Part shown: piece by piece, positions 1 to 64,000 of the stretch
Layout of the letters: each line of letters opens with the position of its first letter
Numbering within the stretch: the first letter of the stretch is position 1
From: Sulfurimonas sp.
GTDB lineage: Bacteria; Campylobacterota; Campylobacteria; Campylobacterales; Sulfurimonadaceae
Reading direction: 5' to 3'
DNA: 64,000 nucleotides
Assembly (NCBI RefSeq): GCF_026988655.1
Contig: NZ_JALSKT010000074.1
Location: 20,000 to 83,999, forward strand
Notes under the pieces: model-generated
Database searches by the model: none
Told to the model about the DNA's origin: nothing
What the model saw: the letters and a program-made list of their open reading frames with translations, nothing else
Translations under genes and position numbers: made by a program

Positions 1-717
1 CTCGATGAGAGTGGGATACTTCCAAAGCATGTATTACCTCATGATAGCTATCTTATAAATCTCGGGCATCCTGAAGTTGAGAAGCTTGAAAAATCACGTG
101 CTGCGTTTATAGATGAACTTGAACGTTGCGATGCACTTGGACTTGATAAATTAAACTTCCATCCAGGAAGTCATTTGGCGAAACTGACAAAAAAACAAAA
201 AGAAGACAGTGCTTTACTGCAAGAGATAGAAAACAAATGTCTTGATGTTATTGCTGAGTCGATTAACATTGCGCTTGATAAGACACAAAATGTGAAAGCT
301 GTCATAGAAAATACAGCTGGACAAGGAAGTAATCTTGGGTATAAGTTTGAGCATCTTGCATACATTATAGATAAAATAGAAGATAAAAGTCGTGTCGGTG
401 TTTGTATAGATACCTGTCATATGTTTACAGCTGGATATGACATCAGAACAAGAGAAACCTATGATGCGACATGGACTGCGTTTAGCGATATAGTAGGTTT
501 TGAGTATCTCAGTGGTATGCATATCAATGACTCTAAACCACCTCTTGGTTCTCATGTAGATAGACACCACTCTCTAGGCAAAGGAGAAATAGGACTCGAT
601 GCTTTTAGATTTATAATGAATGATGAAAGAATTGATGACATTCCTCTTATTTTAGAGACGATTGATGAGACTATTTGGAGAGAGGAGATAGAACTACTTT
701 ACTCATTTGTAAAGTAG
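1..717 (+). CDS. nfo: Endonuclease IV (5' end outside window)
   Basis: Frame 1 is open from base 1 ([25 protein letters not shown]...). It contains HPGSH, ENTAGQG and CIDTCH, the metal-ligand motifs typical of Nfo/AP endonuclease 2. Confidence 0.85.
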
Positions 718-728
718 CTCTAAAGAGT

Positions 729-2768
729 TTAATAACTTTCGTTTAGTAAACTGCTGTTCACTATAGGGATAAGAGTTCCTCGTGAACCAACAAAAGTAGC
801 AGTTTGTGTTTGCATAGATACTGTCGCATCAAGAGAACTCTCTGGGTCAAGAATAGACCCATGAGCACCAATGTTGTATCTTGCAACTTTATTAGGTGCG
901 ATATAATCACCATTATTTCCAGTGAGTGTAGTTGCTTGAAGATAAGCTACAAGTGGGTCAGTTCCTGCAAGTGGAGCGGTTGCTACACGGTTTGGGATGA
1001 CTTGATCAGATAGATTGCCATTGCCTCCAACTACTTCAATAGCAAATACTTTTTGTGTTGCTCCGACTTGAATTGCATAGTTAATTGGGTCTGCATCATC
1101 TATCACTGTTTGTGTTGCTAGCATAAAAGCATCATAATCACTTGTCCCTTTTATCACGCCATTTGCACCCAAACCAGCTTCAATAACTGGACCAAATGTT
1201 GCAGAATTATTAAGTAGCTGTGCTATGCCTCCTCCAGGCATAGCAAGAGTGATACTCTCTAATGATGTATGTGCAAAAAAACCAAAAGGCGCAATAGTTC
1301 CAAGTGAATGTCCTACAAAAGCAACTCGAGTTGGGTCAAATTTTGTACTTGTTAGAGTTCCATTTTCATCAAGTAAAGCAGCTGTTGTAAGACTATTTTT
1401 TAAGGCGATAAGATCAGATGTCGTTTGTCTTACATTATCACGAGAAGTAAGAAGACTTTGCAGGTTGATGTAAAAACTACCTGATGGGTCGATTTTTCCA
1501 TCTGGTCCTGCAGCAGATGTTGTGTTGTTGATCAAATCTAAATCAAATGTTCTTTCTAATCCAGACCTATAGAGAGCGTTGGTGTTGTCATCAATCCCAT
1601 GCAATGGAAGATCAATGGCAACTGCAGCATAGCCAACACTAGCAAAGGCCTCAGAGATTGCTAAAAGATTTGTTCTGTCTTGTGTTATCCCATGTTGGAA
1701 GATAACTACCGGCCAGCCATTAGTAGGCATTGTTTGCCCTTTTGGAACAGTGGCAAGGACAGGAATAGTAATAGTTGCGTTTACTTCCGGTAAAGCATTT
1801 GAACCATTAAAGTGAAATGATTCTGTTAACGGATTTGTATCATGAATCCCTGTTCCTTTAGCTAAATAATATGGTAATGAAGAGAGTGTACCTGCATAGA
1901 CCTCTGCATTACCTTTCATTGCTGAAACATCAGCACCTGTTGCGCCAATCATTTGTTGTGAAGTGTAAGTAGTGTCTTGTAGTCCCATAGTAGCCGTAAG
2001 ATTTGCATCTGCGAAAGCTTGAGCAACTGCACCTATTGTTTGTGTTTTAAAACTCCAAATTGCTACGATATCATTGGCTGGAATTGTAGCGTTAGCAATC
2101 ATAGCTTGTGTAGCTTGACGAACTCCCTCAAGTTTTATGGCATCTGCATCTGGAAGTGCTGTATGATTTCCTGTACCATCAATAAGAGGAGTAGTTTGTA
2201 AAAGTAGTTCTGATGCAACATCAGGGGCTATGGAATTCCCTGCATTATCTGTAATGTTTTTTGTAAGTACAACCATATAACTCGTGTTACTATCGAAAGG
2301 TTTTATAGGAAGTATGACAATTTTATTGCCACTTACAGTTGCTACATAATCTACACCAAAAGTTACATCGCCTATGATACCTTGTATAATCGGTACTCCA
2401 CCTGTAGCAGCACTTGCTTGCGCGTTAATTTTGTAGACTTTAAGACCAGTAACCAAGGTTGAAGCATTGATTTCACCATTAAAACTTACTGTGATAGGAG
2501 AAGTTGTTGAGAAACCATCCAGAGTATTGAGTGCTGATTTTACTGAGGCATCACTAGCGTTTGGATCGTATGGAATGTTTAATGTGCCATCTGTTGAAGC
2601 TGCAAAGAGAATGTTGTTTGGATAGGGAATATCTCCATTTGCTGAATCAAATACTATATAAGCCCCCGCTTTTTCTGCTTGAGTTTTCACCTCATTTGCT
2701 GAGTTACTTCCACATCCTGTAAAGACTATGGATAAGCCAAGTAGTATGGAAAAAAGAAATTTTTTCAT
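729..2768 (-). CDS. Secreted lipoprotein lipase, Pla-1/cef-like alpha/beta hydrolase
   Basis: Signal peptide with lipobox (LSIVFTGC). Has VVIFQHGIT...IDLPLHG and the nucleophile elbow GHSLG. The long N-terminal beta-rich region resembles bacterial extracellular lipases of the Vibrio/Aeromonas Pla-1/cef type. Confidence 0.7.
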   Translation of the reverse strand: MKKFLFSILLGLSIVFTGCGSNSANEVKTQAEKAGAYIVFDSANGDIPYPNNILFAASTDGTLNIPYDPNASDASVKSALNTLDGFSTTSPITVSFNGEINASTLVTGLKVYKINAQASAATGGVPIIQGIIGDVTFGVDYVATVSGNKIVILPIKPFDSNTSYMVVLTKNITDNAGNSIAPDVASELLLQTTPLIDGTGNHTALPDADAIKLEGVRQATQAMIANATIPANDIVAIWSFKTQTIGAVAQAFADANLTATMGLQDTTYTSQQMIGATGADVSAMKGNAEVYAGTLSSLPYYLAKGTGIHDTNPLTESFHFNGSNALPEVNATITIPVLATVPKGQTMPTNGWPVVIFQHGITQDRTNLLAISEAFASVGYAAVAIDLPLHGIDDNTNALYRSGLERTFDLDLINNTTSAAGPDGKIDPSGSFYINLQSLLTSRDNVRQTTSDLIALKNSLTTAALLDENGTLTSTKFDPTRVAFVGHSLGTIAPFGFFAHTSLESITLAMPGGGIAQLLNNSATFGPVIEAGLGANGVIKGTSDYDAFMLATQTVIDDADPINYAIQVGATQKVFAIEVVGGNGNLSDQVIPNRVATAPLAGTDPLVAYLQATTLTGNNGDYIAPNKVARYNIGAHGSILDPESSLDATVSMQTQTATFVGSRGTLIPIVNSSLLNESY

Positions 2769-2931
2769 AAGTTTACTCCTTAAAATTAATTTTTCATTAT
2801 AATCACTTTAGAAACAGAATTCTCTTAAAGGTACGAATTTTATGAAAATATTTGAAAGTTTGTGCAACTTATTTTAAAATATGGCAGAATAAGGTATGAT
2901 TTGAAATTATTTACTTTTTTTTGGGGGAGAA

Positions 2932-4116
2932 ATGAAAAAATTACTACTTTTACCGCTTGCTTTATCTTGCTCGGTTTTTGCGGGTGGATATAAGATTCCT
3001 GAGACATCTTTAAATGGTGTAGCTTTATCAGCAGCAACAGTTGCTCATTCGTATGGTGCAGATTCTGCATACTATAACCCTGCTAATATGATATTTATGA
3101 AGGATGAACAAAACATAGAAGCTGATTTGATCTATATAGGTCTTGATCCTGTGCGATATGAGTCAAATGACGGCACAACAGATATCAATGCGAAAAATGA
3201 ACATTTTATTATTCCATCATTAAATTATGTCTCGAGTAAAATGGGAAATGCTAGAGTTGGATTAAGTGTTGTTGTTCCGGGTGGTCTTTCAAAAAGATGG
3301 ACTGACTCTCCTGCTAAGGACAAAGCAGAAGAGTTTACTCTTGAAGTTGTTGAGGTTAATCCAACAGCTGCGTTTGAGATTAATGATAAGCTTGCAGTGG
3401 CAGTTGGTTTTAGAATTATTTCTACATCAGGTATCGTTAAAAGTTCTGCAGCTGTATCTCGTGATATGACTGGAGATAGTATTGACTTTGGCTATAACCT
3501 TGCTTTGGCCTACAAGCCTAATAGCGAGTGGGAAATTGGACTGACGTATAGGTCAAATGTAAATTTAACAGTAGAAGGAGACGCAAAGCTTTATGGGCCT
3601 ACTAGTTTAGTGTATGATGGTGGGGCAAGTGTTACTGTACCACTTCCTGCAACGCTAAACGCAGCTATAGCGTATACATCAGCATCTGATACAACTATCG
3701 AGTTTGTATATGAAAGAGTTAATTGGTCAGCATATAAAAATCTAGATTTTAATTATGCAGGAAATGTCGGACCATTAGCTCCCTATTTTGATGATGCTAT
3801 AACAAAAGACTGGAAGGATACAAATGCATACCGTTTAGGGATAACTCAAAAAATGGATGCATATACCTTTATGGCAGGGGCCGTGATGGATGAGAGTCCA
3901 GTCCCTGATGCGACATTGAGTTATGAGTTGCCAGATTCAGACTCTTTATCTCTTTCAGCAGGAGTTCGTTATCAGTATGATGAAAATATCAATGTCGGTA
4001 TGAGTGCTTTATACTCTATGAGAGAGTCTAGAAAAGTAACAAATGATGATGTAGATGGAGAGTTTTCAAACGCGAATGTACTCATCATTTCAGCTGGTTT
4101 AGGTTATACATTTTAA
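2932..4116 (+). CDS. fadL: Outer-membrane long-chain fatty acid / hydrophobic compound channel (FadL/OMPP1/TodX family)
   Basis: Signal peptide followed by GGYKIPETSLNGVALSAATVAH...YYNPA, an N-terminal hatch-like motif. Alternating beta-strand pattern and C-terminal GLGYTF aromatic terminus. Divergent from the lipase gene. Confidence 0.7.
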   Translation: MKKLLLLPLALSCSVFAGGYKIPETSLNGVALSAATVAHSYGADSAYYNPANMIFMKDEQNIEADLIYIGLDPVRYESNDGTTDINAKNEHFIIPSLNYVSSKMGNARVGLSVVVPGGLSKRWTDSPAKDKAEEFTLEVVEVNPTAAFEINDKLAVAVGFRIISTSGIVKSSAAVSRDMTGDSIDFGYNLALAYKPNSEWEIGLTYRSNVNLTVEGDAKLYGPTSLVYDGGASVTVPLPATLNAAIAYTSASDTTIEFVYERVNWSAYKNLDFNYAGNVGPLAPYFDDAITKDWKDTNAYRLGITQKMDAYTFMAGAVMDESPVPDATLSYELPDSDSLSLSAGVRYQYDENINVGMSALYSMRESRKVTNDDVDGEFSNANVLIISAGLGYTF

Positions 4117-4124
4117 GGAAATAT

Positions 4125-5861
4125 TTGAAAACATTAGTTAATTTTTTAAACGAAAAAGAAGTTGAAAAGTCTGAGATTTTTATACATCTCAAATGTAGCG
4201 TTAATGAAGCGTTAATATTACAGTATATTGCTCAGCGCTATATGAAAGGTCAAGATGATGTTCTTGTACTTGACCTTTTACAAGATTTGTATACGAGTGA
4301 AAATTATGAACATTTGGATCATCTAAAAGAACTCAAAAATTTACTTGAACTTGGTTGGATTCATCAACAAAGTTTTACTCCTATCAAAATATCTGAAGTG
4401 ACTCCACTTGAACTTTTAAATACTGCAGTTGGTTTGACACCGGCTTTTTTGAAGCTTTTGCAAGATGGAACGCTAGATTTAGATTTGCCTGAAATCAAAC
4501 CTTATTCTGATCATCTTGAGTATCTTCAAGATCAATTCTTTAGAATAGAGTTGTATCAAAAAATGAGTGTAATACGTCAAAATGTACATGAACACTCCTT
4601 GGGTATTGATAGACTGCAAAATAAATTGCAACTTCTTGAAAAGCGCATAGAAGAGAGAGTAAGCCAGACTTCTGAGAATCTTGTGCTAGATAAATTTTTC
4701 AAACAAAAAAAGATGAGCAATTATGAACAGGTCATTTTCATCGCATTACTTCGTGAAGAATATGGCTCAACTGATTCATCATTAAGAGAGATGAATACTT
4801 TGATTGATTTGATATCTTTAGATGAATATGAACGTATTAAAAATCGCTCACTTTTAGAAGAAGGCTCCAACCTTTTAAGTAATGGCATCATAGACTATGA
4901 AGAGATGCTCAATCCTTTTGGAGGGATTAGTCGTTCATTTTATATTGTGGATGAGGTACTGCAACGTATCATACACCCACAAAAAACAAAAAAAGTGACA
5001 CGTCTAAAACTCAATGCCTTGGTAGAAGAGCAAGATATCTTTGAGCTAGTAGATAGTGATACTTCTTTAGAAGATGTAGTGCTCAATGAAAAAACAAAAG
5101 AGACACTTGAAAACTTGATGAAGCAGGTTGATAAGCAGGTTGTTTCTCGTTTAGTGAAGTGGGGAATTAAAGATAAAAAGAGTGGTATTGATGCACGCAT
5201 AATTTTTTATGGACCTGCTGGAACTGGAAAAACGATGACGGCGTACTCTTTGGCAAAATCGCTCAAGCGTCAGGTTCTTGCTTTTGACTGTTCTAAGATT
5301 CTTTCTATGTATGTAGGTGAGAGTGAGAAGAATGTGCGCAAAATTTTTGACAGTTTTTATGAACTGAGTGAAAAAACCAAAACGGAACCTATTCTCTTAC
5401 TTAATGAAGCAGACCAATTTTTGGGTGCAAGAAGTAGCGGAAACATTACGGGTTCAGACCAAATGCACAACCAAATGCAAAATATCTTTTTAGAACAGAT
5501 AGAAAACTTTAAAGGGATGCTTATAGCTACGACAAATTTACTTGAAAACATTGATAAAGCATTTTCAAGAAGATTTAACTACAAAATCGAGTTTAAAAAA
5601 CCAGATCAAACGCAGCGACTGGAACTTTGGAAAAAGATGCTTCCCCAAGAAGCACCTTATGAAGAGGGCTTTGATGTAAACAAGCTTGCTGAGTATTCTC
5701 TTACCGGTGGACAAATTAATCTAATAGTGAAAAACACAGCTTACAAGGTTGCAGTAAGAGAAGAACCCCTTTTTAGGGTGAAAGATTTTATAGATGAAAT
5801 CAAACGCGAAAAAGATGCTAATTTTGATAGTGAAAAATCTATGGGGTTTTTAAATAAATAA
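4125..5861 (+). CDS. AAA+ ATPase with about 340-aa uncharacterised N-terminal domain
   Basis: TTG start 6 nt after an AAGGA RBS and 8 nt after the fadL stop. Walker A GPAGTGKT, Walker B LLLNEADQ, and second region of homology ATTNLLENIDKAFSRRF (classical AAA clade). Confidence 0.75.
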   Translation: MKTLVNFLNEKEVEKSEIFIHLKCSVNEALILQYIAQRYMKGQDDVLVLDLLQDLYTSENYEHLDHLKELKNLLELGWIHQQSFTPIKISEVTPLELLNTAVGLTPAFLKLLQDGTLDLDLPEIKPYSDHLEYLQDQFFRIELYQKMSVIRQNVHEHSLGIDRLQNKLQLLEKRIEERVSQTSENLVLDKFFKQKKMSNYEQVIFIALLREEYGSTDSSLREMNTLIDLISLDEYERIKNRSLLEEGSNLLSNGIIDYEEMLNPFGGISRSFYIVDEVLQRIIHPQKTKKVTRLKLNALVEEQDIFELVDSDTSLEDVVLNEKTKETLENLMKQVDKQVVSRLVKWGIKDKKSGIDARIIFYGPAGTGKTMTAYSLAKSLKRQVLAFDCSKILSMYVGESEKNVRKIFDSFYELSEKTKTEPILLLNEADQFLGARSSGNITGSDQMHNQMQNIFLEQIENFKGMLIATTNLLENIDKAFSRRFNYKIEFKKPDQTQRLELWKKMLPQEAPYEEGFDVNKLAEYSLTGGQINLIVKNTAYKVAVREEPLFRVKDFIDEIKREKDANFDSEKSMGFLNK

Positions 5862-6054
5862 CTAAAAATAGACTCAAGGGATTGTTGCAATAAGTGACAT
5901 TTCCTCTTACTTCTTTCTCACTAAACTTTTTTTTAATCTTCATTTTGATATAGTGCATTAACTGTTTTTTCTTAGGCTACAATAGCCAGAAGACAAATAT
6001 AAAAAAAGAATATATTTATTTGGGATGTATTCTTTGATTTAAAAGGTAGGTTAT

Positions 6055-6444
6055 ATGGAGCATATTAGTACTGCAAATCCGTATTTTGGGGTATTTGTAC
6101 TTTTTGTTATAACATTTGGTGCATTTATTACTACAACTGTAGTAGCGAGATTGGCGAGTCGTGCACTGGCAGCTAAAGATAGTGAAAAAATTAAACTTTC
6201 AGTTTACGAGTGTGGACCTGAAATCACAAAACAACCCAACAGAGTGTCTCCACAGTTTTACCTGTTTGCGCTTTTATTTTTACTTTTTGATGTAGAAATT
6301 GTTTTTATGTTTCCTTGGGCTGTTGATTTTAAAGTTCTAGGCTGGTTTGGTTTTGTTGAGATGATAATGTTTATATTATTGTTAGCAATTGGTTTTGTAT
6401 ATGCATGGAAAAAAGGAGCGCTGGAATGGCACAACATAAAGTAA
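6055..6444 (+). CDS. nuoA: NADH-quinone oxidoreductase subunit A
   Basis: Three TM helices, YECG motif, [12 protein letters not shown]. First gene of the nuo cluster. Confidence 0.9.
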
Positions 6445-6935
6445 ACTATACACAAGATGGTGGATTACCTATAGCACTAACAAGTGTAGATAAGATTGTA
6501 AACTGGGGACGTTCAAATTCACTTTGGGCAATGACATATGGTCTTGCATGTTGTGGTATTGAGATGATGGCTGCAGGTGCTTCAAGATATGACTTTGACC
6601 GTTTTGGGACAATCTTTAGAGCTTCACCACGTCAATCTGATGTAATGATAGTTGCAGGAACACTTACGAAAAAACACTCTGAGTTTATCAAACGTTTGTA
6701 TGATCAAATGACTGAACCTAGATGGGTTATATCTATGGGTTCATGCGCAAATACAGGTGGTATGTTCAATACATATGCAACTGTTCAAGGTGTTGATAGA
6801 ATTATCCCAGTAGATTTATATCTTCCAGGTTGTGCACCACGTCCTGAAACACTTCAGTATGGTGTAATGTTACTACAAAAGAAAATCCGTGCTAATAAAG
6901 CAGGAAATGCACAAAAAGCTAAAAGGTTAATGTAA
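6426..6935 (+). CDS. nuoB: NADH-quinone oxidoreductase subunit B
   Basis: [18 protein letters not shown] and LPGCAPRPE, the N2 cluster ligands. I prefer ATG 6426, 7 nt after AAGGAG, over the track start at 6405. Overlaps the nuoA end. Confidence 0.9.
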
Positions 6936-6937
6936 TT

Positions 6938-7744
6938 ATGAGAGCGTATAAACCTAAAGACGATGTACAAGCAAAAGCTTACTATACAGATAGATTTTAT
7001 GTAGCACCACAAATGCCAAAGAGTTCTGTGGAAGAAGATGAAGTTTTTGCAAGCGATTTAGCTGCTATAAAAGAAAAGTTTGAAGTCAAAGAAGCATATA
7101 TACAAGTAGAACAAATGGTTGTGTATATCAATGCACATGATATTTACGGAGTGCTTGAGCTCATGAGAGATGAGTTGTCATATACACAACTCTCAGAAAT
7201 GTCAGCTATTGACTGGCTAGCAAAAGACAATACATTTGAAATTTTTTACCAAATGCTTTCAATGACAAAACGTAAACGTATTCGTATAAAATACTTTATA
7301 CAAAATGGAGAAGCTGTTGATTCTGTAGAAAAACTTTTCAGAAGTGCTGACTGGAGTGAACGTGAAATGTTCGATATGTTTGGTATTGAAGCAAATAATC
7401 ATCCATTTATGAAAAGAATTCTTATGCCTTATGATTGGCAAGGAAATCCTCTTTTAAAAACGTATCCACTTGAAGGTGATGAGTTTGCTGCATGGTATGA
7501 AGTAGATAAAATCTATGGAAAAGAAGCACGTGACATTATAGGACCTGAACTTCGTGATCCTGCAAAAGTTGATAGATATGATTCAGAGCGTTTTGCACGT
7601 CTTGGACATGAAGTGCCTAAGGGGACTAAAATTACCGGTGATGAACCAGCAGTTACGCAATCATACCAAGAAGAAGGTGGAGTATTCCTCGTCAAAAAAC
7701 TTGATAAAGAGTCATCAGTAATTATTGATGATCCTCAAAGATAA
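6938..7744 (+). CDS. nuoC: NADH-quinone oxidoreductase subunit C
   Basis: 30-kDa subunit motifs (ADWSEREMFDMFGI, HPFMKRILMP). Position between nuoB and nuoD. Confidence 0.9.
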   Translation: MRAYKPKDDVQAKAYYTDRFYVAPQMPKSSVEEDEVFASDLAAIKEKFEVKEAYIQVEQMVVYINAHDIYGVLELMRDELSYTQLSEMSAIDWLAKDNTFEIFYQMLSMTKRKRIRIKYFIQNGEAVDSVEKLFRSADWSEREMFDMFGIEANNHPFMKRILMPYDWQGNPLLKTYPLEGDEFAAWYEVDKIYGKEARDIIGPELRDPAKVDRYDSERFARLGHEVPKGTKITGDEPAVTQSYQEEGGVFLVKKLDKESSVIIDDPQR

Positions 7745-7757
7745 GGTGGTTTAAGAT

Positions 7758-8999
7758 ATGGCACAAGTAAAAAACAGATTAACACCGTTTTTTGAAAATA
7801 TAACATTTGATAGAGATGATAATGAGTTGGTACTGAACTTTGGTCCTCAACATCCATCTGCACATGGTCAACTGCGTTTGATGTTGCATTTACAACAAGA
7901 ACAAATTGTAAAAGCGCATCCTGATGTTGGTTATTTGCATCGTGGTATGGAAAAAATGGCTGAGAACATGATATATAATGAGTTTATGCCAACGACTGAC
8001 CGTATGGATTACATTGCATCATCTTCAAACAATTATGGTTTTGCTCTTGCAGTTGAAAAGCTCATTGGTTTAGAAGTTCCTCGTCGTGCAAAAGTTATAC
8101 GTATGCTCCTTTTAGAGATAAATCGTCTAATGTCTCACCTCTTTTGGCTTGCGACAACAGCGCTTGATATTGGAGCAATGACAGTTTTCCTTTTTGCTTT
8201 CCGTGAAAGAGAATATCTTATGGATATTATTGAGGGGTATTGTGGTGCACGTTTAACGCATGCAGCTATTCGTATTGGTGGAGTACCTCTTGATTTACAA
8301 GACAGTTTTTTACATCAATTAAGAGTATTTTTAAATAAACTGCCTCAAAATATCAAAGATTATGAAGATTTACTTGACTCTAATCGTATTTGGTTAATGA
8401 GAATGGAAGAGGTAGGAACGATCTCTACCGAGATGGCACTTTCATGGGGTTGTACTGGTCCAATGCTTCGTGCTTCAGGTGTGGCTTGGGATATTCGTAA
8501 AGAAGAGCCATATGAGTTGTATGATGAAGTAGAGTTTAATGTACCTTTTTCAGATAAAGGTGATAACTTTGCAAGATACCGTATTTATATGGAAGAGATG
8601 AGAGAGTCTGCTAAGATTCTTTATCAATGTATAGAGATGTATGAAAAATGTGAAAAAGATGGTCAAACTGACTTAATGGCACATGCACCTAAATATATTT
8701 CTGCTCCAAAGATTGACATCATGACACAAAATTACTCTTTGATGCAGCATTTTGTTCTTGTTACACAAGGTATGAGACCACCAGTAGGGGAAGTGTATAT
8801 TCCAACTGAATCACCAAAAGGTGAACTTGGATTCTACATTAACTCACAAGGTGGGCCATATCCATATAGACTAAAACTTCGTGCGCCATCTTTTTGGCAT
8901 ACAGGGATTTTAACTGACCTTTTACCAGGCCACTATATTCCAGATGTTGTATCAATTATAGGTACTACAAATATTGTATTCGGTGAGGTTGACAGATAA
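7758..8999 (+). CDS. nuoD: NADH-quinone oxidoreductase subunit D
   Basis: [20 protein letters not shown], and the C-terminal GEVDR typical of the 49-kDa subunit. Confidence 0.95.
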
Positions 9000-9223
9000 T
9001 GAAACGATATGATTTAAGACATTTAAAAGACAATTTTGAACCTCGTATGAAAGAGATTTTAGAGGAAAAACACAAGCCGACAGAAACTTTGATATTTCTT
9101 TTTGAGATAGGGGATTTTACTCCAATCCAAAGAAGTGCTGATTTAGTAAAAGAGTGTGGGTACGAACTTTATAACTCACTGAAATTCAACGAAGTCGATT
9201 GGACTATCGTTGTCAAAAAATAG
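8999..9223 (+). CDS. Small protein in the NuoE slot (TusA/SirA-like fold suspected, no Fe-S cysteines)
   Basis: ATGA overlap with the nuoD stop. 74 aa with a single Cys. Same position and size class as the roughly 75-aa gene that replaces nuoE in the Campylobacter jejuni nuo operon. The TusA resemblance (YDLRHL..EP...ETLIFL...YEL....IVVKK) is a by-eye alignment. Confidence 0.5.
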   Translation: MKRYDLRHLKDNFEPRMKEILEEKHKPTETLIFLFEIGDFTPIQRSADLVKECGYELYNSLKFNEVDWTIVVKK

Positions 9224-9232
9224 GGATTTGCT

Positions 9233-11269
9233 GTGAGTAAAGTATATTTTTCTACTTGGAATGGTGAGCTTGTTAATAATATAGGTAAACCAAAAGAAGA
9301 GTGGGAAGAGTCAGCATATAATTTGCCAGCACAGTATGATGATCATCGTGACTCAAAGGCTTTCATAGGCTGGGATGGTGTTTCATTGTTTAATGAGGAT
9401 GTGGATGTTATCCGTTTAGCTATGGAATATGCTGCACAGTATCAAGTCTATTCAGAAGCATGTGGAAGATGTGCTCCTGGTAGATGGGGTGGTCGTATTT
9501 TATATGATCAACTTGATAAAATTGCTCGTGGTGAAGGTGAAATAGCTGATTTAGACCATTTGAAAGAGATTGGTAAAAGCATGCAGATTACTTCTAAGTG
9601 CGAGATAGGAAAAACAGTTCCAAATCCTATACTTGACTTGATGAATCACTTTGAAGATACATTTTTAGAGTGTATAAATGAAAAGAAAAAATCAAAACAT
9701 TATGATGATGCTATCGGTTATATTGCTAAGATTACGGCACCATGTACGGATGCTTGTCCTGCACATGTTGATATTCCTGGATATATAGAAGGTGTTAGAG
9801 ATTTACGTTTTGATGATTCATTAGAAGCTACGCGTCAGACGATGCCACTAGCACATACTTGTGGTCGTGTCTGTCCGCATCCATGTGAAGATGCTTGCCG
9901 TAGAACAAATCTTGATGAGCCTATCTCAATTATGGCACTCAAACGTCTTGGTGCAGACTGGGAAGCAAATCACGAATACAACTTTTTTCATCCAATGGAG
10001 AAAAAACCATCAATTGATAAAAAAGTAGCGGTTATAGGTGCAGGACCTGCAGGACTTACTACTGCTTACTATCTTGCAGCTGAAGGTATTGATGTAGATG
10101 TATATGAAGAGCTTCCTGTCCTTGGTGGTGAAGTTGCAGTTGGTGTTCCAGAGTATCGTATGCCAGTTGATAAATACAATCAAGATATCGAATGTGTTAG
10201 AGATATGGGTGTGAATTTTATCACTAATAGTCGTATCTCTGCAGATGATATGAGAAGATTTGAGAAAGAGTATGACGCAACTATGGTAGCCGTTGGAACA
10301 AGAATTTCTAAAAAAGTTCGTTGTGAAAATGAAAGACCAGAGATAAAGGGCTATTGGGGAGCTATTGATTTCCTTGATAAAGTAAATCTTTATGAAAAAT
10401 ATGGATACACAATTTCAAAAGAAGAACAAGAAGAAAACCTACTCACGACTGATTATGTTGACTTGACAGGTAAAACTGTTGTTTGTGTCGGTGGTGGATT
10501 TACTTCAATGGACGTTGTGCGTTGTTCTATTCGTGCAAATGCGAAAAAAGTTTATATGATTTATCGTCGTGATGAAAAAACTATTATTCGTAATACAACT
10601 TATGAAGAGTATCATGAAGCAGTAGAAGAGGGTGTTGAGTTTCTTTTCCATTCTGCTGTGAATAATATTACAACAAATGATGATGATATATTGACTGAGT
10701 TGTTAGTTGATAAATTTGAACTTGTACCTGATCCTGATGGTGGTCGTGCACAACTTGTTAAAATTGAAGGTGCATCATATACGATAGAGGCTGATTATCT
10801 TATTCCAGCTGTTTCTCAATCTGCTGATCTGGACTTACTTCCAGAAGAGTGGGATATAGAGATGACTTCATGGGCTACTATCAAAACAAATGGTAAAGAT
10901 TATATGACATCACGCAAAGGTATTTTTGCTTCTGGTGATTGTGAATATGGTCCAATGACAATTGTAAACGCAGTAGGTCAAGCAAAACGTGCAGCTTCTG
11001 TTATGTCACGCTATGTGCAAACAGGTGAAATAACTTTAACTGATGATGAGATAATGGAAGATCATTTGAGTAAACTTAAAGTTTATGATAAGAAAGAAAA
11101 AGTAACTGGTTGGTTGCCAGGTCTTCCTCGTGAGCACTCTTCTGTACTTGACGCCGAAATACGTAAACATAATAATGCTGAAGTGAATCTAGGATTTACT
11201 CAAGATCAGGCCTTAGCAGAGGCAGATAGATGTATGCGTTGTTACTATATAGCAATGGTACAGGCATAA
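9233..11269 (+). CDS. NuoF-C-terminal-like domain fused to a GltD-type (glutamate synthase small-subunit-like) NAD(P)H flavoprotein
   Basis: GTG start after AGGGA. N-terminal region CGRCAPGRWGG...GEGEIADLDHL...KCEIGK resembles the NuoF N3-cluster helical domain, with the third Cys replaced by Gly. Then CTDACPAHVDIP...CGRVCPHPCEDACRR (2x[4Fe-4S]), VAVIGAGPAGL, GVPEYRMP, VGGGFTSMD, YRR and GIFASGDC, all GltD/NfnB hallmarks. Confidence 0.75.
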   Translation: MSKVYFSTWNGELVNNIGKPKEEWEESAYNLPAQYDDHRDSKAFIGWDGVSLFNEDVDVIRLAMEYAAQYQVYSEACGRCAPGRWGGRILYDQLDKIARGEGEIADLDHLKEIGKSMQITSKCEIGKTVPNPILDLMNHFEDTFLECINEKKKSKHYDDAIGYIAKITAPCTDACPAHVDIPGYIEGVRDLRFDDSLEATRQTMPLAHTCGRVCPHPCEDACRRTNLDEPISIMALKRLGADWEANHEYNFFHPMEKKPSIDKKVAVIGAGPAGLTTAYYLAAEGIDVDVYEELPVLGGEVAVGVPEYRMPVDKYNQDIECVRDMGVNFITNSRISADDMRRFEKEYDATMVAVGTRISKKVRCENERPEIKGYWGAIDFLDKVNLYEKYGYTISKEEQEENLLTTDYVDLTGKTVVCVGGGFTSMDVVRCSIRANAKKVYMIYRRDEKTIIRNTTYEEYHEAVEEGVEFLFHSAVNNITTNDDDILTELLVDKFELVPDPDGGRAQLVKIEGASYTIEADYLIPAVSQSADLDLLPEEWDIEMTSWATIKTNGKDYMTSRKGIFASGDCEYGPMTIVNAVGQAKRAASVMSRYVQTGEITLTDDEIMEDHLSKLKVYDKKEKVTGWLPGLPREHSSVLDAEIRKHNNAEVNLGFTQDQALAEADRCMRCYYIAMVQA

Positions 11270-11280
11270 GGAGGTCGTGA

Positions 11281-13524
11281 ATGAGTAAAATTATTAATTT
11301 TAAAATTGACGGTAAAGATGTTCAAGCAAAAAAAGGTGAAACAATCCTTCAAGTTGCTAGAAAAAATGATCTTTACATACCTACTATGTGTTATATCTCC
11401 AAGACAACGCCTTGTGCGTCTTGTCGTATCTGTTCTGTTGAAGTAGAAGGTGTTGATGGTTTTATACTTTCTTGTAACACACCACCTACTGAGGGCATAG
11501 AAGTAAAAATAAATTCAGATAAGCTTGAAGTCGAAAGAACCAATATCATGAAACTTTATGATGTCAATCATCCATTAGAATGTGGAGTTTGTGATAAGTC
11601 AGGCGAGTGTGATTTGCAAAATATGACATTAGAATTTAATGTAGGAAATCAAAATTTTTCAGCGAAAGATCAACTACGAAAAGTAGAAGATTGGGGGTTG
11701 ATAAATTATGATCCTGCATTATGTATTATGTGTGAAAAATGTGTTCATGTTTGTAATGAAGTTATTGGTGATGATGCCATCGATGTTAAGTTTGGTGGTT
11801 ACTCTTCTGTAATTATTCCAAAAAATTCCCAAACACTTGACTGTACATACTGTGGCGAATGTATCGCAGTTTGTCCTGTTGGAGCACTTGTGAGCAGTGA
11901 TTTTAAATACACTGCGAATGCATGGGAATTATCCCGTGTTCCATCAACTTGTGCACACTGTTCTGCGGGATGTTCATTAGAGTATGAAACTCGTCATTTT
12001 GGTATAAATGGTGAAGACAACATCTACAGAGTGAAAAATAATTTTGAATACAATTCACTTTGTGGAGCAGGACGATTTGGTTTTGATTTTGAAAATCGAG
12101 CAAAAAAAGATGCTACTGCGTTTGAAGGGGCTTTAGAAGCTTTAAAAAATGCAAATGCTATTCGTTTTACTTCAATAATAACGAATGAAGAAGTACTGAT
12201 TTTGCAAAAGTTAAAAGAGAAGCTCGGAATTAAACTTTATAACGAAGATGCACGTTTGTATGCTGACTTTATGAAAGCATATAGTTCTGTAAGTGGAAAG
12301 TTGCATCATAGTGCTTCAATGGATGCAATAAAACAAGCAGATGCAGTGGTAATTATCGGAACAAGAATAGCAACAGATAATCCTATGGTTAGATATGCAA
12401 TCAGAACGGCTTCTCAGCATAATGGCGCAAAAGTAATTTATGCACATCCTTTAGAAGATGCGTTGATGAAAAATACTGCTACACAATTCATCAAATATGA
12501 AGTAGGAACTGAAGAGGGTGTAATAGCTCTCTTAGCAAATGAGTTACTTAAAAATGCTGATATTGATGAAGATGCAAAAGCATTTTTAGAAGAGTTAGAT
12601 TTAGGTTATCTTGAAGCTGAGAGTAATGTAGGCGATGATGAAATCAAGCAAATGAGTAAATCATTTAGTAGAACTCAAAATCATGTATTAGTTCTTGGTA
12701 GTGATTTGTTTGCACATGCCCGTGCAAAAAATATTGCAAAACTAGCAGCTTTAATTGAAAAATATACAAATTTTTCTTTATTGATTGTTCCAAATGAAGT
12801 TAACACTGCTGGTGTATCACTTATCTGTGAACTAGATGTTGATGAGGAGACAGAAAATGTTGTTGGATATAATGCAGATGGTGACTTTGTACTCTCTTCA
12901 TTAGAAGAAGCAGATTTAGCTATGCCAGCACTGAATCAAGTTGAAGGAACAATCGTTAATGTTGATAACAAAGTGTTACCGCTGAATGTAGCCCTAGCAT
13001 TTGATGGTTATCTTCTTAATGATTTAGCAAAGGCTTTTGACATAGATAAAGAGTACACAGTTGAATATACGAGTGAGTTACCAAGTGATAAAGGCTTTAA
13101 AAATATTGCTTTTGATTCGCTAGAGAATTTCTACTCACCACATGGGGATGATATAAGAGGGTATCTTTTAGATGAAGTCTCTTGTGTAGTTGAGGCGGTG
13201 ATTGAACCTGTCGCAGATTTGCCAGAGTTTAATGGTACGGTTGTATATAATTGTAACCCTGTTTTACAATTCAATAAATTTACTAATAAAACAAAACAAC
13301 TTGAAAAAGATACAGTATTAAGAGGTTCAGCACAGTTTGCTGCTGCAGCAAAAATAAATGATGGTGACGAGATAGAAATAATTTCTCAAAACAGAACAAT
13401 TAAAAGAAAATTTAAACTAGATGATGAGCTTAAAGGAACAGTGGCACTCAACCCTGTTTTTGATATAGGTCAAGAGTCAAGTTTATATAGATTTCAAAAA
13501 TCCAAAATAGTGAGAGTAATATAA
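11281..13524 (+). CDS. NuoG-like Fe-S subunit, paralog 1 (747 aa)
   Basis: 2Fe-2S ferredoxin N-terminus, HPLECGVCDKSGECDLQ, CIMCEKCVHVC, CTYCGECIAVCPVGAL and CAHCSAGC, followed by a molybdopterin-oxidoreductase-like body. Confidence 0.8.
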   Translation: MSKIINFKIDGKDVQAKKGETILQVARKNDLYIPTMCYISKTTPCASCRICSVEVEGVDGFILSCNTPPTEGIEVKINSDKLEVERTNIMKLYDVNHPLECGVCDKSGECDLQNMTLEFNVGNQNFSAKDQLRKVEDWGLINYDPALCIMCEKCVHVCNEVIGDDAIDVKFGGYSSVIIPKNSQTLDCTYCGECIAVCPVGALVSSDFKYTANAWELSRVPSTCAHCSAGCSLEYETRHFGINGEDNIYRVKNNFEYNSLCGAGRFGFDFENRAKKDATAFEGALEALKNANAIRFTSIITNEEVLILQKLKEKLGIKLYNEDARLYADFMKAYSSVSGKLHHSASMDAIKQADAVVIIGTRIATDNPMVRYAIRTASQHNGAKVIYAHPLEDALMKNTATQFIKYEVGTEEGVIALLANELLKNADIDEDAKAFLEELDLGYLEAESNVGDDEIKQMSKSFSRTQNHVLVLGSDLFAHARAKNIAKLAALIEKYTNFSLLIVPNEVNTAGVSLICELDVDEETENVVGYNADGDFVLSSLEEADLAMPALNQVEGTIVNVDNKVLPLNVALAFDGYLLNDLAKAFDIDKEYTVEYTSELPSDKGFKNIAFDSLENFYSPHGDDIRGYLLDEVSCVVEAVIEPVADLPEFNGTVVYNCNPVLQFNKFTNKTKQLEKDTVLRGSAQFAAAAKINDGDEIEIISQNRTIKRKFKLDDELKGTVALNPVFDIGQESSLYRFQKSKIVRVI

Positions 13525-16010
13525 TGAGTAAGATTACTATAAATATTGATGGTAAAGAGATTCAAACGCAAGAGGGTGCATATATACTAAATGCAGCTCG
13601 TGCTAATGATATTTTTATTCCTGCAATATGTTATTTGACAAGATGTAGCCCCACACTAGCTTGTAGAATTTGTCTTGTAGAAGCAGATGGAAAACAAGTC
13701 TATGCATGTAATGCAAAAGCTAAAGATGGTATGAACATTACAACTTCCACTGAGACAATCGAAAAAGAACGTCGTGCAATAATGGAAGTATATGATGTAA
13801 ACCATCCTCTACAATGTGGTGTTTGTGATCAATCAGGCGAGTGTGAGCTACAAAACTATACACTTGAGATAGGTGTAGATTCACAAAGCTATTCTGTAAA
13901 AGATGTAGATAGAAGCTCTCATGACTGGGGTCATTTACATTATGATCCGGGTCTTTGTATAGTTTGTGAGCGTTGTGTTACTGCTTGTAAAGATATGATT
14001 GGTGATAATTCACTCAAAACTATAGCACGTGGTGCTGACCCTTTAAATGCTGATTATAAAGCAGAAATGCCTAAAGATGCATATGCCATGTGGAATAAAC
14101 TAAACAAGTCAGTCATTGGTCTTACAAATGGAACTGATGTACTTGATTGTACTTCTTGTGGTGAATGTGCTGCTGTTTGTCCAGTTGGTGCGCTTGTTGA
14201 TACACAGTTTATGTACAAGTCTAATGCATGGGAGCTTAAACAAGTTCCAGCAACTTGTGGACATTGTTCTGCAGGTTGTCAAATCACATATGATATAAAG
14301 CATGCAAGTATAGATAATCCTGAAGATAAGATATACCGTGTTATGAACGAATGGAACTATGTTTCACTTTGTGGTGCTGGTCGTTATGGGTTTGACTATC
14401 AAAATGCTACTGCGACAAAAGATGAAGCTGCGTTTGAAAAAGCAATTGAGGCATTCAAGAAAGCTGACACTATTGCGTTTACTTCAACTATTACAAATGA
14501 AGAAGCTTATTTACTTCAAAAAATGAAAGAAAAATTTGGTTATAAACTTGTGAATAATGAAGCAAAAGCTTTTCAAACGTTTTTAGCTAATTATAGTGAG
14601 ATAAGTGGTACAAAACTTTATAGTAGTGATTTGGAAAAAGTACATAATTCTAATTTTGTAGTTTCAATTGGATCTGCTTTAAAAACGGACAATCCTAATG
14701 CAAGATATGCGCTTAATAATTCAATGACGGTAAATAAAGGTGCTGGATTATATTTCCATCCACTTAAAGATCCTATCATTGAAGGTTTAGGTAAGTCTAT
14801 AATGACAGTAAATCATGCTCCATTGCAAGAAGAAGTAGCGCTGTACCTTATCTTAGACCTCTTTGGGGATAAAACAAAATTACCATCAACTATAGTAGAA
14901 TATTTAGCTTCGTTTCATTCTCAAAAAACGATTACTATCCAAGAGACAGTAAAAGAAAAAGTGATTGAAATCGTTCAAGAAGTTAAAGTGAATGAAGAAA
15001 CTGGCGAAGAAGAAGAGATTGAAGTTGAAAAATCGAAGATGGTTTCTAAAAAAGTAGCTAAAGATGTTGAAGTAGATGACAACAAACTCTTAGAAATTCT
15101 TAGTGCTGATGCTAAATTTATGGAAGTATTAGAGAAGAATCTAAAGAAAAAGACTACTTTTGAATTGATGGTAGGTCCTGATTTATATACACATCCAAAT
15201 GCTAAAAATATTGCACGTTTAGTGGCTTTGGTTGAAAAATACTCTGCTTTTTCTGTAACAATGATCCCAACGCTTACTAACTCTCTTGGAGTGGCACTTC
15301 TATGTGAACTTGATGATGAAAAAGGTGCATATACTGTAGCTTATAATACAGATGGAGATTATGTGCTTTCTGGTTTAGGAGATGGTGATTTAGATATGCC
15401 AGCTATAAATCAGCAAGAAGGAACATTAACATCTATAAATAAACGTGTAAACCCAACAAATGCTGCTGTAGTTTATAATGGTTATGAACTTAATGATATT
15501 GCAAATGCACTTGGTCTTGAAGCTGAAAATGTTATAGATTATACTGTTGAACTGCCAATATCTGTTGGATTCAAATCAGAAGAATTTGATAATTTACCAA
15601 ATCATTACGAAAATGATGGAACAGAAGTTCGCGGATATGTGTTAGAAAATGTAGCAGTTGATGTAAGTGATGATGAAAGTGTTGATAAATTCAGTGAAGA
15701 TAAGCTTGAAGGTAGTATAATTTATCTAGCTAATCCTGTAAGACAATTTACAGAGTTTACAAACAAAACAAGCAACCTTGATGAAGTAAGTGGTATTTAT
15801 ATGAGTGAAGAGTTCTTATCTAAATCAGACTTTAATGAGGGTGATACTGTAAAAGTAAAAACTACAAATGGTGAGCTTACTGCAAATGTAGTAAGTGATA
15901 ATAAAATTACAGGTGATATTGTAGTTTTACCAACATTTGACAAAAAACTAAACTCAGAAGCATTATTTGAGGCATATCGCTTTAATTCTGCTTCGATACA
16001 AAAGGTGTAA
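13524..16010 (+). CDS. nuoG: NADH-quinone oxidoreductase subunit G (828 aa, epsilonproteobacterial size class)
   Basis: Same cluster motifs as paralog 1 (HPLQCGVCDQSGECELQ, CIVCERCVTAC, CTSCGECAAVCPVGAL, CGHCSAGC). ATAATG overlap with paralog 1. Sits directly upstream of nuoH. Confidence 0.85.
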   Translation: MSKITINIDGKEIQTQEGAYILNAARANDIFIPAICYLTRCSPTLACRICLVEADGKQVYACNAKAKDGMNITTSTETIEKERRAIMEVYDVNHPLQCGVCDQSGECELQNYTLEIGVDSQSYSVKDVDRSSHDWGHLHYDPGLCIVCERCVTACKDMIGDNSLKTIARGADPLNADYKAEMPKDAYAMWNKLNKSVIGLTNGTDVLDCTSCGECAAVCPVGALVDTQFMYKSNAWELKQVPATCGHCSAGCQITYDIKHASIDNPEDKIYRVMNEWNYVSLCGAGRYGFDYQNATATKDEAAFEKAIEAFKKADTIAFTSTITNEEAYLLQKMKEKFGYKLVNNEAKAFQTFLANYSEISGTKLYSSDLEKVHNSNFVVSIGSALKTDNPNARYALNNSMTVNKGAGLYFHPLKDPIIEGLGKSIMTVNHAPLQEEVALYLILDLFGDKTKLPSTIVEYLASFHSQKTITIQETVKEKVIEIVQEVKVNEETGEEEEIEVEKSKMVSKKVAKDVEVDDNKLLEILSADAKFMEVLEKNLKKKTTFELMVGPDLYTHPNAKNIARLVALVEKYSAFSVTMIPTLTNSLGVALLCELDDEKGAYTVAYNTDGDYVLSGLGDGDLDMPAINQQEGTLTSINKRVNPTNAAVVYNGYELNDIANALGLEAENVIDYTVELPISVGFKSEEFDNLPNHYENDGTEVRGYVLENVAVDVSDDESVDKFSEDKLEGSIIYLANPVRQFTEFTNKTSNLDEVSGIYMSEEFLSKSDFNEGDTVKVKTTNGELTANVVSDNKITGDIVVLPTFDKKLNSEALFEAYRFNSASIQKV

Positions 16011-16013
16011 TAT

Positions 16014-17003
16014 ATGGATACAGCATATTTAATTGAGACGATAATCAAAGTCGTTGTAATCTTACTTATATTTTCTGCGTTAGCAGGTATTGGTACATAT
16101 TTCGAGCGTAAAGTGCTTGCATTTATGCAACGTCGTTTGGGGCCGATGTATGTTGGACCATATGGACTATTGCAAGTTGCAGCAGATGGTGTAAAGCTTT
16201 TTACAAAAGAGGATATCATCCCTACAAATGTAGTAGCTCTTATATTTAAAATAGCTCCTGTAATTACAGCAGCTACTGCGTTTATGGCAGCTGCTGCAAT
16301 TCCATTCTTTCCAGAATTTACAGTGTTTGGATATACAGTTCATCCTATTGTTGCAGATTTAAATATTGGTATATTATATATTTTAGGTGTAATGGCAGTT
16401 GGTTTGTATGGACCATTACTTGGAGGTATGGCATCTGCGAATAAATTTGCACTACTTTCAGCTGCTCGTACAGCAGCAGTATTTATATCATATGAAGTTG
16501 TAAGTGGTTTGTCTATTTTAGCTCCAATTATGATGGTTGGTTCATTGTCACTTATTGATTTTAATGAATATCAAGCAGGTGGTATCAGTGACTGGATAAT
16601 ATGGTCACAACCTCTTGCATTTATATTGTTTTGGATTGCTGCGTTTGCTGAAACAGGACGTACTCCTTTTCACTTGATAGCGAATGATCATGAAATTATT
16701 GATGGTTTTGGTACTGAGTATTCTGGTATGAGATGGGGTCTATTCTTCATTGGTGAATATGCAAATATGTTTTTTATCTCTTTTGTAATACCACTTATCT
16801 TTTTAGGTGGATTTGGTGATGGAACTATTTTTGGGGCACTTGGATTATTAGGTAAAGTCGCATTTTTCTTTTTCTTCTTTTTGTGGACTAGAGCAGCTTG
16901 GCCAGATGTGAGACCAGATCAACTTATGTGGTTGTGTTGGAAAGTTTTAATGCCATTAGCCGTGATTAATGTTGTAATCACTGGTTTAGTGATGATGTTT
17001 TAA
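16014..17003 (+). CDS. nuoH: NADH-quinone oxidoreductase subunit H
   Basis: Polytopic membrane protein with ERKVLAFMQRRLGP, the PF(H)L..AE.E loop (AETGRTPFHL) and EYSGMRW. Confidence 0.95.
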   Translation: MDTAYLIETIIKVVVILLIFSALAGIGTYFERKVLAFMQRRLGPMYVGPYGLLQVAADGVKLFTKEDIIPTNVVALIFKIAPVITAATAFMAAAAIPFFPEFTVFGYTVHPIVADLNIGILYILGVMAVGLYGPLLGGMASANKFALLSAARTAAVFISYEVVSGLSILAPIMMVGSLSLIDFNEYQAGGISDWIIWSQPLAFILFWIAAFAETGRTPFHLIANDHEIIDGFGTEYSGMRWGLFFIGEYANMFFISFVIPLIFLGGFGDGTIFGALGLLGKVAFFFFFFLWTRAAWPDVRPDQLMWLCWKVLMPLAVINVVITGLVMMF

Positions 17004-17014
17004 GGGGATAATGA

Positions 17015-17632
17015 ATGAAAATGGAAGCATTTAATGATAGAAATGTAGCTGATAATGGCTACTTTTTAGTTGATATTGAAGATTATCCTACTGATGGTTG
17101 GGGTAAGTTTAAGCGTGTAGTTAGAAGAAGTTTTAAGGGTGAGCTATTTGTTGGTCTTTGGGTTGTACTTCGTGAGATGATTAAGTTTGATATTCACACA
17201 GTACAATATCCTGAAGAAAAAATGCCTATAGGTCCTCGTTATCGTGCAGTGCATGAGATGAAACGACTTTGGGAATCTGATGCTGAGAGATGTATCGGTT
17301 GTGGTTTATGTGAAAAGATTTGTATTTCAGATTGTATTCGTATGGATACTAAAATTGATGAAAACTCTCGTAAAGAAGTAACAGAATATACAATTAACTT
17401 AGGTCGTTGTATTTTTTGTGGTTATTGTGCAGAGGTTTGCCCAGAGTTGGCAATTACACATGGTGGAGAGTATGAGCAAGCTTCAGAACAAAGAGAACAC
17501 TTTGTAGATTACGAATATATGCTTACACCTATAGATACCATGAAGGCTAAAGCTCAAAAAGAGTTTGAAGGTTTCGGTGCTATTACACCACATGAAGACG
17601 AGCGTGTTAAAAAAACACCTCTAGCATATTAA
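17015..17632 (+). CDS. nuoI: NADH-quinone oxidoreductase subunit I
   Basis: Two CxxCxxCxxxCP ferredoxin motifs (CIGCGLCEKIC, CIFCGYCAEVCP). Confidence 0.9.
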   Translation: MKMEAFNDRNVADNGYFLVDIEDYPTDGWGKFKRVVRRSFKGELFVGLWVVLREMIKFDIHTVQYPEEKMPIGPRYRAVHEMKRLWESDAERCIGCGLCEKICISDCIRMDTKIDENSRKEVTEYTINLGRCIFCGYCAEVCPELAITHGGEYEQASEQREHFVDYEYMLTPIDTMKAKAQKEFEGFGAITPHEDERVKKTPLAY

Positions 17633-17644
17633 GGAGTTTAGACT

Positions 17645-18211
17645 ATGTTTGAAGCGATAGCGTTTTACTTGTTTGCATTTTTGACTATTACGATGTTTTT
17701 CATTACAGTGACTACATCACAAGCATTATATGCATTAACTGCCTTAGCAGCAGGAATGATTTTTATATCAGCATTTTTCTTTATTTTGGGTGCTGATTTT
17801 TTAGGTGCGGTTCAGATAATCGTATATACAGGTGCTGTTATGGCTCTTTATGCTTTTGGTATGATGTTTTTTGATACAACTCGTGAAGTGAAAGAGAAGC
17901 AGGGGAATAAATATATTATTATAGGGCTTTCAACTTTAGCAGCTATTTTAGTTGTAGTGATTTTTGCTACACCTATGGTTTCTGAAAATATAGTGGCACT
18001 TTACCCAGCTATAGAAGGTGTTGGTAACACTCAAGAAGTTGGTTTAGTTTTATTTACGAAGTATTTAGTTCCCTTTGAAGTTGCTGCGATTATGTTGCTT
18101 GTTGCAATGGTAGCTGGAATTGTACTTGCCGGTAAAAAAATGGACCTTTCAATCACGCTTATGAATGATGAAGATCTTGAAAAAGAAAAAAATAAAAAGG
18201 TGCTTTCATGA
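17645..18211 (+). CDS. nuoJ: NADH-quinone oxidoreductase subunit J
   Basis: Five-TM hydrophobic protein at the nuoJ position, with VQIIVYTGAVM. Confidence 0.85.
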   Translation: MFEAIAFYLFAFLTITMFFITVTTSQALYALTALAAGMIFISAFFFILGADFLGAVQIIVYTGAVMALYAFGMMFFDTTREVKEKQGNKYIIIGLSTLAAILVVVIFATPMVSENIVALYPAIEGVGNTQEVGLVLFTKYLVPFEVAAIMLLVAMVAGIVLAGKKMDLSITLMNDEDLEKEKNKKVLS

Positions 18212-18516
18212 TGGAAATTGGTTTAAACCATTATTTAGTTTTATCTACTATTTTATTTGCTATTGGTTTAGTAGGTGTTATGCGTAGAAAAAATCTTCTT
18301 TTGCTATTTTTTGCGACAGAAATATTACTAAACTCTGTAAATGTAGCATTTGCTGCTATCTCACACTATTATGGTGATTTAACAGGGCAAATGTTTGCAT
18401 TTTTTGTCATTGCTATTGCCGCTTCTGAAGTTGCAGTTGGTCTTGGGCTTCTTATTGTGTGGTTCAAACGTCATGGTTCTATTGATTTAGATTCATTAAG
18501 TTCGATGAAAGGATAA
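18208..18516 (+). CDS. nuoK: NADH-quinone oxidoreductase subunit K
   Basis: About 100 aa, three TM helices, conserved E residues (ATEILLNS, AASEVAVGL). ATGATG overlap with nuoJ. Confidence 0.9.
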   Translation: MMEIGLNHYLVLSTILFAIGLVGVMRRKNLLLLFFATEILLNSVNVAFAAISHYYGDLTGQMFAFFVIAIAASEVAVGLGLLIVWFKRHGSIDLDSLSSMKG

Positions 18517-18519
18517 AGA

Positions 18520-20439
18520 ATGGAAAAATATTTATATATAGCATTATTTGCTCCGCTTGTCAGTTCTTTGTTCTCAGCACTATTTACTGCAACACCAAAG
18601 AAGATGTTCACAGGTATAGTTGCAAGTTTATTAATCTTTAGTTCTTTAGTAAGTAGTTTTGTACTTCTAATGTATATTTTAGATGGTGGTGAACCTGTAC
18701 ATGTTGAAATGATGACATGGATGGCAACAGGGCATTTATATATTCCTTTTGGATTTATAGTTGATCAAGTATCAGTTACTATGATGATGGTTGTTACTTT
18801 GGTTTCAACTATCGTGCATATATACTCTATAGGTTACATGGATCACGATAAGGGATTCAATAGATTTTTCTCTTGGTTGTCAGCATTTGTATTTTCAATG
18901 ATGGTACTTGTAATGAGTGATAACTATGCTGGACTATTTATAGGATGGGAAGGTGTTGGTTTATGTTCATGGGGTCTTATTGGTTTTTGGTTTCATAAAG
19001 AGGTCGCAACTTGGGCAGCTAATGAAGCTTTCATTATGAACCGTATAGCTGACCTTGGTATGCTTATTGGTATTTTCTTAGTATATTGGAATACTGGTAC
19101 ATTACAATATGATGGTGCTTTTGCTGCGTTTAGTACTCTTGATACAGCTACATTAACTTGGATTGGTATATTTTTATTTATCGGTGCTATGGGTAAATCA
19201 GCACAGTTTCCATTACATACATGGCTTGCTGATGCGATGGAAGGTCCTACTCCGGTATCTGCATTGATTCACGCGGCAACAATGGTTACTGCAGGGGTGT
19301 ATCTTGTGGTACGTTCTGGTGAGCTTTATGATTTAATTCCAAACGTTGGTCTCTTTATCGCTAGTCTTGGTGCTTTTGTTGCTTTATTCGCAGCATCAAT
19401 GGCACTTGTTAACCGTGATATGAAAAGAATCATTGCGTACTCTACGCTTTCACAGTTAGGTTATATGTTTGCTGCTGCAGGTTTAGGTGCTTATTGGGTA
19501 GCATTGTTTCACCTTATGGCACACGCATTTTTCAAGGCATTACTATTCTTAGGTGCAGGTAATGTAATGCATGCTATGCATGATGAGTTAGATCCATTTA
19601 AAATGGGTGGATTGAAAAAAGTAATGAGATGGACTTGGATTATGATGACTATTGCTTCTTTAGCATTAGCGGGTATCTTTCCATTTGCAGGTTTCTTTTC
19701 AAAAGATACTATCTTAGAAGCTGCGTTTGCAGAACATCACTTTGTTATTTATGGTGTACTTCTTTTTACTGCAGGTTTAACAGCGTTTTATTCATTTAGA
19801 CTTGTTGCTTTAATCTTTCATGGTGAAGAGAGATATAAAATATTTGGTATTCATCCACATGAAGCGTATAGATTTATGCTTATAGCTATGAGTCCATTAT
19901 TGATTCTTGCTATGATTGCCGGGGTATTTCAAGTACCATTCTTTGAAATGGTTGAGGAAATTTTAAATGCCCATGAGTATCATATACATTCACATACTAC
20001 ATTGTTGATTATGTTGGTTGGTACACAAGTATTTGTTGCTTTAGCTATTCTTTATGCATATAAAAAATATGCATCATGGAGCAGTGTTCCAGATGGAACA
20101 AGTGCAATTGAAAACTCATTTGTTTATAAATTATTATATAACCAATACTACATCCCATATTTTTATGAAGAATACATTGTAAAATCATATAAAGAAATGT
20201 CAGAGGTATTCTGGACGAAAGTTGATATGAAAATTGTGGATGCAACAGTTGATGGTATCGCTGGTATTATATATGGAACTGGTGAAAAAACAAGAGATAT
20301 GCAAAGTGGTAACTTATCTACTATGCTAAAATGGATGGTAGCCGGTTTAGTTGGTTTATTGTCATTGGCTGTAGTTTTTGGACTTGCAGCAAGATATTCT
20401 GATGAGATATTATCTATCTTATCAGCCCTAGGAGTTTAG
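18520..20439 (+). CDS. nuoL: NADH-quinone oxidoreductase subunit L
   Basis: Antiporter-like subunit (WEGVGLCSW, GKSAQFPLHTWLADAMEGPTPVSALIHAATMV) with a long C-terminal lateral-helix extension. Confidence 0.95.
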   Translation: MEKYLYIALFAPLVSSLFSALFTATPKKMFTGIVASLLIFSSLVSSFVLLMYILDGGEPVHVEMMTWMATGHLYIPFGFIVDQVSVTMMMVVTLVSTIVHIYSIGYMDHDKGFNRFFSWLSAFVFSMMVLVMSDNYAGLFIGWEGVGLCSWGLIGFWFHKEVATWAANEAFIMNRIADLGMLIGIFLVYWNTGTLQYDGAFAAFSTLDTATLTWIGIFLFIGAMGKSAQFPLHTWLADAMEGPTPVSALIHAATMVTAGVYLVVRSGELYDLIPNVGLFIASLGAFVALFAASMALVNRDMKRIIAYSTLSQLGYMFAAAGLGAYWVALFHLMAHAFFKALLFLGAGNVMHAMHDELDPFKMGGLKKVMRWTWIMMTIASLALAGIFPFAGFFSKDTILEAAFAEHHFVIYGVLLFTAGLTAFYSFRLVALIFHGEERYKIFGIHPHEAYRFMLIAMSPLLILAMIAGVFQVPFFEMVEEILNAHEYHIHSHTTLLIMLVGTQVFVALAILYAYKKYASWSSVPDGTSAIENSFVYKLLYNQYYIPYFYEEYIVKSYKEMSEVFWTKVDMKIVDATVDGIAGIIYGTGEKTRDMQSGNLSTMLKWMVAGLVGLLSLAVVFGLAARYSDEILSILSALGV

Positions 20440-20442
20440 TAG

Positions 20443-22002
20443 ATGTTAGATCATATTTTATCGATATTAATATTCTTTCCTGCACTTGCAGGTGTATTTG
20501 GATTTATGATTCAAAAGGATGGGATGCGTGCATATGGTGTCTCTGTAGCTGCTATTGAATTTGCACTCTCTTTGTGGTTATGGTACGCATTTGATGGAAG
20601 TGTATCTGGTATGCAGTTTATGGAAAGTTTGCCATTAGTTCCATCATTTGGAATTAATTACACTCTAGGTGTTGATGGTATCTCTTTATTTATTATAGTT
20701 TTAGCAGCATTTTTTACTCTTCTTGGTATTGGTTCATTAACTGATACTGCAAATGTAAAATATATGATTATTACCTTGTTATTTTTACAAATGACAATGG
20801 TAGGTGTCTTTGCTGCACTTGATGCAATTGTATTTTATGTATTTTGGGAACTTTCTCTTGTACCTATGGTTTATATCATTGGTGCATGGGGTGGTCCATT
20901 ACGAATTTATGCTTCAATCAAGTTTTTCTTATATACATTTACAGGTTCTCTAGTAATGCTAGTAGGTATGCTTTTTATGGCTTATTTTTACTATCAAGCG
21001 ACAGGTGTTTGGAGCTTTGGACTTCTTGACTGGTATAGACTTGTTTTACCTGAAAATTTACAGCTTTGGTTATTTGCAGCATTCTTTATTGGATTTGCTA
21101 TTAAGGTGCCAATGTTTCCATTTCATACATGGTTACCGTATGCACATGGACAAGCTCCAACGATTGGTTCTGTAATCCTAGCTGCTATCTTACTTAAGAT
21201 GGGAACATATGCTTTTGTGAGATTTTCATTACCATTATTTCCTGATGCATCTGCATTTTTTATGATTCCAATTGCAATTTTAGCGATTATCATGGTTATA
21301 TATACTGCTATGGTTGCTTATGCGCAAAAAGATATTAAACAAGTAATTGCATATTCATCTATCTCTCACATGGGGATAATTATCTTAGGAACTTTTGCAT
21401 TGAATGTTGAAGGTGTAACTGGTTCAATTTTTCTAATGCTTGGTCACGGTGTTGTAGCCGGTGCGCTCTTTTTGCTTGTAGGTGTTATCTATGATAGACG
21501 TCACACAAAAATGATGAGTGAATTTGGTGGACTAGCTCATGTTATGCCTAAATATGCAACTATCTTCGCTATTATGATGATGGCTTCGGTTGGAATGCCA
21601 TTAACAATTAACTTTGTTGGAGAGTTTTTATCTTTACTTGGATTTTATCAACAATCACACATCCTAACACTTCTAGCGGGAATTGGTATTATTGTTGGTG
21701 CTATTTATATGCTTGCAGCGTATAAAAAAGTATTTTTTGGTGAAGTTACAAATGAAAAAAATGAAAATTTACCTGATGTTAATAAAAAAGAATTATTTGC
21801 TTTAGTTCCACTTGTTATTGTGGCAATCTGGCTTGGTGTCTATCCAAAACCAGTACTAGATCCGATAAACAACTCTGTAAAATCTATTATTCAACTTATG
21901 CATAATAAATCTATAACAGAATTAGGGCAAGAAAGAATTCCTGATTTGGTTAAGGTAAAAGAGATTGTTATACAAGAGACTACTATAGAGGAGGTACGCT
22001 AA
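20443..22002 (+). CDS. nuoM: NADH-quinone oxidoreductase subunit M
   Basis: Antiporter-like (WELSLVPM, KVPMFPFHTWLP, AYSSISHMG). Confidence 0.95.
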   Translation: MLDHILSILIFFPALAGVFGFMIQKDGMRAYGVSVAAIEFALSLWLWYAFDGSVSGMQFMESLPLVPSFGINYTLGVDGISLFIIVLAAFFTLLGIGSLTDTANVKYMIITLLFLQMTMVGVFAALDAIVFYVFWELSLVPMVYIIGAWGGPLRIYASIKFFLYTFTGSLVMLVGMLFMAYFYYQATGVWSFGLLDWYRLVLPENLQLWLFAAFFIGFAIKVPMFPFHTWLPYAHGQAPTIGSVILAAILLKMGTYAFVRFSLPLFPDASAFFMIPIAILAIIMVIYTAMVAYAQKDIKQVIAYSSISHMGIIILGTFALNVEGVTGSIFLMLGHGVVAGALFLLVGVIYDRRHTKMMSEFGGLAHVMPKYATIFAIMMMASVGMPLTINFVGEFLSLLGFYQQSHILTLLAGIGIIVGAIYMLAAYKKVFFGEVTNEKNENLPDVNKKELFALVPLVIVAIWLGVYPKPVLDPINNSVKSIIQLMHNKSITELGQERIPDLVKVKEIVIQETTIEEVR

Positions 22003-23510
22003 TGTTAGCACCTATCAATATTTCAATGGAGTCTTTAAATGTATTGACTCTTACTCCAATGCTTATTCCAGTTGTTGGTGCATTATTAATCTTAGTCCTT
22101 GATGTTATCAAAGGGGGACTTCATAAGTCTCTTTATGTAGTGTTAAGCTTATTGTTCTTGGCGATGGACTTTTTTAGTGTAGTTGATTCTGCAGGTATAT
22201 TTGCACAAAATGGTACTGTTTTAGGTATGTTTGATGTAATGCTCATTGATGGTTTAGCAATTTTAGCACAGTTTATTATTGTACTTGCATCAATGCTATT
22301 TATTCCTTTGTCATTAACACATAAACGTTTTCATGAGTTTTCATATCCTGAGTTTTATGCTCTTTTCTTATTTATGATTTCAGGTTTTCAGTTTATGGTT
22401 GCAACGGACAATATTATTCTTATATTTGTCGGTCTTGAGACTTCGTCTTTAGCTTTATATACATTGATTGCTATGCACAATCGTGACAAATCATTTGAAG
22501 CAGCAGTAAAATACTTTACAATGGGCGCATTAGCAGCAGGCTTCTTTAGTTTTGGTGCTATGGTGTTTTATGCATTGACAGGTTCTGTTGAAATTAATAA
22601 AATTGCTTTAGTTTTAGCAGCAAATGGCTATGCAGATATAGGATATGTCCTTGTTGGTGTTGCTTTTATGCTTGGGGCATTTGCGTTTAAACTTTCTTTG
22701 ATTCCTTTTCATACGTGGGCTCCAGATATTTATGAAGGTTCATCTGCATCTATGGCTGGTTATATGTCAATTGTGCCTAAAATAGCAGCTTTCATTGTTG
22801 CTATGAGATTTTTTGAATTTTTAGTGCATAGTGGTATCGTTTGGTTAGAAGTTGTACTTTATGCTTTTGTTGTGCTTACTATGACTGCTTCAAATATGTG
22901 GGCTTTAGTACAAACAGATGTAAAGCGTATGCTTGCTTATTCGTCAATTTCTCATGCTGGTTTTGTTATGGCAGCAATTTTGATAGGTACTACACAAGCA
23001 AATAGTGCTTTATTCTTATACTGGGTACTTTTTACATTTACAAACCTTGGATCATTTTCAATGCTTTGGATTTCTCGTCAAAAGAATTTGCCAGCGCACC
23101 AGATGTCAGATCACTCTTATGACAAATTTGCAGGTATGATTAAAACTGCGCCGGTTGCCGCATTGATTATGGGTCTTTTTATGTTAAGTCTTGCTGGTTT
23201 ACCACCATTTGCACTCTTTTGGGGTAAATTGTACCTTATTAGTTCGGCTGTGACGAGTGGGTATACAGTCTTAGCATTGATCATGGCTCTTAACTCTGCT
23301 ATAGCAGGCTACTACTACTTAAAACTTATAGTGTATATGTTTATGAAAGAACCTGTCATGGGTAATGATGGGCATATGTATGTTGCAAATGCAACCTTAG
23401 CATTAAAAACTATTATTGGAATTGCAGCAATAGGAACTATATTTGCTTTTGTAGCTATAAATCCACTCTTAGAGTTTATTACAGCTTTTGTATATAACAG
23501 TGGATATTAA
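22002..23510 (+). CDS. nuoN: NADH-quinone oxidoreductase subunit N
   Basis: Antiporter-like (GLETSSLALY, KLSLIPFHTWAPDIYEG, AYSSISHAG). Last nuo gene. Confidence 0.9.
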   Translation: MLAPINISMESLNVLTLTPMLIPVVGALLILVLDVIKGGLHKSLYVVLSLLFLAMDFFSVVDSAGIFAQNGTVLGMFDVMLIDGLAILAQFIIVLASMLFIPLSLTHKRFHEFSYPEFYALFLFMISGFQFMVATDNIILIFVGLETSSLALYTLIAMHNRDKSFEAAVKYFTMGALAAGFFSFGAMVFYALTGSVEINKIALVLAANGYADIGYVLVGVAFMLGAFAFKLSLIPFHTWAPDIYEGSSASMAGYMSIVPKIAAFIVAMRFFEFLVHSGIVWLEVVLYAFVVLTMTASNMWALVQTDVKRMLAYSSISHAGFVMAAILIGTTQANSALFLYWVLFTFTNLGSFSMLWISRQKNLPAHQMSDHSYDKFAGMIKTAPVAALIMGLFMLSLAGLPPFALFWGKLYLISSAVTSGYTVLALIMALNSAIAGYYYLKLIVYMFMKEPVMGNDGHMYVANATLALKTIIGIAAIGTIFAFVAINPLLEFITAFVYNSGY

Positions 23511-23545
23511 TAGTTTTAATAACTAATTATGAGGGGAGAGGGAAT

Positions 23546-25903
23546 TTGTTAAAATGGATACTCTTTACTCTCTTTACTCTAAACTCTTTTGCACTTGAAA
23601 TTTCGATAGATAGTGCAAAAGATGACTTTACAAAATACTCAGTACTTACACTGAAAAACCCTACATCATTTACTTGCCAAACAATAAAAAATGATTTTAA
23701 TGTTGTAACAAAAGTGATTTGTGCATTTTCTAAAAAACCATCTCAAAATTTAAAATATTTACAAAATGATTTTTTTAAAGTGAACACAACAAGAAAAAAA
23801 GATATATTTTTTCTTATCATACAACCTGTACATAAGATAAAGCTTATAGCTGATATTTTTGATTTGACAAAAGATGATACATTTTTTAGTGTCAATGCTA
23901 GGGTATCAAAGAGATGGACTATTTTGGGATATAAAAGTAAAGTCCCTCTTTTGAAAGAAGAAAAAAAAACTTCTGAGATAGCCATTGATTTTCCATTTTT
24001 TTTAGACAAGAGTAAATTGCCTTATGTTGGAAGTTTAGACCTAAAAGGCAATCCTGTTCACATAAAAAAAGTTGAAGATGTTAAAGACTATTTGAAAGTA
24101 AAAAAATTCTATAAAGAAAAAAGATATGACTTTTGTTTAGAATCTATTGAAGATATACTGAAATACTATCCAAATACTCTTTTTAAAGATGAACTACTCT
24201 ACTACAAAATAAAAGTATTTGATAAATTAAAAGAATGGGAAAATGTCTTAAGTAGTGCAAAAACATTTTTACGTGAATACTCTTCGAGTGATAATGTAGC
24301 AGAAGTTCTCTCTTTACTTGCAAGAGCATATACAAAAATGTCGCTCAATACTGATGCAGATTATTTCTTTGATAGACTTTTTAGTGAGCATAGTGAAAGC
24401 GTTTATGCGCAATGGGGATATATTTATAAAGGTGAAATGCTTGAAGAATCTGGTGGGACAAGTGAAGCTATAAAATACTATCAAAAAGCATTGCAACAGA
24501 CAAATGATTTGGAAGTTGCTGCTACTGCTGCGTTTAAATTAGTCAATCTATATCTTGGAAAGTCTACAAAAAAAGCTGCCCAGTATGCTATGAAAATTGT
24601 CAAAGCGAAACCTGACTTTTTTATGGAAGATTTACCTGTCTCTAAAAAGATGATGGAAAGCTTTGCTGATGCAGGTTATTATGAAGTGGCATCTGCTATT
24701 GCAGACGCTATTTTAATGCATATAGATGCAACGTATGATGAATATGAAGAGTTATTAAAAAATAAAGCAATATGGTTGGCAAAAACAGATAAAAAAGAAG
24801 AAGCACTGGCTGCATTGAATGAGTATATGAAAAAATTTCCAGATGGTGATTATATTGACGTAGTGCAAACGACCAAAGATGAACTGTTTTTTGATATTGA
24901 AGATTTAAATGTTAGCGAAAAAATGCAAGAGTTGGATAAACTTATACAAGAGTATGGGGATGATACAATTGGAGAAAGAGCACTCTATGAAAAAGCAAAG
25001 CTTCTTCTTGCAAATAAAAAATATACGCAAGTGCTAGAGATGCAAAATCAGCTTGAACGACTAGATGAAGGTATCTATCCTGAAGTAGAGAATATTGTAC
25101 ATAATGCGGCTATAGGAATGATGAAACTTGCTTTGCAAGAGAAAAATTGTGCGCAGGTATTGGTCATATCTAATGAGCATAATATAACACTCTCAGACAG
25201 CTGGGATGATGGCATATATAGCTGTGCTATGCAAGGTGGTGATTTTCAACTCTCTAAAAAGATTGCTATGAAAAATGTTAAGTCAAAAGATATTCAAGAG
25301 AGAATGAAATGGCTGTATCGATATATAAAAGTAGATTTTGCAACGGGAAATTATACTGAACTTGTAGATGCTTCTAAAGATTTGATAGCATTGATAGATA
25401 ATCCAAAAACATCACCTTATAAAGAAGTCTATCGTATACTTTTTGATACATATAAAAGAGTTGAGAAAAAAGACAAAATGCTTAAAGTGATGATGAAAAT
25501 AGAAGAGATATTTGGACTCGACTATAAAGATATTGATAGATATGTAGCGATGATAACATTAGCAGATGAAATGCATGATGATAATATGCTTATAAAATAT
25601 GCAAATAAAGTACTACAAATACAAAAAGAGTCGAACTCGTATGCACAGAGTCCATTTGTAGAGTTTGCACTTTATGGGGCATATATGAACAAAAAAGAGT
25701 ACAACAAAGCACTTGATGTGATTTCATCCCTCAATAAAATAAAACTAAACCCAGAGCAAAGAGCGAGACAAAAATATCTACTTGGTACCGTTCTTGCAAA
25801 GTTATGGAGAGATGATGAGGCAAAAGTTGCTTATCAATCTGCAATACAAGCAGATAAAAATTCTCCATGGGCAAAACTAGCTACTACTGCGCTTAATTAT
25901 TAA
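23546..25903 (+). CDS. pflA: Periplasmic TPR-repeat protein, PflA-like (flagellar motor scaffold) by size and synteny
   Basis: TTG start after GAGGGGAGAGGG. Signal peptide, about 785 aa, multiple TPR-like helices. In C. jejuni the gene directly downstream of nuoN is pflA, about 788 aa (from memory). Confidence 0.5.
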   Translation: MLKWILFTLFTLNSFALEISIDSAKDDFTKYSVLTLKNPTSFTCQTIKNDFNVVTKVICAFSKKPSQNLKYLQNDFFKVNTTRKKDIFFLIIQPVHKIKLIADIFDLTKDDTFFSVNARVSKRWTILGYKSKVPLLKEEKKTSEIAIDFPFFLDKSKLPYVGSLDLKGNPVHIKKVEDVKDYLKVKKFYKEKRYDFCLESIEDILKYYPNTLFKDELLYYKIKVFDKLKEWENVLSSAKTFLREYSSSDNVAEVLSLLARAYTKMSLNTDADYFFDRLFSEHSESVYAQWGYIYKGEMLEESGGTSEAIKYYQKALQQTNDLEVAATAAFKLVNLYLGKSTKKAAQYAMKIVKAKPDFFMEDLPVSKKMMESFADAGYYEVASAIADAILMHIDATYDEYEELLKNKAIWLAKTDKKEEALAALNEYMKKFPDGDYIDVVQTTKDELFFDIEDLNVSEKMQELDKLIQEYGDDTIGERALYEKAKLLLANKKYTQVLEMQNQLERLDEGIYPEVENIVHNAAIGMMKLALQEKNCAQVLVISNEHNITLSDSWDDGIYSCAMQGGDFQLSKKIAMKNVKSKDIQERMKWLYRYIKVDFATGNYTELVDASKDLIALIDNPKTSPYKEVYRILFDTYKRVEKKDKMLKVMMKIEEIFGLDYKDIDRYVAMITLADEMHDDNMLIKYANKVLQIQKESNSYAQSPFVEFALYGAYMNKKEYNKALDVISSLNKIKLNPEQRARQKYLLGTVLAKLWRDDEAKVAYQSAIQADKNSPWAKLATTALNY

Positions 25904-25976
25904 CAGATTAATGTGATATTTCATACTTATAAGTGTAATTTTTAGGCTTTGTATCTTAAATGTAATTTTTTTTTAC

Positions 25977-25982
25977 TATAAT
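25977..25982 (+). promoter_or_regulatory. Candidate -10 box (TATAAT) preceded by a T-tract, upstream of gspG
   Basis: TTTTTTTTACTATAAT lies 29 nt upstream of the gspG ATG, in a 107-bp intergenic region. Confidence 0.25.
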
Positions 25983-26010
25983 AAGTAATCAAATAAGCAA
26001 AGGTAGTTTT

Positions 26011-26442
26011 ATGCAAAGAAATATGAGAAGAGGTTTCACTTTAATTGAACTAATGATTGTTATCGTGATTCTTGGTCTTTTGGCTGCAATGGTTATGCCA
26101 AGTCTTACAGGAAAAGGTGAAGAAGCGAAGCGCAACCTTGTATGTGTACAGATGAAAAGTATTTATGATGGTGCCCTAGATATGTTTAAAATAAACAATA
26201 GCGTATATCCTTCAACGAGTGAAGGGCTTGAAGCACTTGTTAAAAATCCAGATCCTGATAAATATCCAAACTATGCTACAAGTGGGTACTTTAAAGATAA
26301 TAAACTTCCAAAAGATTCTTGGGGCAGTCCATTTATATATATTAATGATGAAGGACATGTTGAACTTATCTCTTTAGGTGCTGATAGAAAAGAAGGCGGT
26401 AAAGATGAAAGTGCAGATATTAAGATGAGTGAGTGTAAATAG
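26011..26442 (+). CDS. gspG: Type II secretion major pseudopilin GspG
   Basis: Prepilin leader MQRNMRRG/FTLIELMIVIVILGLLAA and the GspG C-terminal signature DSWGSPFIY...SLGADRKEGG..ADI. Confidence 0.9.
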   Translation: MQRNMRRGFTLIELMIVIVILGLLAAMVMPSLTGKGEEAKRNLVCVQMKSIYDGALDMFKINNSVYPSTSEGLEALVKNPDPDKYPNYATSGYFKDNKLPKDSWGSPFIYINDEGHVELISLGADRKEGGKDESADIKMSECK

Positions 26443-26445
26443 ATA

Positions 26446-26964
26446 TTGGCAAAAAATGCTTTTACCTTGATAGAGTTACTCATAGTTATTGTAATCATGG
26501 GTGTTATTTATACACTTGCTATAAGTAACTTCTCTCAATTAAGTCAAGATACACATTCACTGCGTTTAGATAACTTAAAAGAGTATCTTCTTGCACAAAA
26601 ACCACAGCATGAAGCAAAGCTAATATGTTTAGATGATTGCTCAAGTTGTGATGTTTATGTGGATGGAAATAAAACGCAGAGCATAGATGGCTTACTAGAT
26701 GAGAGTGTGAAAGTGTATAGGTATGAGCAATCATATGGATATGTGCAAAAGAAAGAAGAAGTTTTTTTTAACAAAGATGGTATTGAAGAAAATGTCTGTT
26801 TTTTGTATGGTGTAGATAAAAGTGGAGTAGGTGAACAAGTGTTAATAGAATTTAAAAATAGATATTATGACATGTCAAACTATTTTGAACCATTAAAAGT
26901 CTACAAATCAGTGCAAGAAGCACAAGAAGCCAAAGAAGAGTTGGCAAATGAAGTTCTACAATGA
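26446..26964 (+). CDS. T2SS minor pseudopilin (GspH-like by size)
   Basis: TTG start. Leader MAKNA/FTLIELLIVIVIMGV with Ala at -1 and Glu at +5. Confidence 0.65.
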   Translation: MAKNAFTLIELLIVIVIMGVIYTLAISNFSQLSQDTHSLRLDNLKEYLLAQKPQHEAKLICLDDCSSCDVYVDGNKTQSIDGLLDESVKVYRYEQSYGYVQKKEEVFFNKDGIEENVCFLYGVDKSGVGEQVLIEFKNRYYDMSNYFEPLKVYKSVQEAQEAKEELANEVLQ

Positions 26965-28175
26965 TATACAAGTTTAAAGGGATAAATGCTGAGGGCAAAA
27001 AAGTCAATGACAAGATAGAAGCACAGTCCTTAGCTGAAGCAAAAAGTAAATTAAAATCTAAAAAGATTCTCTACAAAAGTATTACAGAAGATACTCCTTC
27101 CCTATTTGATAGTATAGATTTCAGTAGAAAGTATAAGATATCTCCACAAGAACTCTCTGTACTTTCTCGTGAACTTGCAATGTATATTCGCTCAGGTATA
27201 ACTATAGTTGCTGCACTGAGGGTTATTCAGTCACATTATGATAAAAACAAAAAAATAAAGCTTTTTTTAACGACAATAAGTACCTATCTTGATGAAGGAA
27301 AAGATTTTTACTCCGCTTTGGAAGAGCAGAATGTTGTTGTTTTACCACCATTTTTTAAGCAGTCTATCAAAGTAAGTGAAAATGGTGGGGTTTTAGATGA
27401 AGTTCTTTTAGAACTTTCACGCTTTTTAAAAGAACAAGATAAAATAAACAAAGAGATTAAATCAGCTTTTGCTTATCCATCTTTTATGATTATAGTTTCT
27501 CTATTAATGATCTCCTTTATGCTTACTTTTGTGGTTCCTCAAATTACAGGTATCTTTGAGAGTATGAATCAAAAACTTCCAACACCGACAATAGTTGTCA
27601 TCTCGATGGGAGACTTTTTCAATACACACTTTAAAGCGATGTTAGCTGTCATATTTGTAGGAACTGCTACATTTATGTTACTGATGAAACGCAGTCACAA
27701 ATTTGCATATGCTGTACATAAGTTTTTACTTAAACTACCACTTTTTGGAACCATAATAGAAAAAAGTGAACTTGCAAGATTTTCTTACATTGCTTCACTT
27801 CTTACACGTTCTGGTGTGCCTTTTGTTAAAACAGTAAACTTGAGTGCAAATGTACTAAACAATCTTGTGCTTAAAGAACTTTTTGTTGATGCTTCCAAGC
27901 AAGTTGTAGAAGGAAAACTACTCTCTAAAGCCTTGAATGAAGCAGATACAAAAATAGACTATGCCTTTATCCAGTCTATTGCTTTGGGTGAAGAGACATC
28001 AGAAGTTGAAAATGTACTTACAAACATATCAGAACTCTATTTTGAAGAAAATAAGGACAAAATAGCAACTTTGTTGACACTTCTAGAACCATCTTTAATG
28101 TTGTTTGTTGGTGGAAGTATCGGCTTTATTGTAGCTGCAATGCTTTTACCAATTTTTTCCATGAGTATTCATTAG
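26961..28175 (+). CDS. gspF: T2SS inner-membrane platform protein GspF
   Basis: ATGA overlap. Duplicated GspF/PilC domain architecture, three TM segments, N-terminus YKFKGINAEGKKV. Confidence 0.9.
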   Translation: MIYKFKGINAEGKKVNDKIEAQSLAEAKSKLKSKKILYKSITEDTPSLFDSIDFSRKYKISPQELSVLSRELAMYIRSGITIVAALRVIQSHYDKNKKIKLFLTTISTYLDEGKDFYSALEEQNVVVLPPFFKQSIKVSENGGVLDEVLLELSRFLKEQDKINKEIKSAFAYPSFMIIVSLLMISFMLTFVVPQITGIFESMNQKLPTPTIVVISMGDFFNTHFKAMLAVIFVGTATFMLLMKRSHKFAYAVHKFLLKLPLFGTIIEKSELARFSYIASLLTRSGVPFVKTVNLSANVLNNLVLKELFVDASKQVVEGKLLSKALNEADTKIDYAFIQSIALGEETSEVENVLTNISELYFEENKDKIATLLTLLEPSLMLFVGGSIGFIVAAMLLPIFSMSIH

Positions 28176-28177
28176 TA

Positions 28178-29086
28178 ATGAGAAATAGAATGAGAAAAGC
28201 CATAGCTTTAATGATAACACTTTTTTTTATTATGGCAATAACATTAAGTCTTGGCATCGGTTTGAAGTACGTTAAAGAAGGCGCACAAAGTGTGAATTCT
28301 GAACAGTTTATCTTGCAATGTAGAAGTTTACTAGATGACCTTATCACATTACTAAAAACATCACCAGATATTGCTGCAATCAATTCAGCAGATACTCTGA
28401 CTTTATTTCTGGCACAGGCTTCATTTATACCGCTTAATAGTAATGATGTGAATGTTATTATTGAGATTGAAAGTGCACGATCAAAAATAACTCCTGAACT
28501 TTTTAAAAATCAAGAAAAAAGTGAAATAATGCGAAGTTTTTTCTCGACAAACGCAGTAAATCCAGAGTATGTGGATATTTTACATGATTTAATGAATGGT
28601 ATAAAAGAAGATGGTGCATACAATACAGATATTTTTAATGACAATCCTTATCTTTTTAGGGATTATATCGCTTCAGCTAAACATTTAGAAGAAGCACAAA
28701 AGTTTTATGAAGAACGCTTTCATGATGAGGCTCTAAGAAAGATTGATCAAAGCAAACTTTTTTATCTCTCACAAGAGACAAATGCAACAAATTATAAAGT
28801 TGATCTTAACCATGCGACACCTTTGGTATGGGAACTTCTTTTAGGCTGTGATAAAGAAAGAGCAAAAGTCTTATATGCGAATGAAGGTCTTTACACATCA
28901 CAAAATGATCTGCTTTTAAGTGAAGATGAAAATCTCTCTTTGCAAAAATTTCGTCAAAATATTAGTTATTATGAGCCATATATAGCTATAAAAATAAGGA
29001 TTATGCATAAAAACCAAACAGCAAATATCAGTTTTGAGTATAATTTAGAATCTAAAAAGGGGTCTAATTTTGTTTTGGAAGTTTAA
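28178..29086 (+). CDS. gspK: T2SS minor pseudopilin GspK-like
   Basis: Non-cleavable pseudopilin-type N-terminus RKAIALMITLFFIMAITLSLG and an internal helix-hairpin-helix-like VDLNHATPLVWELLLG, as in GspK. Confidence 0.6.
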   Translation: MRNRMRKAIALMITLFFIMAITLSLGIGLKYVKEGAQSVNSEQFILQCRSLLDDLITLLKTSPDIAAINSADTLTLFLAQASFIPLNSNDVNVIIEIESARSKITPELFKNQEKSEIMRSFFSTNAVNPEYVDILHDLMNGIKEDGAYNTDIFNDNPYLFRDYIASAKHLEEAQKFYEERFHDEALRKIDQSKLFYLSQETNATNYKVDLNHATPLVWELLLGCDKERAKVLYANEGLYTSQNDLLLSEDENLSLQKFRQNISYYEPYIAIKIRIMHKNQTANISFEYNLESKKGSNFVLEV

Positions 29087-29999
29087 AGGGCAGGTTGATA
29101 CAGTATTTGTAGATAGCAATTCTGCTAGTTTCAAGGTAGATAAGAGTGTGAACGTTATCTTATCCCCTGCATTATATTGGGTGAAAAAAGTTTCACTTCC
29201 AGTTAAGTCTATGAGAGAAGTACGTTCACTGTTGGAGTCACTTTTTGAAGATACTCTTCCTGAGGGAAATTATAGTTATACTGCTTATAAAGAGGGCGAA
29301 GAGTATCTGATTTTTGCATATGAAGATAAAAAGATTATTGACATTTTGAGTGATAAGGGGATTGCACAAGGGCAGATAAATGCAGTATATTTCGCGCAAA
29401 GCGAATTGAGTAATCTCAAGAGTCCTAAAAAGATAGATAAAGAGAGTGTACTTTTAGTTAAAGATGCAATAGTTGTGCTTCTACCTGCTGCACTTATCGA
29501 AGCAGATGAAGTCTTGGATGTAAGTAATTTATCTCTCTCAAAACATACTATAAGACTGAAGCAATTTGGACATTTGGTTAATGATAAAAGCCTTTACACT
29601 ATCGCAGCTCTTTTTCTTGTGTTGATTATTCTTATACTTAGTGAATACTTTATAACACAAGCAAAAGTTGAAAAAATTCAAACGCAGCAAAGTGAGCTTT
29701 TTACTCTTTATAAACTCAAACCAACAATGTTACAAAATCGTTCTATGCTCAAAGAGTATGAAAAGATTTACAAAACCCAAACAAAGCTTCGTGAAACACT
29801 CTCGGTATTGCTCGGTTTGTCTCTACAAAAAGGGCATGCTATGAAACTGTTGGCTTACAAAGGAAAAAAACTTAATGTTGTTTTTAGTGGTCTTAAAGCA
29901 GGTCAAGAGAAGTATTTGATTACTGCGTTTAAACGCAGTAAACTTCAATATACAGCAAAATTTAAAGACCAAAATTGGTATGTGGAGTTTTCATTATGA
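29070..29999 (+). CDS. GspL-like bitopic assembly protein
   Basis: Position after gspK. About 180-aa cytoplasmic domain, a single TM (LYTIAALFLVLIILILSEYFI), then a periplasmic C-domain. TTG start overlaps the gspK end. Assignment is by topology and position only. Confidence 0.4.
   Translation: MFWKFKGQVDTVFVDSNSASFKVDKSVNVILSPALYWVKKVSLPVKSMREVRSLLESLFEDTLPEGNYSYTAYKEGEEYLIFAYEDKKIIDILSDKGIAQGQINAVYFAQSELSNLKSPKKIDKESVLLVKDAIVVLLPAALIEADEVLDVSNLSLSKHTIRLKQFGHLVNDKSLYTIAALFLVLIILILSEYFITQAKVEKIQTQQSELFTLYKLKPTMLQNRSMLKEYEKIYKTQTKLRETLSVLLGLSLQKGHAMKLLAYKGKKLNVVFSGLKAGQEKYLITAFKRSKLQYTAKFKDQNWYVEFSL
29922..29939. repeat. Perfect 18-bp palindrome ACTGCGTTTAAACGCAGT (two inverted copies of the over-represented 9-mer)
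   Basis: Read directly from the sequence. Lies inside the GspL-like CDS and encodes T-A-F-K-R-S. Confidence 0.9.
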
Positions 30000-30403
30000 A
30001 TCGTATAAATCCTATTCACATTGCCATTTTACTTGTAGTTATTTTACTTTTTAGTATTCTTAAGTTAAATGCAGCAAAAGAAGAACTGAGTCTTGCAAAA
30101 AGTTCATATAAAGAGACACTAGCCTTAGCAGTAAAACTTGATGGGCTTAAACGAAATTATTTTGATAAAATGAAAGTACAAAATGAGCTTGGACGAATTT
30201 TACGCAAGCCAGCTCTACGTTCAGCAAATATAGTCAAAAAAGTTAGCAAGTCTAGCATTATTTTAAGCTCACAAAATATAGATCTTAAAGCTTTAAATAC
30301 ATTGCTAGGAAAAGTACTCAATGCAACTTTTTATATCTCAGAATTGAAGATTAAACGCTTGAGTGAGAAAAATGCATCTTTAAAAATGGAGATAAAATGG
30401 TAA
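29996..30403 (+). CDS. GspM-like small bitopic protein
   Basis: ATGA overlap with the upstream stop (ATG 29996 preferred to the track start at 29975). N-terminal TM followed by a roughly 100-aa periplasmic domain. Confidence 0.4.
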   Translation: MNRINPIHIAILLVVILLFSILKLNAAKEELSLAKSSYKETLALAVKLDGLKRNYFDKMKVQNELGRILRKPALRSANIVKKVSKSSIILSSQNIDLKALNTLLGKVLNATFYISELKIKRLSEKNASLKMEIKW

Positions 30404-30927
30404 AAATAGTAAAGTTTTTTGGCTATGTCACTTTTTTTCTCTTGGCACTTATGTATTTTACTCCCAAAGAGAGTGTTTACTATTTTGCTGAAAATGAGTT
30501 AAAAAACTTTAAAGTGATAGTCTCAAATGAAGTAGTAATGGATAAAGGTTTTACCTTGGAGTTGAAAAATATGGATGTTTATGTTGCTTCAATTGAGAGT
30601 GCAAAGATAAATGAAATGCAAGTAGCTCTTTTTGGTTTATACAATAAAGTTGAAGCAAAAGATATTGAGCTAAGTTCAGTTGCCGCTTCTTTTGTTCCTC
30701 TTAAAATAAGTGATGTTACTCTTGTCTATACTGTGATAAATCCTCTTCATATTGAGCTAAACGCAGTAGGTGAATTTGGTGAAGCTCATGGGGTAGTTAA
30801 TGTATTGGATAAAAATCTTAGTTTGATACTGAAGCCATCGAAGTTAATGCGTACGAGTTACAGAAAAACATTGCGAAATTTAAGAAAAAAAGCAGATGGG
30901 GAGTATGAATATGTCCAAAATTTCTAA
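30397..30927 (+). CDS. GspN-like membrane-anchored protein
   Basis: Overlapping start. N-terminal TM (FFGYVTFFLLALMYF). Assigned by position between the M-like and C-like genes only. Confidence 0.3.
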   Translation: MVKIVKFFGYVTFFLLALMYFTPKESVYYFAENELKNFKVIVSNEVVMDKGFTLELKNMDVYVASIESAKINEMQVALFGLYNKVEAKDIELSSVAASFVPLKISDVTLVYTVINPLHIELNAVGEFGEAHGVVNVLDKNLSLILKPSKLMRTSYRKTLRNLRKKADGEYEYVQNF

Positions 30928-31732
30928 CTCATCACTTATTGGTATCTTGATTCGATTGCTCATCCTTTTAGCGGTGGCAAAAGCAATAGCACTTGCTTTA
31001 TGGTGGTTCCTTCCTGCAGAGGGTGTAAATCTCAAAGAAGATACTAATTTTAAACCAGAGTATCAACGGGTAGATTTTAAAAATATGTTAGAGCCAAACA
31101 CTGCTTCAAACGCAGTAAATACGAAAAAAAGCCAAACAAATACAGAAGTAGGTATCAATATCACCAACATGGTGCTTAAGGGCTTATATGGAAACAAATC
31201 AAAGGGTTTTGTCATTGTAGCACTCAAATCAAATCCAAAGAAAACGAGTATAGTCTCCGTTGGAGAAGTGTATTCAGGCTACAAACTCAAGTCGATTTTA
31301 AGTAACAGTGTTATCTTTACAAAAGCGGGTGAAGAGTTTGTTTTGAAGATGCCTATAGCTAAGACAAATTTAAGTTCGGGTGTGAGTTCTGTCGTTAGCC
31401 CCGTTGCAAGTGGCAAACCTTATGTCGTTACTCGTCGGGATATAAAATATTATGAAAAAAATCCAAATGAAATATGGAAAGATATTGCAATAGCGGAAGT
31501 GAAAAATGGCGCAAAGATAGAAGGTTTTAAAGTCCTAAGAGTGAGAACAAACTCAAAAATGGATAAACTTGGTCTCAAGCGAGGTGATGTAATCATTCGA
31601 GCAAATAATGTAGAGTTAACCTCTTACAAAAAAGCATTTGATTTATACACTAAAATAGATAAGATAAAAACACTGCAACTTGTAGTGATGAGAAATAACG
31701 AAGAGAAGGAATTAATATATGAAGTTCATTAG
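30911..31732 (+). CDS. gspC: T2SS GspC-like protein with C-terminal PDZ domain
   Basis: N-terminal TM (LIGILIRLLILLAVAKAIALALWWF). PDZ-like GFKVLRVRTNSKMDKLGLKRGDVIIRANNVEL. Directly upstream of the secretin. Start uncertain (30896, 30905 or 30911). Confidence 0.6.
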   Translation: MSKISNSSLIGILIRLLILLAVAKAIALALWWFLPAEGVNLKEDTNFKPEYQRVDFKNMLEPNTASNAVNTKKSQTNTEVGINITNMVLKGLYGNKSKGFVIVALKSNPKKTSIVSVGEVYSGYKLKSILSNSVIFTKAGEEFVLKMPIAKTNLSSGVSSVVSPVASGKPYVVTRRDIKYYEKNPNEIWKDIAIAEVKNGAKIEGFKVLRVRTNSKMDKLGLKRGDVIIRANNVELTSYKKAFDLYTKIDKIKTLQLVVMRNNEEKELIYEVH

Positions 31733-33548
31733 AATAATATTTTTGGTAAGTAGTTTGGTATTTGTATTGTCTGCGAGAGAGCAGGTCAATGTAAATTTTT
31801 CAAATTTAGCAGTGGGTGATTTTATAAAACTTATCTCTAAAATTACAAATAAAAATATACTTGTAAATAATAAGATAAATGGAACAGTAAACTTTATCAG
31901 TACGAGTCCTATATATGATGATGAATTGATGAGTATTCTAGTCGCAGTTTTGGAGTCAAAGGGCTACACTTTAGTACAAAATGGCTCAATTTTTGAAGTC
32001 GTTCGCTCAACTGAAGCTGCAAAACATAATGTAAAAGTCTTACCAAGCTATACAAAACCATCAGGTGCTTTGATGGTCACACAAGCCATAAAAGTAAAAC
32101 ATGAAAATGTAGATATAGTGGCTGCAAAGATTCGTTATCTTATTTCCAAAACTGCAAAACTTATGACAATGAAAGAGAACAATACGCTTCTTATCACAGA
32201 CTATCCTAAAAATATCGAAACAATTAAAACGATCATTAGAGATCTTGAAGCTAAAAAAGAACTAATCGTTAAAATTTTTAAAATTAAGCATACAGAGGCG
32301 AAAAAAGTGCAACAAAAAGTTGCAAATATCTCAAAGTCCATCTTTAATCCTAAAGTAAAATCTGAAGAGGTTGAGATACTACTTGATCAAAATACAAACA
32401 GTATCATTGTCGTAGGACGAAAACAAAATGTACAAAAGGTTGCAATCTTAATCAAAAAACTTGATGTTGAGTCTAGTATCAACCAAAGTGTGCAAATCTT
32501 TGAGCTGAAAAATTCAGATTCAAAATCGGTACTTAAAAGTTTAAATGACATCATTGCAAAACAGGTATTTGCAGATCCTTCTATGAAACCAAACATCTCG
32601 GCGAATGAAGAGATAAATTCTATTATTATCCTAGGAGACCCTACTATTATCAAAGGTATGAAACTTATTATTGATGAGCTAGATAAAGAGAAGTATCAAG
32701 TGTATGTGCAAGCGAGAATTATTGAGATAAATAAAAACAAAGCTTCTAATTTAGGTGTTAAGTATGGTTTTGATGGCGGTGTTTTAACCTCAGAGGGATT
32801 GTATTCATTTGCAAGTAATTTTGGTGGAGGACCAGTGCAAGGCATTGTTGGAACTTCTTTGGCAACATCACTCGTTGGCGCTGGTGTGACACAAGGTTTT
32901 GCTCTTGGTGCAGCGATAGATTTTTTACAAACACATGGGGCATCAAAATCGATTTCTAATCCCTCTATTCTTTGTGTAAATAATAAAGAGTCTTCTATTT
33001 ATGTTGGAAAAACCATTTCTGTGTCTAGTGGTACAGTGACTTCAACAAGTGGAGTGACTGGAGTAACGAGTAGCTATAAGCGTGAAGATGTTGGTTTGAC
33101 TCTAAAAATAAAGCCTCGCGTTTCTTCAAATGATAAAGTTACACTTGATGTAAGTGTAATTTTAGAAAGTGTTCTTGATGATGGTTCTAAAAATGCAACA
33201 GGACAGCCTATAACATCTAAACAAGAAGTATCAACGCAGGCAATTTTACGTCATGGTGAGAGCATCATTATCGGTGGACTTGTAAAAACTACTGAACTGA
33301 CTTCAGTGAGTAAGATTCCTCTGTTAGGCGACATTCCCTTTATAGGAAAATGGCTCTTTTCGTCTGAGTCTACTGATGATCAACAAGATAATTTAGTCGT
33401 TATTTTAACACCATATGTGATAGATAAAAGTGAAAAACTCTCAAAACTACAAAAAGATTTAGGTATGCTTTCTCGTCTTCAAAAAGAGTATGATTTAAAA
33501 GTATTTGAGAAAGTGGTAAAAGAGAGTATAGAAGTGAAAAAGGACTGA
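31719..33548 (+). CDS. gspD: T2SS outer-membrane secretin GspD
   Basis: Signal peptide, N0-N3-like repeats, and a secretin core ending in IPLLGDIPFIGKWLF. Confidence 0.9.
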   Translation: MKFIRIIFLVSSLVFVLSAREQVNVNFSNLAVGDFIKLISKITNKNILVNNKINGTVNFISTSPIYDDELMSILVAVLESKGYTLVQNGSIFEVVRSTEAAKHNVKVLPSYTKPSGALMVTQAIKVKHENVDIVAAKIRYLISKTAKLMTMKENNTLLITDYPKNIETIKTIIRDLEAKKELIVKIFKIKHTEAKKVQQKVANISKSIFNPKVKSEEVEILLDQNTNSIIVVGRKQNVQKVAILIKKLDVESSINQSVQIFELKNSDSKSVLKSLNDIIAKQVFADPSMKPNISANEEINSIIILGDPTIIKGMKLIIDELDKEKYQVYVQARIIEINKNKASNLGVKYGFDGGVLTSEGLYSFASNFGGGPVQGIVGTSLATSLVGAGVTQGFALGAAIDFLQTHGASKSISNPSILCVNNKESSIYVGKTISVSSGTVTSTSGVTGVTSSYKREDVGLTLKIKPRVSSNDKVTLDVSVILESVLDDGSKNATGQPITSKQEVSTQAILRHGESIIIGGLVKTTELTSVSKIPLLGDIPFIGKWLFSSESTDDQQDNLVVILTPYVIDKSEKLSKLQKDLGMLSRLQKEYDLKVFEKVVKESIEVKKD

Positions 33549-33549
33549 G

Positions 33550-35061
33550 ATGTTAAACCTTGAGCCCATCCATAACCTTTCTCTTGATGTCTACGAACCT
33601 GAGGGAATTGCAACAGAACTTAGCGTAAAAAACTTTCTTCTTTTTAGTGAGTATAACAATCAGGTTGCTGCATTTATTTGTGAACGTTATCTTGTTGAGG
33701 CAAGTAACTTTTATACAAAACTTGAAAAGCCCTATCCTCTGTATATGCTTGATGAAGATTCTTATGACAGACTTTATAATCGTTTTTTAGAACTAAGGAC
33801 TGATAAAACGATGGAGAGTATGCAAGAAGAAAATGAAGATGAAGAGGAGGACATCTCTTTAACTGATTTTTTACGGACTTCTTCGGATATTTTAACAAGT
33901 GAAGAGTCGGCTCCTATTATTAAATTTGTTAATGCTCTTTTTTATCAAGCGGTGAAAAAGCGTGCTTCAGATATTCACATAGAAGTACAAGAAAAACGTG
34001 GAGAAGTTCGTTTTCGAATCGATGGAATGCTAGTAAAAAATGCTGATCTTGATAAAAAAATAGTTAATCTCATCGTGAGTCGTATCAAGGTTATCTCTAA
34101 TCTTGATATTTCAGAAAAAAGAATTCCTCAAGATGGACGTACGCAGATTAAGATTGCAGGAGAAACGCTTGATATTCGTGTTTCTGTTTTACCAACATTT
34201 TATGGCGAACGTGTTGTTATGCGACTCCTAATGCAGAGCTCTCAAATCCCACACATTGATGAGCTTGGTTTTCATCCATCGCTTATTGGTGATGTCAAGA
34301 AACTTATCCGTTCCTCTCATGGAATTATCCTTGTAACTGGACCGACGGGGAGTGGTAAAACAACTTCTCTACACTCTTTCTTGCGTCAAGTTGAAGATCC
34401 GAGTATTAATATCCTTACAGTTGAAGATCCTGTGGAGTATAAGTCTGATTCTATTTCACAAATTCAAGTAAATGAAAAAGCGGGGCTTACTTTTGCTTCT
34501 GCTTTGCGTTCTATCTTACGTCAAGATCCTGATGTTATTATGATAGGAGAAATTCGTGATGAAGAGACTGCAAACATTGCTGTTCGTGCAGCCCTCACGG
34601 GTCACCTTGTTTTTTCAACGCTTCATACAAACTCAGCAGCAGCAACGATTTCGCGGCTTGCTGATATGGGGATAGAGCCTTTTTTAATCTCCTCTTCTTT
34701 GCTTGGAATATTAGCACAAAGACTTGTGAGAACACTCTGTAATGAATGTAAAGAAGAAGACACAATTGCTGAAGAATTTGCAAATGATTATGGACTTGAT
34801 AGTGGTGCCATAATTTATAAGGCACATGGTTGTAAAGCTTGTAATTATACTGGTTACAGTGGTCGTCGCTCTATTGGTGAGTTAGTTGTAATGAACGATA
34901 AAGTCAAAGATATGCTCAAAACAACAACAGATGAACATACTATAAAAGTAGCTTTAGTTAAGGATGGTTTGCAAACCATCTCTATGCAGTTAAAAGATAT
35001 GCTTTTAGCGGGTGATACTTCACTTGATGAAGCTATACGTATCGGCTTAGGTGATGACTAA
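33550..35061 (+). CDS. gspE: T2SS ATPase GspE
   Basis: Walker A GPTGSGKTT, Asp box, Walker B, His box, and the tetracysteine motif CNEC...CKAC typical of GspE. Confidence 0.95.
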   Translation: MLNLEPIHNLSLDVYEPEGIATELSVKNFLLFSEYNNQVAAFICERYLVEASNFYTKLEKPYPLYMLDEDSYDRLYNRFLELRTDKTMESMQEENEDEEEDISLTDFLRTSSDILTSEESAPIIKFVNALFYQAVKKRASDIHIEVQEKRGEVRFRIDGMLVKNADLDKKIVNLIVSRIKVISNLDISEKRIPQDGRTQIKIAGETLDIRVSVLPTFYGERVVMRLLMQSSQIPHIDELGFHPSLIGDVKKLIRSSHGIILVTGPTGSGKTTSLHSFLRQVEDPSINILTVEDPVEYKSDSISQIQVNEKAGLTFASALRSILRQDPDVIMIGEIRDEETANIAVRAALTGHLVFSTLHTNSAAATISRLADMGIEPFLISSSLLGILAQRLVRTLCNECKEEDTIAEEFANDYGLDSGAIIYKAHGCKACNYTGYSGRRSIGELVVMNDKVKDMLKTTTDEHTIKVALVKDGLQTISMQLKDMLLAGDTSLDEAIRIGLGDD

Positions 35062-35476
35062 AAAGAGTTCACGCAGTGCTTTTACCCTCATTGAGGTAAT
35101 GGTCGCTGTTATGATAATCTCAGTTGTTATTATGGCACTTATTCGTATGTACTCTAACAATACTTTCCTTTTTAGTTCTTACAAAAAACAAAGTCAAGCA
35201 AATCAGTATCTCTCTTTACTTATAGGAAATAAAGATTATGGTTTTGAAAATAAAGAAACTTATCTTTATAATCTTGCACAGGAATTTGACATGGATAAGC
35301 AACTGCGTCGTGAACTAAAAAATCAAAAAGTAAAAGTTATTTATCAAGAGTTACAAACAATTGATTTGAGTGAAGATGAAAATGCAAGTGGAACTAACAT
35401 TGTACTTGAACTTGGCAATTCAGTACTCAACTTTGGTGAGAGTTCTGCTGCTATGTTACGGTTGCGTGTACAATGA
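35054..35476 (+). CDS. T2SS minor pseudopilin (GspI-like by size)
   Basis: Leader MTKKSSRSA/FTLIEVMVAVMIISV. ATG 35054 overlaps the gspE end by 8 nt. Confidence 0.7.
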   Translation: MTKKSSRSAFTLIEVMVAVMIISVVIMALIRMYSNNTFLFSSYKKQSQANQYLSLLIGNKDYGFENKETYLYNLAQEFDMDKQLRRELKNQKVKVIYQELQTIDLSEDENASGTNIVLELGNSVLNFGESSAAMLRLRVQ

Positions 35477-36003
35477 AAAAGTTTAACAGAACTGCGTTTA
35501 CTCTTATTGAGATGCTTGTTGCAATTAGTATCTTTTCTATTATGATGTTGTATCTTTATAAGACCTATTCGACAGTAAATATCTCTAATGACAACCTCAA
35601 GGTTGAAGCAAATAAGATAAAAACAATAGAAGCTCTCAAGAAAGTAGTTTTTTTAGACTATTCTCTAGCTCTTTATAAGCCTAATGAAATTATTACAATT
35701 GACAATAGAGAAAGTAATGAAGATTTTATTCATTTTCAAAGCTCTCACTCTATTCATAGAAGAATTAATCCTTATATAATATATATGGTAAAAAATAAAA
35801 AGCTCTACCGTTTGGAGTCACTTAAAAAGATATCAAGCTATGAAATGTCAAGTGATGCAGAGTTTGATATTGATTTTCTTGGAGACGTGAATAGTTTTAG
35901 AGTATATAAAAGTACGAATAAAAATGTAGTATATCTTATAGCGATTAACTTCAAGAAGATGGGAAAGGTTCTTCTGAAGGTAAAACCGCTGAATGAATAC
36001 TAA
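35473..36003 (+). CDS. T2SS minor pseudopilin (GspJ-like by size)
   Basis: ATGA overlap. Leader [23 protein letters not shown]. Confidence 0.7.
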
Positions 36004-36767
36004 AGTTCTAAACAGTCGGCTATCGAGTAAAGACCTGCATCTTTGTTTGTGAGCCATTTTGCAGCTCTTAGAGCACCTTTTGAGAAAGTGTTTCTAGAAG
36101 TAGCTGTATGGTTGAGCTCGATGAATTCACCATCATTGTAAAAACCAACTGTATGACGACCGACGATATCGCCACCACGAAGTGCCATAACTGCTATCTC
36201 ATCATTAGAGCGCTCACCTATATTTCCATCTCTTCCGCTTACTCTTACTTTATCTAAGTCCAAATTACGTCCTGCTGCAGCAGATTCTCCTAGAGTTAAA
36301 GCAGTTCCACTTGGTGCATCTTTTTTGTGGCGGTGGTGCATCTCAACAATCTCGATATCAAAATCTTCAAGCGCAGCTGAGGCTTGATAAACAAGCTTGT
36401 TTAGGAGTGCGACACCTAAAGACATATTTGTAGCATAGAGGACTGGCATAAGCTCACTTGCTTGCTTGAGTAAGTTTAATTGATGTTGGTTCAGTCCGGT
36501 TGTACCTATCACCAAAGGTTTTGGTGTTTTAATCGCCTCTTCAAGAAGAATTTCACAAGCCTCAGGCAGTGAAAAATCTATGACAATATCACAAGCATTT
36601 AAAAATGAATGCATATCTGAAGTAACTAATAACGAGGGATCAATTGTAAAATCAAGTGTGTTTCTAACAAACACAGTGCTGAGGCTCATCTCCTCAGTTT
36701 TTTTTAAATCTTCAATAAGTAGTTTCCCGACTCTTCCACTTGCCCCAAATACACCAACTTTTATCAT
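36000..36767 (-). CDS. dapB: 4-hydroxy-tetrahydrodipicolinate reductase
   Basis: N-terminal GASGRVGK Rossmann motif, E.HH..K.D.PSGTA motif ([15 protein letters not shown]). Convergent with the last T2SS gene, with overlapping stops. Confidence 0.9.
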
Positions 36768-36816
36768 TATTTAGCCTTCAATTTTTTTTCTAATAATACC
36801 AAACATTTTGTAGGTT

Positions 36817-37758
36817 TTAGTTTAATAACTCATCAACATATGAAATTACACTCAGAGCTGCTACAGCACCATCACCAGCTGCACTTACAACTTGTTTAGG
36901 CGCTTCTATACGCATGTCACCTGCAGCAAAAAGCCCAGGTAGAGAAGTCTTCATGCTTAAATCAACGATGACTTGTCCTTGTTCATTGACATCACACAAA
37001 AATGTTCCGTCTTCTTGTATAAGTGTTTGATTGTTTACATCATTTCCCACAAAAGTAAATACACCAGGAACTCCGATATCTTGAATATCTCCCTCATTAT
37101 TTTTTACCTTTATACCATTGACACCACTTGCATCTCCGTAGACCTCTTGGGGTACAGAGTTTAAGACTAATTCTATCTTTTCATTTTCTTTGACTCTTTT
37201 TACAGTATTTGGTGCAGCGCGAAATGTATCTCGTCGGTGGATAAGATAGACTTTAGAGCATATTTTTGCAAGGTAGAGAGCTTCTTCTAGAGCTGTGTCT
37301 CCACCACCCACTACAGCCACTTCTTTACCTTTGTAGAAAAATCCATCACAGGTAGCACAGGTACTGACTCCACGACCAAAAAATTCATCTTCACCTTTAA
37401 AGCCTGCACGACGAGGAGAAGACCCTGTACAGATAATAGCGCTGTGTGCTTGGATAGTCGTGTCATCACTTTTGGTAATTGTAAAGATATCTCCCTCTTT
37501 GGAGAGTCTGCGCACTTCAGCCATATCATGGATAAGACCAAATTTTTGACACTGCGCAGGCCATGGCATCATTAAATCCATGCCTGTGATATCGCCTGTG
37601 ACACCAGGATAGTTTTCTATTTCAGAACTTTGTGTAATTTGACCGCCAGGCATTCCTTTTTCAAACATTGTCACATTTTCAAGTCCACCACGTGTCGTAT
37701 AAAGTCCAGCAGTCAGACCAGCTGGTCCTCCACCTATAATTGCACAGTCTAAAATCAT
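36817..37758 (-). CDS. trxB: Thioredoxin reductase
   Basis: IIGGGPAG, redox-active [23 protein letters not shown]. Confidence 0.95.
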
Positions 37759-37769
37759 TTTTGTTTCCT

Positions 37770-38264
37770 TTATAGTGTATTAATCTCTCTTGAGAGCTCT
37801 TTTAAATTATCGAGTTTTCGTATCATACTATCTTGTTTATAAAGAGAATCTTTTACTCTTTTTATAAAAAAGATAGAAGGAGCGTTATAGATGTTGAAAC
37901 GTTGGATGAATTTGAGTGAAGTATTTGTTCCACTACGTAAAAAGGTTGTATATTTACTGTTTGCTCTTGCTGTGTTGTAGTAATCAATAGCTAAAATAGG
38001 AAGGTTGAGATTGAGTTTTGCTAGCATATCCATAGTTCCTCTTTGGCGTGATGAATAAAAAACTACAATGTACTTCTGTTCTTTTGCTTGAAAGATGTCA
38101 CTTTTTTCATAGAAAACAAACTCTTTAAAGTCGATAAATTTATACTCTGAAAACTTATAGTTGAAGTAAGCAAAAGCGAGTGCAATGAGAGCTGCACCAA
38201 AAAACGAAGCGAGGAGAGTAGAAAGAGAAAAGAGACTTTTGCCTCCTTTTCTTGCTCTACTCAT
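37770..38264 (-). CDS. Membrane-anchored protein of unknown function (possible Cys-less thioredoxin-like fold)
   Basis: N-terminal TM ([24 protein letters not shown]). No cysteines. Packed 11 and 10 nt from trxB and trxA respectively. Confidence 0.5.
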
Positions 38265-38274
38265 AGGTTTACAA

Positions 38275-38595
38275 TTACGCTAATAAAGCGTCGATTTTTT
38301 CTGAAAGAGCTTGTTTAGATTGTGCTCCAACGATTTGATCTACCATTTCTCCATTTTTGAAGAACATGATAGTTGGAATAGAACGGATACCGAATTTTAC
38401 AGCAATGTCTTGTTCTTCATCTGTATTTACTTTACAGATTTTAGCTTTTCCATCATAATCTTCAGCTAATTCTTCAATTACAGGAGCAATCATACGACAA
38501 GGTCCACACCATGGAGCCCAAAAGTCTACAAGAGATACACCCTCTGCAAGTGTTGCTTCAAAATTTGCACCAGTTAATTCTATATATTTACCCAT
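38275..38595 (-). CDS. trxA: Thioredoxin
   Basis: WAPWCGPC active site. I prefer ATG 38595 ([17 protein letters not shown]) over the track start at 38637. Confidence 0.9.
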
Positions 38596-38737
38596 TAGTA
38601 AATCCTTTTTGTTGTTAGTTAAGTAAGTATTATACAAATGAAATGATTAAAGCTAACTTTAGAGATAAATTATTTTTTTAATTTATATTTTTCAATAGTT
38701 TTTGTATCATTCTACAAAAAAATATAGAAGGTAAAAT

Positions 38738-39184
38738 ATGGAGTTAAAAATTACGAAAGGTGAAATTGATATAAGACCATCAGTTGCGAAGCCACATCCC
38801 GGCTTTTATCATGAAGTAGGTGAAGAAAGATTTAGAAAACTTGTTTTTGATCACTACGAGTCAATTAAGAGTAGCGATATAGCTTTTTTGTTTCCTATAT
38901 TTGATGATGATGATTTTGCTGAAGCACAAAAACATGCGGCAGATTTCCTTATAGAGATCTCAGGTGGACCAGATTTTTTTACACAAAGTAGGGGTGAACA
39001 TCAAATGGTTGGGCGTCACGCACCATTTCGCATAGATGAAAAAGCGAGAGAAGTTTGGCTTGAGCTTTATATTCCACTACTTCAAGAGTTAGAAAAAGAA
39101 GGAATTACTACACAATATATAGAATCATTTTGGAATTATCTCAACATCTTTTCTATGTGGGTAGTAAATACAAAATCAGAGTAG
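38738..39184 (+). CDS. Bacterial-like (truncated, group II-type) globin
   Basis: F..LV..HY, FL.E.SGGPDFF...RGEH.M.GRHAPF.I....R..WL, a pattern typical of the Bac_globin family. Confidence 0.65.
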   Translation: MELKITKGEIDIRPSVAKPHPGFYHEVGEERFRKLVFDHYESIKSSDIAFLFPIFDDDDFAEAQKHAADFLIEISGGPDFFTQSRGEHQMVGRHAPFRIDEKAREVWLELYIPLLQELEKEGITTQYIESFWNYLNIFSMWVVNTKSE

Positions 39185-39198
39185 AAAAGTTTTTAGGC

Positions 39199-39978
39199 TT
39201 AGAGTTCTAAAAAGTGTAGTTTTCTCTCTTTAAAATAGGCACATCGCGTATAGCCAACCTCTTTAATTAATTTCATCACTTGATCATTGTAGAGTCCGAC
39301 TTGTTCGGGCTTGTGTGCATCTGAAGAGAGCGTGATAGGGATACCGAGCCTAAAGGCTTCTTGAAGTAATTCTTGTGAAGGGTAAGCTTCAGCGACTGGC
39401 TTTCTGTATCCTGCTACATTTATCTCTATGACCATTCCAGCCTCTTTGATGGCAAGAAGAGCATTTTTTGCGATGATTTTGATATCTTTTGTTGGCATAA
39501 ATTTAAAAACTTTGATAAGGTCTAAATGCCCGACAATATCAAAAAGCCTACTCTTTGCCATTGCTTCTATGGCATTAAAATATTTTTGCCAGATTTCATT
39601 AATGTCTTCATGCTCATATCTACCGATAAACTCAGGGTTGTCAAAGCCCCATTCTTCTATAAAATGCACCGAACCAATGAGATAGTCAACTACTGCGTTT
39701 AGTACTCTCTCATCCATGTGTCCAGGAAGAAAATCGACCTCATATCCAAGTAAAATTTCTATTTTATCTTGATATTTTGTTTTTGCATCGAGAACATCTT
39801 GCTCATACTGCTGCATATCTTCAAATTTCATGCGATACTCAGGATCAAAATCCATAGGTGCATGGTCAGAAAAACCAAACACTTTTGTACCTTGTTTTAT
39901 AGCTGCGTTTATGTACTCATCTATTGAGCCCTCGGCATGATTACAAAGAGGTGTATGGTTGTGTAAATCTACTATCAT
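39199..39978 (-). CDS. PHP-family histidinol-phosphatase (HisJ/HisK type)
   Basis: MIVDLHNHTPLCNHA, GFSDHAP, GSVHF, and the SSDAH metal-binding motifs of PHP phosphoesterases. Confidence 0.8.
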   Translation of the reverse strand: MIVDLHNHTPLCNHAEGSIDEYINAAIKQGTKVFGFSDHAPMDFDPEYRMKFEDMQQYEQDVLDAKTKYQDKIEILLGYEVDFLPGHMDERVLNAVVDYLIGSVHFIEEWGFDNPEFIGRYEHEDINEIWQKYFNAIEAMAKSRLFDIVGHLDLIKVFKFMPTKDIKIIAKNALLAIKEAGMVIEINVAGYRKPVAEAYPSQELLQEAFRLGIPITLSSDAHKPEQVGLYNDQVMKLIKEVGYTRCAYFKERKLHFLEL

Positions 39979-40030
39979 ATTTTTTCTCGTATTAGATATT
40001 TTATGCTATTATAGTGAAAATTAATAAATT

Positions 40031-40298
40031 AAGTGCCTGACAAGAATAAATGACAAAATTCAATGAGAAAAGAAGCTATAAGATGTGAGGCAAAAATACG
40101 CAGGAGCTACTAGTAGCTTCAAGTGTTTTTAACGAAGCAGATTGTAGCTTATTTTCTCACCCGTAGGGCAAACTTTAAAAGGATTATCTTTAGCGTTAAA
40201 CTTCATTCAACGATACTAGTATCGCCAAATAAAGTTTGCCTTGAATCTAAACCTTTTAAAGCTTGTTGAATATGTTGTTTATTTTTGTCAGGCACTTA
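40031..40298. mobile_element. MITE-like structured intergenic element A (about 268 bp) with imperfect terminal inverted repeats AAGTGCCTGACAAGAATAAATGACA / TTGTTTATTTTTGTCAGGCACTT
   Basis: The termini are the same sequence that forms the solo hairpin at 48673-48717. An internal core of about 60 nt (AGATGTG..GGAGCTACTAGTAGCTTCAAGTG..TTTTAACG.AGCAG) is shared, in inverted orientation, with element B. Contains two ACTAGT-centred palindromes (40103-40120, 40211-40224). No ORF. Confidence 0.55.
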
Positions 40299-40319
40299 TT
40301 CAATTTTGGAGAACATTAC

Positions 40320-41060
40320 ATGACTCAAGAAGAACTTGACGCACTTATGAGCGGTGGGATAGAGATGGATGATGAAGTATCAGAAGATGAAACGCTAGAG
40401 GGTGATGAACTTCTTGAGAGTGAAGAGTCTGAGGCTGGAGATACTCTTGCTGAAGATGAGAGTGCTGTGCAAACAGTAACAGAGGATGACGATAAAGATG
40501 ATTTAGCTGCAAGTATAGAAGCAGCAGAGCTTCCTTTGCCGGCAACTGATGAAAATAAAATGGTGCATCAGTTAGATGATGTGACCAAAGAGAGTGAAGA
40601 AAAAGCGAGTGAAATTTTTGACATTATTGAGGGAATTAGCTCTGATTTGATGGAAAAGGAAGAGACTCTTAATGCAATTGTAGAGGTATTGAACTCCAAC
40701 GTAGCATTATTTAAAAAGTTACTTGCAAAATTTCCTGATATAGAAACTTTTCAAACGCAGCTCGAAGCAAATGAAAAAGCACTTGTAGGTGCAAGTACAA
40801 CGATGGAGTCTTTGCAAAATAGTGGTGATGCCATCATGAATGTTATGGACATTATGCAGTATCAAGATATTCATAGACAAAAAATTGAAAGGGTTGTGAA
40901 TGTTATGCGTTCACTTTCTCGTTATATGAGTACGCTTTTTGAAGGTAAAATAGAGGATGAAAAACGTGTATCATCTGCAAAACATATTGTGGGTGATACA
41001 AGTACAGATGTGGCTTCGACAGATGATATTGAAGCTTTATTAGAAAAATTTGGACAATAA
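40320..41060 (+). CDS. cheZ: CheZ-like chemotaxis phosphatase with long acidic N-terminal region
   Basis: ATG 40320 follows GGAGA. C-terminal YQDIHRQKIERV carries a CheZ-type DxxxQ catalytic motif. Adjacent to a U32 peptidase, as CheZ(HP) is in H. pylori (from memory). The track's longer ORF runs into element A. Confidence 0.6.
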   Translation: MTQEELDALMSGGIEMDDEVSEDETLEGDELLESEESEAGDTLAEDESAVQTVTEDDDKDDLAASIEAAELPLPATDENKMVHQLDDVTKESEEKASEIFDIIEGISSDLMEKEETLNAIVEVLNSNVALFKKLLAKFPDIETFQTQLEANEKALVGASTTMESLQNSGDAIMNVMDIMQYQDIHRQKIERVVNVMRSLSRYMSTLFEGKIEDEKRVSSAKHIVGDTSTDVASTDDIEALLEKFGQ

Positions 41061-42334
41061 TGAATACGAAAAAAGTAGAACTACTTTCTCCTGCGGGAAC
41101 TTTAGAAAAATTAAAAATCGCACTTGATTTTGGTGCTGATGCAGTATATGGTGGAGTGAGTCATTTTTCGCTTAGAATTCGCTCTGGAAAAGAGTTTAGT
41201 TTTGAAGACTTTGAAGAGGGAATAAAATACGCACATGAGAGAGGGAAAAAAGTCTATGCTACTATAAATGGTTTTCCTTTTAACTCACAACTCAATCTCT
41301 TAAAAAAACATATCATAAAGATGGGTGAACTGAAGCCTGATGCTTTTATAGTTGCAACTCCGGGTGTGTTGAAACTTTGTCATGATTTGGTTCCTGATAT
41401 GCCACTGCACCTTTCAACTCAGGCAAATGTGATGAATGTACTTGATGCACAAATATATCATGAAATGGGTGCAACGCGTATCATTACAGCTCGTGAAATT
41501 TCTTTACGTGATTTACAAGAGATAAAAGAGGTATTGCCTGATTTGGAGCTTGAAGTTTTTGTTCATGGCTCTATGTGTTTTGCTTATAGCGGACGTTGTC
41601 TTATTTCAACCCTGCAAAGTGGTCGTGTACCAAATCGTGGGAGTTGTGCAAATGATTGTCGATTTCCTTATGAAATATATGCAGCCAATCCTGAAACAGG
41701 TACACTCTTTAAGCTTGAAGAGGATGAGGGTGTTGGGACATATATCATGAATTCAAAAGATTTGAATCTTGCTTCACATATTAAAGAGATTTTAGATAGT
41801 GGTGCTGTTGATTCTATCAAGATAGAAGGGCGTACAAAAACAGCCTATTATGCAGCTACTACAGCAAAAGCATATAGAATGGCGATAGATGATTATTATG
41901 AAGATAGAGTTGATAGTGATAGGTACCAATATGAACTTCAATCACTACAAAACCGTGGCTATACAGATGCTTATCTTGTATCTCGTCCATTTGAAAAGCA
42001 TGATACCCAAAGTCTTGATTTTTCTATGCAATATGGAACACATCAAGTAAGCGGTGTCGTAAACCCAGAAGGAACACATTTTTTATGTAAATATAAAACA
42101 GTCCCGGGTGATGAGATGGAAGTTGTGTTCCCTCTTGGGAGTGAAGTAGCAGTGGTAGATAATGAAATAGGCTCTACGTATGAAAAAGATGGTAAATTTT
42201 TTATGAAACTCAAACAGATTAAAGCAGAAAATGGAAAAATTTGGGATGAGGTTCATAGTGGAAATGTAAACCCGATAGAACTGCCAACAACATTCCCTGC
42301 GTTTACATTTTTTAGAGTTCCAATAAACGCGTAA
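41060..42334 (+). CDS. Peptidase U32 family protein (PrtC/RlhA/TrhP-like)
   Basis: ATAATG overlap with cheZ. Has the E..SPAG...L..A...GADAVY N-terminus, FVHGSMCFAYSGRCLIS, and a C-terminal beta-barrel domain. Confidence 0.85.
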   Translation: MNTKKVELLSPAGTLEKLKIALDFGADAVYGGVSHFSLRIRSGKEFSFEDFEEGIKYAHERGKKVYATINGFPFNSQLNLLKKHIIKMGELKPDAFIVATPGVLKLCHDLVPDMPLHLSTQANVMNVLDAQIYHEMGATRIITAREISLRDLQEIKEVLPDLELEVFVHGSMCFAYSGRCLISTLQSGRVPNRGSCANDCRFPYEIYAANPETGTLFKLEEDEGVGTYIMNSKDLNLASHIKEILDSGAVDSIKIEGRTKTAYYAATTAKAYRMAIDDYYEDRVDSDRYQYELQSLQNRGYTDAYLVSRPFEKHDTQSLDFSMQYGTHQVSGVVNPEGTHFLCKYKTVPGDEMEVVFPLGSEVAVVDNEIGSTYEKDGKFFMKLKQIKAENGKIWDEVHSGNVNPIELPTTFPAFTFFRVPINA

Positions 42335-42359
42335 ATAAATTAAACAATAAAGGTAAAAA

Positions 42360-42857
42360 ATGAAATTTGTATCAATTATAATAGGTTCAAAAAGTGACTA
42401 TGAAGTAATGAAGTCGTGTTCAGACACACTTGAAGTTTTTGGTGTTAGTTATGAGATGATAATCTCTTCAGCACACCGTTCACCTGAGCGTACAAAAGAG
42501 TATATAGCAACAGCTGAGAAAAAAGGAGCGCAGGTCTTTATCGCTGCGGCTGGTATGGCTGCTCATTTAGCAGGTGTTCTCTCTTCTAAAACGATTAAAC
42601 CTATCATTGGTGTTCCTATGTCTGCTTCTGCACTTAGCGGTATAGATGCCTTACTCTCAACTGTTCAAATGCCGGCTGGAATGCCTGTTGCAACTGTTGC
42701 TATAGGAAAAGCTGGAGCGATTAACTCTGCATATTTAGCAATGCAAATACTTGCACTTGATAATGAAGAGTTAACTATCAAACTTCAAGAAGATCGCATA
42801 GCAAAAGCAAAAAAAGTCGAAATGGATTCTTTAGAAATAGAAACAATGATCAAGTAA
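42360..42857 (+). CDS. purE: N5-carboxyaminoimidazole ribonucleotide mutase
   Basis: IIGSKSD, SAHRSP, AAGMAAHLAGV, GVPM: class I PurE motifs. Confidence 0.95.
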   Translation: MKFVSIIIGSKSDYEVMKSCSDTLEVFGVSYEMIISSAHRSPERTKEYIATAEKKGAQVFIAAAGMAAHLAGVLSSKTIKPIIGVPMSASALSGIDALLSTVQMPAGMPVATVAIGKAGAINSAYLAMQILALDNEELTIKLQEDRIAKAKKVEMDSLEIETMIK

Positions 42858-42863
42858 GTAGCT

Positions 42864-43134
42864 AAAGGGCACCTCTAAAAACCCTAATATCTCTCAAAGC
42901 CAAAAAGAGGGGTAAGATTGTGCAAAAGATTTTTTGAAGCGTAGCCAAAGCTACAGTGATAAAAATTTTTGTGCAAGATTGCTCCTCTCTTTGGCTCCCG
43001 AAGGGCAATATAGCAGATGCACTACTGCTGCGTTAAAACCACTTGAAGCTACTAGTAGCTCCTTCGTAGTTTTGCCTTGCATTAGCACATCTGCTATAAT
43101 GTTGAGAAATATTAGGGTTTTTAGAAGTGCCCTA
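42864..43134. mobile_element. MITE-like structured intergenic element B (about 271 bp) with 32-bp terminal inverted repeats (2 mismatches)
   Basis: Left end AAGGGCACCTCTAAAAACCCTAATATCTCTCAA, right end TTGAGAAATATTAGGGTTTTTAGAAGTGCCCTA. The internal core (43030-43095) matches the reverse complement of the element A core, including the GAAGCTACTAGTAGCTCC palindrome (43045-43062). The two track ORFs here (72 and 70 aa) are mutually antisense and are not credible genes. Confidence 0.55.
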
Positions 43135-43148
43135 AAAGGAGAGCGTGT

Positions 43149-43622
43149 ATGAAATGGATGCAAGAAGACGAATACGCAGAGTTAACTGGCTTGGACATCT
43201 CATCTATAGATGATTTAATAAAACGAGGAAAATTAACTGTAAAAGTTGAAGATGGAGTGCGTTATATTGACCCTTCAAAAGGGGCAACTGAAACGGTTGT
43301 TCCGGTTAAACTTCAAGAACTTGCTAAAAATAATACACATGAAATGATGGTACAACCTGAATTTGTTGAAAAAACAATAGGTACTATTATCAATCTTCAT
43401 GAAAAAGTTTTAGATGCTAAAGACGAAACATTAGAAGCAGTGCGAGTTGAAAATGAATTTCTCCGTGAAGCTTTAGGTTCACTGCAAGAACTTTATGATG
43501 AAGATAGAAAAACTATACATACCCTACAAGAACAACTCAAACTCTCACAACAAGAAGTGGAATTTATGCGACGTAAGTATAAACTTATGTGGAATAAAGC
43601 CATAGATGATCATGCAAACTAG
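43149..43622 (+). CDS. Small HTH (excisionase/MerR-like) plus coiled-coil protein
   Basis: AAGGAG RBS. N-terminal EYAELTGLDISSIDDLIKRGKL..V..DGVRYI resembles a winged-HTH. The C-terminal half shows a heptad-rich coiled-coil pattern. Confidence 0.5.
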   Translation: MKWMQEDEYAELTGLDISSIDDLIKRGKLTVKVEDGVRYIDPSKGATETVVPVKLQELAKNNTHEMMVQPEFVEKTIGTIINLHEKVLDAKDETLEAVRVENEFLREALGSLQELYDEDRKTIHTLQEQLKLSQQEVEFMRRKYKLMWNKAIDDHAN

Positions 43623-44480
43623 ATGAATATTGCAAATGAATGTGTTGGTTGTATCGTCAATCAAAGTTTAAAAGTCGCTGATGCAATCCATGCTGATAAT
43701 GAACTAAAAGATAAGCTTTTCTCTACTGTTGAGCATTTGAGTAAAGATTTTTCTTATGCTAACACCCCTCCTGAAATTGCTGCTGATGTATATGAAATAA
43801 TGGCAGAAATTGCCAACAAGCAAGATCTCTACGATGAGGTTAAGGAACTCTCTACAAAAAAAGCGCAATCTTTTCTTCCTTTTTTACAAGAGAAACTCAA
43901 GAATTCAGATAAGAAACTTCTAACAGCTACTAAAATTGCCGTTGCTGGGAATGTTATAGATTTAGCAGCACAGGTTGCTTTTAGTTTGGATGAGGAACTT
44001 TCAAAAGTTTTTCATACAGAGTTTTCTCATGATGATTTTGGTGCATTAGAAGAGATGCTATCAAACGCAGCTAAAGTTGTCATATTGGGCGATAATGTTG
44101 GTGAACATATATTTGATTATCTGTTTATTCAAACACTCAAAGAACTCTATCCAAACGTAGTATACACATATATGGTTCGAGGAAAACCAATCATTAATGA
44201 TGTAACAATGAAAGAAGCAAAAGAGGCTGGTTTTGATAAGCTTTGTAATTTTGTTGATAGTGGGGTAAACACTCCTGGATTTGCGTATAACCGTGCAAGT
44301 AAAGAGGCTCAAATTTTATTTGATGAAGCTGATCTTGTTATCAGTAAAGGCATGGGAAATTATGAATCTTTAAGCCCAACGCATAGGGATAAAGTTTGTT
44401 TTTTGTTAAAAGTAAAATGTAATGTAGTAGCTAACTCTTTAGGTAGAGAAGTTGGCGATATCATTTGTAAGGTAGTGTAG
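43623..44480 (+). CDS. DUF89/ARMT1-like damage-control phosphatase family protein
   Basis: N-terminal C.GC, DNVGEHIFD and SKGMGNYESL motifs typical of DUF89 metal-dependent phosphatases. Confidence 0.7.
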   Translation: MNIANECVGCIVNQSLKVADAIHADNELKDKLFSTVEHLSKDFSYANTPPEIAADVYEIMAEIANKQDLYDEVKELSTKKAQSFLPFLQEKLKNSDKKLLTATKIAVAGNVIDLAAQVAFSLDEELSKVFHTEFSHDDFGALEEMLSNAAKVVILGDNVGEHIFDYLFIQTLKELYPNVVYTYMVRGKPIINDVTMKEAKEAGFDKLCNFVDSGVNTPGFAYNRASKEAQILFDEADLVISKGMGNYESLSPTHRDKVCFLLKVKCNVVANSLGREVGDIICKVV

Positions 44481-45284
44481 ATGCAGTTAAAAATTTTTAT
44501 AATATTGGTTTTGCTTGTTATTCATCTTAGTGCAAAAGAAGAGGGCAGTAGATATTCTGTTGGGCTAGTGGGTATGAGTATGGATTATCGTGAATATGAT
44601 GATAATAATCAAATACTCGATAGTGAAAAATCTGATTTGTCTGGAATTATTGGAGTTGAACTTGGGATGGATTATATTGTTAATACAAGTGCGCAAGATT
44701 ATTCACAAGTTGGCTTACATTTGACTACATTATGGGGAACTACAGAGTATGTAGGCGCATTATTAAATAATGGCGGTGGTTATGGTAGTGTGGTTAGTAG
44801 CAGCGTCAATACGATATTGGATGTAGAGGGTGAGTATTTATATGGAGTAAGAATTGCTAATAATTTTGATGCCATAGCAGGTGGATCTGTTGGATACAGA
44901 AGTTGGAGAAGAGAGTTGTCCTCTTACCAAGTAGAAGTTTATAGCTGGGCTTATCTCAACCCTGAAATTGGACTGGATTTTACTGCTACACGGGATATTT
45001 CACTGCGTTTACTATTGGGGTATAAATATGGATTGAGTCCAATTATGACAGCAACAGGCATTAAAGATAACTTTGAACTTGGTTCGGCTGATACTTTTCA
45101 TCTTAGTTTGAATTCACAATTTAATATAGACGAAACTACATCTTTATTTATAGAGTATCTCTATGAAAACCAAGTGATTACAAAATCAAATATTGTGTAC
45201 AGTAGTGATGGTACTGGTTATCTTGAACCAGATAGTAATGCAAACAACCAATATCTTAAGTTTGGAGTTGCGTTTAAATACTAA
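44481..45284 (+). CDS. Outer-membrane beta-barrel protein (unknown function)
   Basis: Signal peptide (LLVIHLSA/KE), amphipathic beta-strand periodicity, C-terminal YLKFGVAFKY aromatic terminus. Confidence 0.55.
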   Translation: MQLKIFIILVLLVIHLSAKEEGSRYSVGLVGMSMDYREYDDNNQILDSEKSDLSGIIGVELGMDYIVNTSAQDYSQVGLHLTTLWGTTEYVGALLNNGGGYGSVVSSSVNTILDVEGEYLYGVRIANNFDAIAGGSVGYRSWRRELSSYQVEVYSWAYLNPEIGLDFTATRDISLRLLLGYKYGLSPIMTATGIKDNFELGSADTFHLSLNSQFNIDETTSLFIEYLYENQVITKSNIVYSSDGTGYLEPDSNANNQYLKFGVAFKY

Positions 45285-45338
45285 AAAAGTGTAGTTAGCT
45301 ATAATTGCACAATTACTTTATGAGGACAGAGAAGAAAA

Positions 45339-46223
45339 ATGATTACTTTTAGCGAGATGTTACTAAAACTACAAGAATTTTGGATGAAACAAGGATGTAA
45401 TATCGTACAGCCTTATGACATTCCAGCGGGTGCAGGTACTTTTCACCCTGCTACTTTTCTTCGTTCACTTGATTCTACACCTTGGGCAACAGCTTATGTC
45501 GCACCTTCTCGCCGTCCTACAGATGGAAGATATGGAGAAAATCCAAATAGACTTGGTTCATACTATCAGTTTCAAGCACTGATAAAACCATCTCCAGATA
45601 ACATTCAAGAACTCTATTTACAATCTTTAGAGTATCTGGGTCTTGATGTATCAAAACATGATATTCGTTTTATAGAAGACAACTGGGAATCTCCAACACT
45701 TGGTGCTTGGGGACTTGGCTGGGAAGTATGGCTCAATGGTATGGAAGTAACGCAGTTTACTTACTTTCAACAAGTTGGTGGTATTGAGTGTGATCCGGTT
45801 GCAGTTGAGATTACATACGGAACTGAAAGACTTGCGATGTACCTTCAAGGTGTTGATACTGTTTTTGATATTGTTTGGAATGAAGATAAAGATGGAAATA
45901 AAACACTCTATAAAGACGTGCATAAAGAGAGTGAGATAGAGTTCTCTAAGTACAATTTTGAAGTGGCAGATACTCAAATGCTTTTTGCTGACTTTAATGC
46001 AAAAAGTACAGAGTGCTTACGAACACTAGAAGCAGGATTGCCACTACCAGCATATGATTTATGTATGATGGCTTCAAATACTTTTAATGTTCTTGATGCA
46101 AGAAAAGCTATCTCACAAACAGAAAGACAAAACTATATCCTAAAAATTCGTGAACTCTCAAAAGGCTGTGCTGAACTTTATAAAGCACAAGAAGCTGATA
46201 GAATAAAAAGAGTACAAGGATAA
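45339..46223 (+). CDS. glyQ: Glycine--tRNA ligase alpha subunit
   Basis: FWMKQGC.IVQPYD...[27 protein letters not shown]. Confidence 0.95.
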
Positions 46224-46224
46224 T

Positions 46225-46257
46225 ACTTTTTATATTGCATTTTGCAATATAAAAAGT
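46225..46257. repeat. Perfect 15-bp-arm palindrome (ACTTTTTATATTGCA ttt TGCAATATAAAAAGT)
   Basis: Read directly from the sequence. Sits between the glyQ stop and the recG start. Confidence 0.8.
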
Positions 46258-46309
46258 AAATTTTCATTCTCTAGTGTATAGTTATTCAAATGAACTGCAC
46301 GAGGGGATT

Positions 46310-48103
46310 ATGAATTTATCTAAAGATACACAAGCAAAGTTTAAAAAACTCGGTATTAATTCTTATATAGAGTTAGCTTTACTCCTTCCTCACTCTTATG
46401 AAGATTTACAACTTCATGAAGAACTCCTTCCTCAAAAACCACAACTGCTCGATGCAACGGTTGAGTCTGTTTTTCGTGCTCCAAACTCTATTCAAATAAC
46501 TTTTTTTGCACATAATCTTGGCTATACAGTTCAAGGAGTGCTTTTTCGTCCTAAGCCTTACATGCTCCATCAGTATAAAGTGGGAGACAGAGATTATTAT
46601 TATGGCATGATTGATTGTAAACAGGGACACTGCTCTATGAGTATGCCTAAAAAAGTTAGTAAAATAGGGAAGATAACACCAAAATATAAAACAGCACTCA
46701 GAACAGATGTTATGCTGCGTTTAGTAGAAAGTGTTTTAACAAAAGAGCATCTCTTGGGCGAAGGATTGAAAGAAGATGTCGTAGATGCCTTACTAAATTT
46801 GCATTTTCCAAAAAATATAAGTGTTGTAAACAAAGAGTTGGATGAAAAAACGCTTTATGCTTTGAAATATACTGAGTTATTTTCTTATATGCGGCTTTTA
46901 GCAGGCAAACGACGCTATTTTAAGGCAATATCTTCAAAGGTTAATGATTATATTCCATGGAGTGAAACTTTACCATTTAAGCTAACACAAGAGCAGCTAA
47001 ACGCAGTAGATGATATTCAAAGAGATTTAAGTAAGAGTGTTGCAGCCAAACGTATGATAGTGGGTGATGTTGGAAGTGGTAAAACGATGGTCATTCTTGC
47101 AGCTGCATATATGTCACTGCCGCAGCGTTCTATCTTAATGGCACCAACAACGATACTCGCAAATCAGCTTTTTGAGGAGGCCGAGAAGTTTTTACCCAAG
47201 GCTAAAATTATTTTAGTGACAAATAAAACCAAAAAATCTGATTTGAGTGCTTATGATTTTATCATTGGAACGCATGCTCTTTTATACAGAGAACTTCCCC
47301 AAGCTTCTTTAGTCATGGTGGATGAACAACATCGTTTTGGAACCTTGCAAAGAAATATGCTTGAAAAACTCGTCAGTGAGGGTGAACAAAGACCACATTA
47401 CCTACAATTTTCAGCAACACCTATTCCACGAACTCAGGCGATGATTGAGAGCGCACACATTGATGTTAGTCTGATTACTTCTACTCCTTTTACGAAAGAT
47501 ATAGATTCCAAAGTGATTCATAAATCTGATTTTAAAGATTTACTAACGAAGATAAAAGATGAGATACAAAAGAATAATCAAGTATTGTTAGTATATCCTT
47601 TAGTGACACAAAGTGAGGTGCTTGATTATCAAAGCATAGATGAAGCACGAGCGTACTGGGAAAAGAATTTTGCTAATGTGTATGTGACACATGGAAAAGA
47701 TAAAGATAAAGAGCAGGTATTATTGGACTTTCGGGATAAGGGAGATATTTTAATATCTACAACCGTTGTAGAAGTGGGTATATCCTTACCTCGTTTGACA
47801 ACAGTAGTCATAGTAGGCGCAGAAAGATTAGGTCTCTCATCTTTGCATCAATTACGCGGTCGTGTGAGTAGAACAGGTTTAAAGGGGTATTGTTATCTCT
47901 ATACAAATCAAAACAAATCCCAACGTTTAGATGAGTTTGTAAATACGACGAGTGGTTTTGACATCGCGAATCTTGATTTGAAGTTTAGAAAAAGTGGCGA
48001 TTTGTTAAAAGGTTTAAGTCAGAGCGGAAGTCAATTTATCTGGGTTGATTTTGCTGAAGATGAAAAGATAGTTAAAGAAGTAAAAAATGATTTAGGTGTG
48101 TAA
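46310..48103 (+). CDS. recG: ATP-dependent DNA helicase RecG
   Basis: Wedge-domain N-terminus, helicase motifs GDVGSGKT, DEQHRFG and QLRGRVSR. ATG 46310 (after GAGGGG) preferred over GTG 46274. Confidence 0.9.
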   Translation: MNLSKDTQAKFKKLGINSYIELALLLPHSYEDLQLHEELLPQKPQLLDATVESVFRAPNSIQITFFAHNLGYTVQGVLFRPKPYMLHQYKVGDRDYYYGMIDCKQGHCSMSMPKKVSKIGKITPKYKTALRTDVMLRLVESVLTKEHLLGEGLKEDVVDALLNLHFPKNISVVNKELDEKTLYALKYTELFSYMRLLAGKRRYFKAISSKVNDYIPWSETLPFKLTQEQLNAVDDIQRDLSKSVAAKRMIVGDVGSGKTMVILAAAYMSLPQRSILMAPTTILANQLFEEAEKFLPKAKIILVTNKTKKSDLSAYDFIIGTHALLYRELPQASLVMVDEQHRFGTLQRNMLEKLVSEGEQRPHYLQFSATPIPRTQAMIESAHIDVSLITSTPFTKDIDSKVIHKSDFKDLLTKIKDEIQKNNQVLLVYPLVTQSEVLDYQSIDEARAYWEKNFANVYVTHGKDKDKEQVLLDFRDKGDILISTTVVEVGISLPRLTTVVIVGAERLGLSSLHQLRGRVSRTGLKGYCYLYTNQNKSQRLDEFVNTTSGFDIANLDLKFRKSGDLLKGLSQSGSQFIWVDFAEDEKIVKEVKNDLGV

Positions 48104-48113
48104 ACCCGGACTA

Positions 48114-48647
48114 TTAATATAGTCCGAATTTACCATCATTTCTTTTGTAGAGAACACGCGTTTTATTTTCATTGTCAAGAAAAATCTCGAACATTTTACC
48201 GCTCTCTTTTAAGTCTTCTAAAACATCTTCTACTTCACGAGGTTTGTAAAGGTCAAGTTCAACGGGGATAATCTCATCCTCAATCTCTTGCGCTGCTTCT
48301 TTAACATCAACAGTTTCCGCTTTTGCCTCATTTAAACCAACTTTTTGATGGTCTGTCACTTTATCATGTAAACGACGAAGTGCTTTTTGTGCTCTGTTTG
48401 TAGCTAAGTCTATAGCTGCATACATATCTTGATCATTTTGTTTTATTACAATAGTATTTTTATGTGCTAAATTAATAACGAACTCAACTACAAAATGCTC
48501 TTTGCCTTTTTTTGTTTGTGATGATACTATAACATTTGTCGAAATAATATCAAGATTAAATTTTCTAAGTGTTTCAATAGAAGCTGAAATATGCTCTTTG
48601 ATAGCATCAGTAAGTTCTAAATTTCTTCCTGTCATACTAATATTCAT
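48114..48647 (-). CDS. hpf: Ribosome hibernation promoting factor (long HPF)
   Basis: MNISMTGRNLELTDAIKEHI (RaiA/HPF N-domain) plus a C-terminal dimerisation domain (177 aa). Confidence 0.9.
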   Translation of the reverse strand: MNISMTGRNLELTDAIKEHISASIETLRKFNLDIISTNVIVSSQTKKGKEHFVVEFVINLAHKNTIVIKQNDQDMYAAIDLATNRAQKALRRLHDKVTDHQKVGLNEAKAETVDVKEAAQEIEDEIIPVELDLYKPREVEDVLEDLKESGKMFEIFLDNENKTRVLYKRNDGKFGLY

Positions 48648-48672
48648 GTTAAATCCTTTTTTGTTCTAATGT

Positions 48673-48717
48673 AAGTGCCTGACAAGGATAAATGACATTT
48701 ATTCTTGTCAGGCACTT
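48673..48717. repeat. Solo hairpin made of the element-A terminal repeat (AAGTGCCTGACAAGGATAAATGACATTTATTCTTGTCAGGCACTT)
   Basis: Stem of about 21 bp with one mismatch. Same sequence as the two ends of element A, as if the internal cargo were absent. Lies between the pilin-like operon and hpf (both on the minus strand), so it could act as a terminator. Confidence 0.7.
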
Positions 48718-48759
48718 ATATAAATTATAGCATTAAAAAGTTTATAGAATATTATAAAA

Positions 48760-49215
48760 TTATAATTTTTGGATACTTCTTTTAAAATACCTAATTGGCT
48801 CACTAATAACGGTAGGATCTGTCACACTAACCGAGATATCCATAAGAACTGAGCCATTTTGTTCAGGGGTAGTCACTGTAGTATAAGTCGTACATCCTGC
48901 TGGTGCTGGAGCCGTATATATAAAGCGATTTGTTATTGAAATATTGTAGATACCATTTTGAAGAAAATGAAGATCATTTTCATGGCTACATGGTCCATCT
49001 TGTGCTATTTTTAGTAAGGAATACTCAGCTGCACTATGAGCAAGTAAAATAGACTGCTCATACAGATATAAATCTGCTGTTTTTTTTGTTGTTTGTGAAG
49101 TGAGTGCTAGAGCTAATGCCATTATGGTAGCCATAACAACAATAATTGTAATAGCCATAATCATAGCCATACCAGAGCGGAAGCTTCTTTTTAAAATATT
49201 GTTTTTTCTTTGCAT
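48760..49215 (-). CDS. PilX/MshP/GspK-like minor pilin-type protein
   Basis: N-terminus KRSFRSGMAMIMAITIIVVMATIMALALA, a non-cleaved pseudopilin-like hydrophobic helix with no Gly/Ala-Phe site. Overlaps the upstream gene by 25 nt. Confidence 0.5.
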   Translation of the reverse strand: MQRKNNILKRSFRSGMAMIMAITIIVVMATIMALALALTSQTTKKTADLYLYEQSILLAHSAAEYSLLKIAQDGPCSHENDLHFLQNGIYNISITNRFIYTAPAPAGCTTYTTVTTPEQNGSVLMDISVSVTDPTVISEPIRYFKRSIQKL

Positions 49216-50093
49216 AAAGAATACTCCTCAACTAAGTCAGATTTAGTACAGACTTGAATTTTCATAATAGAACCTATAGACATAAACTGAAAAGTACTTA
49301 CATTTTCCATAATTACAGTGTTTTTTGTAGTGGCATCTGAGAGTTTGTCTCCATCCCAAGGTTGGTAATCATAATAAAGTCTCAAAACCCCTTTGTTATT
49401 TGTTCCAGCTTCATAAACAATGGCATATGCTGTCCAAGCAAGTTGATAATATTCATAAATATCTATGCCTGAAAAGTCAGTTTTTCTTGGGGCAAACTCA
49501 TTAGAATTCGCTCCTGCTTTTATTGGATGCATAGCTCCTTGTTGGTTGAGGATTTCGCCATTCCAGCCATAATCTGTTTGAATATTACTATTTGCACCTA
49601 AAAAATAAAGTGCTGCGTTTGAGAGAGAACTTCCACCACTAGAAAGTTTAGAAATCATGGTGTCTATTTTTGTTGTATCCGTTGCAGGTGAGATGAGTTT
49701 ATCTTTATCTCCCCCGTTGAGGTCTATGATGCCACTCCAGTCTGGAAGATATGGTGTTGCATTGTTCTCAGAACTACCGCGAAATCCTTCATCATGATAT
49801 CCTATCCACTCTAATACCGTAAAAGTACTTCCACTTGCATCTGCTATTGCCACTGGAGTATCACCTGTACTTTTCCTAGCTATGACAGAGTCTTTAATTC
49901 TATATTGCAGTCGTGAAGCTATAATTTCTACGGCAGTTTCGCTATTTGATTGTAGTTCATTATTTACATTTGCAAAGATAAAACTTTTATAGGCTTGTGC
50001 TACAAATTCAACACCGAACTTTCCGATAATCCCCATGATGATAATGACAAAAATCAACTCCAGCATAGTAAAGGCAGCATGTCTTTTCATCAA
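49191..50093 (-). CDS. PilW/MshO-like minor prepilin
   Basis: Leader MMKRHAA/FTMLELIFVIIIMGIIG with Glu at +5. 300 aa. 4-nt overlap with the upstream gene. Confidence 0.6.
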   Translation of the reverse strand: MMKRHAAFTMLELIFVIIIMGIIGKFGVEFVAQAYKSFIFANVNNELQSNSETAVEIIASRLQYRIKDSVIARKSTGDTPVAIADASGSTFTVLEWIGYHDEGFRGSSENNATPYLPDWSGIIDLNGGDKDKLISPATDTTKIDTMISKLSSGGSSLSNAALYFLGANSNIQTDYGWNGEILNQQGAMHPIKAGANSNEFAPRKTDFSGIDIYEYYQLAWTAYAIVYEAGTNNKGVLRLYYDYQPWDGDKLSDATTKNTVIMENVSTFQFMSIGSIMKIQVCTKSDLVEEYSLCKEKTIF

Positions 50094-50713
50094 TAAGTCC
50101 TTTTGTAATAATCAACTTCACCGATATTGGCACTGTATGTTCTTAAAGAACTGATAATATTGTCATTAGAATTAGTAATTGTTACTGTTATTCGTTTTAT
50201 ATTTGGATTGTTTGAACCAGCAAAGGTAATGTTGTGGTCCACTTCAATTTTAGACTTGTATTCTTCTTTATATCCGCTAGCACTCGGTGCTGACCCGAGA
50301 AAAATAGGTAGATAAACATGTTCACTGTCTTCTAGACTTTCAACAGCTGTAGCACTGGCATTTGCCGGAGTAGTCGCACTACTGTTTAAACATCTTCGGT
50401 GAAGCGGTTGATTGATATGACCGGGCATAAGTCTGTATCTTGGTGATGAAGTGTTGTTATCGCAAAAGCCACCAATATCTATAACTCTTGCATAAGAATT
50501 TGGCGAATTAGGTTCAATAGAATTTTCATCCCAGTGTCCAGTTACCACTTCATTAAGCTCTGTAGCAGATGCAAAAATTGCTTCTTGCACTATATTGCTA
50601 TCTATCCCTTTAGAAACTACTTGATTCATCATAGGCAAAGAGATTACAGTTATCGCTATAATAACAATGGCAAAAATAAGCTCAATAAGAGTAAACGCAC
50701 TCTTTCTTACCAC
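50090..50713 (-). CDS. PilV/FimU-like minor prepilin
   Basis: GTG start overlapping the giant gene's stop by 7 nt. Leader (M)VRKSA/FTLIELIFAIVIIAI. Confidence 0.6.
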   Translation of the reverse strand: MVRKSAFTLIELIFAIVIIAITVISLPMMNQVVSKGIDSNIVQEAIFASATELNEVVTGHWDENSIEPNSPNSYARVIDIGGFCDNNTSSPRYRLMPGHINQPLHRRCLNSSATTPANASATAVESLEDSEHVYLPIFLGSAPSASGYKEEYKSKIEVDHNITFAGSNNPNIKRITVTITNSNDNIISSLRTYSANIGEVDYYKRTY

Positions 50714-53700
50714 ATTAGTCTCCTATTTGTTTGATCTGCTGCATTCTTTTTGGTTGTAGTATCTGTTTCAGCTTGTCCAGCCCAATTTCCAGAATTATTT
50801 ATGAATTCAACTTCAAACTCATTTACTACTGCGTTTGGATTGTATTTGCCATAAATCAACCAATTGGATGCCTTGTCTTGCATTGTAGCTTTGTATGGAT
50901 AGCCATTAGTCCCATCATATTTTAATGTAATGATGTCGGGGTAATTTCCAGTAGGTTCTGTACCAGCAACTATTTTAACGTAGTTTGCCCCTTTTTGTTT
51001 GATTTGGCCTGATTTTCCGTAGTTGTTTGTATGTTTTGTATTTACAAACCATCTTGGGTCATCAGTAAATGTGGAGTTTATATCATCTTGGAGTAAGGTC
51101 TTATTTCCATCATTTGAAATATCACAAAAAACTTCATACGTTATAGAAGCATTTCCTTCATTTCCAAAATAACGTTGTCTTTGCACATGTGAACGAGCAT
51201 AGTAGTGCTTTATATTGTGATTTAATTGTATGTTTCCTTTTGTTTCATTCGCAACATTAAAATCAGCTGCATATCCACAGTTTGCACTGTTTGAACATTT
51301 AACATCATAATCTATAAAAGTTACTGCTTGAGGATTTATTGCTTTATTCACTTTCCTCTGATAGTTGAGATTTAAAATAGTTTTCACTTCTCCTTTTGCA
51401 CTTTTTATGAAATCTGAACTTGCTAAGGCTATAACCTCTTTTGAGTTGTTTATATCTTTTAGTACATCTCGTATGTCTGTAGCATTTTCATCTTGAATAT
51501 GTACCCTATATTGGTAGGCTACCGGAAGATCGATTATATCTCTACTAATGTTGATGTCCAAAGGAGTTGCATAACATCCCTCTACGAAGTTTGTAGTAAC
51601 AATAGCATTCTTTCCAACTGCTTTAATATTTCCATTGAGATGATAAGACATATTTTCATCTTTACTTAAATCTGCCATATAGATAAATGGACTATTCACT
51701 ATATCTGGATCATCATTGAGTCCGACTGATGGTACGATACTTCTTAGGTCAAACTCATAGGGGTGAAATGTTGGTCTCAAGTTGACATATTGTAAGCCAT
51801 TGTCTAAGTTTGTGTGTACAGAGCTAATATTACACCCTGTAAAATGGTCAAAAGTGATTGATTTTGGAACTGCAGAACTTCCAACTACACAATCAGGAGT
51901 TGTTGTAAAATAGCTACCAGTATGATGTGCTTGTACAACTCTGTCTATTGAAGTCCAAGTTGTATCTAAAAGAGCAAGTGTATACTCTCCCACTTGAGAT
52001 ATAGATGAGTTCATCTCTCGTATCCCATTGATTATAGTGATATTTAAGTCTTTATTTGTTGTGTCATTACAGCCGGTTTTTGTCGTTGTTGGCGACCACT
52101 GATACGAAGATGTCGTTCCTGTTACTGCGTTTAGCACAGTGTTATAACCCCTTGATGCATTGTTGTCAATATGGTTCGTAGCATTAATCTCAAGGTTATA
52201 CTGATAGCCAGCTGCTAAATGAAGTGTTTGGGGTACTAGCGTTGTAGCTCCTGAGTAGTTTGTAGTTAATCGTACTTTAGGAGTATTAGGGTTTGTCTGA
52301 TTTTGGTCATCTATATTTGCCAAAAATGCTTCTGGTCTGATGGAGAAATTATCACGTGAACAGACAAGTTTTGTACTGAGCCCATAAACACATTCCATAC
52401 AAAGGTCAAGCTCATTTTTTGTCATTGCGGAATCAAAAGAGGTCCCAGAATCGCTACAATAATCTTCTACTTTATTAGTGCCTACAGCACATACCCCTTC
52501 TTTGATAGCATCTGGAAAATTAAGAACATTATATCGCTTTTCACCATTGTTATTTAATGTCTCAAGAGTAATAATCTCGCCTGTATCTGGGTCTACATTG
52601 TAACTTATACGAAAAGCAGCATCTTCTCTTGCAATCTGATTAAAGGTGACATTGTCAGGGTTTAAAGGTACTTTTGATACATTTTCAAACACAACCCACT
52701 CTCTATCACTGATAGAGTTTGTTATCTCACTACAAGAAGCTTCTGTAAAGTGAAATGATTTTAAGTCCAGCATATCAACAGCAACTACTGTACTTGTAGC
52801 CTTTAGAACATGGAGGCTTGGATTTAGACTTTCATTGGTATCTACAGATATAACACTAAGATTACCTTTTCTGTTTGTGACTTGCGTATTTATATTATAA
52901 TAGTAATTTGTTTCATCAGTATATAAACCATTTTCTATGATATTGAAGTTCCCATAAACAGGTGCATAATTGTGTGAACCATTACTACATATAGGCACAT
53001 CTTGATCTATGACGCTTGATCTTGAAATAATAAGTACATCATTTGGATCGGCTGAAAGAGGAATAGTTAAATTGTAATCAATTCTTGCATTTATAGGAAG
53101 AGATAAGGGTGTTTGATAAGGATCTAGTGAAACATAAATATAAAAATAATCATAGGCATCAAATGAAGTAATAGGTATGCCTTTAACGTAGCTACTGCTA
53201 GTATCCAAAACTCCATCACTAATTTTTGTTCTTGTAAAACTATTTGGTTCTGTGACCCAAGTACTATTTGCTTTGTATGAGGCTTGTGAAGTATTAATAT
53301 CAATAAGGTTAAAAAAGATATCAGTAGCAACAATTTCTGAATCTTTCATATTTCGAAAGTACATTGCTACTTCGATAGGCTCATTTGTATTGTTTATTAC
53401 CGCATCACCACTAATATATGGTCCTTTTGCTGGGTCATATCCTTCCGTTAAATAAAGTTCATTTTGTTTATAAGCATAATCGTAACAGATACTAGGTTCT
53501 CTTAGTCCATTGATTTTATTGACAAAAACGCCCGTATCCCACTGATCATCTGAGGTATCGGCTAAGGCCATTTTAAAGTGGTATGTTTCTCCTGGTGTTA
53601 GTTTGTCTAAGGTAGCATGAAGTTTGTGTGTTAGTCCATCATATTCTACGTTAATTGGAGCTTTTGTTTGTGTACAGTTAGGTACACCCTTACCTTTAAC

Positions 53701-54405
53701 ACAATTATCTATATAGTATTGTGTATTGGTCAAAATTTCTGGTGTGCCATCATCGTATACTCCAACTAGTCCATTATTTACATTGTTTACGGTTACTGTG
53801 TCATAGTTATTTATATTATCGATATTTACATAGTGTTGATTGTCGATGACTCTTGCGATATTATATGTTTGATTTAAATCACCACCTGAAACAAAAAAAC
53901 CAAAAGAGTCATTAAATCTAGAACCTACATACTCGTTGTACTCTTCAGAAGCAAATTGGTAATCAACGAGTAACAATCTTGTGTTTTCATCCAAAGTAAC
54001 ATCAAACTCAAAAACAACAGTATCAAAATTCGCACGAGGATCAATAGCTAAGAGGTCAGGATCATTAAGGTTAGCAGTATGGGTAATTGATGTTCGCCAA
54101 TTACTATTGGTAGTAAAAGATTCTTGAACTGACATGGCAGTTAAGATAATTCCTTCGTCAATCTCTAGCTTTGCACCACCAACTCCATTAGAAAACGTAC
54201 CGACTTGTGTTGCCTCACCAAATGTTATTTTTGGATTAGTAATTGTAATCCCTATACCTTGAATTTGGGATGCAAGTTCTGTCGCTGTTACATCATATTT
54301 ACAGTTTGCTGTGGAAGTATTGACACAGTTCGTGGCAGCAAAAAGAACAGGTGTAAAAATGAAGAAAGTGAAAAAACTTATTAACTTTAATAATTTACCT
54401 TTCAT
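50707..54405 (-). CDS. 1232-aa secreted surface protein with N-terminal choice-of-anchor-L domain (PilY1/MshQ-analogous adhesin candidate)
   Basis: ATG 54405 follows AAGGGGA. Signal peptide MKGKLLKLISFFTFFIFTPVLFA/ATN. Residues about 60-230 show GIILTA...DPDLLAI...FDTVVFEFDV...YQFASEEYNEYVGSRFNDSFGFFVSGG...VNNVNNG, the hallmark of the choice-of-anchor L domain. The remaining roughly 900 aa are Asn/Thr-rich and beta-type. Confidence 0.7.
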   Translation of the reverse strand: MKGKLLKLISFFTFFIFTPVLFAATNCVNTSTANCKYDVTATELASQIQGIGITITNPKITFGEATQVGTFSNGVGGAKLEIDEGIILTAMSVQESFTTNSNWRTSITHTANLNDPDLLAIDPRANFDTVVFEFDVTLDENTRLLLVDYQFASEEYNEYVGSRFNDSFGFFVSGGDLNQTYNIARVIDNQHYVNIDNINNYDTVTVNNVNNGLVGVYDDGTPEILTNTQYYIDNCVKGKGVPNCTQTKAPINVEYDGLTHKLHATLDKLTPGETYHFKMALADTSDDQWDTGVFVNKINGLREPSICYDYAYKQNELYLTEGYDPAKGPYISGDAVINNTNEPIEVAMYFRNMKDSEIVATDIFFNLIDINTSQASYKANSTWVTEPNSFTRTKISDGVLDTSSSYVKGIPITSFDAYDYFYIYVSLDPYQTPLSLPINARIDYNLTIPLSADPNDVLIISRSSVIDQDVPICSNGSHNYAPVYGNFNIIENGLYTDETNYYYNINTQVTNRKGNLSVISVDTNESLNPSLHVLKATSTVVAVDMLDLKSFHFTEASCSEITNSISDREWVVFENVSKVPLNPDNVTFNQIAREDAAFRISYNVDPDTGEIITLETLNNNGEKRYNVLNFPDAIKEGVCAVGTNKVEDYCSDSGTSFDSAMTKNELDLCMECVYGLSTKLVCSRDNFSIRPEAFLANIDDQNQTNPNTPKVRLTTNYSGATTLVPQTLHLAAGYQYNLEINATNHIDNNASRGYNTVLNAVTGTTSSYQWSPTTTKTGCNDTTNKDLNITIINGIREMNSSISQVGEYTLALLDTTWTSIDRVVQAHHTGSYFTTTPDCVVGSSAVPKSITFDHFTGCNISSVHTNLDNGLQYVNLRPTFHPYEFDLRSIVPSVGLNDDPDIVNSPFIYMADLSKDENMSYHLNGNIKAVGKNAIVTTNFVEGCYATPLDINISRDIIDLPVAYQYRVHIQDENATDIRDVLKDINNSKEVIALASSDFIKSAKGEVKTILNLNYQRKVNKAINPQAVTFIDYDVKCSNSANCGYAADFNVANETKGNIQLNHNIKHYYARSHVQRQRYFGNEGNASITYEVFCDISNDGNKTLLQDDINSTFTDDPRWFVNTKHTNNYGKSGQIKQKGANYVKIVAGTEPTGNYPDIITLKYDGTNGYPYKATMQDKASNWLIYGKYNPNAVVNEFEVEFINNSGNWAGQAETDTTTKKNAADQTNRRLMW

Positions 54406-54468
54406 GACAATCCCCTTTTTCACAAAAATCACTGCACACCCAAGCAGGGCTCAGTAGCAAAGTGCAGT

Positions 54469-54477
54469 TGCTATAAT
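54469..54477 (+). promoter_or_regulatory. Candidate extended -10 promoter (TGcTATAAT) facing bamD-lon
   Basis: TGCTATAAT lies about 160 nt upstream of the bamD ATG, in the 234-bp divergent intergenic region. Confidence 0.3.
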
Positions 54478-54639
54478 AGATTATCCATTTAGTCTGCTTT
54501 AGAAAAGCTGAAAGTAAACAGATTTACACTAATTTGATAATATCTTATTCTTATATATTGTTAAATCTAAGAAGTTTAATCCTTGTTATATATCTTTTAG
54601 ATAAAATAACAGCCTATTTACAAGAAGGAATAAACTTTT

Positions 54640-55383
54640 ATGAAAACAAAAATGCGTATGCTCATTGTACTTACTGCGTTTAGCATTCTCTTTAGTGCTT
54701 GCTCAAAAGAGGTAGACGAATACAACAAGCCGGCTGTTTATTGGTATGGTAAGATTATTGATTCTATTTCGAATGGAAACTATGATAAGGCGGATGATTA
54801 TTATTCGTCATTGCAGGGTGAACATATAGGCTCACCACTTTTACCTGAAGCTACGATGATATTGGCTATTGCCCACATGCACAATGAAGAGTATCTCTTG
54901 AGCGAACATTTTTTAAACGAATACATCAAACGATATGCTAACACTAATGAGATAGAGTTTGCAGAGTTTTTGAGAATTAAAGCAAAATACAAATCACTGC
55001 CACACCCAAGACGTGATCAGGTATTTGTACAAGAAGCGATTGAAGAAGCAAAAGCTTTTAAAATAAAGCACCCACACTCAATGTATTACTCTTTAGTCGA
55101 TTCTATATTGACACGGCTTTATCTTGGTGATGCTTCATTTAATGAAAGTATTGCGCAATTGTATGAGCGCATTGACAAGCCTAAATCTGCAAAGTTTTAT
55201 AGGGCTATAAAACCTGAACCATGGATTAATTGGGATGAAGTACAACGTGCTCAGACTCCATGGTATCGAGAGTGGTTTGAGGGTGACGGTACTTCAAGTT
55301 GGTATGCTTTTCTTATACCAGATACAAAAAGTGTTGTTTCACGTAACAGTGTTCCTGACACAGATGAAAATTTAACAAAATAA
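54640..55383 (+). CDS. bamD: Outer membrane protein assembly factor BamD-like lipoprotein
   Basis: Lipobox LFSAC, TPR-like helices (YWYGKIIDSISNGNYDKADDYY...). Sits immediately upstream of lon, as in C. jejuni (from memory). Confidence 0.7.
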   Translation: MKTKMRMLIVLTAFSILFSACSKEVDEYNKPAVYWYGKIIDSISNGNYDKADDYYSSLQGEHIGSPLLPEATMILAIAHMHNEEYLLSEHFLNEYIKRYANTNEIEFAEFLRIKAKYKSLPHPRRDQVFVQEAIEEAKAFKIKHPHSMYYSLVDSILTRLYLGDASFNESIAQLYERIDKPKSAKFYRAIKPEPWINWDEVQRAQTPWYREWFEGDGTSSWYAFLIPDTKSVVSRNSVPDTDENLTK

Positions 55384-55398
55384 AAAGGATACTATTTT

Positions 55399-57816
55399 AT
55401 GAAACTAAGTAACTATGGAGAATTTCCTGCTGATATTCCTGTAATAGCAGAAGATGAGCTTTTTTTATATCCCTTTATGATTTCACCACTGTTTTTGAGT
55501 GATGAAAAAAATATTAAGGCAGTAACTAAAGCTATTGACGATAACTCGTTGGTCATTGTTTGCCCAACAAAACCTTTACATGAGGGTGAACGTGATTATG
55601 ATGCACTATATGATGCTGGTGTTGTTGGCTCTATTATGAGAAAGGTTTCACTGCCAGATGGAAGAATTAAAGTACTTTTTCAAGGGCTTGCACGAGCAAA
55701 ATCACTTTATAAAGTTTCTGATGATCCATTGATTGCTCATGTAGATATTTTAAAAACATTAGAAGTTGATTCTTTAAAAATTGACGCTATTTTGGAAGTG
55801 GTACGTGAAAAAGTAAGAGCTTTATCTGCTGTTAGTAATTACTTCCCACCAGACTTGTTGCGTACAATAGAGGAAAATCATGATCATAACCGTATTATTG
55901 ATCTTGTATGTTCCACTATAAAGTTAAAAAAAGAACAAGCGTATAAGCTGTTTGTTGAGACGGATACAGAGAAAAGATTTTTAGATTTAATTGATCTTCT
56001 TATTGATGAAATCGAAGCGAATAAACTTCAAAAAGAGATACGCTCTAAAGTTCATACTCATATGGAAGAGATTAATAAAGAATACTTTTTAAAAGAGCAG
56101 TTAAAACAAATCCAAAAAGAGCTTGGTGTTGATACTTCACGTGATGAAGAGGTAGAAGAGTATAAGAAAAAACTTGAAGCTAAAAAAGAGAAGATGAGTG
56201 AGGATGCGTTTAAGGAGATAAGTAAACAGTTAGAACGTTTTTCTCGTATGCATCCAGATTCTTCAGATGCATCTATGACACAAACCTATCTTGATTGGGC
56301 TTTAGATATCCCTTTTGGTGAGCTTGCAAAAAAACCACTTAAAATTGAAGCTGTTGAGAAACAACTGAGTGAAGATCATTTTTCTTTGAAGAAACCAAAA
56401 GAGAGAATTGTGGAGTATTTTGCTGTTAAAGAGTTACTTGAACTTCGTGGAGTCAAAGCAAAAAAAAGTTCAGGTGCTATCATCTGTTTCTCAGGACCTC
56501 CTGGTGTTGGTAAAACTTCATTGGCTAACTCTATAGCCGCAGCATTAAAGCGTCCCCTTGTGAGAATAGCATTAGGTGGACTTGAAGATGTGAATGAACT
56601 ACGTGGACACAGACGTACATATGTAGGGGCTATGCCTGGACGTATTACGCAGGGACTCATAGATGCGAAAAAAATGAATCCGGTTATTGTTCTTGATGAG
56701 ATAGATAAAATAACACGTTCACAAAGAGGTGATCCAACAGCAGCACTTTTGGAGATCTTAGATCCTGAACAAAATAGTGAATTTAGAGATTATTACCTGA
56801 ATTTTGATTTAGATTTGAGTAATGTTATTTTCATAGCTACAGCTAATGATGTAGGGCGTATTCCAGCTCCCCTGCGTGATAGAATGGAATTTATAACCTT
56901 AAGCTCTTATACACCACAAGAAAAGTTTGAGATTGCACGTCGTTATTTATTACCACAAGAACTTAAAAAGCATGGACTTAAAAAGTCTGAACTAACTATC
57001 TCTAAACCAGCACTTAAAGAGTTGATACATAGTTATACTCGTGAAGCAGGTGTGCGTAATCTTCGTCGTCGTATGGCAGAGGTATGCCGTAAAGCAGCAT
57101 TGGAAATTTTAAAACATAGTGAAGTTAACAAGGTCACTATCACGTTGAAAAATTTAAAAACATTTTTTGACAAGAGTGTATTTGAAATTGAGAAAACAAA
57201 CAAGATTCCAGTTGTTGGTGTTGTTAATGGTCTTGCATGGACAGCAGTGGGTGGGGATGTTCTTAAAATAGAAAGTATCCGTATCAAAGGCAATGGCAAT
57301 TTACAGCTTACTGGTAGCTTGGGTGATGTAATGAAAGAGTCAGCAAGAATTGCGATGAGTGTTGTTAAAACCTTGATTGATAAGAGAAAGTTGAGAATTT
57401 CAAAAGAGAATATTCCTTTGACTTTTAAAGAAAAAGAGGAAAAGCTTACTGTAGATCCAAGTGAAGTATATAAACGCTATGATTTGCATATACACGTTCC
57501 TGATGGATCAACACCTAAAGATGGACCAAGTGCAGGTATCGCTATGGTGAGTGTTATCGCATCAATTTTAAGTTCATATAAAATTCGTTCAGAAATAGCA
57601 ATGACGGGTGAAGTTTCTTTAACTGGGGATGTCCTACCTATTGGTGGATTGAAAGAGAAGTTAATTGCTGCTTATAAAGCTGATATGACAAAGGTTTTAG
57701 TCCCTGCAAAAAATTATGAAAGGGATTTAGAAGATATTCCAAAAGAGGTTAGAGAAGCCTTAGAAATTATACCTGTAAAAAGGGTAGAAGAAGTTTTAAA
57801 ACAAGTTCTAGTGTAG
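55399..57816 (+). CDS. lon: ATP-dependent Lon protease
   Basis: LON N-domain, Walker A GPPGVGKTS, and proteolytic PKDGPSAG with the catalytic Ser and downstream Lys. Confidence 0.97.
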   Translation: MKLSNYGEFPADIPVIAEDELFLYPFMISPLFLSDEKNIKAVTKAIDDNSLVIVCPTKPLHEGERDYDALYDAGVVGSIMRKVSLPDGRIKVLFQGLARAKSLYKVSDDPLIAHVDILKTLEVDSLKIDAILEVVREKVRALSAVSNYFPPDLLRTIEENHDHNRIIDLVCSTIKLKKEQAYKLFVETDTEKRFLDLIDLLIDEIEANKLQKEIRSKVHTHMEEINKEYFLKEQLKQIQKELGVDTSRDEEVEEYKKKLEAKKEKMSEDAFKEISKQLERFSRMHPDSSDASMTQTYLDWALDIPFGELAKKPLKIEAVEKQLSEDHFSLKKPKERIVEYFAVKELLELRGVKAKKSSGAIICFSGPPGVGKTSLANSIAAALKRPLVRIALGGLEDVNELRGHRRTYVGAMPGRITQGLIDAKKMNPVIVLDEIDKITRSQRGDPTAALLEILDPEQNSEFRDYYLNFDLDLSNVIFIATANDVGRIPAPLRDRMEFITLSSYTPQEKFEIARRYLLPQELKKHGLKKSELTISKPALKELIHSYTREAGVRNLRRRMAEVCRKAALEILKHSEVNKVTITLKNLKTFFDKSVFEIEKTNKIPVVGVVNGLAWTAVGGDVLKIESIRIKGNGNLQLTGSLGDVMKESARIAMSVVKTLIDKRKLRISKENIPLTFKEKEEKLTVDPSEVYKRYDLHIHVPDGSTPKDGPSAGIAMVSVIASILSSYKIRSEIAMTGEVSLTGDVLPIGGLKEKLIAAYKADMTKVLVPAKNYERDLEDIPKEVREALEIIPVKRVEEVLKQVLV

Positions 57817-57828
57817 AACTTGTTTTAA
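57796..57828. terminator. Bidirectional rho-independent terminator between convergent lon and the receiver gene
   Basis: Perfect 15-bp arms TTAAAACAAGTTCTA gtg TAGAACTTGTTTTAA. A T-run follows the GC-containing core on both strands. Overlaps the lon stop codon. Confidence 0.6.
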
Positions 57829-57842
57829 ACGCAGTATCAGGC

Positions 57843-58220
57843 TTAGAGTATAACCATAGCCATTTTTTTGAGTAAATCGTTGTTTCGTATAGGTTTCATT
57901 AAAAAACCATTTGCTCCAGACTCTAAAGCTTCTGCTTTTTTTGTTTCATCGGTTGTAAGGACAATGATTGGAAGTTGACGGAGGCTTTCGTCTGCTCTTA
58001 CCACTTTGAGCATCTCTATACCATTCATAACTGGCATAATGATGTCTAAAAGTATAAGGTCTATGTCATCTCTACTTTTTAATACTCCAATAGCATCAGA
58101 ACCATTTTTTGCTTCTAAAACTTCTTTAACGTGTTCACTTTTCATCAGCATTAACTTTAAAAGTTTTAAATTTATCATGTCATCATCTACAGCCAGTACA
58201 ACTAAGTCAGTTCTTTTCAT
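57843..58220 (-). CDS. Single-domain response regulator (CheY-like receiver)
   Basis: VLAVDDD...LILLDIIMPVMNG...TT...K receiver signature. 125 aa with no output domain. Confidence 0.9.
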   Translation of the reverse strand: MKRTDLVVLAVDDDMINLKLLKLMLMKSEHVKEVLEAKNGSDAIGVLKSRDDIDLILLDIIMPVMNGIEMLKVVRADESLRQLPIIVLTTDETKKAEALESGANGFLMKPIRNNDLLKKMAMVIL

Positions 58221-58231
58221 TTATATTTTCC

Positions 58232-61200
58232 TTAGATAAATTTTTCAATTACTAATCGAAGTAAGTCTTTGTTTACTACATTTTTTATTGTCTCATGTAC
58301 ATACATGATGTCATTTGGATCTTCAACAGCAGAGGAGTCATTGATAAGAACAAGATAAGATGGTAAATCTCGTAAGTCACTTGATGCTTTGACAAGTGTG
58401 GTAAAGTTTTCAAGATGCATTCCTGGAAATTCTTTATCAAATAGGATGACTTTATAGCTATTTGTTTGCACTGCGTTATTGAGTTCATCCATGTTTTGTG
58501 CAATATCATATTTATAACCCAGTGAATCTAAAACTTTTTTGAAAAGTTTTGTCTCAAAGGGAGTCTTTTTCGCGAGCAAAATATCAGCTTTATAGCTAGG
58601 TTTTTCAACTTTTGCAGGTTTTTCAACTTCCATCGGCTCTTGAACTTGTACAGTTTCTTCAACTTCTACATTTTCATCTATTTGTTTGACTTGTGCTGCT
58701 TTTGTTTTAACAATATATTGGGAAAGAAAGTGATTGAGCAACATAATGATTTCAGTACGTACAAGAGGTTTTGTAGTATATTCATCAAGTCCAGCCTCTA
58801 AAAATCTCTCTCTATCTCCTTTGAGTGCATTTGCAGTTAAGGCAACAATAGGAACATGCACTTGATTATTATCCTCTTCGTATTCAAGTATTTCGTGTGT
58901 TGCTTCTATACCATCAAGAAAAGGCATTTGTATATCCATAAAGATAAGATTATAATCACCATCCTTTCTTTTTTGAAATGCTTCAAGACCGTTTGAGGCA
59001 ATATCAACATTAAGCCCTAAATCTTCAAGGGTTCTTTTGATGAGTTTTTGATTGATTATATTGTCTTCTGCAACAAGAACTTTGGCATCGAATTTTGCAC
59101 TTTGCGTATCAAATACGGCAGCCTCTTCAAGCTCTTCTTTTCGTTCACTTTGTGTTAGTTCTTGATAATTTTGTAAAGCAACTTTTAGTTTTGAATTGTT
59201 CAGTGGTTCATAAATAGATTTGAAAATTTTGATTTGCATTTTCTCTACTACACACATAAAGAATGATTTTGTAAGTAGAATTAGTTTTTGAGATAATTCA
59301 CCATAAGCCTTGAGGTCTTCCTCATTTGTATAATCGTAATCTATAAACGTCAAGTCATAATTGATTTGTTTTTGTAATGTTTCAAGCTCATGTAAGTCTG
59401 TAAAAGTTGTATAGCTTACACCATAAAAATCTAAATATTCACGTAGATAAGCATCTTGTTTTTTTCTCTTATGTGCTGACTCTAAAATAAGCGCATTGAT
59501 ACTTGAATAGACTCCTTTTGAGCTTTCATTTACAGTTTCAATCTCTTCAAAATCTAAGGTAAAGAAGAAAGTAGTTCCTACTCCTGGCTCACTATTGAGA
59601 TCAAGTTGTCCACCCATTAGCTCTATAAATCTTGCAGAAATTGTAAGCCCAAGACCAGTACCACCATATTTACGAGTGATTGAAGTGTCAGCTTGAGAAA
59701 AAGCTTCAAATATTTTAGATTTTTGCTCGCTTGTTACACCAATACCACTATCTTGAACTTCAAAGCGAATTCTTGTAATGTTTTCTTGTTTTGATTCGAG
59801 TTTTCTAATTTCAACATTGATTGCACCCATGCTACTTGTGAATTTAACTGCGTTTGAAAGAAGATTAATAAGGACTTCTTTGATTTTAGTTGGATCACCT
59901 TTGATGGATTGCTCTAGTTGTGGATCAATAAAACACCCAAGATCAATTTGTTTTTCACTAGCACGGACTGCGTAAACTTCAACAGCACTCTCAAACTCAT
60001 CTATAGGATTAAATATTACATCTTCAATCTCAAGTTTGTTACTTTCAATTTTGGATAAATCAAGAATATTATTGATAATTTCAAGAAGGTTTTCTGAACT
60101 TTTTTCAATAATCTCTACAAATTCTGTTTGTTCTTCTTTGAGACCTGTATCTTTGAGAAGTTCCGTAAAACCAACGATTCCATTGAGTGGAGTACGTATC
60201 TCATGAGACATATTTGCGAAGAACATTGATTTGGCTTCACTTGCTTCTTGTGCAGATTCTTTATCTCGTCGTGTTTGTTCAATGATGTTTTCAAGAAGTC
60301 TGTAAGCTTCCTCGGTACCTTTTGCCGTATGGAGGTTAATATTGGAATGTTTTTCCCCATCACTTGTATCTTCAGCAACTCTTTTTAAAACATTTTCAAG
60401 ATTAAGGATATTCCTTGCAATTTCATTAGAAAGTAAAAAGCCTAGTATTGCCAAAATTACAGAAACAAGCCAGATTGTTAGGGTTATTGCGAGTAATTGT
60501 AAGGCATCAGTTTTAACTTTCATTGCTCTTTCATCCATCGCAGTTAAGAGAATATTTTCTGCTTCTGAGATGATATTAGTTTTTTCTGAAAGCATTGCAA
60601 ACCAAACACCTGCATTTGTTTCGTATTTACCCGTTGAAGCAGCAATCAAAATTGCTGCACGTTCATTGTTAATATCTTCAAAAAGCTCTTGCGCATCTTC
60701 ATTTTTAAAAATGTTATTTAGCTTTTCAATTAAAGATTTATCTTTTAAAGTATCATAGTTGAGAGAATCAGCTTTAGCAATTAAAGAAATCCATTTATTG
60801 ATATCCTCTTCTTCGAGTGGCGTAGATCTTGCAATGGCATATGAGAGATAATCACGTTCAGCTGTCGTAAACTTATTTGCTCGTACGAAAGTGATGTATC
60901 TTTCAGCGTATTGATTAATTTGGTTGTCAATTTGTGCTGAAGTAATCTTTTTGAGTTCATTAATGGCAATAGTTTCTGCTTTTCCATAAATATTTTCATA
61001 AACTTCATCAAAGTTCGTTTTATGTTTCTCAACACGAGAACGCAGATTTTTTATATTTTTCAGGGCTCTCTCAAGTTCACTCGTTGCTTTACATGTTGGA
61101 CAATTAGAAATACCATTTGAATGATCATGTAAAGAAGGAGTCTCCGTGATACTATGAAGATATTTTGCTTCAAGTGTATCAACTATCTTTCTCTGTTTTT

Positions 61201-61441
61201 TTAAAGACTTAAGGGTATTTGGAGAAGAGTTTCCTAAATAAATAACAGTCATTCCTCTTTCACGAGAAATGTTGTTTACAAGTTCATTTAACTCTCTATT
61301 TGTTGAGAGTTTATTTTGTAGTTGTTGTGCAGCCACATAATTTTGGTAAGAATTATAGACAAAGTAACTTGTCACGATAAATAATATAATAATTGGTAAA
61401 AGACTAATAAGTCTTAATCTATTCTTTAGGCTAAATTGCAT
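58232..61441 (-). CDS. Hybrid sensor histidine kinase with periplasmic NIT-like sensor domain
   Basis: TM1. About 280-aa periplasmic domain with a NIT-like ISRERGMTVIYLG motif. TM2. HisKA MSHEIRTPLNGI. HATPase (NLLSNAVKFT, DSGIGV, GGTGLGLTI). One canonical receiver (LVAEDN...FMDIQMP...TANA...KP) flanked by two degenerate receiver-like segments. Confidence 0.9.
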   Translation of the reverse strand: MQFSLKNRLRLISLLPIIILFIVTSYFVYNSYQNYVAAQQLQNKLSTNRELNELVNNISRERGMTVIYLGNSSPNTLKSLKKQRKIVDTLEAKYLHSITETPSLHDHSNGISNCPTCKATSELERALKNIKNLRSRVEKHKTNFDEVYENIYGKAETIAINELKKITSAQIDNQINQYAERYITFVRANKFTTAERDYLSYAIARSTPLEEEDINKWISLIAKADSLNYDTLKDKSLIEKLNNIFKNEDAQELFEDINNERAAILIAASTGKYETNAGVWFAMLSEKTNIISEAENILLTAMDERAMKVKTDALQLLAITLTIWLVSVILAILGFLLSNEIARNILNLENVLKRVAEDTSDGEKHSNINLHTAKGTEEAYRLLENIIEQTRRDKESAQEASEAKSMFFANMSHEIRTPLNGIVGFTELLKDTGLKEEQTEFVEIIEKSSENLLEIINNILDLSKIESNKLEIEDVIFNPIDEFESAVEVYAVRASEKQIDLGCFIDPQLEQSIKGDPTKIKEVLINLLSNAVKFTSSMGAINVEIRKLESKQENITRIRFEVQDSGIGVTSEQKSKIFEAFSQADTSITRKYGGTGLGLTISARFIELMGGQLDLNSEPGVGTTFFFTLDFEEIETVNESSKGVYSSINALILESAHKRKKQDAYLREYLDFYGVSYTTFTDLHELETLQKQINYDLTFIDYDYTNEEDLKAYGELSQKLILLTKSFFMCVVEKMQIKIFKSIYEPLNNSKLKVALQNYQELTQSERKEELEEAAVFDTQSAKFDAKVLVAEDNIINQKLIKRTLEDLGLNVDIASNGLEAFQKRKDGDYNLIFMDIQMPFLDGIEATHEILEYEEDNNQVHVPIVALTANALKGDRERFLEAGLDEYTTKPLVRTEIIMLLNHFLSQYIVKTKAAQVKQIDENVEVEETVQVQEPMEVEKPAKVEKPSYKADILLAKKTPFETKLFKKVLDSLGYKYDIAQNMDELNNAVQTNSYKVILFDKEFPGMHLENFTTLVKASSDLRDLPSYLVLINDSSAVEDPNDIMYVHETIKNVVNKDLLRLVIEKFI

Positions 61442-61443
61442 AA

Positions 61444-63063
61444 TTACTCTCCCTGCTCAGATAATTTTTTCATAATTGCTTCTATCTTTTGTACTGCTTT
61501 GGTTCGTTCTTGATGATCTGTTGCAAACATTAGATGTTTGATTTCTTCATCAAAATCATTTACTCGCATATTCTCACTCATTCCTCTTAGTTTTGAAACT
61601 TCAATTTTTATTTCACTTAAATTATCATTTTCTAAGGATTTTTTTAGTTCATCAAGAAGCGAAAAACTTTCTTGAATATAGTCATTGAAAAGTTCATTAA
61701 AACTCTCTTGATCAAGTCCAATCTCATTCGCAATTTTTGTTTTTGAATAAAGGACTTCAACTTCTGGTTCAACTTCGAGTTTAGTTTCAGGCTCAGGAAG
61801 TATTTCAAGAGTTTCAGTTGCCAATTCTGGTTCAGTCTCTTCTAGTTCCATCTCAGGTTCTAAAGTAAAATCATCTTTAAATCCTAAACTTAAGTCCTCT
61901 GTTTGTTCAACATCTGTTTTAGGTTCAGGCGTATATACTTCATCCTCTTTAAAGTCGAGCATAAAGTCATCATCAGTATCAAGAGTGTTCTCGTTTTGTA
62001 CTGCCTCTGGTACTTCTTCTAGGGATTCTTCAATTGTATCTTCTATAATTAGTTCTTCTTCTGCTGCTTCTATCTCGTCTATAAGATCTGATTCTACCTC
62101 TTCACCGGCAAGTTTTGCCATGATTTTATAGAATAAGTCTAAGTTAGTTTTGATCACTTCAATATCTGAAGTTGTATTAATAACACTTAAGGTTTCAAAA
62201 GCATCTTCAACTCTTAGATTTGCTGCAACCCCTTTAAGTTTGTGTGATAATGATTTGACATTATCTATATCTCCATCTTCTAAAGAAGCATAAAGTTCAT
62301 CTTTGAAATCATCTGCTTGGGCTATAAAATCTTGAATAAATTCTTCTATTAAATCTACGGGTAAACCTAACTCTTTGGATGCTAGAGCAGGATCATATAG
62401 ATAGCCATTATCAAATTTTTCTTTGTTATGCGCTAGCTTTGTAGTTTTTTCTTTTACAGGTTCTACTGGAATTTCTGACTTGGTTTCTTCAAAATCTATA
62501 TCTATTTTAGAATTATCTTCTATGGTTGGAGCTTGGACTGTAACAGACGGAGCTTCTTTAGAAACTGCTGGAGCTACTGGAACTGGGGTAGGTTCAAGAG
62601 AAACTTCTTGTTTGATTTTTGGTTTTGGCTGATGATCCACTTGTTGAATTGCATCTTTTTGTTCAAGCACTCTTGTATGTGTTGTAATCGCTGGTGATAA
62701 ACCATGTTGAAGATTATCTATTTCATCGTTATTGAGTTGGTGTAAATTATGTAAATAGACGAAATATGCTTTGGCCGAAGTATTTTCTATAAGGTAGCCA
62801 TTTGTAACTGATACAGTTGCCCGAAAGTGTTTTCCATTTGCGTGAATAATAACTCTTTGAATTTCTGAAGCATCAGAACATGCAACGAAGTCTATCCAGT
62901 GTACATGTTTAAAATTATGGATATATCCCGGTGTTTTTACAAACAAGTCTGCAATATCTGTCGCCTCAGCACGTAAGGCAGATAGATCGTTGTAGCCAAG
63001 TGTTTGTAAATCAGCTGCATCAATCCCGAAAAATTCTTTTTGAAAATTGTAAATTAACATCAT
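61444..63063 (-). CDS. HPt-domain phosphotransfer protein with N-terminal PAS-like domain, acidic linkers and a second degenerate HPt
   Basis: Canonical HPt motif SLSHKLKGVAANL (His codon 62242-62244). The second HPt-like module reads VSKLRGMSENM, with Ser where His is expected. Long Glu/Pro-rich linkers. Confidence 0.7.
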   Translation of the reverse strand: MMLIYNFQKEFFGIDAADLQTLGYNDLSALRAEATDIADLFVKTPGYIHNFKHVHWIDFVACSDASEIQRVIIHANGKHFRATVSVTNGYLIENTSAKAYFVYLHNLHQLNNDEIDNLQHGLSPAITTHTRVLEQKDAIQQVDHQPKPKIKQEVSLEPTPVPVAPAVSKEAPSVTVQAPTIEDNSKIDIDFEETKSEIPVEPVKEKTTKLAHNKEKFDNGYLYDPALASKELGLPVDLIEEFIQDFIAQADDFKDELYASLEDGDIDNVKSLSHKLKGVAANLRVEDAFETLSVINTTSDIEVIKTNLDLFYKIMAKLAGEEVESDLIDEIEAAEEELIIEDTIEESLEEVPEAVQNENTLDTDDDFMLDFKEDEVYTPEPKTDVEQTEDLSLGFKDDFTLEPEMELEETEPELATETLEILPEPETKLEVEPEVEVLYSKTKIANEIGLDQESFNELFNDYIQESFSLLDELKKSLENDNLSEIKIEVSKLRGMSENMRVNDFDEEIKHLMFATDHQERTKAVQKIEAIMKKLSEQGE

Positions 63064-63069
63064 GCTTCC

Positions 63070-63483
63070 TTAGTTTTGCATTTCAAGCATATTGCTATAG
63101 ATTTCTTCATTTTCTTGTATATCTTTTCTTGAAGCAGGTTTTCTTGCAGCAATATATCCTGTAATTTCATTATGGGTATCTCTTATAGGAAGAATTTCAG
63201 TATCTACCCAATAAAATAAACCATCTTTTCTTAGGTTCTTTACAAGACCATTCCAAGCTTGTCCACTTTGGATAGTTTCCCACATTTTTTTAAAAACTTC
63301 TTTAGGCATATCTGGATGTCTAAGGATGTTGTGTGGTTTACCAATTAGCTCATCATTTGTATAACCTGAAACTTTGCAAAAAGACCTGTTTGCATAGGTG
63401 ATGACACCTTTGGTGTCTGTTTGACTGATTATTATGTTTTGGTCAAAGAAATATTCTTTATCTACAGGAACAACTTTACTCAT
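63070..63483 (-). CDS. Standalone Aer/CetB-type (FAD-binding class) PAS sensor protein
   Basis: TDTKGVITYANRSFCKVSGYTNDELIGKPHNILRHPDMPKEVFKKMWETIQSGQAWNGLVKNLRKDGLFYWV matches the Aer N-terminal PAS signature closely, including NxxRHPDMP. 137 aa with no other domain. Confidence 0.85.
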   Translation of the reverse strand: MSKVVPVDKEYFFDQNIIISQTDTKGVITYANRSFCKVSGYTNDELIGKPHNILRHPDMPKEVFKKMWETIQSGQAWNGLVKNLRKDGLFYWVDTEILPIRDTHNEITGYIAARKPASRKDIQENEEIYSNMLEMQN

Positions 63484-63553
63484 TAAAAAACCTTATAATT
63501 AAGTGTCTAACTAGAATTATCACAAATATATCATAAACCTATGAAAAAAAAAC

Positions 63554-64000
63554 TTATTTATAAATATTTTTGATAGTTTTTGCATCTTTTGTATTTAAAA
63601 GTGAAGTTATATCCTCTAATGTAACTTTTTTTAGATTTTCAAATGTGCCAAAATGATTTAAAAGTTTTTGTACTTTTGCAGGAGAAATTCCATGTAAACT
63701 TAAAAGTTTACTCTCTTGGTCAAGTTTTAATTTTGTTTTTTTATGAAAAGTGATAGCACTTCGGTGTGCTTCATCTCTAAGGTTTTGAACCCATTGTAGT
63801 CTTTTATCGCTCTCTTTGAGTCGAAAGATTTCATCTTTAGTATAGATAATGTCTTTTGCTTTTCCTTTTGCTCTATGTGCTTTAGCATCTACTTTTTCTT
63901 TTGAAATTGCTATAACATCAAGATTTACAGCGTTTGAATCTAAAATATCAAGTGCTAATTTTAAAAGAGTTGCTCCTCCATCAAGTATCCAAAGGTCTGG
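63554..64000 (-). CDS. uvrC: Excinuclease ABC subunit C, C-terminal part (5' end outside window)
   Basis: The minus-strand frame is open to the window edge and is not in the ORF track because there is no start codon in the window. It translates to [13 protein letters not shown]...[14 protein letters not shown]...[25 protein letters not shown], the Endo V-like and (HhH)2 domains of UvrC. Confidence 0.85.

Follow-up and report, generated by a model that had tools for sequence, protein, structure and literature searches.

To our knowledge, sequence-specific DNA uptake has been documented in only two bacterial families and in a methylation-based case in Campylobacter jejuni, and the origin and change of uptake sequences is a long-standing open question. 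The DUS of Neisseriaceae (AT-GCCGTCTGAA and its dialects) have the minor pilin ComP as their receptor, and the USS of Pasteurellaceae exist as AAGTGCGGT and ACAAGCGGT types. In C. jejuni, Beauchamp et al. are said to have reported in 2017 that RAATTY methylated by CtsM licenses DNA uptake. HIP1 (GCGATCGC) of cyanobacteria is a hyperabundant intragenic octamer whose function was long unknown; it is enriched about 1000-fold and has a cognate methyltransferase (PMC1939737), and there is evidence for methylation-dependent stimulation of natural transformation by HIP1 (bioRxiv 10.1101/2024.09.10.611283). In both USS and DUS, a coding-orientation bias of roughly 2:1 occurs and a general strand bias is absent (PMC2346458).

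The window, the 64-kb stretch of DNA analysed here, is from an uncultured Sulfurimonas and has a GC content of 34.7%, close to the 35% assumed in a preliminary description. It contains 38 copies of the octamer CTGCGTTT or its complement AAACGCAG, 24 on the + strand and 14 on the − strand, at a mean density of about one copy per 1.6 kb. Every motif coordinate in the preliminary description was reproduced, and its counts (38 cores, 21 nine-mers, 24:14) were the same upon recounting. Dinucleotide shuffles gave 1.31 ± 1.18 copies, none of 100 shuffles exceeding 4, and Markov models of order 1 to order 3 gave an expectation of 1.4–2.6; over both types of null the expected range was 1.3–2.6, an excess of about 30-fold. 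The 9-mer ACTGCGTTT occurred 21 times vs 0.45 expected. Among the 8-mers of the window, CTGCGTTT was the most deviant, with a count equal to that of TTTTAAAA. Synonymous-codon shuffling within genes, a null that had been proposed as a check, yielded 4.4 ± 1.9 copies (maximum 11 in 500) vs the 38 observed, so that enrichment at the level of DNA is directly visible in the window. Four further copies were found out of sample in 4.9 kb past the window end; this extension comes from the same population, through an ENA contig of 67.5 kb together with short Logan contigs, and brings the genome covered to about 69 kb. The window gave no matches in Rfam and tRNA scans.

Thirteen diverged loci of one Sulfurimonas clade, with RecG 71–87% identical, were also enriched for CTGCGTTT (L081, L082, L087, L088, L090, L102, L107, L118, L126, L137, L143, L147 and L164). 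When the window was pooled with 12 word-bearing loci (214.5 kb), 154 perfect copies were counted vs about 5 expected. The consensus in the window was t-R-CTGCGTTT-R, with A or G at −1 in 36 of the 38 copies, A or G at +1 likewise in 36, and T at −2 in 21; T preceded 14 of the 21 nine-mers, one more than the 13 initially reported. Conservation of the flanks was absent past ±2 bases across the 38 copies. One-mismatch variants of CTGCGTTT were near background in the window, and the one-mismatch cloud in the pooled loci was small (1.4x), edge variants being tolerated (TTGCGTTT, 4.8x) and interior variants depleted. CTGCGTTT itself is non-palindromic; two copies inverted relative to each other inside a gene, at 29923..29930 (+) and 29931..29938 (−), form the left and right halves of an 18-bp perfect palindrome, ACTGCGTTTAAACGCAGT, at 29922–29939.

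Thirty-seven of the 38 copies are intragenic in a window whose coding fraction is 96.6% (3.4% non-coding), and in the pooled loci 4 of 122 were intergenic where 4.8% of the sequence is non-coding. No excess of intergenic copies or of terminator-like inverted pairs was found in the window or the pooled loci, the sole pair in the window being intragenic. The copies sit in unrelated housekeeping genes and use five of the six reading frames ([T/A]AF 14, NA[V/A] 13, LR[L/F] 4, QTQ-type 4 and KRS 2), and relative to transcription 18 are sense and 19 antisense; five frames, unrelated genes and a ratio of about 18:19 had all been noted previously and held on recount. In the pooled loci, all six frames were used, in both coding orientations. 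Rare codons are recruited at motif sites (GCG, 10%; CTG, 4%), and 14 of 30 [TASP]AF tripeptides are spelled xCT-GCG-TTT, though only 10% of Ala codons are GCG.

Copies on the + strand that are read in sense as x-A-F include 101..108 (g-CTGCGTTT-a, spelled GCT-GCG-TTT, A-A-F, in the gene ending at 717), 476..483 (a-CTGCGTTT-a, T-A-F, where relatives have unrelated codons), 3368..3375 (g-CTGCGTTT-g, A-A-F, in 2932–4116), 12116..12123 (T-A-F, in 11281–13524) and 14428..14435 (A-A-F, in 13524–16010), the last two with orthologues compared, 16276..16283 (T-A-F, a synonymous change vs the ACTGCATTT of relatives) and 16639..16646 (A-A-F, also a synonymous change), both in 16014–17003, 19124..19131 and 19721..19728 (both A-A-F, in 18520–20439), 24528..24535 (A-A-F, in 23546–25903), 35492..35499 (T-A-F of the prepilin N-terminus, in the pseudopilin gene 35473–36003), 42297..42304 (P-A-F, in 41060–42334, also in L118) and 54674..54681 (T-A-F, in bamD-like 54640–55383). 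L-R-L is encoded on the + strand at 7872..7879 in nuoD (7758–8999), where the rare CTG codon is used and the copy is common to L001 only, at 26560..26567 in the pseudopilin gene 26446–26964, at 45003..45010 in 44481–45284 and, as M-L-R-L with the rare CTG, at 46715..46722 in recG, a copy that was perfect in 8 of 13 aligned word-bearing loci and in 0 of 14 word-less ones. Antisense copies on the − strand correspond to N-A-V at 10966..10973 (in 9233–11269, relatives mostly having ACTGCATTT), 28549..28556 (in 28178–29086), 30759..30766 (in 30397–30927), 31108..31115 (in gspC, 30896–31732) and 46999..47006 (in recG; also in L088, L090 and L118), and to N-A-A at 3657..3664 (in 2932–4116) and 44063..44070 (in 43623–44480; also in L081, L088 and L090). 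Other antisense copies on that strand correspond to Q-T-Q at 5608..5615 (in 4125–5861, missing from 15 of 15 aligned relatives), 29680..29687 (in 29070–29999) and 40753..40760 (in the cheZ-like gene 40263–41060; also in L081, L091, L102, L118 and L083), to K-T-Q at 26672..26679 (in the pseudopilin gene 26446–26964) and to K-R-S at 27687..27694 (in gspF, 26961–28175). Copies on the + strand lie antisense in genes of the − strand at 39693..39700 (N-A-V; also in L081, L091 and L118) and 39903..39910 (N-A-A; also in L081) in 39199–39978(−), at 49613..49620 (N-A-A) in the pilin-like gene 49191–50093(−), at 50829..50836 and 52125..52132 (both N-A-V) in 50707–54432(−), and at 59848..59855 (N-A-V) in the hybrid histidine kinase gene 58232–61441(−). 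The sole intergenic copy, 57827..57834 (−), occupies a 26-bp spacer between the convergent lon and a response-regulator gene.

Sites of the window were retained as perfect copies in word-bearing lineages in 22 of 66 comparisons (33%) vs 14.8% for other 8-mers, and in word-less lineages in 1 of 195 (0.5%) vs 11.2% for other 8-mers. At conserved nuo sites, positions that read CTGCGTTT in the window read ACTGCATTT, GCTGCTTTT or CTTCGTTT in relatives, and these changes are of differing kinds and affect several motif positions; the conversion of near-matches is directional and is seen in word-bearing lineages. Selection or drive on DNA, not on peptide, as the preliminary description had proposed, is well supported by the codon shuffle, the recruitment of rare GCG and CTG, and the orthologue comparisons.

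Other clades carried other hyperabundant words, namely TGGCGTTT, CCGCGTTT, TGCGTGAG, GGCATGTG, TAGCATCA and AGATTCTA, and the palindromic TTACATGTAA occurs in S. autotrophica, in its cultured type strain DSM 16294. Word types followed the RecG tree, the variants TGGCGTTT and CCGCGTTT, which differ by 1–2 bases, being nested in the CTGCGTTT clade, and they were stable across lineages down to about 70–75% nucleotide identity. Each sister word family was distributed about 1:1 between strands. Conservation of the motif in relatives, which had been put forward for checking, takes the form of one clade with CTGCGTTT in common and of 1–2-base variants or unrelated words elsewhere; the likeness to USS and DUS is strengthened by this clade-wide sharing and variant replacement, as with DUS dialects. 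None of the GTDB species representatives reached via NuoD carried CTGCGTTT, the closest being only about 84% nucleotide-identical, and protein queries found no strain-level relative, the next RecG match being 95% identical on a 2.3-kb contig. Such clade-specific hyperabundant words had not previously been described in this bacterial group: the literature search returned no papers linking Sulfurimonas with uptake sequences, and only primers for the CTGCGTTT string itself.

That the word is a by-product of protein sequence, of codon or codon-pair usage, or of repeat-element remnants is scarcely credible. Two frames, [T/A]AF and NA[V/A], do dominate in the window, but the synonymous shuffle, the frame use in both coding orientations and the use of rare codons rule out a peptide or codon explanation, and a dispersed repeat element (REP/MITE) is ruled out by flanks that are unique past ±2 bases and by the location of 37 of 38 copies in unrelated genes. 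A HIP1-like iterated word is a more serious, if doubtful, candidate: a conserved orphan methyltransferase would read the word or its core, which would be kept by selection or by methylation-tied repair or conversion bias for replication, repair or nucleoid organization, and uptake would not be the driver. A methylation-centred process without uptake is a live alternative because sister words hold CATG (TTACATGTAA and GGCATGTG) and GANTC (AGATTCTA) cores of methyltransferase type, and AATT cores are found in the AAATTT (RAATTY) of Campylobacter; one sister word, TTACATGTAA, is also palindromic, as HIP1 is. Against this, CTGCGTTT is non-palindromic and enriched 30-fold vs about 1000-fold for HIP1, a contiguous asymmetric word of 8–10 bp is longer than usual methyltransferase sites, and word types stable to about 70–75% nucleotide identity are unlike mobile restriction-modification specificities. 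A very-short-patch repair footprint was rejected, as a repair bias at a single position cannot give the counts (CTGCGTTT and its four C-to-T variants total 233 vs 46 expected, with TTGCGTTT itself at 4.8x) and the changes hit several positions. The HIP1-like explanation may merge with the uptake explanation, because HIP1 has been linked to methylation-dependent transformation. Another chromosomal function, in which a nucleoid or segregation protein binds the word or a defence system reads it as a self-marker, is comparably improbable. It is favoured by the spacing of copies in the window, which is a little more regular than expected by chance (CV 0.76, P about 0.06), and by the stability of word types within clades, but we know of no such system with a 30-fold enriched 8-mer on both strands, intragenic and swapped for unrelated words between sister clades.

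The strand distribution bears on signals that depend on orientation. The motif had been called orientation-neutral in the preliminary description; it is near-symmetric by direct count, but its slight strand bias (60:40) is larger than that of the compositional background. The 24:14 split in the window gave p=0.14 for bias, and 24 of 38 was also compared with skews of 75% (p=0.07) and 90% (p=1e-5). In the pooled loci, 60% of copies were on the GC-skew-positive strand, and the strand odds with the coding effect removed were 2.0 (CI 1.3–3.1), compared with 1.25–1.3 for the near-motif background. KOPS are co-oriented with replication at about 90% or more, and a KOPS-type signal is excluded by the window split and the pooled 60%. 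The same weak bias argues against a Chi-like recombination or repair signal, in which AddAB would read the word on single-stranded DNA and protect or repair the chromosome, hence its over-representation. Chi sequences (GCTGGTGG in E. coli; AddAB sites in Firmicutes) are, like CTGCGTTT, species-specific 5–8-mers within genes at a similar density of about one per few kb, the weak excess of the CTGCGTTT orientation on the GC-skew-positive strand speaks for such a signal, and a role resembling that of Chi has been raised for HIP1 as well (bioRxiv 10.1101/2024.09.10.611283). However, Chi is strongly co-oriented with replication (about 75% or more) and only about 5x enriched (5.7x in E. coli; PMC1939737), whereas the Sulfurimonas word is about 30-fold enriched overall and more than 10-fold in either orientation, the minority orientation in the window numbering 14 vs about 0.7–1.3 expected. 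The observed bias is moreover partly compositional, and sister words at about 1:1, one of them palindromic, fit poorly with an orientation-dependent signal. A Chi-type signal behind CTGCGTTT is thus unlikely, and we would call it a long shot.

The reading that we prefer, with about an even chance of being correct, is that CTGCGTTT would be a clade-specific, DUS/USS-like tag by which self-DNA is recognised in natural transformation, perhaps by way of methylation. A sequence-specific step of transformation would prefer fragments with CTGCGTTT; in this step, double-stranded DNA would be bound or taken up at the cell surface, possibly with the word methylated. As conspecific DNA is taken up and recombined again and again, near-matches would turn into perfect copies where the protein tolerates them, and the word would build up to its present density on both strands; a change in the recogniser protein would change the preferred word and give different words per clade. 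DNA uptake as the recognising step, transformability of the organism and any part played by methylation are inferences. Pilus hardware exists, since genes for minor pilins that resemble type IV pilins and have N_methyl motifs are present in the window, as is a T2SS-type operon. No pilin-like protein encoded in the window matched the ComP_DUS Pfam domain, and the identity of the pilin-like genes next to recG to those of the window did not separate word-bearing from word-less lineages, which lends no support to these genes as the specificity determinant, although they may still be.

In comparison with the DUS, the Sulfurimonas word is likewise short, present about once per 1–2 kb on both strands and mostly intragenic; a coding-orientation bias, about 2:1 in DUS, is a further point of likeness, as are variants that follow phylogeny and diverge at one end by 1–2 bases (CTGCGTTT, TGGCGTTT and CCGCGTTT). 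Unlike the DUS, it has an unrelated sequence and a shorter core of 8 bp (10 bp if the R flanks are counted), is not enriched at terminators or in intergenic regions, has sister clades with wholly unrelated words, one palindromic, and is accompanied by pilin-like proteins without the ComP_DUS domain. With the USS it shares hyperabundance, tolerance of frame, accrual where proteins tolerate it and the presence of two or more types within one family, and its 60:40 split comes near to the absence of a general strand bias in USS, but it has neither AT-rich flanking segments nor an intergenic excess, and its one-mismatch cloud of 1.4x contrasts with the approximately 10x over-representation of one-mismatch USS forms in Actinobacillus pleuropneumoniae (PMC1939737). 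The likeness to USS and DUS suggested in the preliminary description thus holds for density, both strands and frame independence, and fails for the intergenic or terminator excess.

More broadly, and with slightly less assurance than for CTGCGTTT alone, Sulfurimonas and apparently other Campylobacterota may possess diverse clade-specific self-recognition words (CTGCGTTT and TGGCGTTT–TTACATGTAA) that would be uptake sequences, possibly read by methylation, and would represent a third system, independent of the known ones and much more variable. If so, such a system would occur in free-living chemolithoautotrophs, not host-associated pathogens, and close clades with differing words, some 1–2 bases apart, some unrelated and one palindromic, would be a natural experiment on the turnover of uptake specificity. 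A gene co-varying with word type could reveal the receptor or methyltransferase, and the words may mark lineages for binning and foreign-DNA detection in vent and sediment metagenomes. The preliminary description had known of no uptake sequence in Campylobacterota, and a determinant of another kind does exist in methylated RAATTY of C. jejuni. It belongs to the same phylum and serves as a self-mark in transformation, but it is a 6-bp degenerate palindrome read when methylated, whereas the Sulfurimonas word is asymmetric and of 8–10 bp. In the Campylobacter loci analysed, YAATTR was not over-represented and RAATTY strongly so, AAATTT reaching 5x.

Counting both strands, the 8-mer CTGCGTTT (hereafter the word) occurs 38 times in the window, 24 times on the + strand and 14 times on the − strand, and equals TTTTAAAA in frequency. 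Across 100 dinucleotide-preserving shuffles of the window (G+C 34.7%), copies averaged 1.31 ± 1.18 and never exceeded 4; the expectation under Markov models of order 1 and order 3 was 1.4–2.6 copies, and the word was the most deviant of all 8-mers in the window. Its 9-mer form ACTGCGTTT was found 21 times against 0.45 expected. The preliminary description had given the same numbers (38 cores split 24:14 by strand, 21 nine-mers, expectations of about 1 and below 1), and all of its motif coordinates were correct on recount. Alignment of the 38 copies generated the consensus t-R-CTGCGTTT-R, with a purine in 36/38 copies at −1 and in 36/38 at +1, and no conservation beyond positions −2 to +1. The extended consensus proposed earlier had likewise placed A/G after the core; its upstream T, located at −2 of the 8-mer, was present in 21/38. 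As the outer flanks of the 38 copies are unconserved, a repeat element is not the source of these sites. The 24 single-mismatch variants were close to background in the window. One back-to-back pair at 29922–29939, the sole inverted pair of the word in the window, forms an 18-bp perfect palindrome, ACTGCGTTTAAACGCAGT, within the gene at 29070–29999 and immediately ahead of the point where the next, overlapping gene starts. Spacing in the window was slightly more even than random, though not significantly so (CV 0.76, P about 0.06).

It is at the level of DNA, and not of the encoded proteins, that the enrichment acts, as the preliminary description had proposed. All but one of the 38 window copies are intragenic, and there was no intergenic excess because the coding fraction of the window is already 96.6%. 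The copies occupy five of the six reading frames, the number first reported: 14 in the sense frame xCT-GCG-TTT ([T/A]AF), 13 in the antisense frame AAC-GCA-Gxx (NA[V/A]), four in LR[L/F], four in a QTQ-type frame and two in KRS. Relative to transcription, 18 were sense and 19 antisense, which matches the earlier estimate of about 18:19. When synonymous codons were shuffled within each gene so that proteins and per-gene codon usage were preserved, a comparison the preliminary description had suggested, the enrichment was not reproduced (4.4 ± 1.9 copies, maximum 11 in 500). Rare codons are used at the sites: the xCT-GCG-TTT spelling was found in 14/30 [TASP]AF tripeptides, with GCG making up 10% of alanine codons, and CTG, 4% of leucine codons, is used at the LR[L/F] sites.

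The enrichment is genuine and strong, and it reaches further than the window alone could reveal. NuoD and RecG searches placed the window in an uncultured Sulfurimonas lineage, whose nearest species-representative genome shows only ~84% nucleotide identity across the nuo operon. Two contigs encode an identical RecG (P0001), one of 88.9 kb from NCBI and one of 67.5 kb from ENA; the ENA contig reaches 4.9 kb past the window end and there adds four further copies against ~0.1 expected. We compared 80 metagenome loci around recG, the best with 81% amino acid identity (L-numbers here and below denote loci of relatives). Enrichment of the word was seen in L081 (16 copies within 21.8 kb), L118 (21 copies in 10.4 kb, every context unique), L082, L087, L088, L090, L102, L107, L126, L137, L143 and L147. 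It was further seen in L164–L166, whose RecG is 87% identical; in L091 the excess was only weak (5 copies per 21.8 kb). The window pooled with 12 word-carrying loci (214.5 kb) contained 154 perfect copies against ~5 expected (~30-fold), and all single-mismatch variants together reached 208 against 142–153 (1.4-fold). In this pooled set, variation was tolerated at the edges (TTGCGTTT 4.8-fold enriched, CTGCGTT[A/C] ~3-fold), and the interior variants CTGCGATT, CTGCGGTT, CTGCGTCT and CTGCGTGT were depleted, summing to 2 against ~11 expected. The flanking purines are specific to the window's lineage; L087 favours T...A and L118 has no preference.

In the 36–58 kb region, window sites were perfect in 22/66 aligned comparisons with word-carrying loci (33%; all other 8-mers of these alignments, 14.8%) and in 1/195 comparisons with loci lacking the word (0.5%; other 8-mers, 11.2%). 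At the recG site 46715, eight of 13 aligned word-carrying loci encode M-L-R-L with CTG, and all 14 aligned loci without the word have other residues or codons. CTGCGTTT is therefore a derived state, which arises and is then kept only where a lineage carries the word. At conserved nuo sites that hold the word in the window, near-matches such as ACTGCATTT, GCTGCTTTT, CTTCGTTT and GCAGCATTT stand in relatives; their differences are mostly synonymous, sometimes amino acid-changing, and spread over different word positions. The pattern is one of directional conversion toward the entire word and not of single-base bias.

Other lineages carry other hyperabundant words, here called sister words: TGGCGTTT in L005, L093, L138 and L145 (12 against 0.18 expected in L138), (A)CCGCGTTT in L128 (6 against 0.04), TTGCGTGTT in L135, TGCGTGAG in L004, L108, L109, L117 and L130, tTGGCATGTGgaa in L099, L141, L150, L154 and L159 (15 against 0.27 in L141), TAGCATCA in L008, L134 and L149, CTACATGATA in L123, and TACATGTA in L083 and L084. 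In S. autotrophica DSM 16294, a type strain in culture (L173, CP002205.1 1784487–1806280), the palindromic TTACATGTA(A), also written TTACATGTAA, occurs 14 times in 21.8 kb against 0.5 expected. In a RecG neighbour-joining tree, CTGCGTTT was limited to one major clade, which also includes TGGCGTTT and CCGCGTTT, variants that differ from it by one and two bases, and the remaining word types each tracked their own clades; built from one gene and with long terminal branches, the tree is trustworthy at clade level only. Cultured S. sediminis (L174, CP041235.1) showed AAGCAGTGA (9 against 0.24 expected) and TACATGTAA (10 against 0.47). The GANTC-containing AGATTCTA/TAGAATCT was hyperabundant in two groups, enterohepatic Helicobacter (L055, L063 and L064; 92 copies in 63 kb, strands 47/45) and low-GC Sulfurimonas-like loci (L097, L098, L106 and L127; 32 copies in 46 kb), which may reflect convergence or a shared determinant.

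Orientation bears on whether the word is a polar chromosomal signal. The 24:14 split in the window is not significantly different from 1:1 (p=0.14); against 75% and 90% the p values are 0.07 and 1e-5. In the pooled set, 60% of copies lay on the positive-GC-skew strand. After coding and strand effects were separated, coding-orientation preference was 1.76, antisense being favoured, and strand preference was 2.0 (95% CI 1.3–3.1). As the compositional background gave strand preferences of 1.30 and 1.25 for one- and two-mismatch variants, the residual strand bias is weak, and orthologous sites that loci share inflate it as well; the orientation neutrality claimed earlier is only approximate. The disfavoured orientation is itself >10-fold enriched, and sister words are all ~1:1 by strand (e.g. 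16/16, 16/21, 20/29, 15/17 and 47/45), one of them being palindromic. A KOPS-type signal is thereby excluded. A Chi-type signal, which the GC-skew preference would favour, is unlikely given these data, and the ~30-fold pooled enrichment also contrasts with only 5.7-fold for Chi in E. coli (PMC1939737). In USS and DUS, the uptake tags of Pasteurellaceae and Neisseriaceae, coding-orientation bias reaches ~2:1 at most and a general strand bias is absent (PMC2346458). In L087 (JGI11705J14877_10000166), unlike the other word-carrying loci, which use both strands, all 9 copies of the word were on a single strand and had T...A flanks; this may be a lineage with real polarity, or chance.

A footprint of very-short-patch repair was excluded, as CTGCGTTT and its four C-to-T variants sum to 233 against 46 expected, and enrichment of TTGCGTTT itself also contradicts it. 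In the Campylobacter loci compared (L056, L058–L062, L067 and L068), RAATTY hexamers were strongly over-represented and YAATTR forms were rare; AAATTT was 5-fold enriched, with a site about every 165 bp, and counts of AAATTC/GAATTT were likewise high. RAATTY methylation licenses DNA uptake in C. jejuni, and the pattern in these loci agrees with the CtsM methylation motif linked to that uptake. A methylation-linked process similar to HIP1, the cyanobacterial octamer, is a less likely alternative for CTGCGTTT; in its favour are the classical methyltransferase cores (CATG, GANTC) inside several sister words, the enrichment of RAATTY but not YAATTR, and a 2024 preprint reporting that natural transformation of a cyanobacterium is stimulated by HIP1 in methylated form (bioRxiv 10.1101/2024.09.10.611283). 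On these grounds, methylation and uptake may be two halves of one mechanism.

The reading with the best support, at about even odds, is inferred from the pattern: CTGCGTTT would mark self DNA for natural transformation in the manner of DUS/USS, with dialects that differ by clade. The likeness to USS/DUS noted in the preliminary description extends to density, use of both strands, frame independence and clade dialects, but not to terminator association, which is absent, nor to the less sharp core of the classical tags; word diversity between clades is also far greater, and a methylation link is possible. Among about 8 million papers searched, none connected uptake sequences with Sulfurimonas, and 'uptake sequence' with Epsilonproteobacteria matched solely one general review, on genome dynamics in pathogens.

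The window contains a complete T2SS-type operon (26011–36003; gspG, F, C, D, E, several pseudopilins and four unassigned genes). A second operon, 48760–54432 (−), is conserved beside recG and hpf across Sulfurimonas loci; its first product is a choice-of-anchor-L protein of 1241 aa, and three small proteins come after it. The operon includes type IV pilin-like proteins that bear N-terminal methylation motifs, two of the three small proteins having the prepilin N-termini KSAFTLIEL and HAAFTMLEL. It resembles a PilY1/minor-pilin cluster. Pilus-type hardware is thus present in the window. The ComP_DUS domain was not found in the window's pilin-like proteins, and among the loci, similarity to the pilins of the operon by recG does not track word type. 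The same window encodes a VolA/Pla-1 family phospholipase of T2SS-substrate type at 729–2768 (−). Two intergenic elements (40023–40305 and 42866–43133; ~270–285 bp each) end in 32–33-nt inverted repeats and have in common an internal 58-nt segment in opposite orientation (40083–40140 and 43025–43082, 90%) that includes the palindrome GCTACTAGTAGC. Together with a short hairpin at 48672–48718 built of the same AAGTGCCTGACAAG arm, they matched no Rfam family and look like MITEs or structured RNAs.

Follow-up and report, generated by a model that had tools for sequence, protein, structure and literature searches.

Which electron carrier serves a complex I whose operon lacks both nuoE and nuoF, and in which direction do the electrons flow? 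The question is raised by a nuo operon of Sulfurimonas sp. in which a 74-aa protein and a 678-aa flavoprotein (hereafter F678) occupy the NuoE and NuoF slots. The operon lies in a window of 64,000 nucleotides, which is the whole stretch of DNA analysed, and includes the following features.

6055-6444, + strand: nuoA, canonical (nuoA-D match the Pfam set Oxidored_q4, Oxidored_q6, Complex1_30kDa, and Complex1_49kDa, E 1e-27 to 1e-105)
6405-6935, + strand: nuoB, canonical complex I subunit (same Pfam set and E range)
6938-7744, + strand: nuoC, canonical complex I subunit (same Pfam set and E range)
7758-8999, + strand: nuoD, canonical complex I subunit (same Pfam set and E range)
8999-9223, + strand: nuoX, 74 aa, in the NuoE slot (PF16514, E 1.5e-39; PDB 2LXR_A, E 5e-22)
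9233-11269, + strand: F678, in the NuoF slot, orthologue of Suden_1824 (Pfam and PDB alignments)
9233-9727, + strand: F678 residues 1-165, NuoF/HydB-type remnant with the end of the SLBB domain and a four-helix bundle with an N3/B1-type cluster site
9461-9481, + strand: F678 motif C77-G-R-C80-A-P-G83, aligned to CGKCxPC, with Gly where the N3/B1 cluster has its third Cys ligand
9734-9973, + strand: F678 residues 168-247, Fer4_20 (Pfam E 1.8e-23), carrying six of the eight Cys assigned to the two [4Fe-4S] clusters
10019-10984, + strand: F678 residues 263-584, FAD and NADP(H) domains (Pyr_redox_2, E 1.3e-25)
11153-11266, + strand: C-terminal helix of F678 (residues 641-678), in which C667-x-x-C670 supplies the remaining two [4Fe-4S] ligands; a segment permuted relative to NfnB/GltD
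11281-13524, + strand: G1, an extra NuoG paralogue of 747 aa, orthologue of Suden_1823 (Pfam, NCBIfam PRK08493)
13524-16010, + strand: G2, canonical epsilonproteobacterial NuoG of 828 aa (NCBIfam PRK08493 over its full length, 1171 bits)
16014-23510, + strand: nuoH, I, J, K, L, M, and N (Pfam NADHdh, Fer4, Oxidored_q3, Oxidored_q2, Proton_antipo_M)

No NuoE or NuoF domain is found between nuoD and nuoG or in the 23 further ORFs of the 64,000-nt window. A preliminary description had placed the 74-aa and 678-aa ORFs in the two slots and reported NuoE and NuoF as absent; its coordinates are exact, and Pfam agrees within the window. It had also regarded nuoA-D and nuoG-N as canonical, which Pfam supports for nuoA-D and nuoH-N, but "nuoG" is two tandem paralogues, G1 and G2. 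This pair went unreported there, and G1 co-varies perfectly with F678. The genes from nuoD to G2 are tightly packed: nuoD and nuoX overlap by 1 nt, as do G1 and G2, and 9 nt separate nuoX from F678 and 11 nt F678 from G1. This packing suits translational coupling. The F678 ORF starts with GTG, preceded by a GGGA motif that resembles a Shine-Dalgarno sequence, and its orthologues conserve the N-terminus from residue 3.

The 74-aa protein can be assigned to the NuoX/HP1264 family, common to Helicobacter and Campylobacteraceae, rather than being an orphan. It is a full-length member of PF16514 (NADH-UOR_E; residues 1-74 of 74) and matches H. pylori HP1264 (PDB 2LXR) over the same residues. This small family comprises 59 clusters at 50% identity, and the S. 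denitrificans NuoX (P0217) is 85% identical to the protein in the window. Its single Cys, already noted in the preliminary description, is C53, which the family alignment shows not to be conserved. The candidate identity as NuoE, a thioredoxin-like protein with four Cys and a [2Fe-2S] cluster, is rejected on this single non-conserved Cys and on the PF16514 membership. The order nuoD-nuoX is the same in 118 of 118 assessable related loci, some of which begin inside or after nuoD and none of which has an intervening gene or another order; nuoE is absent from the operon here.

The N-terminal part of F678 derives from NuoF, and Pfam and alignments agree with its earlier reading as the C-terminal helical and N3 domain of NuoF, with a CGRCAPG motif lacking the third Cys. 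NADH_4Fe-4S covers residues 73-145 (Pfam E 2e-19), and F678 has no Pfam match to Complex1_51K, the FMN/NADH domain, at E <= 0.01. Similarity to NuoF/HydB is confined to the region from the end of the SLBB domain onwards, with alignments to HydB residues 439-563 (8a6t_B, E 2e-18) and NfnB residues 407-540 (9n5u_B, E 5e-17), with weaker matches to complex I NuoF (E 5e-11 to 1e-8). C77, C80, and G83 align with the C-G-K-C-x-P-C of HydB, NfnB, and NuoF, with Gly at the third ligand position and C123 as the fourth Cys. Three Cys are thus left at the N3-type site, which might hold a [3Fe-4S] cluster, might use a non-Cys ligand to hold a [4Fe-4S] cluster, or might be empty; if it is empty, the electron wire must take another route. 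The Gly is invariant in 63 sequences (F678 of the window and 62 full-length orthologues), and C-G-R-C-(A/T)-P-G occurs in all five relatives at 65-85% identity with sequence covering the motif. The bundle domain (residues 1-165) is the most conserved part of F678, with 89% mean identity, and the C-x2-C-x2-G...C pattern is fixed even among relatives at 65-74% identity, which argues for function and not decay. The AF2 model (pLDDT 52.8) is too poor for geometry.

F678 shares its operon position and its four-helix bundle/NADH_4Fe-4S domain with the canonical NuoE/NuoF N-module. However, Complex1_51K and the 2Fe-2S thioredoxin-like NuoE are missing here, and Gly takes the place of the third N3 Cys. 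A canonical NuoF identity is rejected for F678, which is without Complex1_51K and has a three-Cys N3 site instead of C-x2-C-x2-C...C.

The remainder of F678 has the sequence features of an NADPH-type, NfnL-like flavoprotein with FAD and two [4Fe-4S] clusters. Eight Cys are available for the clusters (171, 175, 210, 214, 218, 222, 667, and 670), and the nucleotide motifs are GAGPAG (269-274) and GGGFTS (420-425). Y444-R445-R446 aligns to Y310-R311-R312 of T. maritima NfnB, residues of the NADPH 2'-phosphate site named in bioRxiv 10.1101/717884. The FAD, NADPH (YRR), and 2x[4Fe-4S] ligands are all invariant in the same 63 sequences. Named Sulfurimonas matches of F678 are 84-89% identical, and F678 scores under every NCBIfam equivalog cut-off. 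Its order is permuted: the RCxxC lies after the NADPH domain, at the C-terminus, and the counterpart of residues 641-670 in T. maritima NfnB is its N-terminal stretch 13-42. By comparison, residues 169-671 are colinear with residues 102-567 of 9bov_A (NfnA/StnC), and 8oh5_C and 9n5u_A have the same order. NfnA/StnC proteins are also the best solved relatives of the module (E 2e-82 for 9bov_A, ranging to 9e-70). The preliminary description had seen a full GltD/NfnB-type module here; the NAD(P)H, FAD, and 2x[4Fe-4S] set is indeed complete, but it is circularly permuted and of the Bfu-type NfnA/StnC kind, not NfnB or GltD proper. The NfnSL large subunit and GltD (4ylf_B, 5jca_L, 6s6s_G) share the fold family, the FAD and NADPH motifs, YRR, and two [4Fe-4S] clusters. 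They differ from F678, in which the first cluster-binding helix is at the C-terminus, the NuoF-derived N-terminal domain is extra, and no NfnS/GltB partner gene is present.

In Bfu-type enzymes, the B subunit with FMN and the NuoE-like C subunit form a flavobicluster; bifurcation occurs at FMN-B1-C1, and NADPH simply enters at the GltD-like FAD (PMC11829005). NADPH is the electron source of the NfnL-like domain, and the four-helix bundle of NfnB touches the N-terminal domain of NfnA. NfnABC/StnABC (9bov, 8oh5, 9n5u) resemble the present locus in the permuted NfnL-like order and in the NuoG-like partner, and the bundle of their B subunit matches that of F678 (E 5e-17 to 4e-14). Both halves of F678 thus have their closest solved relatives among subunits of one enzyme type, a structural analogy that supports an NADP(H) module. 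However, the FMN/NAD-binding Rossmann domain is missing from F678 and a NuoE-like C subunit from the locus, and the genes sit in the nuo operon. In F678, the NfnL-like domain follows the bundle in one chain, whereas Bfu enzymes have it inserted in the NuoG-like subunit. With neither an FMN domain nor a C subunit, a flavobicluster bifurcation site is impossible here. Membership in the Bfu type is rejected on this point (bundle only, no C), although the permuted order is present.

These relationships bear on the bifurcation model of McNichol and Sievert, in which the proton-motive force reduces NADP+ and ferredoxin together at a fixed stoichiometry, with the split at F678 or a NuoG copy. F678 is homologous to the bifurcating T. 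maritima NfnB (4ylf_B, E 5e-71), and the GltD-like FAD bifurcates in NfnSL, but F678 is nearer to the likewise permuted NfnA/StnC, where this FAD is only the NADPH entry. The missing FMN domain and NuoE-like C1 subunit weigh against the model, as does the lack, between nuoA and nuoN, of a gene for an NfnS/NfnA-like small FNR-like partner ([2Fe-2S] plus a second FAD). Both reductants are needed by the rTCA cycle, and NuoX and the C-terminal part of G1 are common to the flavodoxin-linked enzyme. However, relatives without F678 retain NuoX, a G1 remnant, and G2, so that a ferredoxin/flavodoxin function would be independent of F678. We consider the model unlikely.

According to its Cys map, G1 has every Cys ligand for one [2Fe-2S] site and four [4Fe-4S] sites, the full NuoG FeS chain, and its top PDB match is Aquifex NuoG (7q5y_A, E 2.6e-53). 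Its C-terminal half is a homologue of NuoY-slot proteins, namely HP1265 and the Sulfurospirillum "nuoF-like" proteins. HP1265 corresponds by homology to residues 340-513 of G1 and matches G1-type proteins alone, never G2; judged by sequence, HP1265 in the NuoF slot of H. pylori is a G1 remnant. Full-length G1 accompanies F678 in 59 of 59 assessable loci. Where F678 is lacking (36 loci), G1 is always missing or at most 500 aa long, with at least its N-terminal FeS domains gone. G2 is present in all 95 loci that reach its position. Within Sulfurimonadaceae, 71 of the 78 assessable loci have F678. Its repeated loss in close relatives (L010, L016, L019, L028, L064, L065, L079) and its absence in Sulfurovum sp. 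TSL6 indicate that some members of these genera can do without F678. A single clade at 95-97.5% NuoD+NuoH identity contains all four states.

The loss of F678 and G1 as a unit would suit a separate soluble oxidoreductase (NADPH:ferredoxin/flavodoxin, or a degenerate NADP+-FDH-like pair) that is merely co-transcribed. The beta subunit of NADP+-dependent FDH (KEGG-type "fdhB", Moorella type) combines NuoF C-terminal and GltD-like parts and works with a NuoG-like alpha subunit. JGI labels many F678 homologues "formate dehydrogenase (NADP+) beta subunit", and F678 plus G1 nearly match the cofactors of a free-standing NfnA with the B1 bundle. However, the pair lies within the operon, flanked by nuoX and nuoG, with genes that overlap or almost do so. 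After F678 loss, the C-terminal half of G1 usually stays in the same slot, and it persists in H. pylori, whose enzyme is known to require its slot proteins. G1 aligns to FDH alpha structures over residues 5-273 only, its N-terminal FeS part, with a weak Pfam Molybdopterin match (E 6e-7) and no Molydop_binding match. A separate enzyme is distinctly improbable, and identity as an NADP+-FDH pair is rejected for want of a catalytic Mo/W-bis-PGD domain in G1.

The preliminary description contrasted this locus with C. jejuni. This contrast is overstated with regard to NuoX, whose family is common to both, and to HP1265, the homologue of the G1 C-terminal part. Complex I of C. jejuni/H. pylori (Cj1575c/HP1264 NuoX, Cj1574c/HP1265 NuoY) likewise has NuoX and a long NuoG (PRK08493) and lacks NuoE/NuoF. 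The NuoX and NuoY-slot proteins that define that type are both found here, the C-terminal half of G1 being the NuoY equivalent in a comparison based on HP1265 of H. pylori. Since NuoX is shared and HP1265 is homologous to G1, the window locus is a fuller version of that complex I and not an unrelated solution. It differs in having a full-length G1 with a complete FeS N-terminus and an added NADPH-type flavoprotein, and this module argues that the donor differs from that of the flavodoxin-only type.

The complex I of S. denitrificans is orthologous gene for gene with the window locus, with no difference in kind. Its non-canonical arrangement (Suden_1824; NuoG copies Suden_1823 and Suden_1822) and the idea of reverse electron transport are already known from passages of bioRxiv 10.1101/717884, which credit Weerakoon and Olson (2008) with having noted the arrangement. 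The role proposed there is to supply NAD(P)H and ferredoxin by reverse electron transport; transcripts show that both NuoG copies are expressed, and no alternative known pathway to either NADPH or ferredoxin was found in S. denitrificans (10.1101/717884). Both functions suggested in the preliminary description, NAD(P)H input and reverse NADPH/ferredoxin production, are viable and match this proposal. The same passages call the arrangement universal in Sulfurimonas and Sulfurovum, to which the present survey finds exceptions in the F678-less loci and Sulfurovum sp. TSL6. They compare the flavoprotein only with T. maritima NfnB, and the NuoF-derived N-terminal domain, the three-Cys site, and the Bfu-type topology go unmentioned in them. 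No biochemical or structural evidence for binding of F678 or G1 to complex I was found in the literature searched.

We favour, at a probability of about 0.5, a complex I whose input/output module binds NADP(H) and not NADH and whose physiological direction is most likely reverse. NADP(H) would bind at the FAD of F678, and electrons would pass through its two [4Fe-4S] clusters. The NuoF-derived bundle, with its three-Cys site, would be the plug by which F678 docks on a NuoG-type subunit, at its [2Fe-2S] N-terminal domain, in the manner of NuoF on NuoG and NfnB on NfnA. G1 is the candidate docking partner, and its FeS chain would lead to G2, then NuoI and NuoB, and finally quinone. The C-terminal half of G1, together with NuoX, would form a scaffold common to the flavodoxin-dependent enzyme of C. 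jejuni/H. pylori, so a ferredoxin/flavodoxin site is probably also kept. In reverse mode, the proton-motive force would push menaquinol electrons to NADP+, and possibly to ferredoxin, for carbon fixation. This direction is most likely for a sulfur/hydrogen-oxidising rTCA autotroph, an argument drawn from lifestyle. The NADP(H)-module sequences would equally fit a forward NADPH:quinone oxidoreductase that oxidises NADPH (e.g., from hydrogenase or isocitrate dehydrogenase) and pumps protons. Complex I is reversible, and the C. jejuni relative runs forward with flavodoxin. However, the genus is chemolithoautotrophic, its electron donors deliver to the quinone pool, and the organism needs NADPH as a product and not as a fuel, again a lifestyle argument. 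The forward reading is quite unlikely, and the two directions are not mutually exclusive.

A tentative view of the origin of the arrangement can also be offered. The ancestral complex I of Campylobacterales may possibly have carried F678 and a full-length second NuoG as an NADP(H) module built from Bfu/NfnABC-like parts, and the C. jejuni/H. pylori enzyme may be a reduced form with NuoY as a vestige. If so, the Sulfurimonas machine, driven by the proton-motive force, would supply the rTCA cycle with NADPH as well as reduced ferredoxin/flavodoxin.

The nuo operon places a 74-aa protein (NuoX) in the NuoE slot and a 678-aa flavoprotein (F678) in the NuoF slot, followed by two NuoG paralogues, the additional G1 and the canonical G2. 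Neighbouring genes share 1 nt or lie 3-11 nt apart:

6055-8999, + strand, nuoA-D
8999-9223, + strand, 74-aa ORF (NuoX)
9233-11269, + strand, 678-aa ORF (F678), GTG start
11281-13524, + strand, G1, NuoG-like, 747 aa, in tandem with G2
13524-16010, + strand, G2, NuoG-like, 828 aa, in tandem with G1
16014-23510, + strand, nuoH-N

A domain search of the operon and 23 other ORFs of the window found no NuoE or NuoF domain, bearing out the preliminary description, in which both subunits were missing from the locus. A promoter and terminator scan gave signals at or near chance level. The complex I arrangement with F678 is real and interesting but not new, because S. denitrificans orthologues were described in 2019 (10.1101/717884) and the arrangement had been noticed earlier by Weerakoon and Olson (2008), as cited there. 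The 2019 study presents Suden_1824, the F678 orthologue, as a NuoF substitute with 33% identity to NfnB, states that two NuoG copies are expressed in S. denitrificans, and proposes that electrons are transported in reverse, to NAD(P)H and ferredoxin (10.1101/717884). No subsequent experimental work was found in the literature searched.

Other features of the window were also recorded. Upstream of nuoA, and in the same orientation, the window encodes an AAA+ ATPase (4125-5861; about 578 aa) that has a winged-helix domain. Counterparts occupy the same side of nuoA in Sulfurovum sp. TSL6 (L081:1-1251) and Sulfurospirillum (L082:2955-4688); the gene directly adjoins nuoA in the window and in Sulfurospirillum, with two genes between them in Sulfurovum. 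This conserved neighbourhood could reflect an assembly or regulatory link. A cluster resembling a T2SS or type IV pilus system (26011-35476) encodes T2SSF, a GspD-like secretin, and a T2SSE ATPase, together with several ORFs lacking a Pfam match. A 1241-aa ORF (50707-54432, - strand) has no Pfam match at E <= 1e-5. That strand also encodes a NIT-domain (nitrate/nitrite-sensing) hybrid histidine kinase (58232-61441), which adjoins an Hpt-domain protein (61444-63063), and the two may form a nitrate-responsive phosphorelay in a denitrifying lineage.

NuoX belongs to Pfam PF16514 over its whole length (E 1.5e-39) and matches the NMR structure of H. pylori HP1264, named 'NADH dehydrogenase I subunit E' (2LXR, E 5e-22). 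The preliminary description had set this locus apart from that of C. jejuni; the 74-aa protein is nevertheless the same NuoX as in the C. jejuni and H. pylori enzyme. Its presumed inability to bind a cluster holds; its single Cys is not conserved across the family. With 59 clusters at 50% identity among 1.8 billion representatives, the family is a small one, and it takes in Helicobacter and Campylobacteraceae. The window protein is 100% identical to NuoX of Sulfurimonas indica NW8N. The C-terminus of NuoX is variable, and many homologues carry long Ala/Glu/Lys-rich tails that bring the total to about 105-252 aa (P0243, P0247, P0242, P0244, and L081:6194-6511). One group of Campylobacteraceae MAGs encodes NuoX and the NuoY-like G1 remnant as a single fused protein of 349-352 aa (P0275, P0305-P0314).

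Residues 168-671 of F678 constitute a complete NADPH/FAD/2x[4Fe-4S] module. Its best solved relatives, with which it is colinear, are the NfnA/StnC subunits of Bfu-type transhydrogenases (9bov_A, 2e-82; 8oh5_C, 1e-70; 9n5u_A, 9e-70). Compared with T. maritima NfnB (5e-71), the C-terminal RCxxC helix of F678 maps to the NfnB N-terminus, and the module is therefore a circular permutation. Residues Y444-R445-R446 align with Y310-R311-R312 of NfnB, the 2'-phosphate pocket according to 10.1101/717884. From its homologues, F678 is predicted to be an FAD enzyme that depends on NADP(H) and wires electrons through two [4Fe-4S] clusters. Assignment as a glutamate synthase small subunit or an AegA/YgfK-type enzyme was rejected, as the scores of F678 fall well short of every NCBIfam cut-off and the gene context is wrong.

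The N-terminal part of F678 (residues 26-160) aligns to the C-terminal part of NuoF-type subunits, comprising the last SLBB strands and the bundle of four helices in which cluster N3/B1 is bound; the Pfam search found no FMN/NADH domain. The closest structures are Bfu-type B subunits (HydB 8a6t_B, E 2e-18; NfnB 9n5u_B, E 5e-17), with complex I NuoF scoring lower (E 5e-11 to 1e-8). C77-G-R-C80-A-P-G83 aligns to the C-G-K-C-x-P-C motif and C123 occupies the fourth-ligand position, leaving one ligand missing; G83 stands in place of the third Cys, whose loss had been proposed previously. C147 (window 9671-9673), located where B subunits conserve a His, could be a substitute ligand for this 3-Cys cluster site.

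The best named matches of F678 are from Sulfurimonas species (84-89% identity). When the window protein is aligned to 62 full-length orthologues encoded at related loci, C77, C80, G83, C123, C147, all eight [4Fe-4S] Cys, the two glycine motifs, and the YRR motif are invariant. No domain of the protein is as conserved as the NuoF-derived bundle (89% mean identity), and CGRC(A/T)PGRWG is kept in metagenomic relatives of 65-74% identity. Judged by this conservation pattern, the 3-Cys site is an old, selected feature rather than a product of decay. For the same reason, the alternative that the N-terminus is a decaying, pseudogene-like NuoF remnant was rejected: the remnant is the domain that has changed least. 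The AF2 model of F678 reached pLDDT 52.8 and pTM 0.43 from a shallow alignment (26 sequences at >=84% identity).

G1 and G2 each keep all Cys sets, for one [2Fe-2S] and four [4Fe-4S] sites, and G2 is a full PRK08493 equivalog. A formate dehydrogenase reading was rejected since G1 has no convincing catalytic domain. A NuoX-anchored survey covered 40 metagenome loci and 80 genome loci, the latter all Sulfurimonadaceae and the best 80 of at least 590 matches, so that the counts describe these loci and not the phylum. F678 is present in 71 of the 78 assessable genome loci within this best 80. Across the surveyed loci, genome part included on that basis, G1 is full length wherever F678 is found and G1 can be assessed (59/59); where F678 is absent, G1 is <=500 aa (32 loci) or missing (4 loci), and truncation always removes the N-terminal FeS domains and retains the C-terminal part.

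One Sulfurimonas clade with 95-97.5% NuoD+NuoH identity holds all four states: full module, G1 without its N-terminus, NuoY-like remnant, and nothing. Locus L014 has the flavoprotein and full G1 after nuoX. L010 has a 495-aa G1 (10237-11724) that matches G1 residues 216-746 and lacks the FeS N-terminus. The remnant in L065 has 308 aa (10235-11161); it and those of L028 and L064 are about 310 aa long and begin near G1 residue 325. In L016, only a 157-bp spacer (10229-10385) separates nuoX from nuoG. Thus, at least some losses are recent, and this graded series provides natural near-isogenic loss variants usable as functional test material.

The C-terminal half of G1 has homologues in the short proteins that follow NuoX in other lineages, in the slot of HP1265/Cj1574c (NuoY). 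These short proteins include the 280-aa 'epsilonproteobacterial nuoF-like protein' of Sulfurospirillum (L082:8001-8843), proteins of about 270 aa in Campylobacteraceae MAGs, a 448-aa protein in Sulfurovum (L081:8001-9347), and the H. pylori protein at the HP1265 position (L083:6201-7220, where HP1264 is 100% identical). Searched at a set database size of one million, the H. pylori protein matches 58 full-length G1 sequences (E down to 5e-13) and has no match to G2. A NuoY-like query retrieved sequences of Sulfurospirillum, Sulfurovum, and the Campylobacteraceae MAGs but none of C. jejuni; H. pylori was recovered through a metagenome scan. In a rough neighbour-joining tree, G1, its remnants, and the slot proteins form one clade apart from canonical NuoG. 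These 'NuoF-replacing' proteins are truncated relatives of G1 and not of canonical NuoG, a relationship for which no statement was found in the literature searched. In Sulfurovum sp. TSL6, a 338-aa Pyr_redox_2 flavoprotein with two dinucleotide-binding sites (L081:6687-7703, - strand) lies inside the nuo operon between nuoX and the 448-aa G1 remnant, the position of F678 in Sulfurimonas; it was not assigned to FNR, TrxR, or YpdA.

In complex I, an N3-to-N1b contact between NuoF and NuoG is established. The solved NfnABC structures contain an analogous one: the NfnB four-helix bundle packs on the [2Fe-2S] N-terminal domain of the NuoG-like subunit, and the NfnL-like domain is the NADPH entry point. 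Because of this packing, the N-terminal remnant of F678 may serve as an adaptor through which the flavoprotein connects to an FeS chain of the NuoG type. G1 is the predicted docking partner, as the loss of F678 together with the G1 FeS domains, without exception, suggests. NuoX and the retained C-terminal part of G1 look like a scaffold common with the flavodoxin-dependent enzyme.

Sulfurimonas is a chemolithoautotroph with an rTCA cycle. Given this metabolism, and since the S. denitrificans genome has no other known route to ferredoxin or NADPH according to 10.1101/717884, the direction is likely reverse, with menaquinol and proton-motive force driving NADPH formation; a second site may reduce ferredoxin or flavodoxin. 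As published, this idea invokes bifurcation (10.1101/717884). That variant is rated lower because the F678 module is of the non-bifurcating NfnA type and the FMN-B1-C1 site, which bifurcates in Bfu enzymes (PMC11829005), cannot exist at this locus.

The present analysis adds to the known arrangement a proposed adaptor derived from NuoF/HydB, in which the 3-Cys site is fixed, the finding that the flavoprotein module has Bfu-type topology, the co-variation of F678 and G1, and the homology of HP1265-type slot proteins to G1. It also shows that seven Sulfurimonadaceae loci (among the best 80 of at least 590) and Sulfurovum sp. TSL6 depart from the claimed universality. The putative docking domain with its unusual, strictly conserved 3-Cys site, the predicted partner G1, and the natural loss variants offer experimental handles. 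The enigmatic HP1265 of H. pylori is now linked to a NuoG paralogue, a link relevant to the architecture of the flavodoxin-dependent enzyme in these pathogens. If the proposed reading is true, this complex I would be the first to have an input/output module that is NADPH-specific and FAD-based. Campylobacterota with the rTCA cycle are dominant in dark sulfidic habitats, and the operon is the leading candidate for the route by which electrons from sulfur or thiosulfate supply them with NADPH and low-potential ferredoxin.
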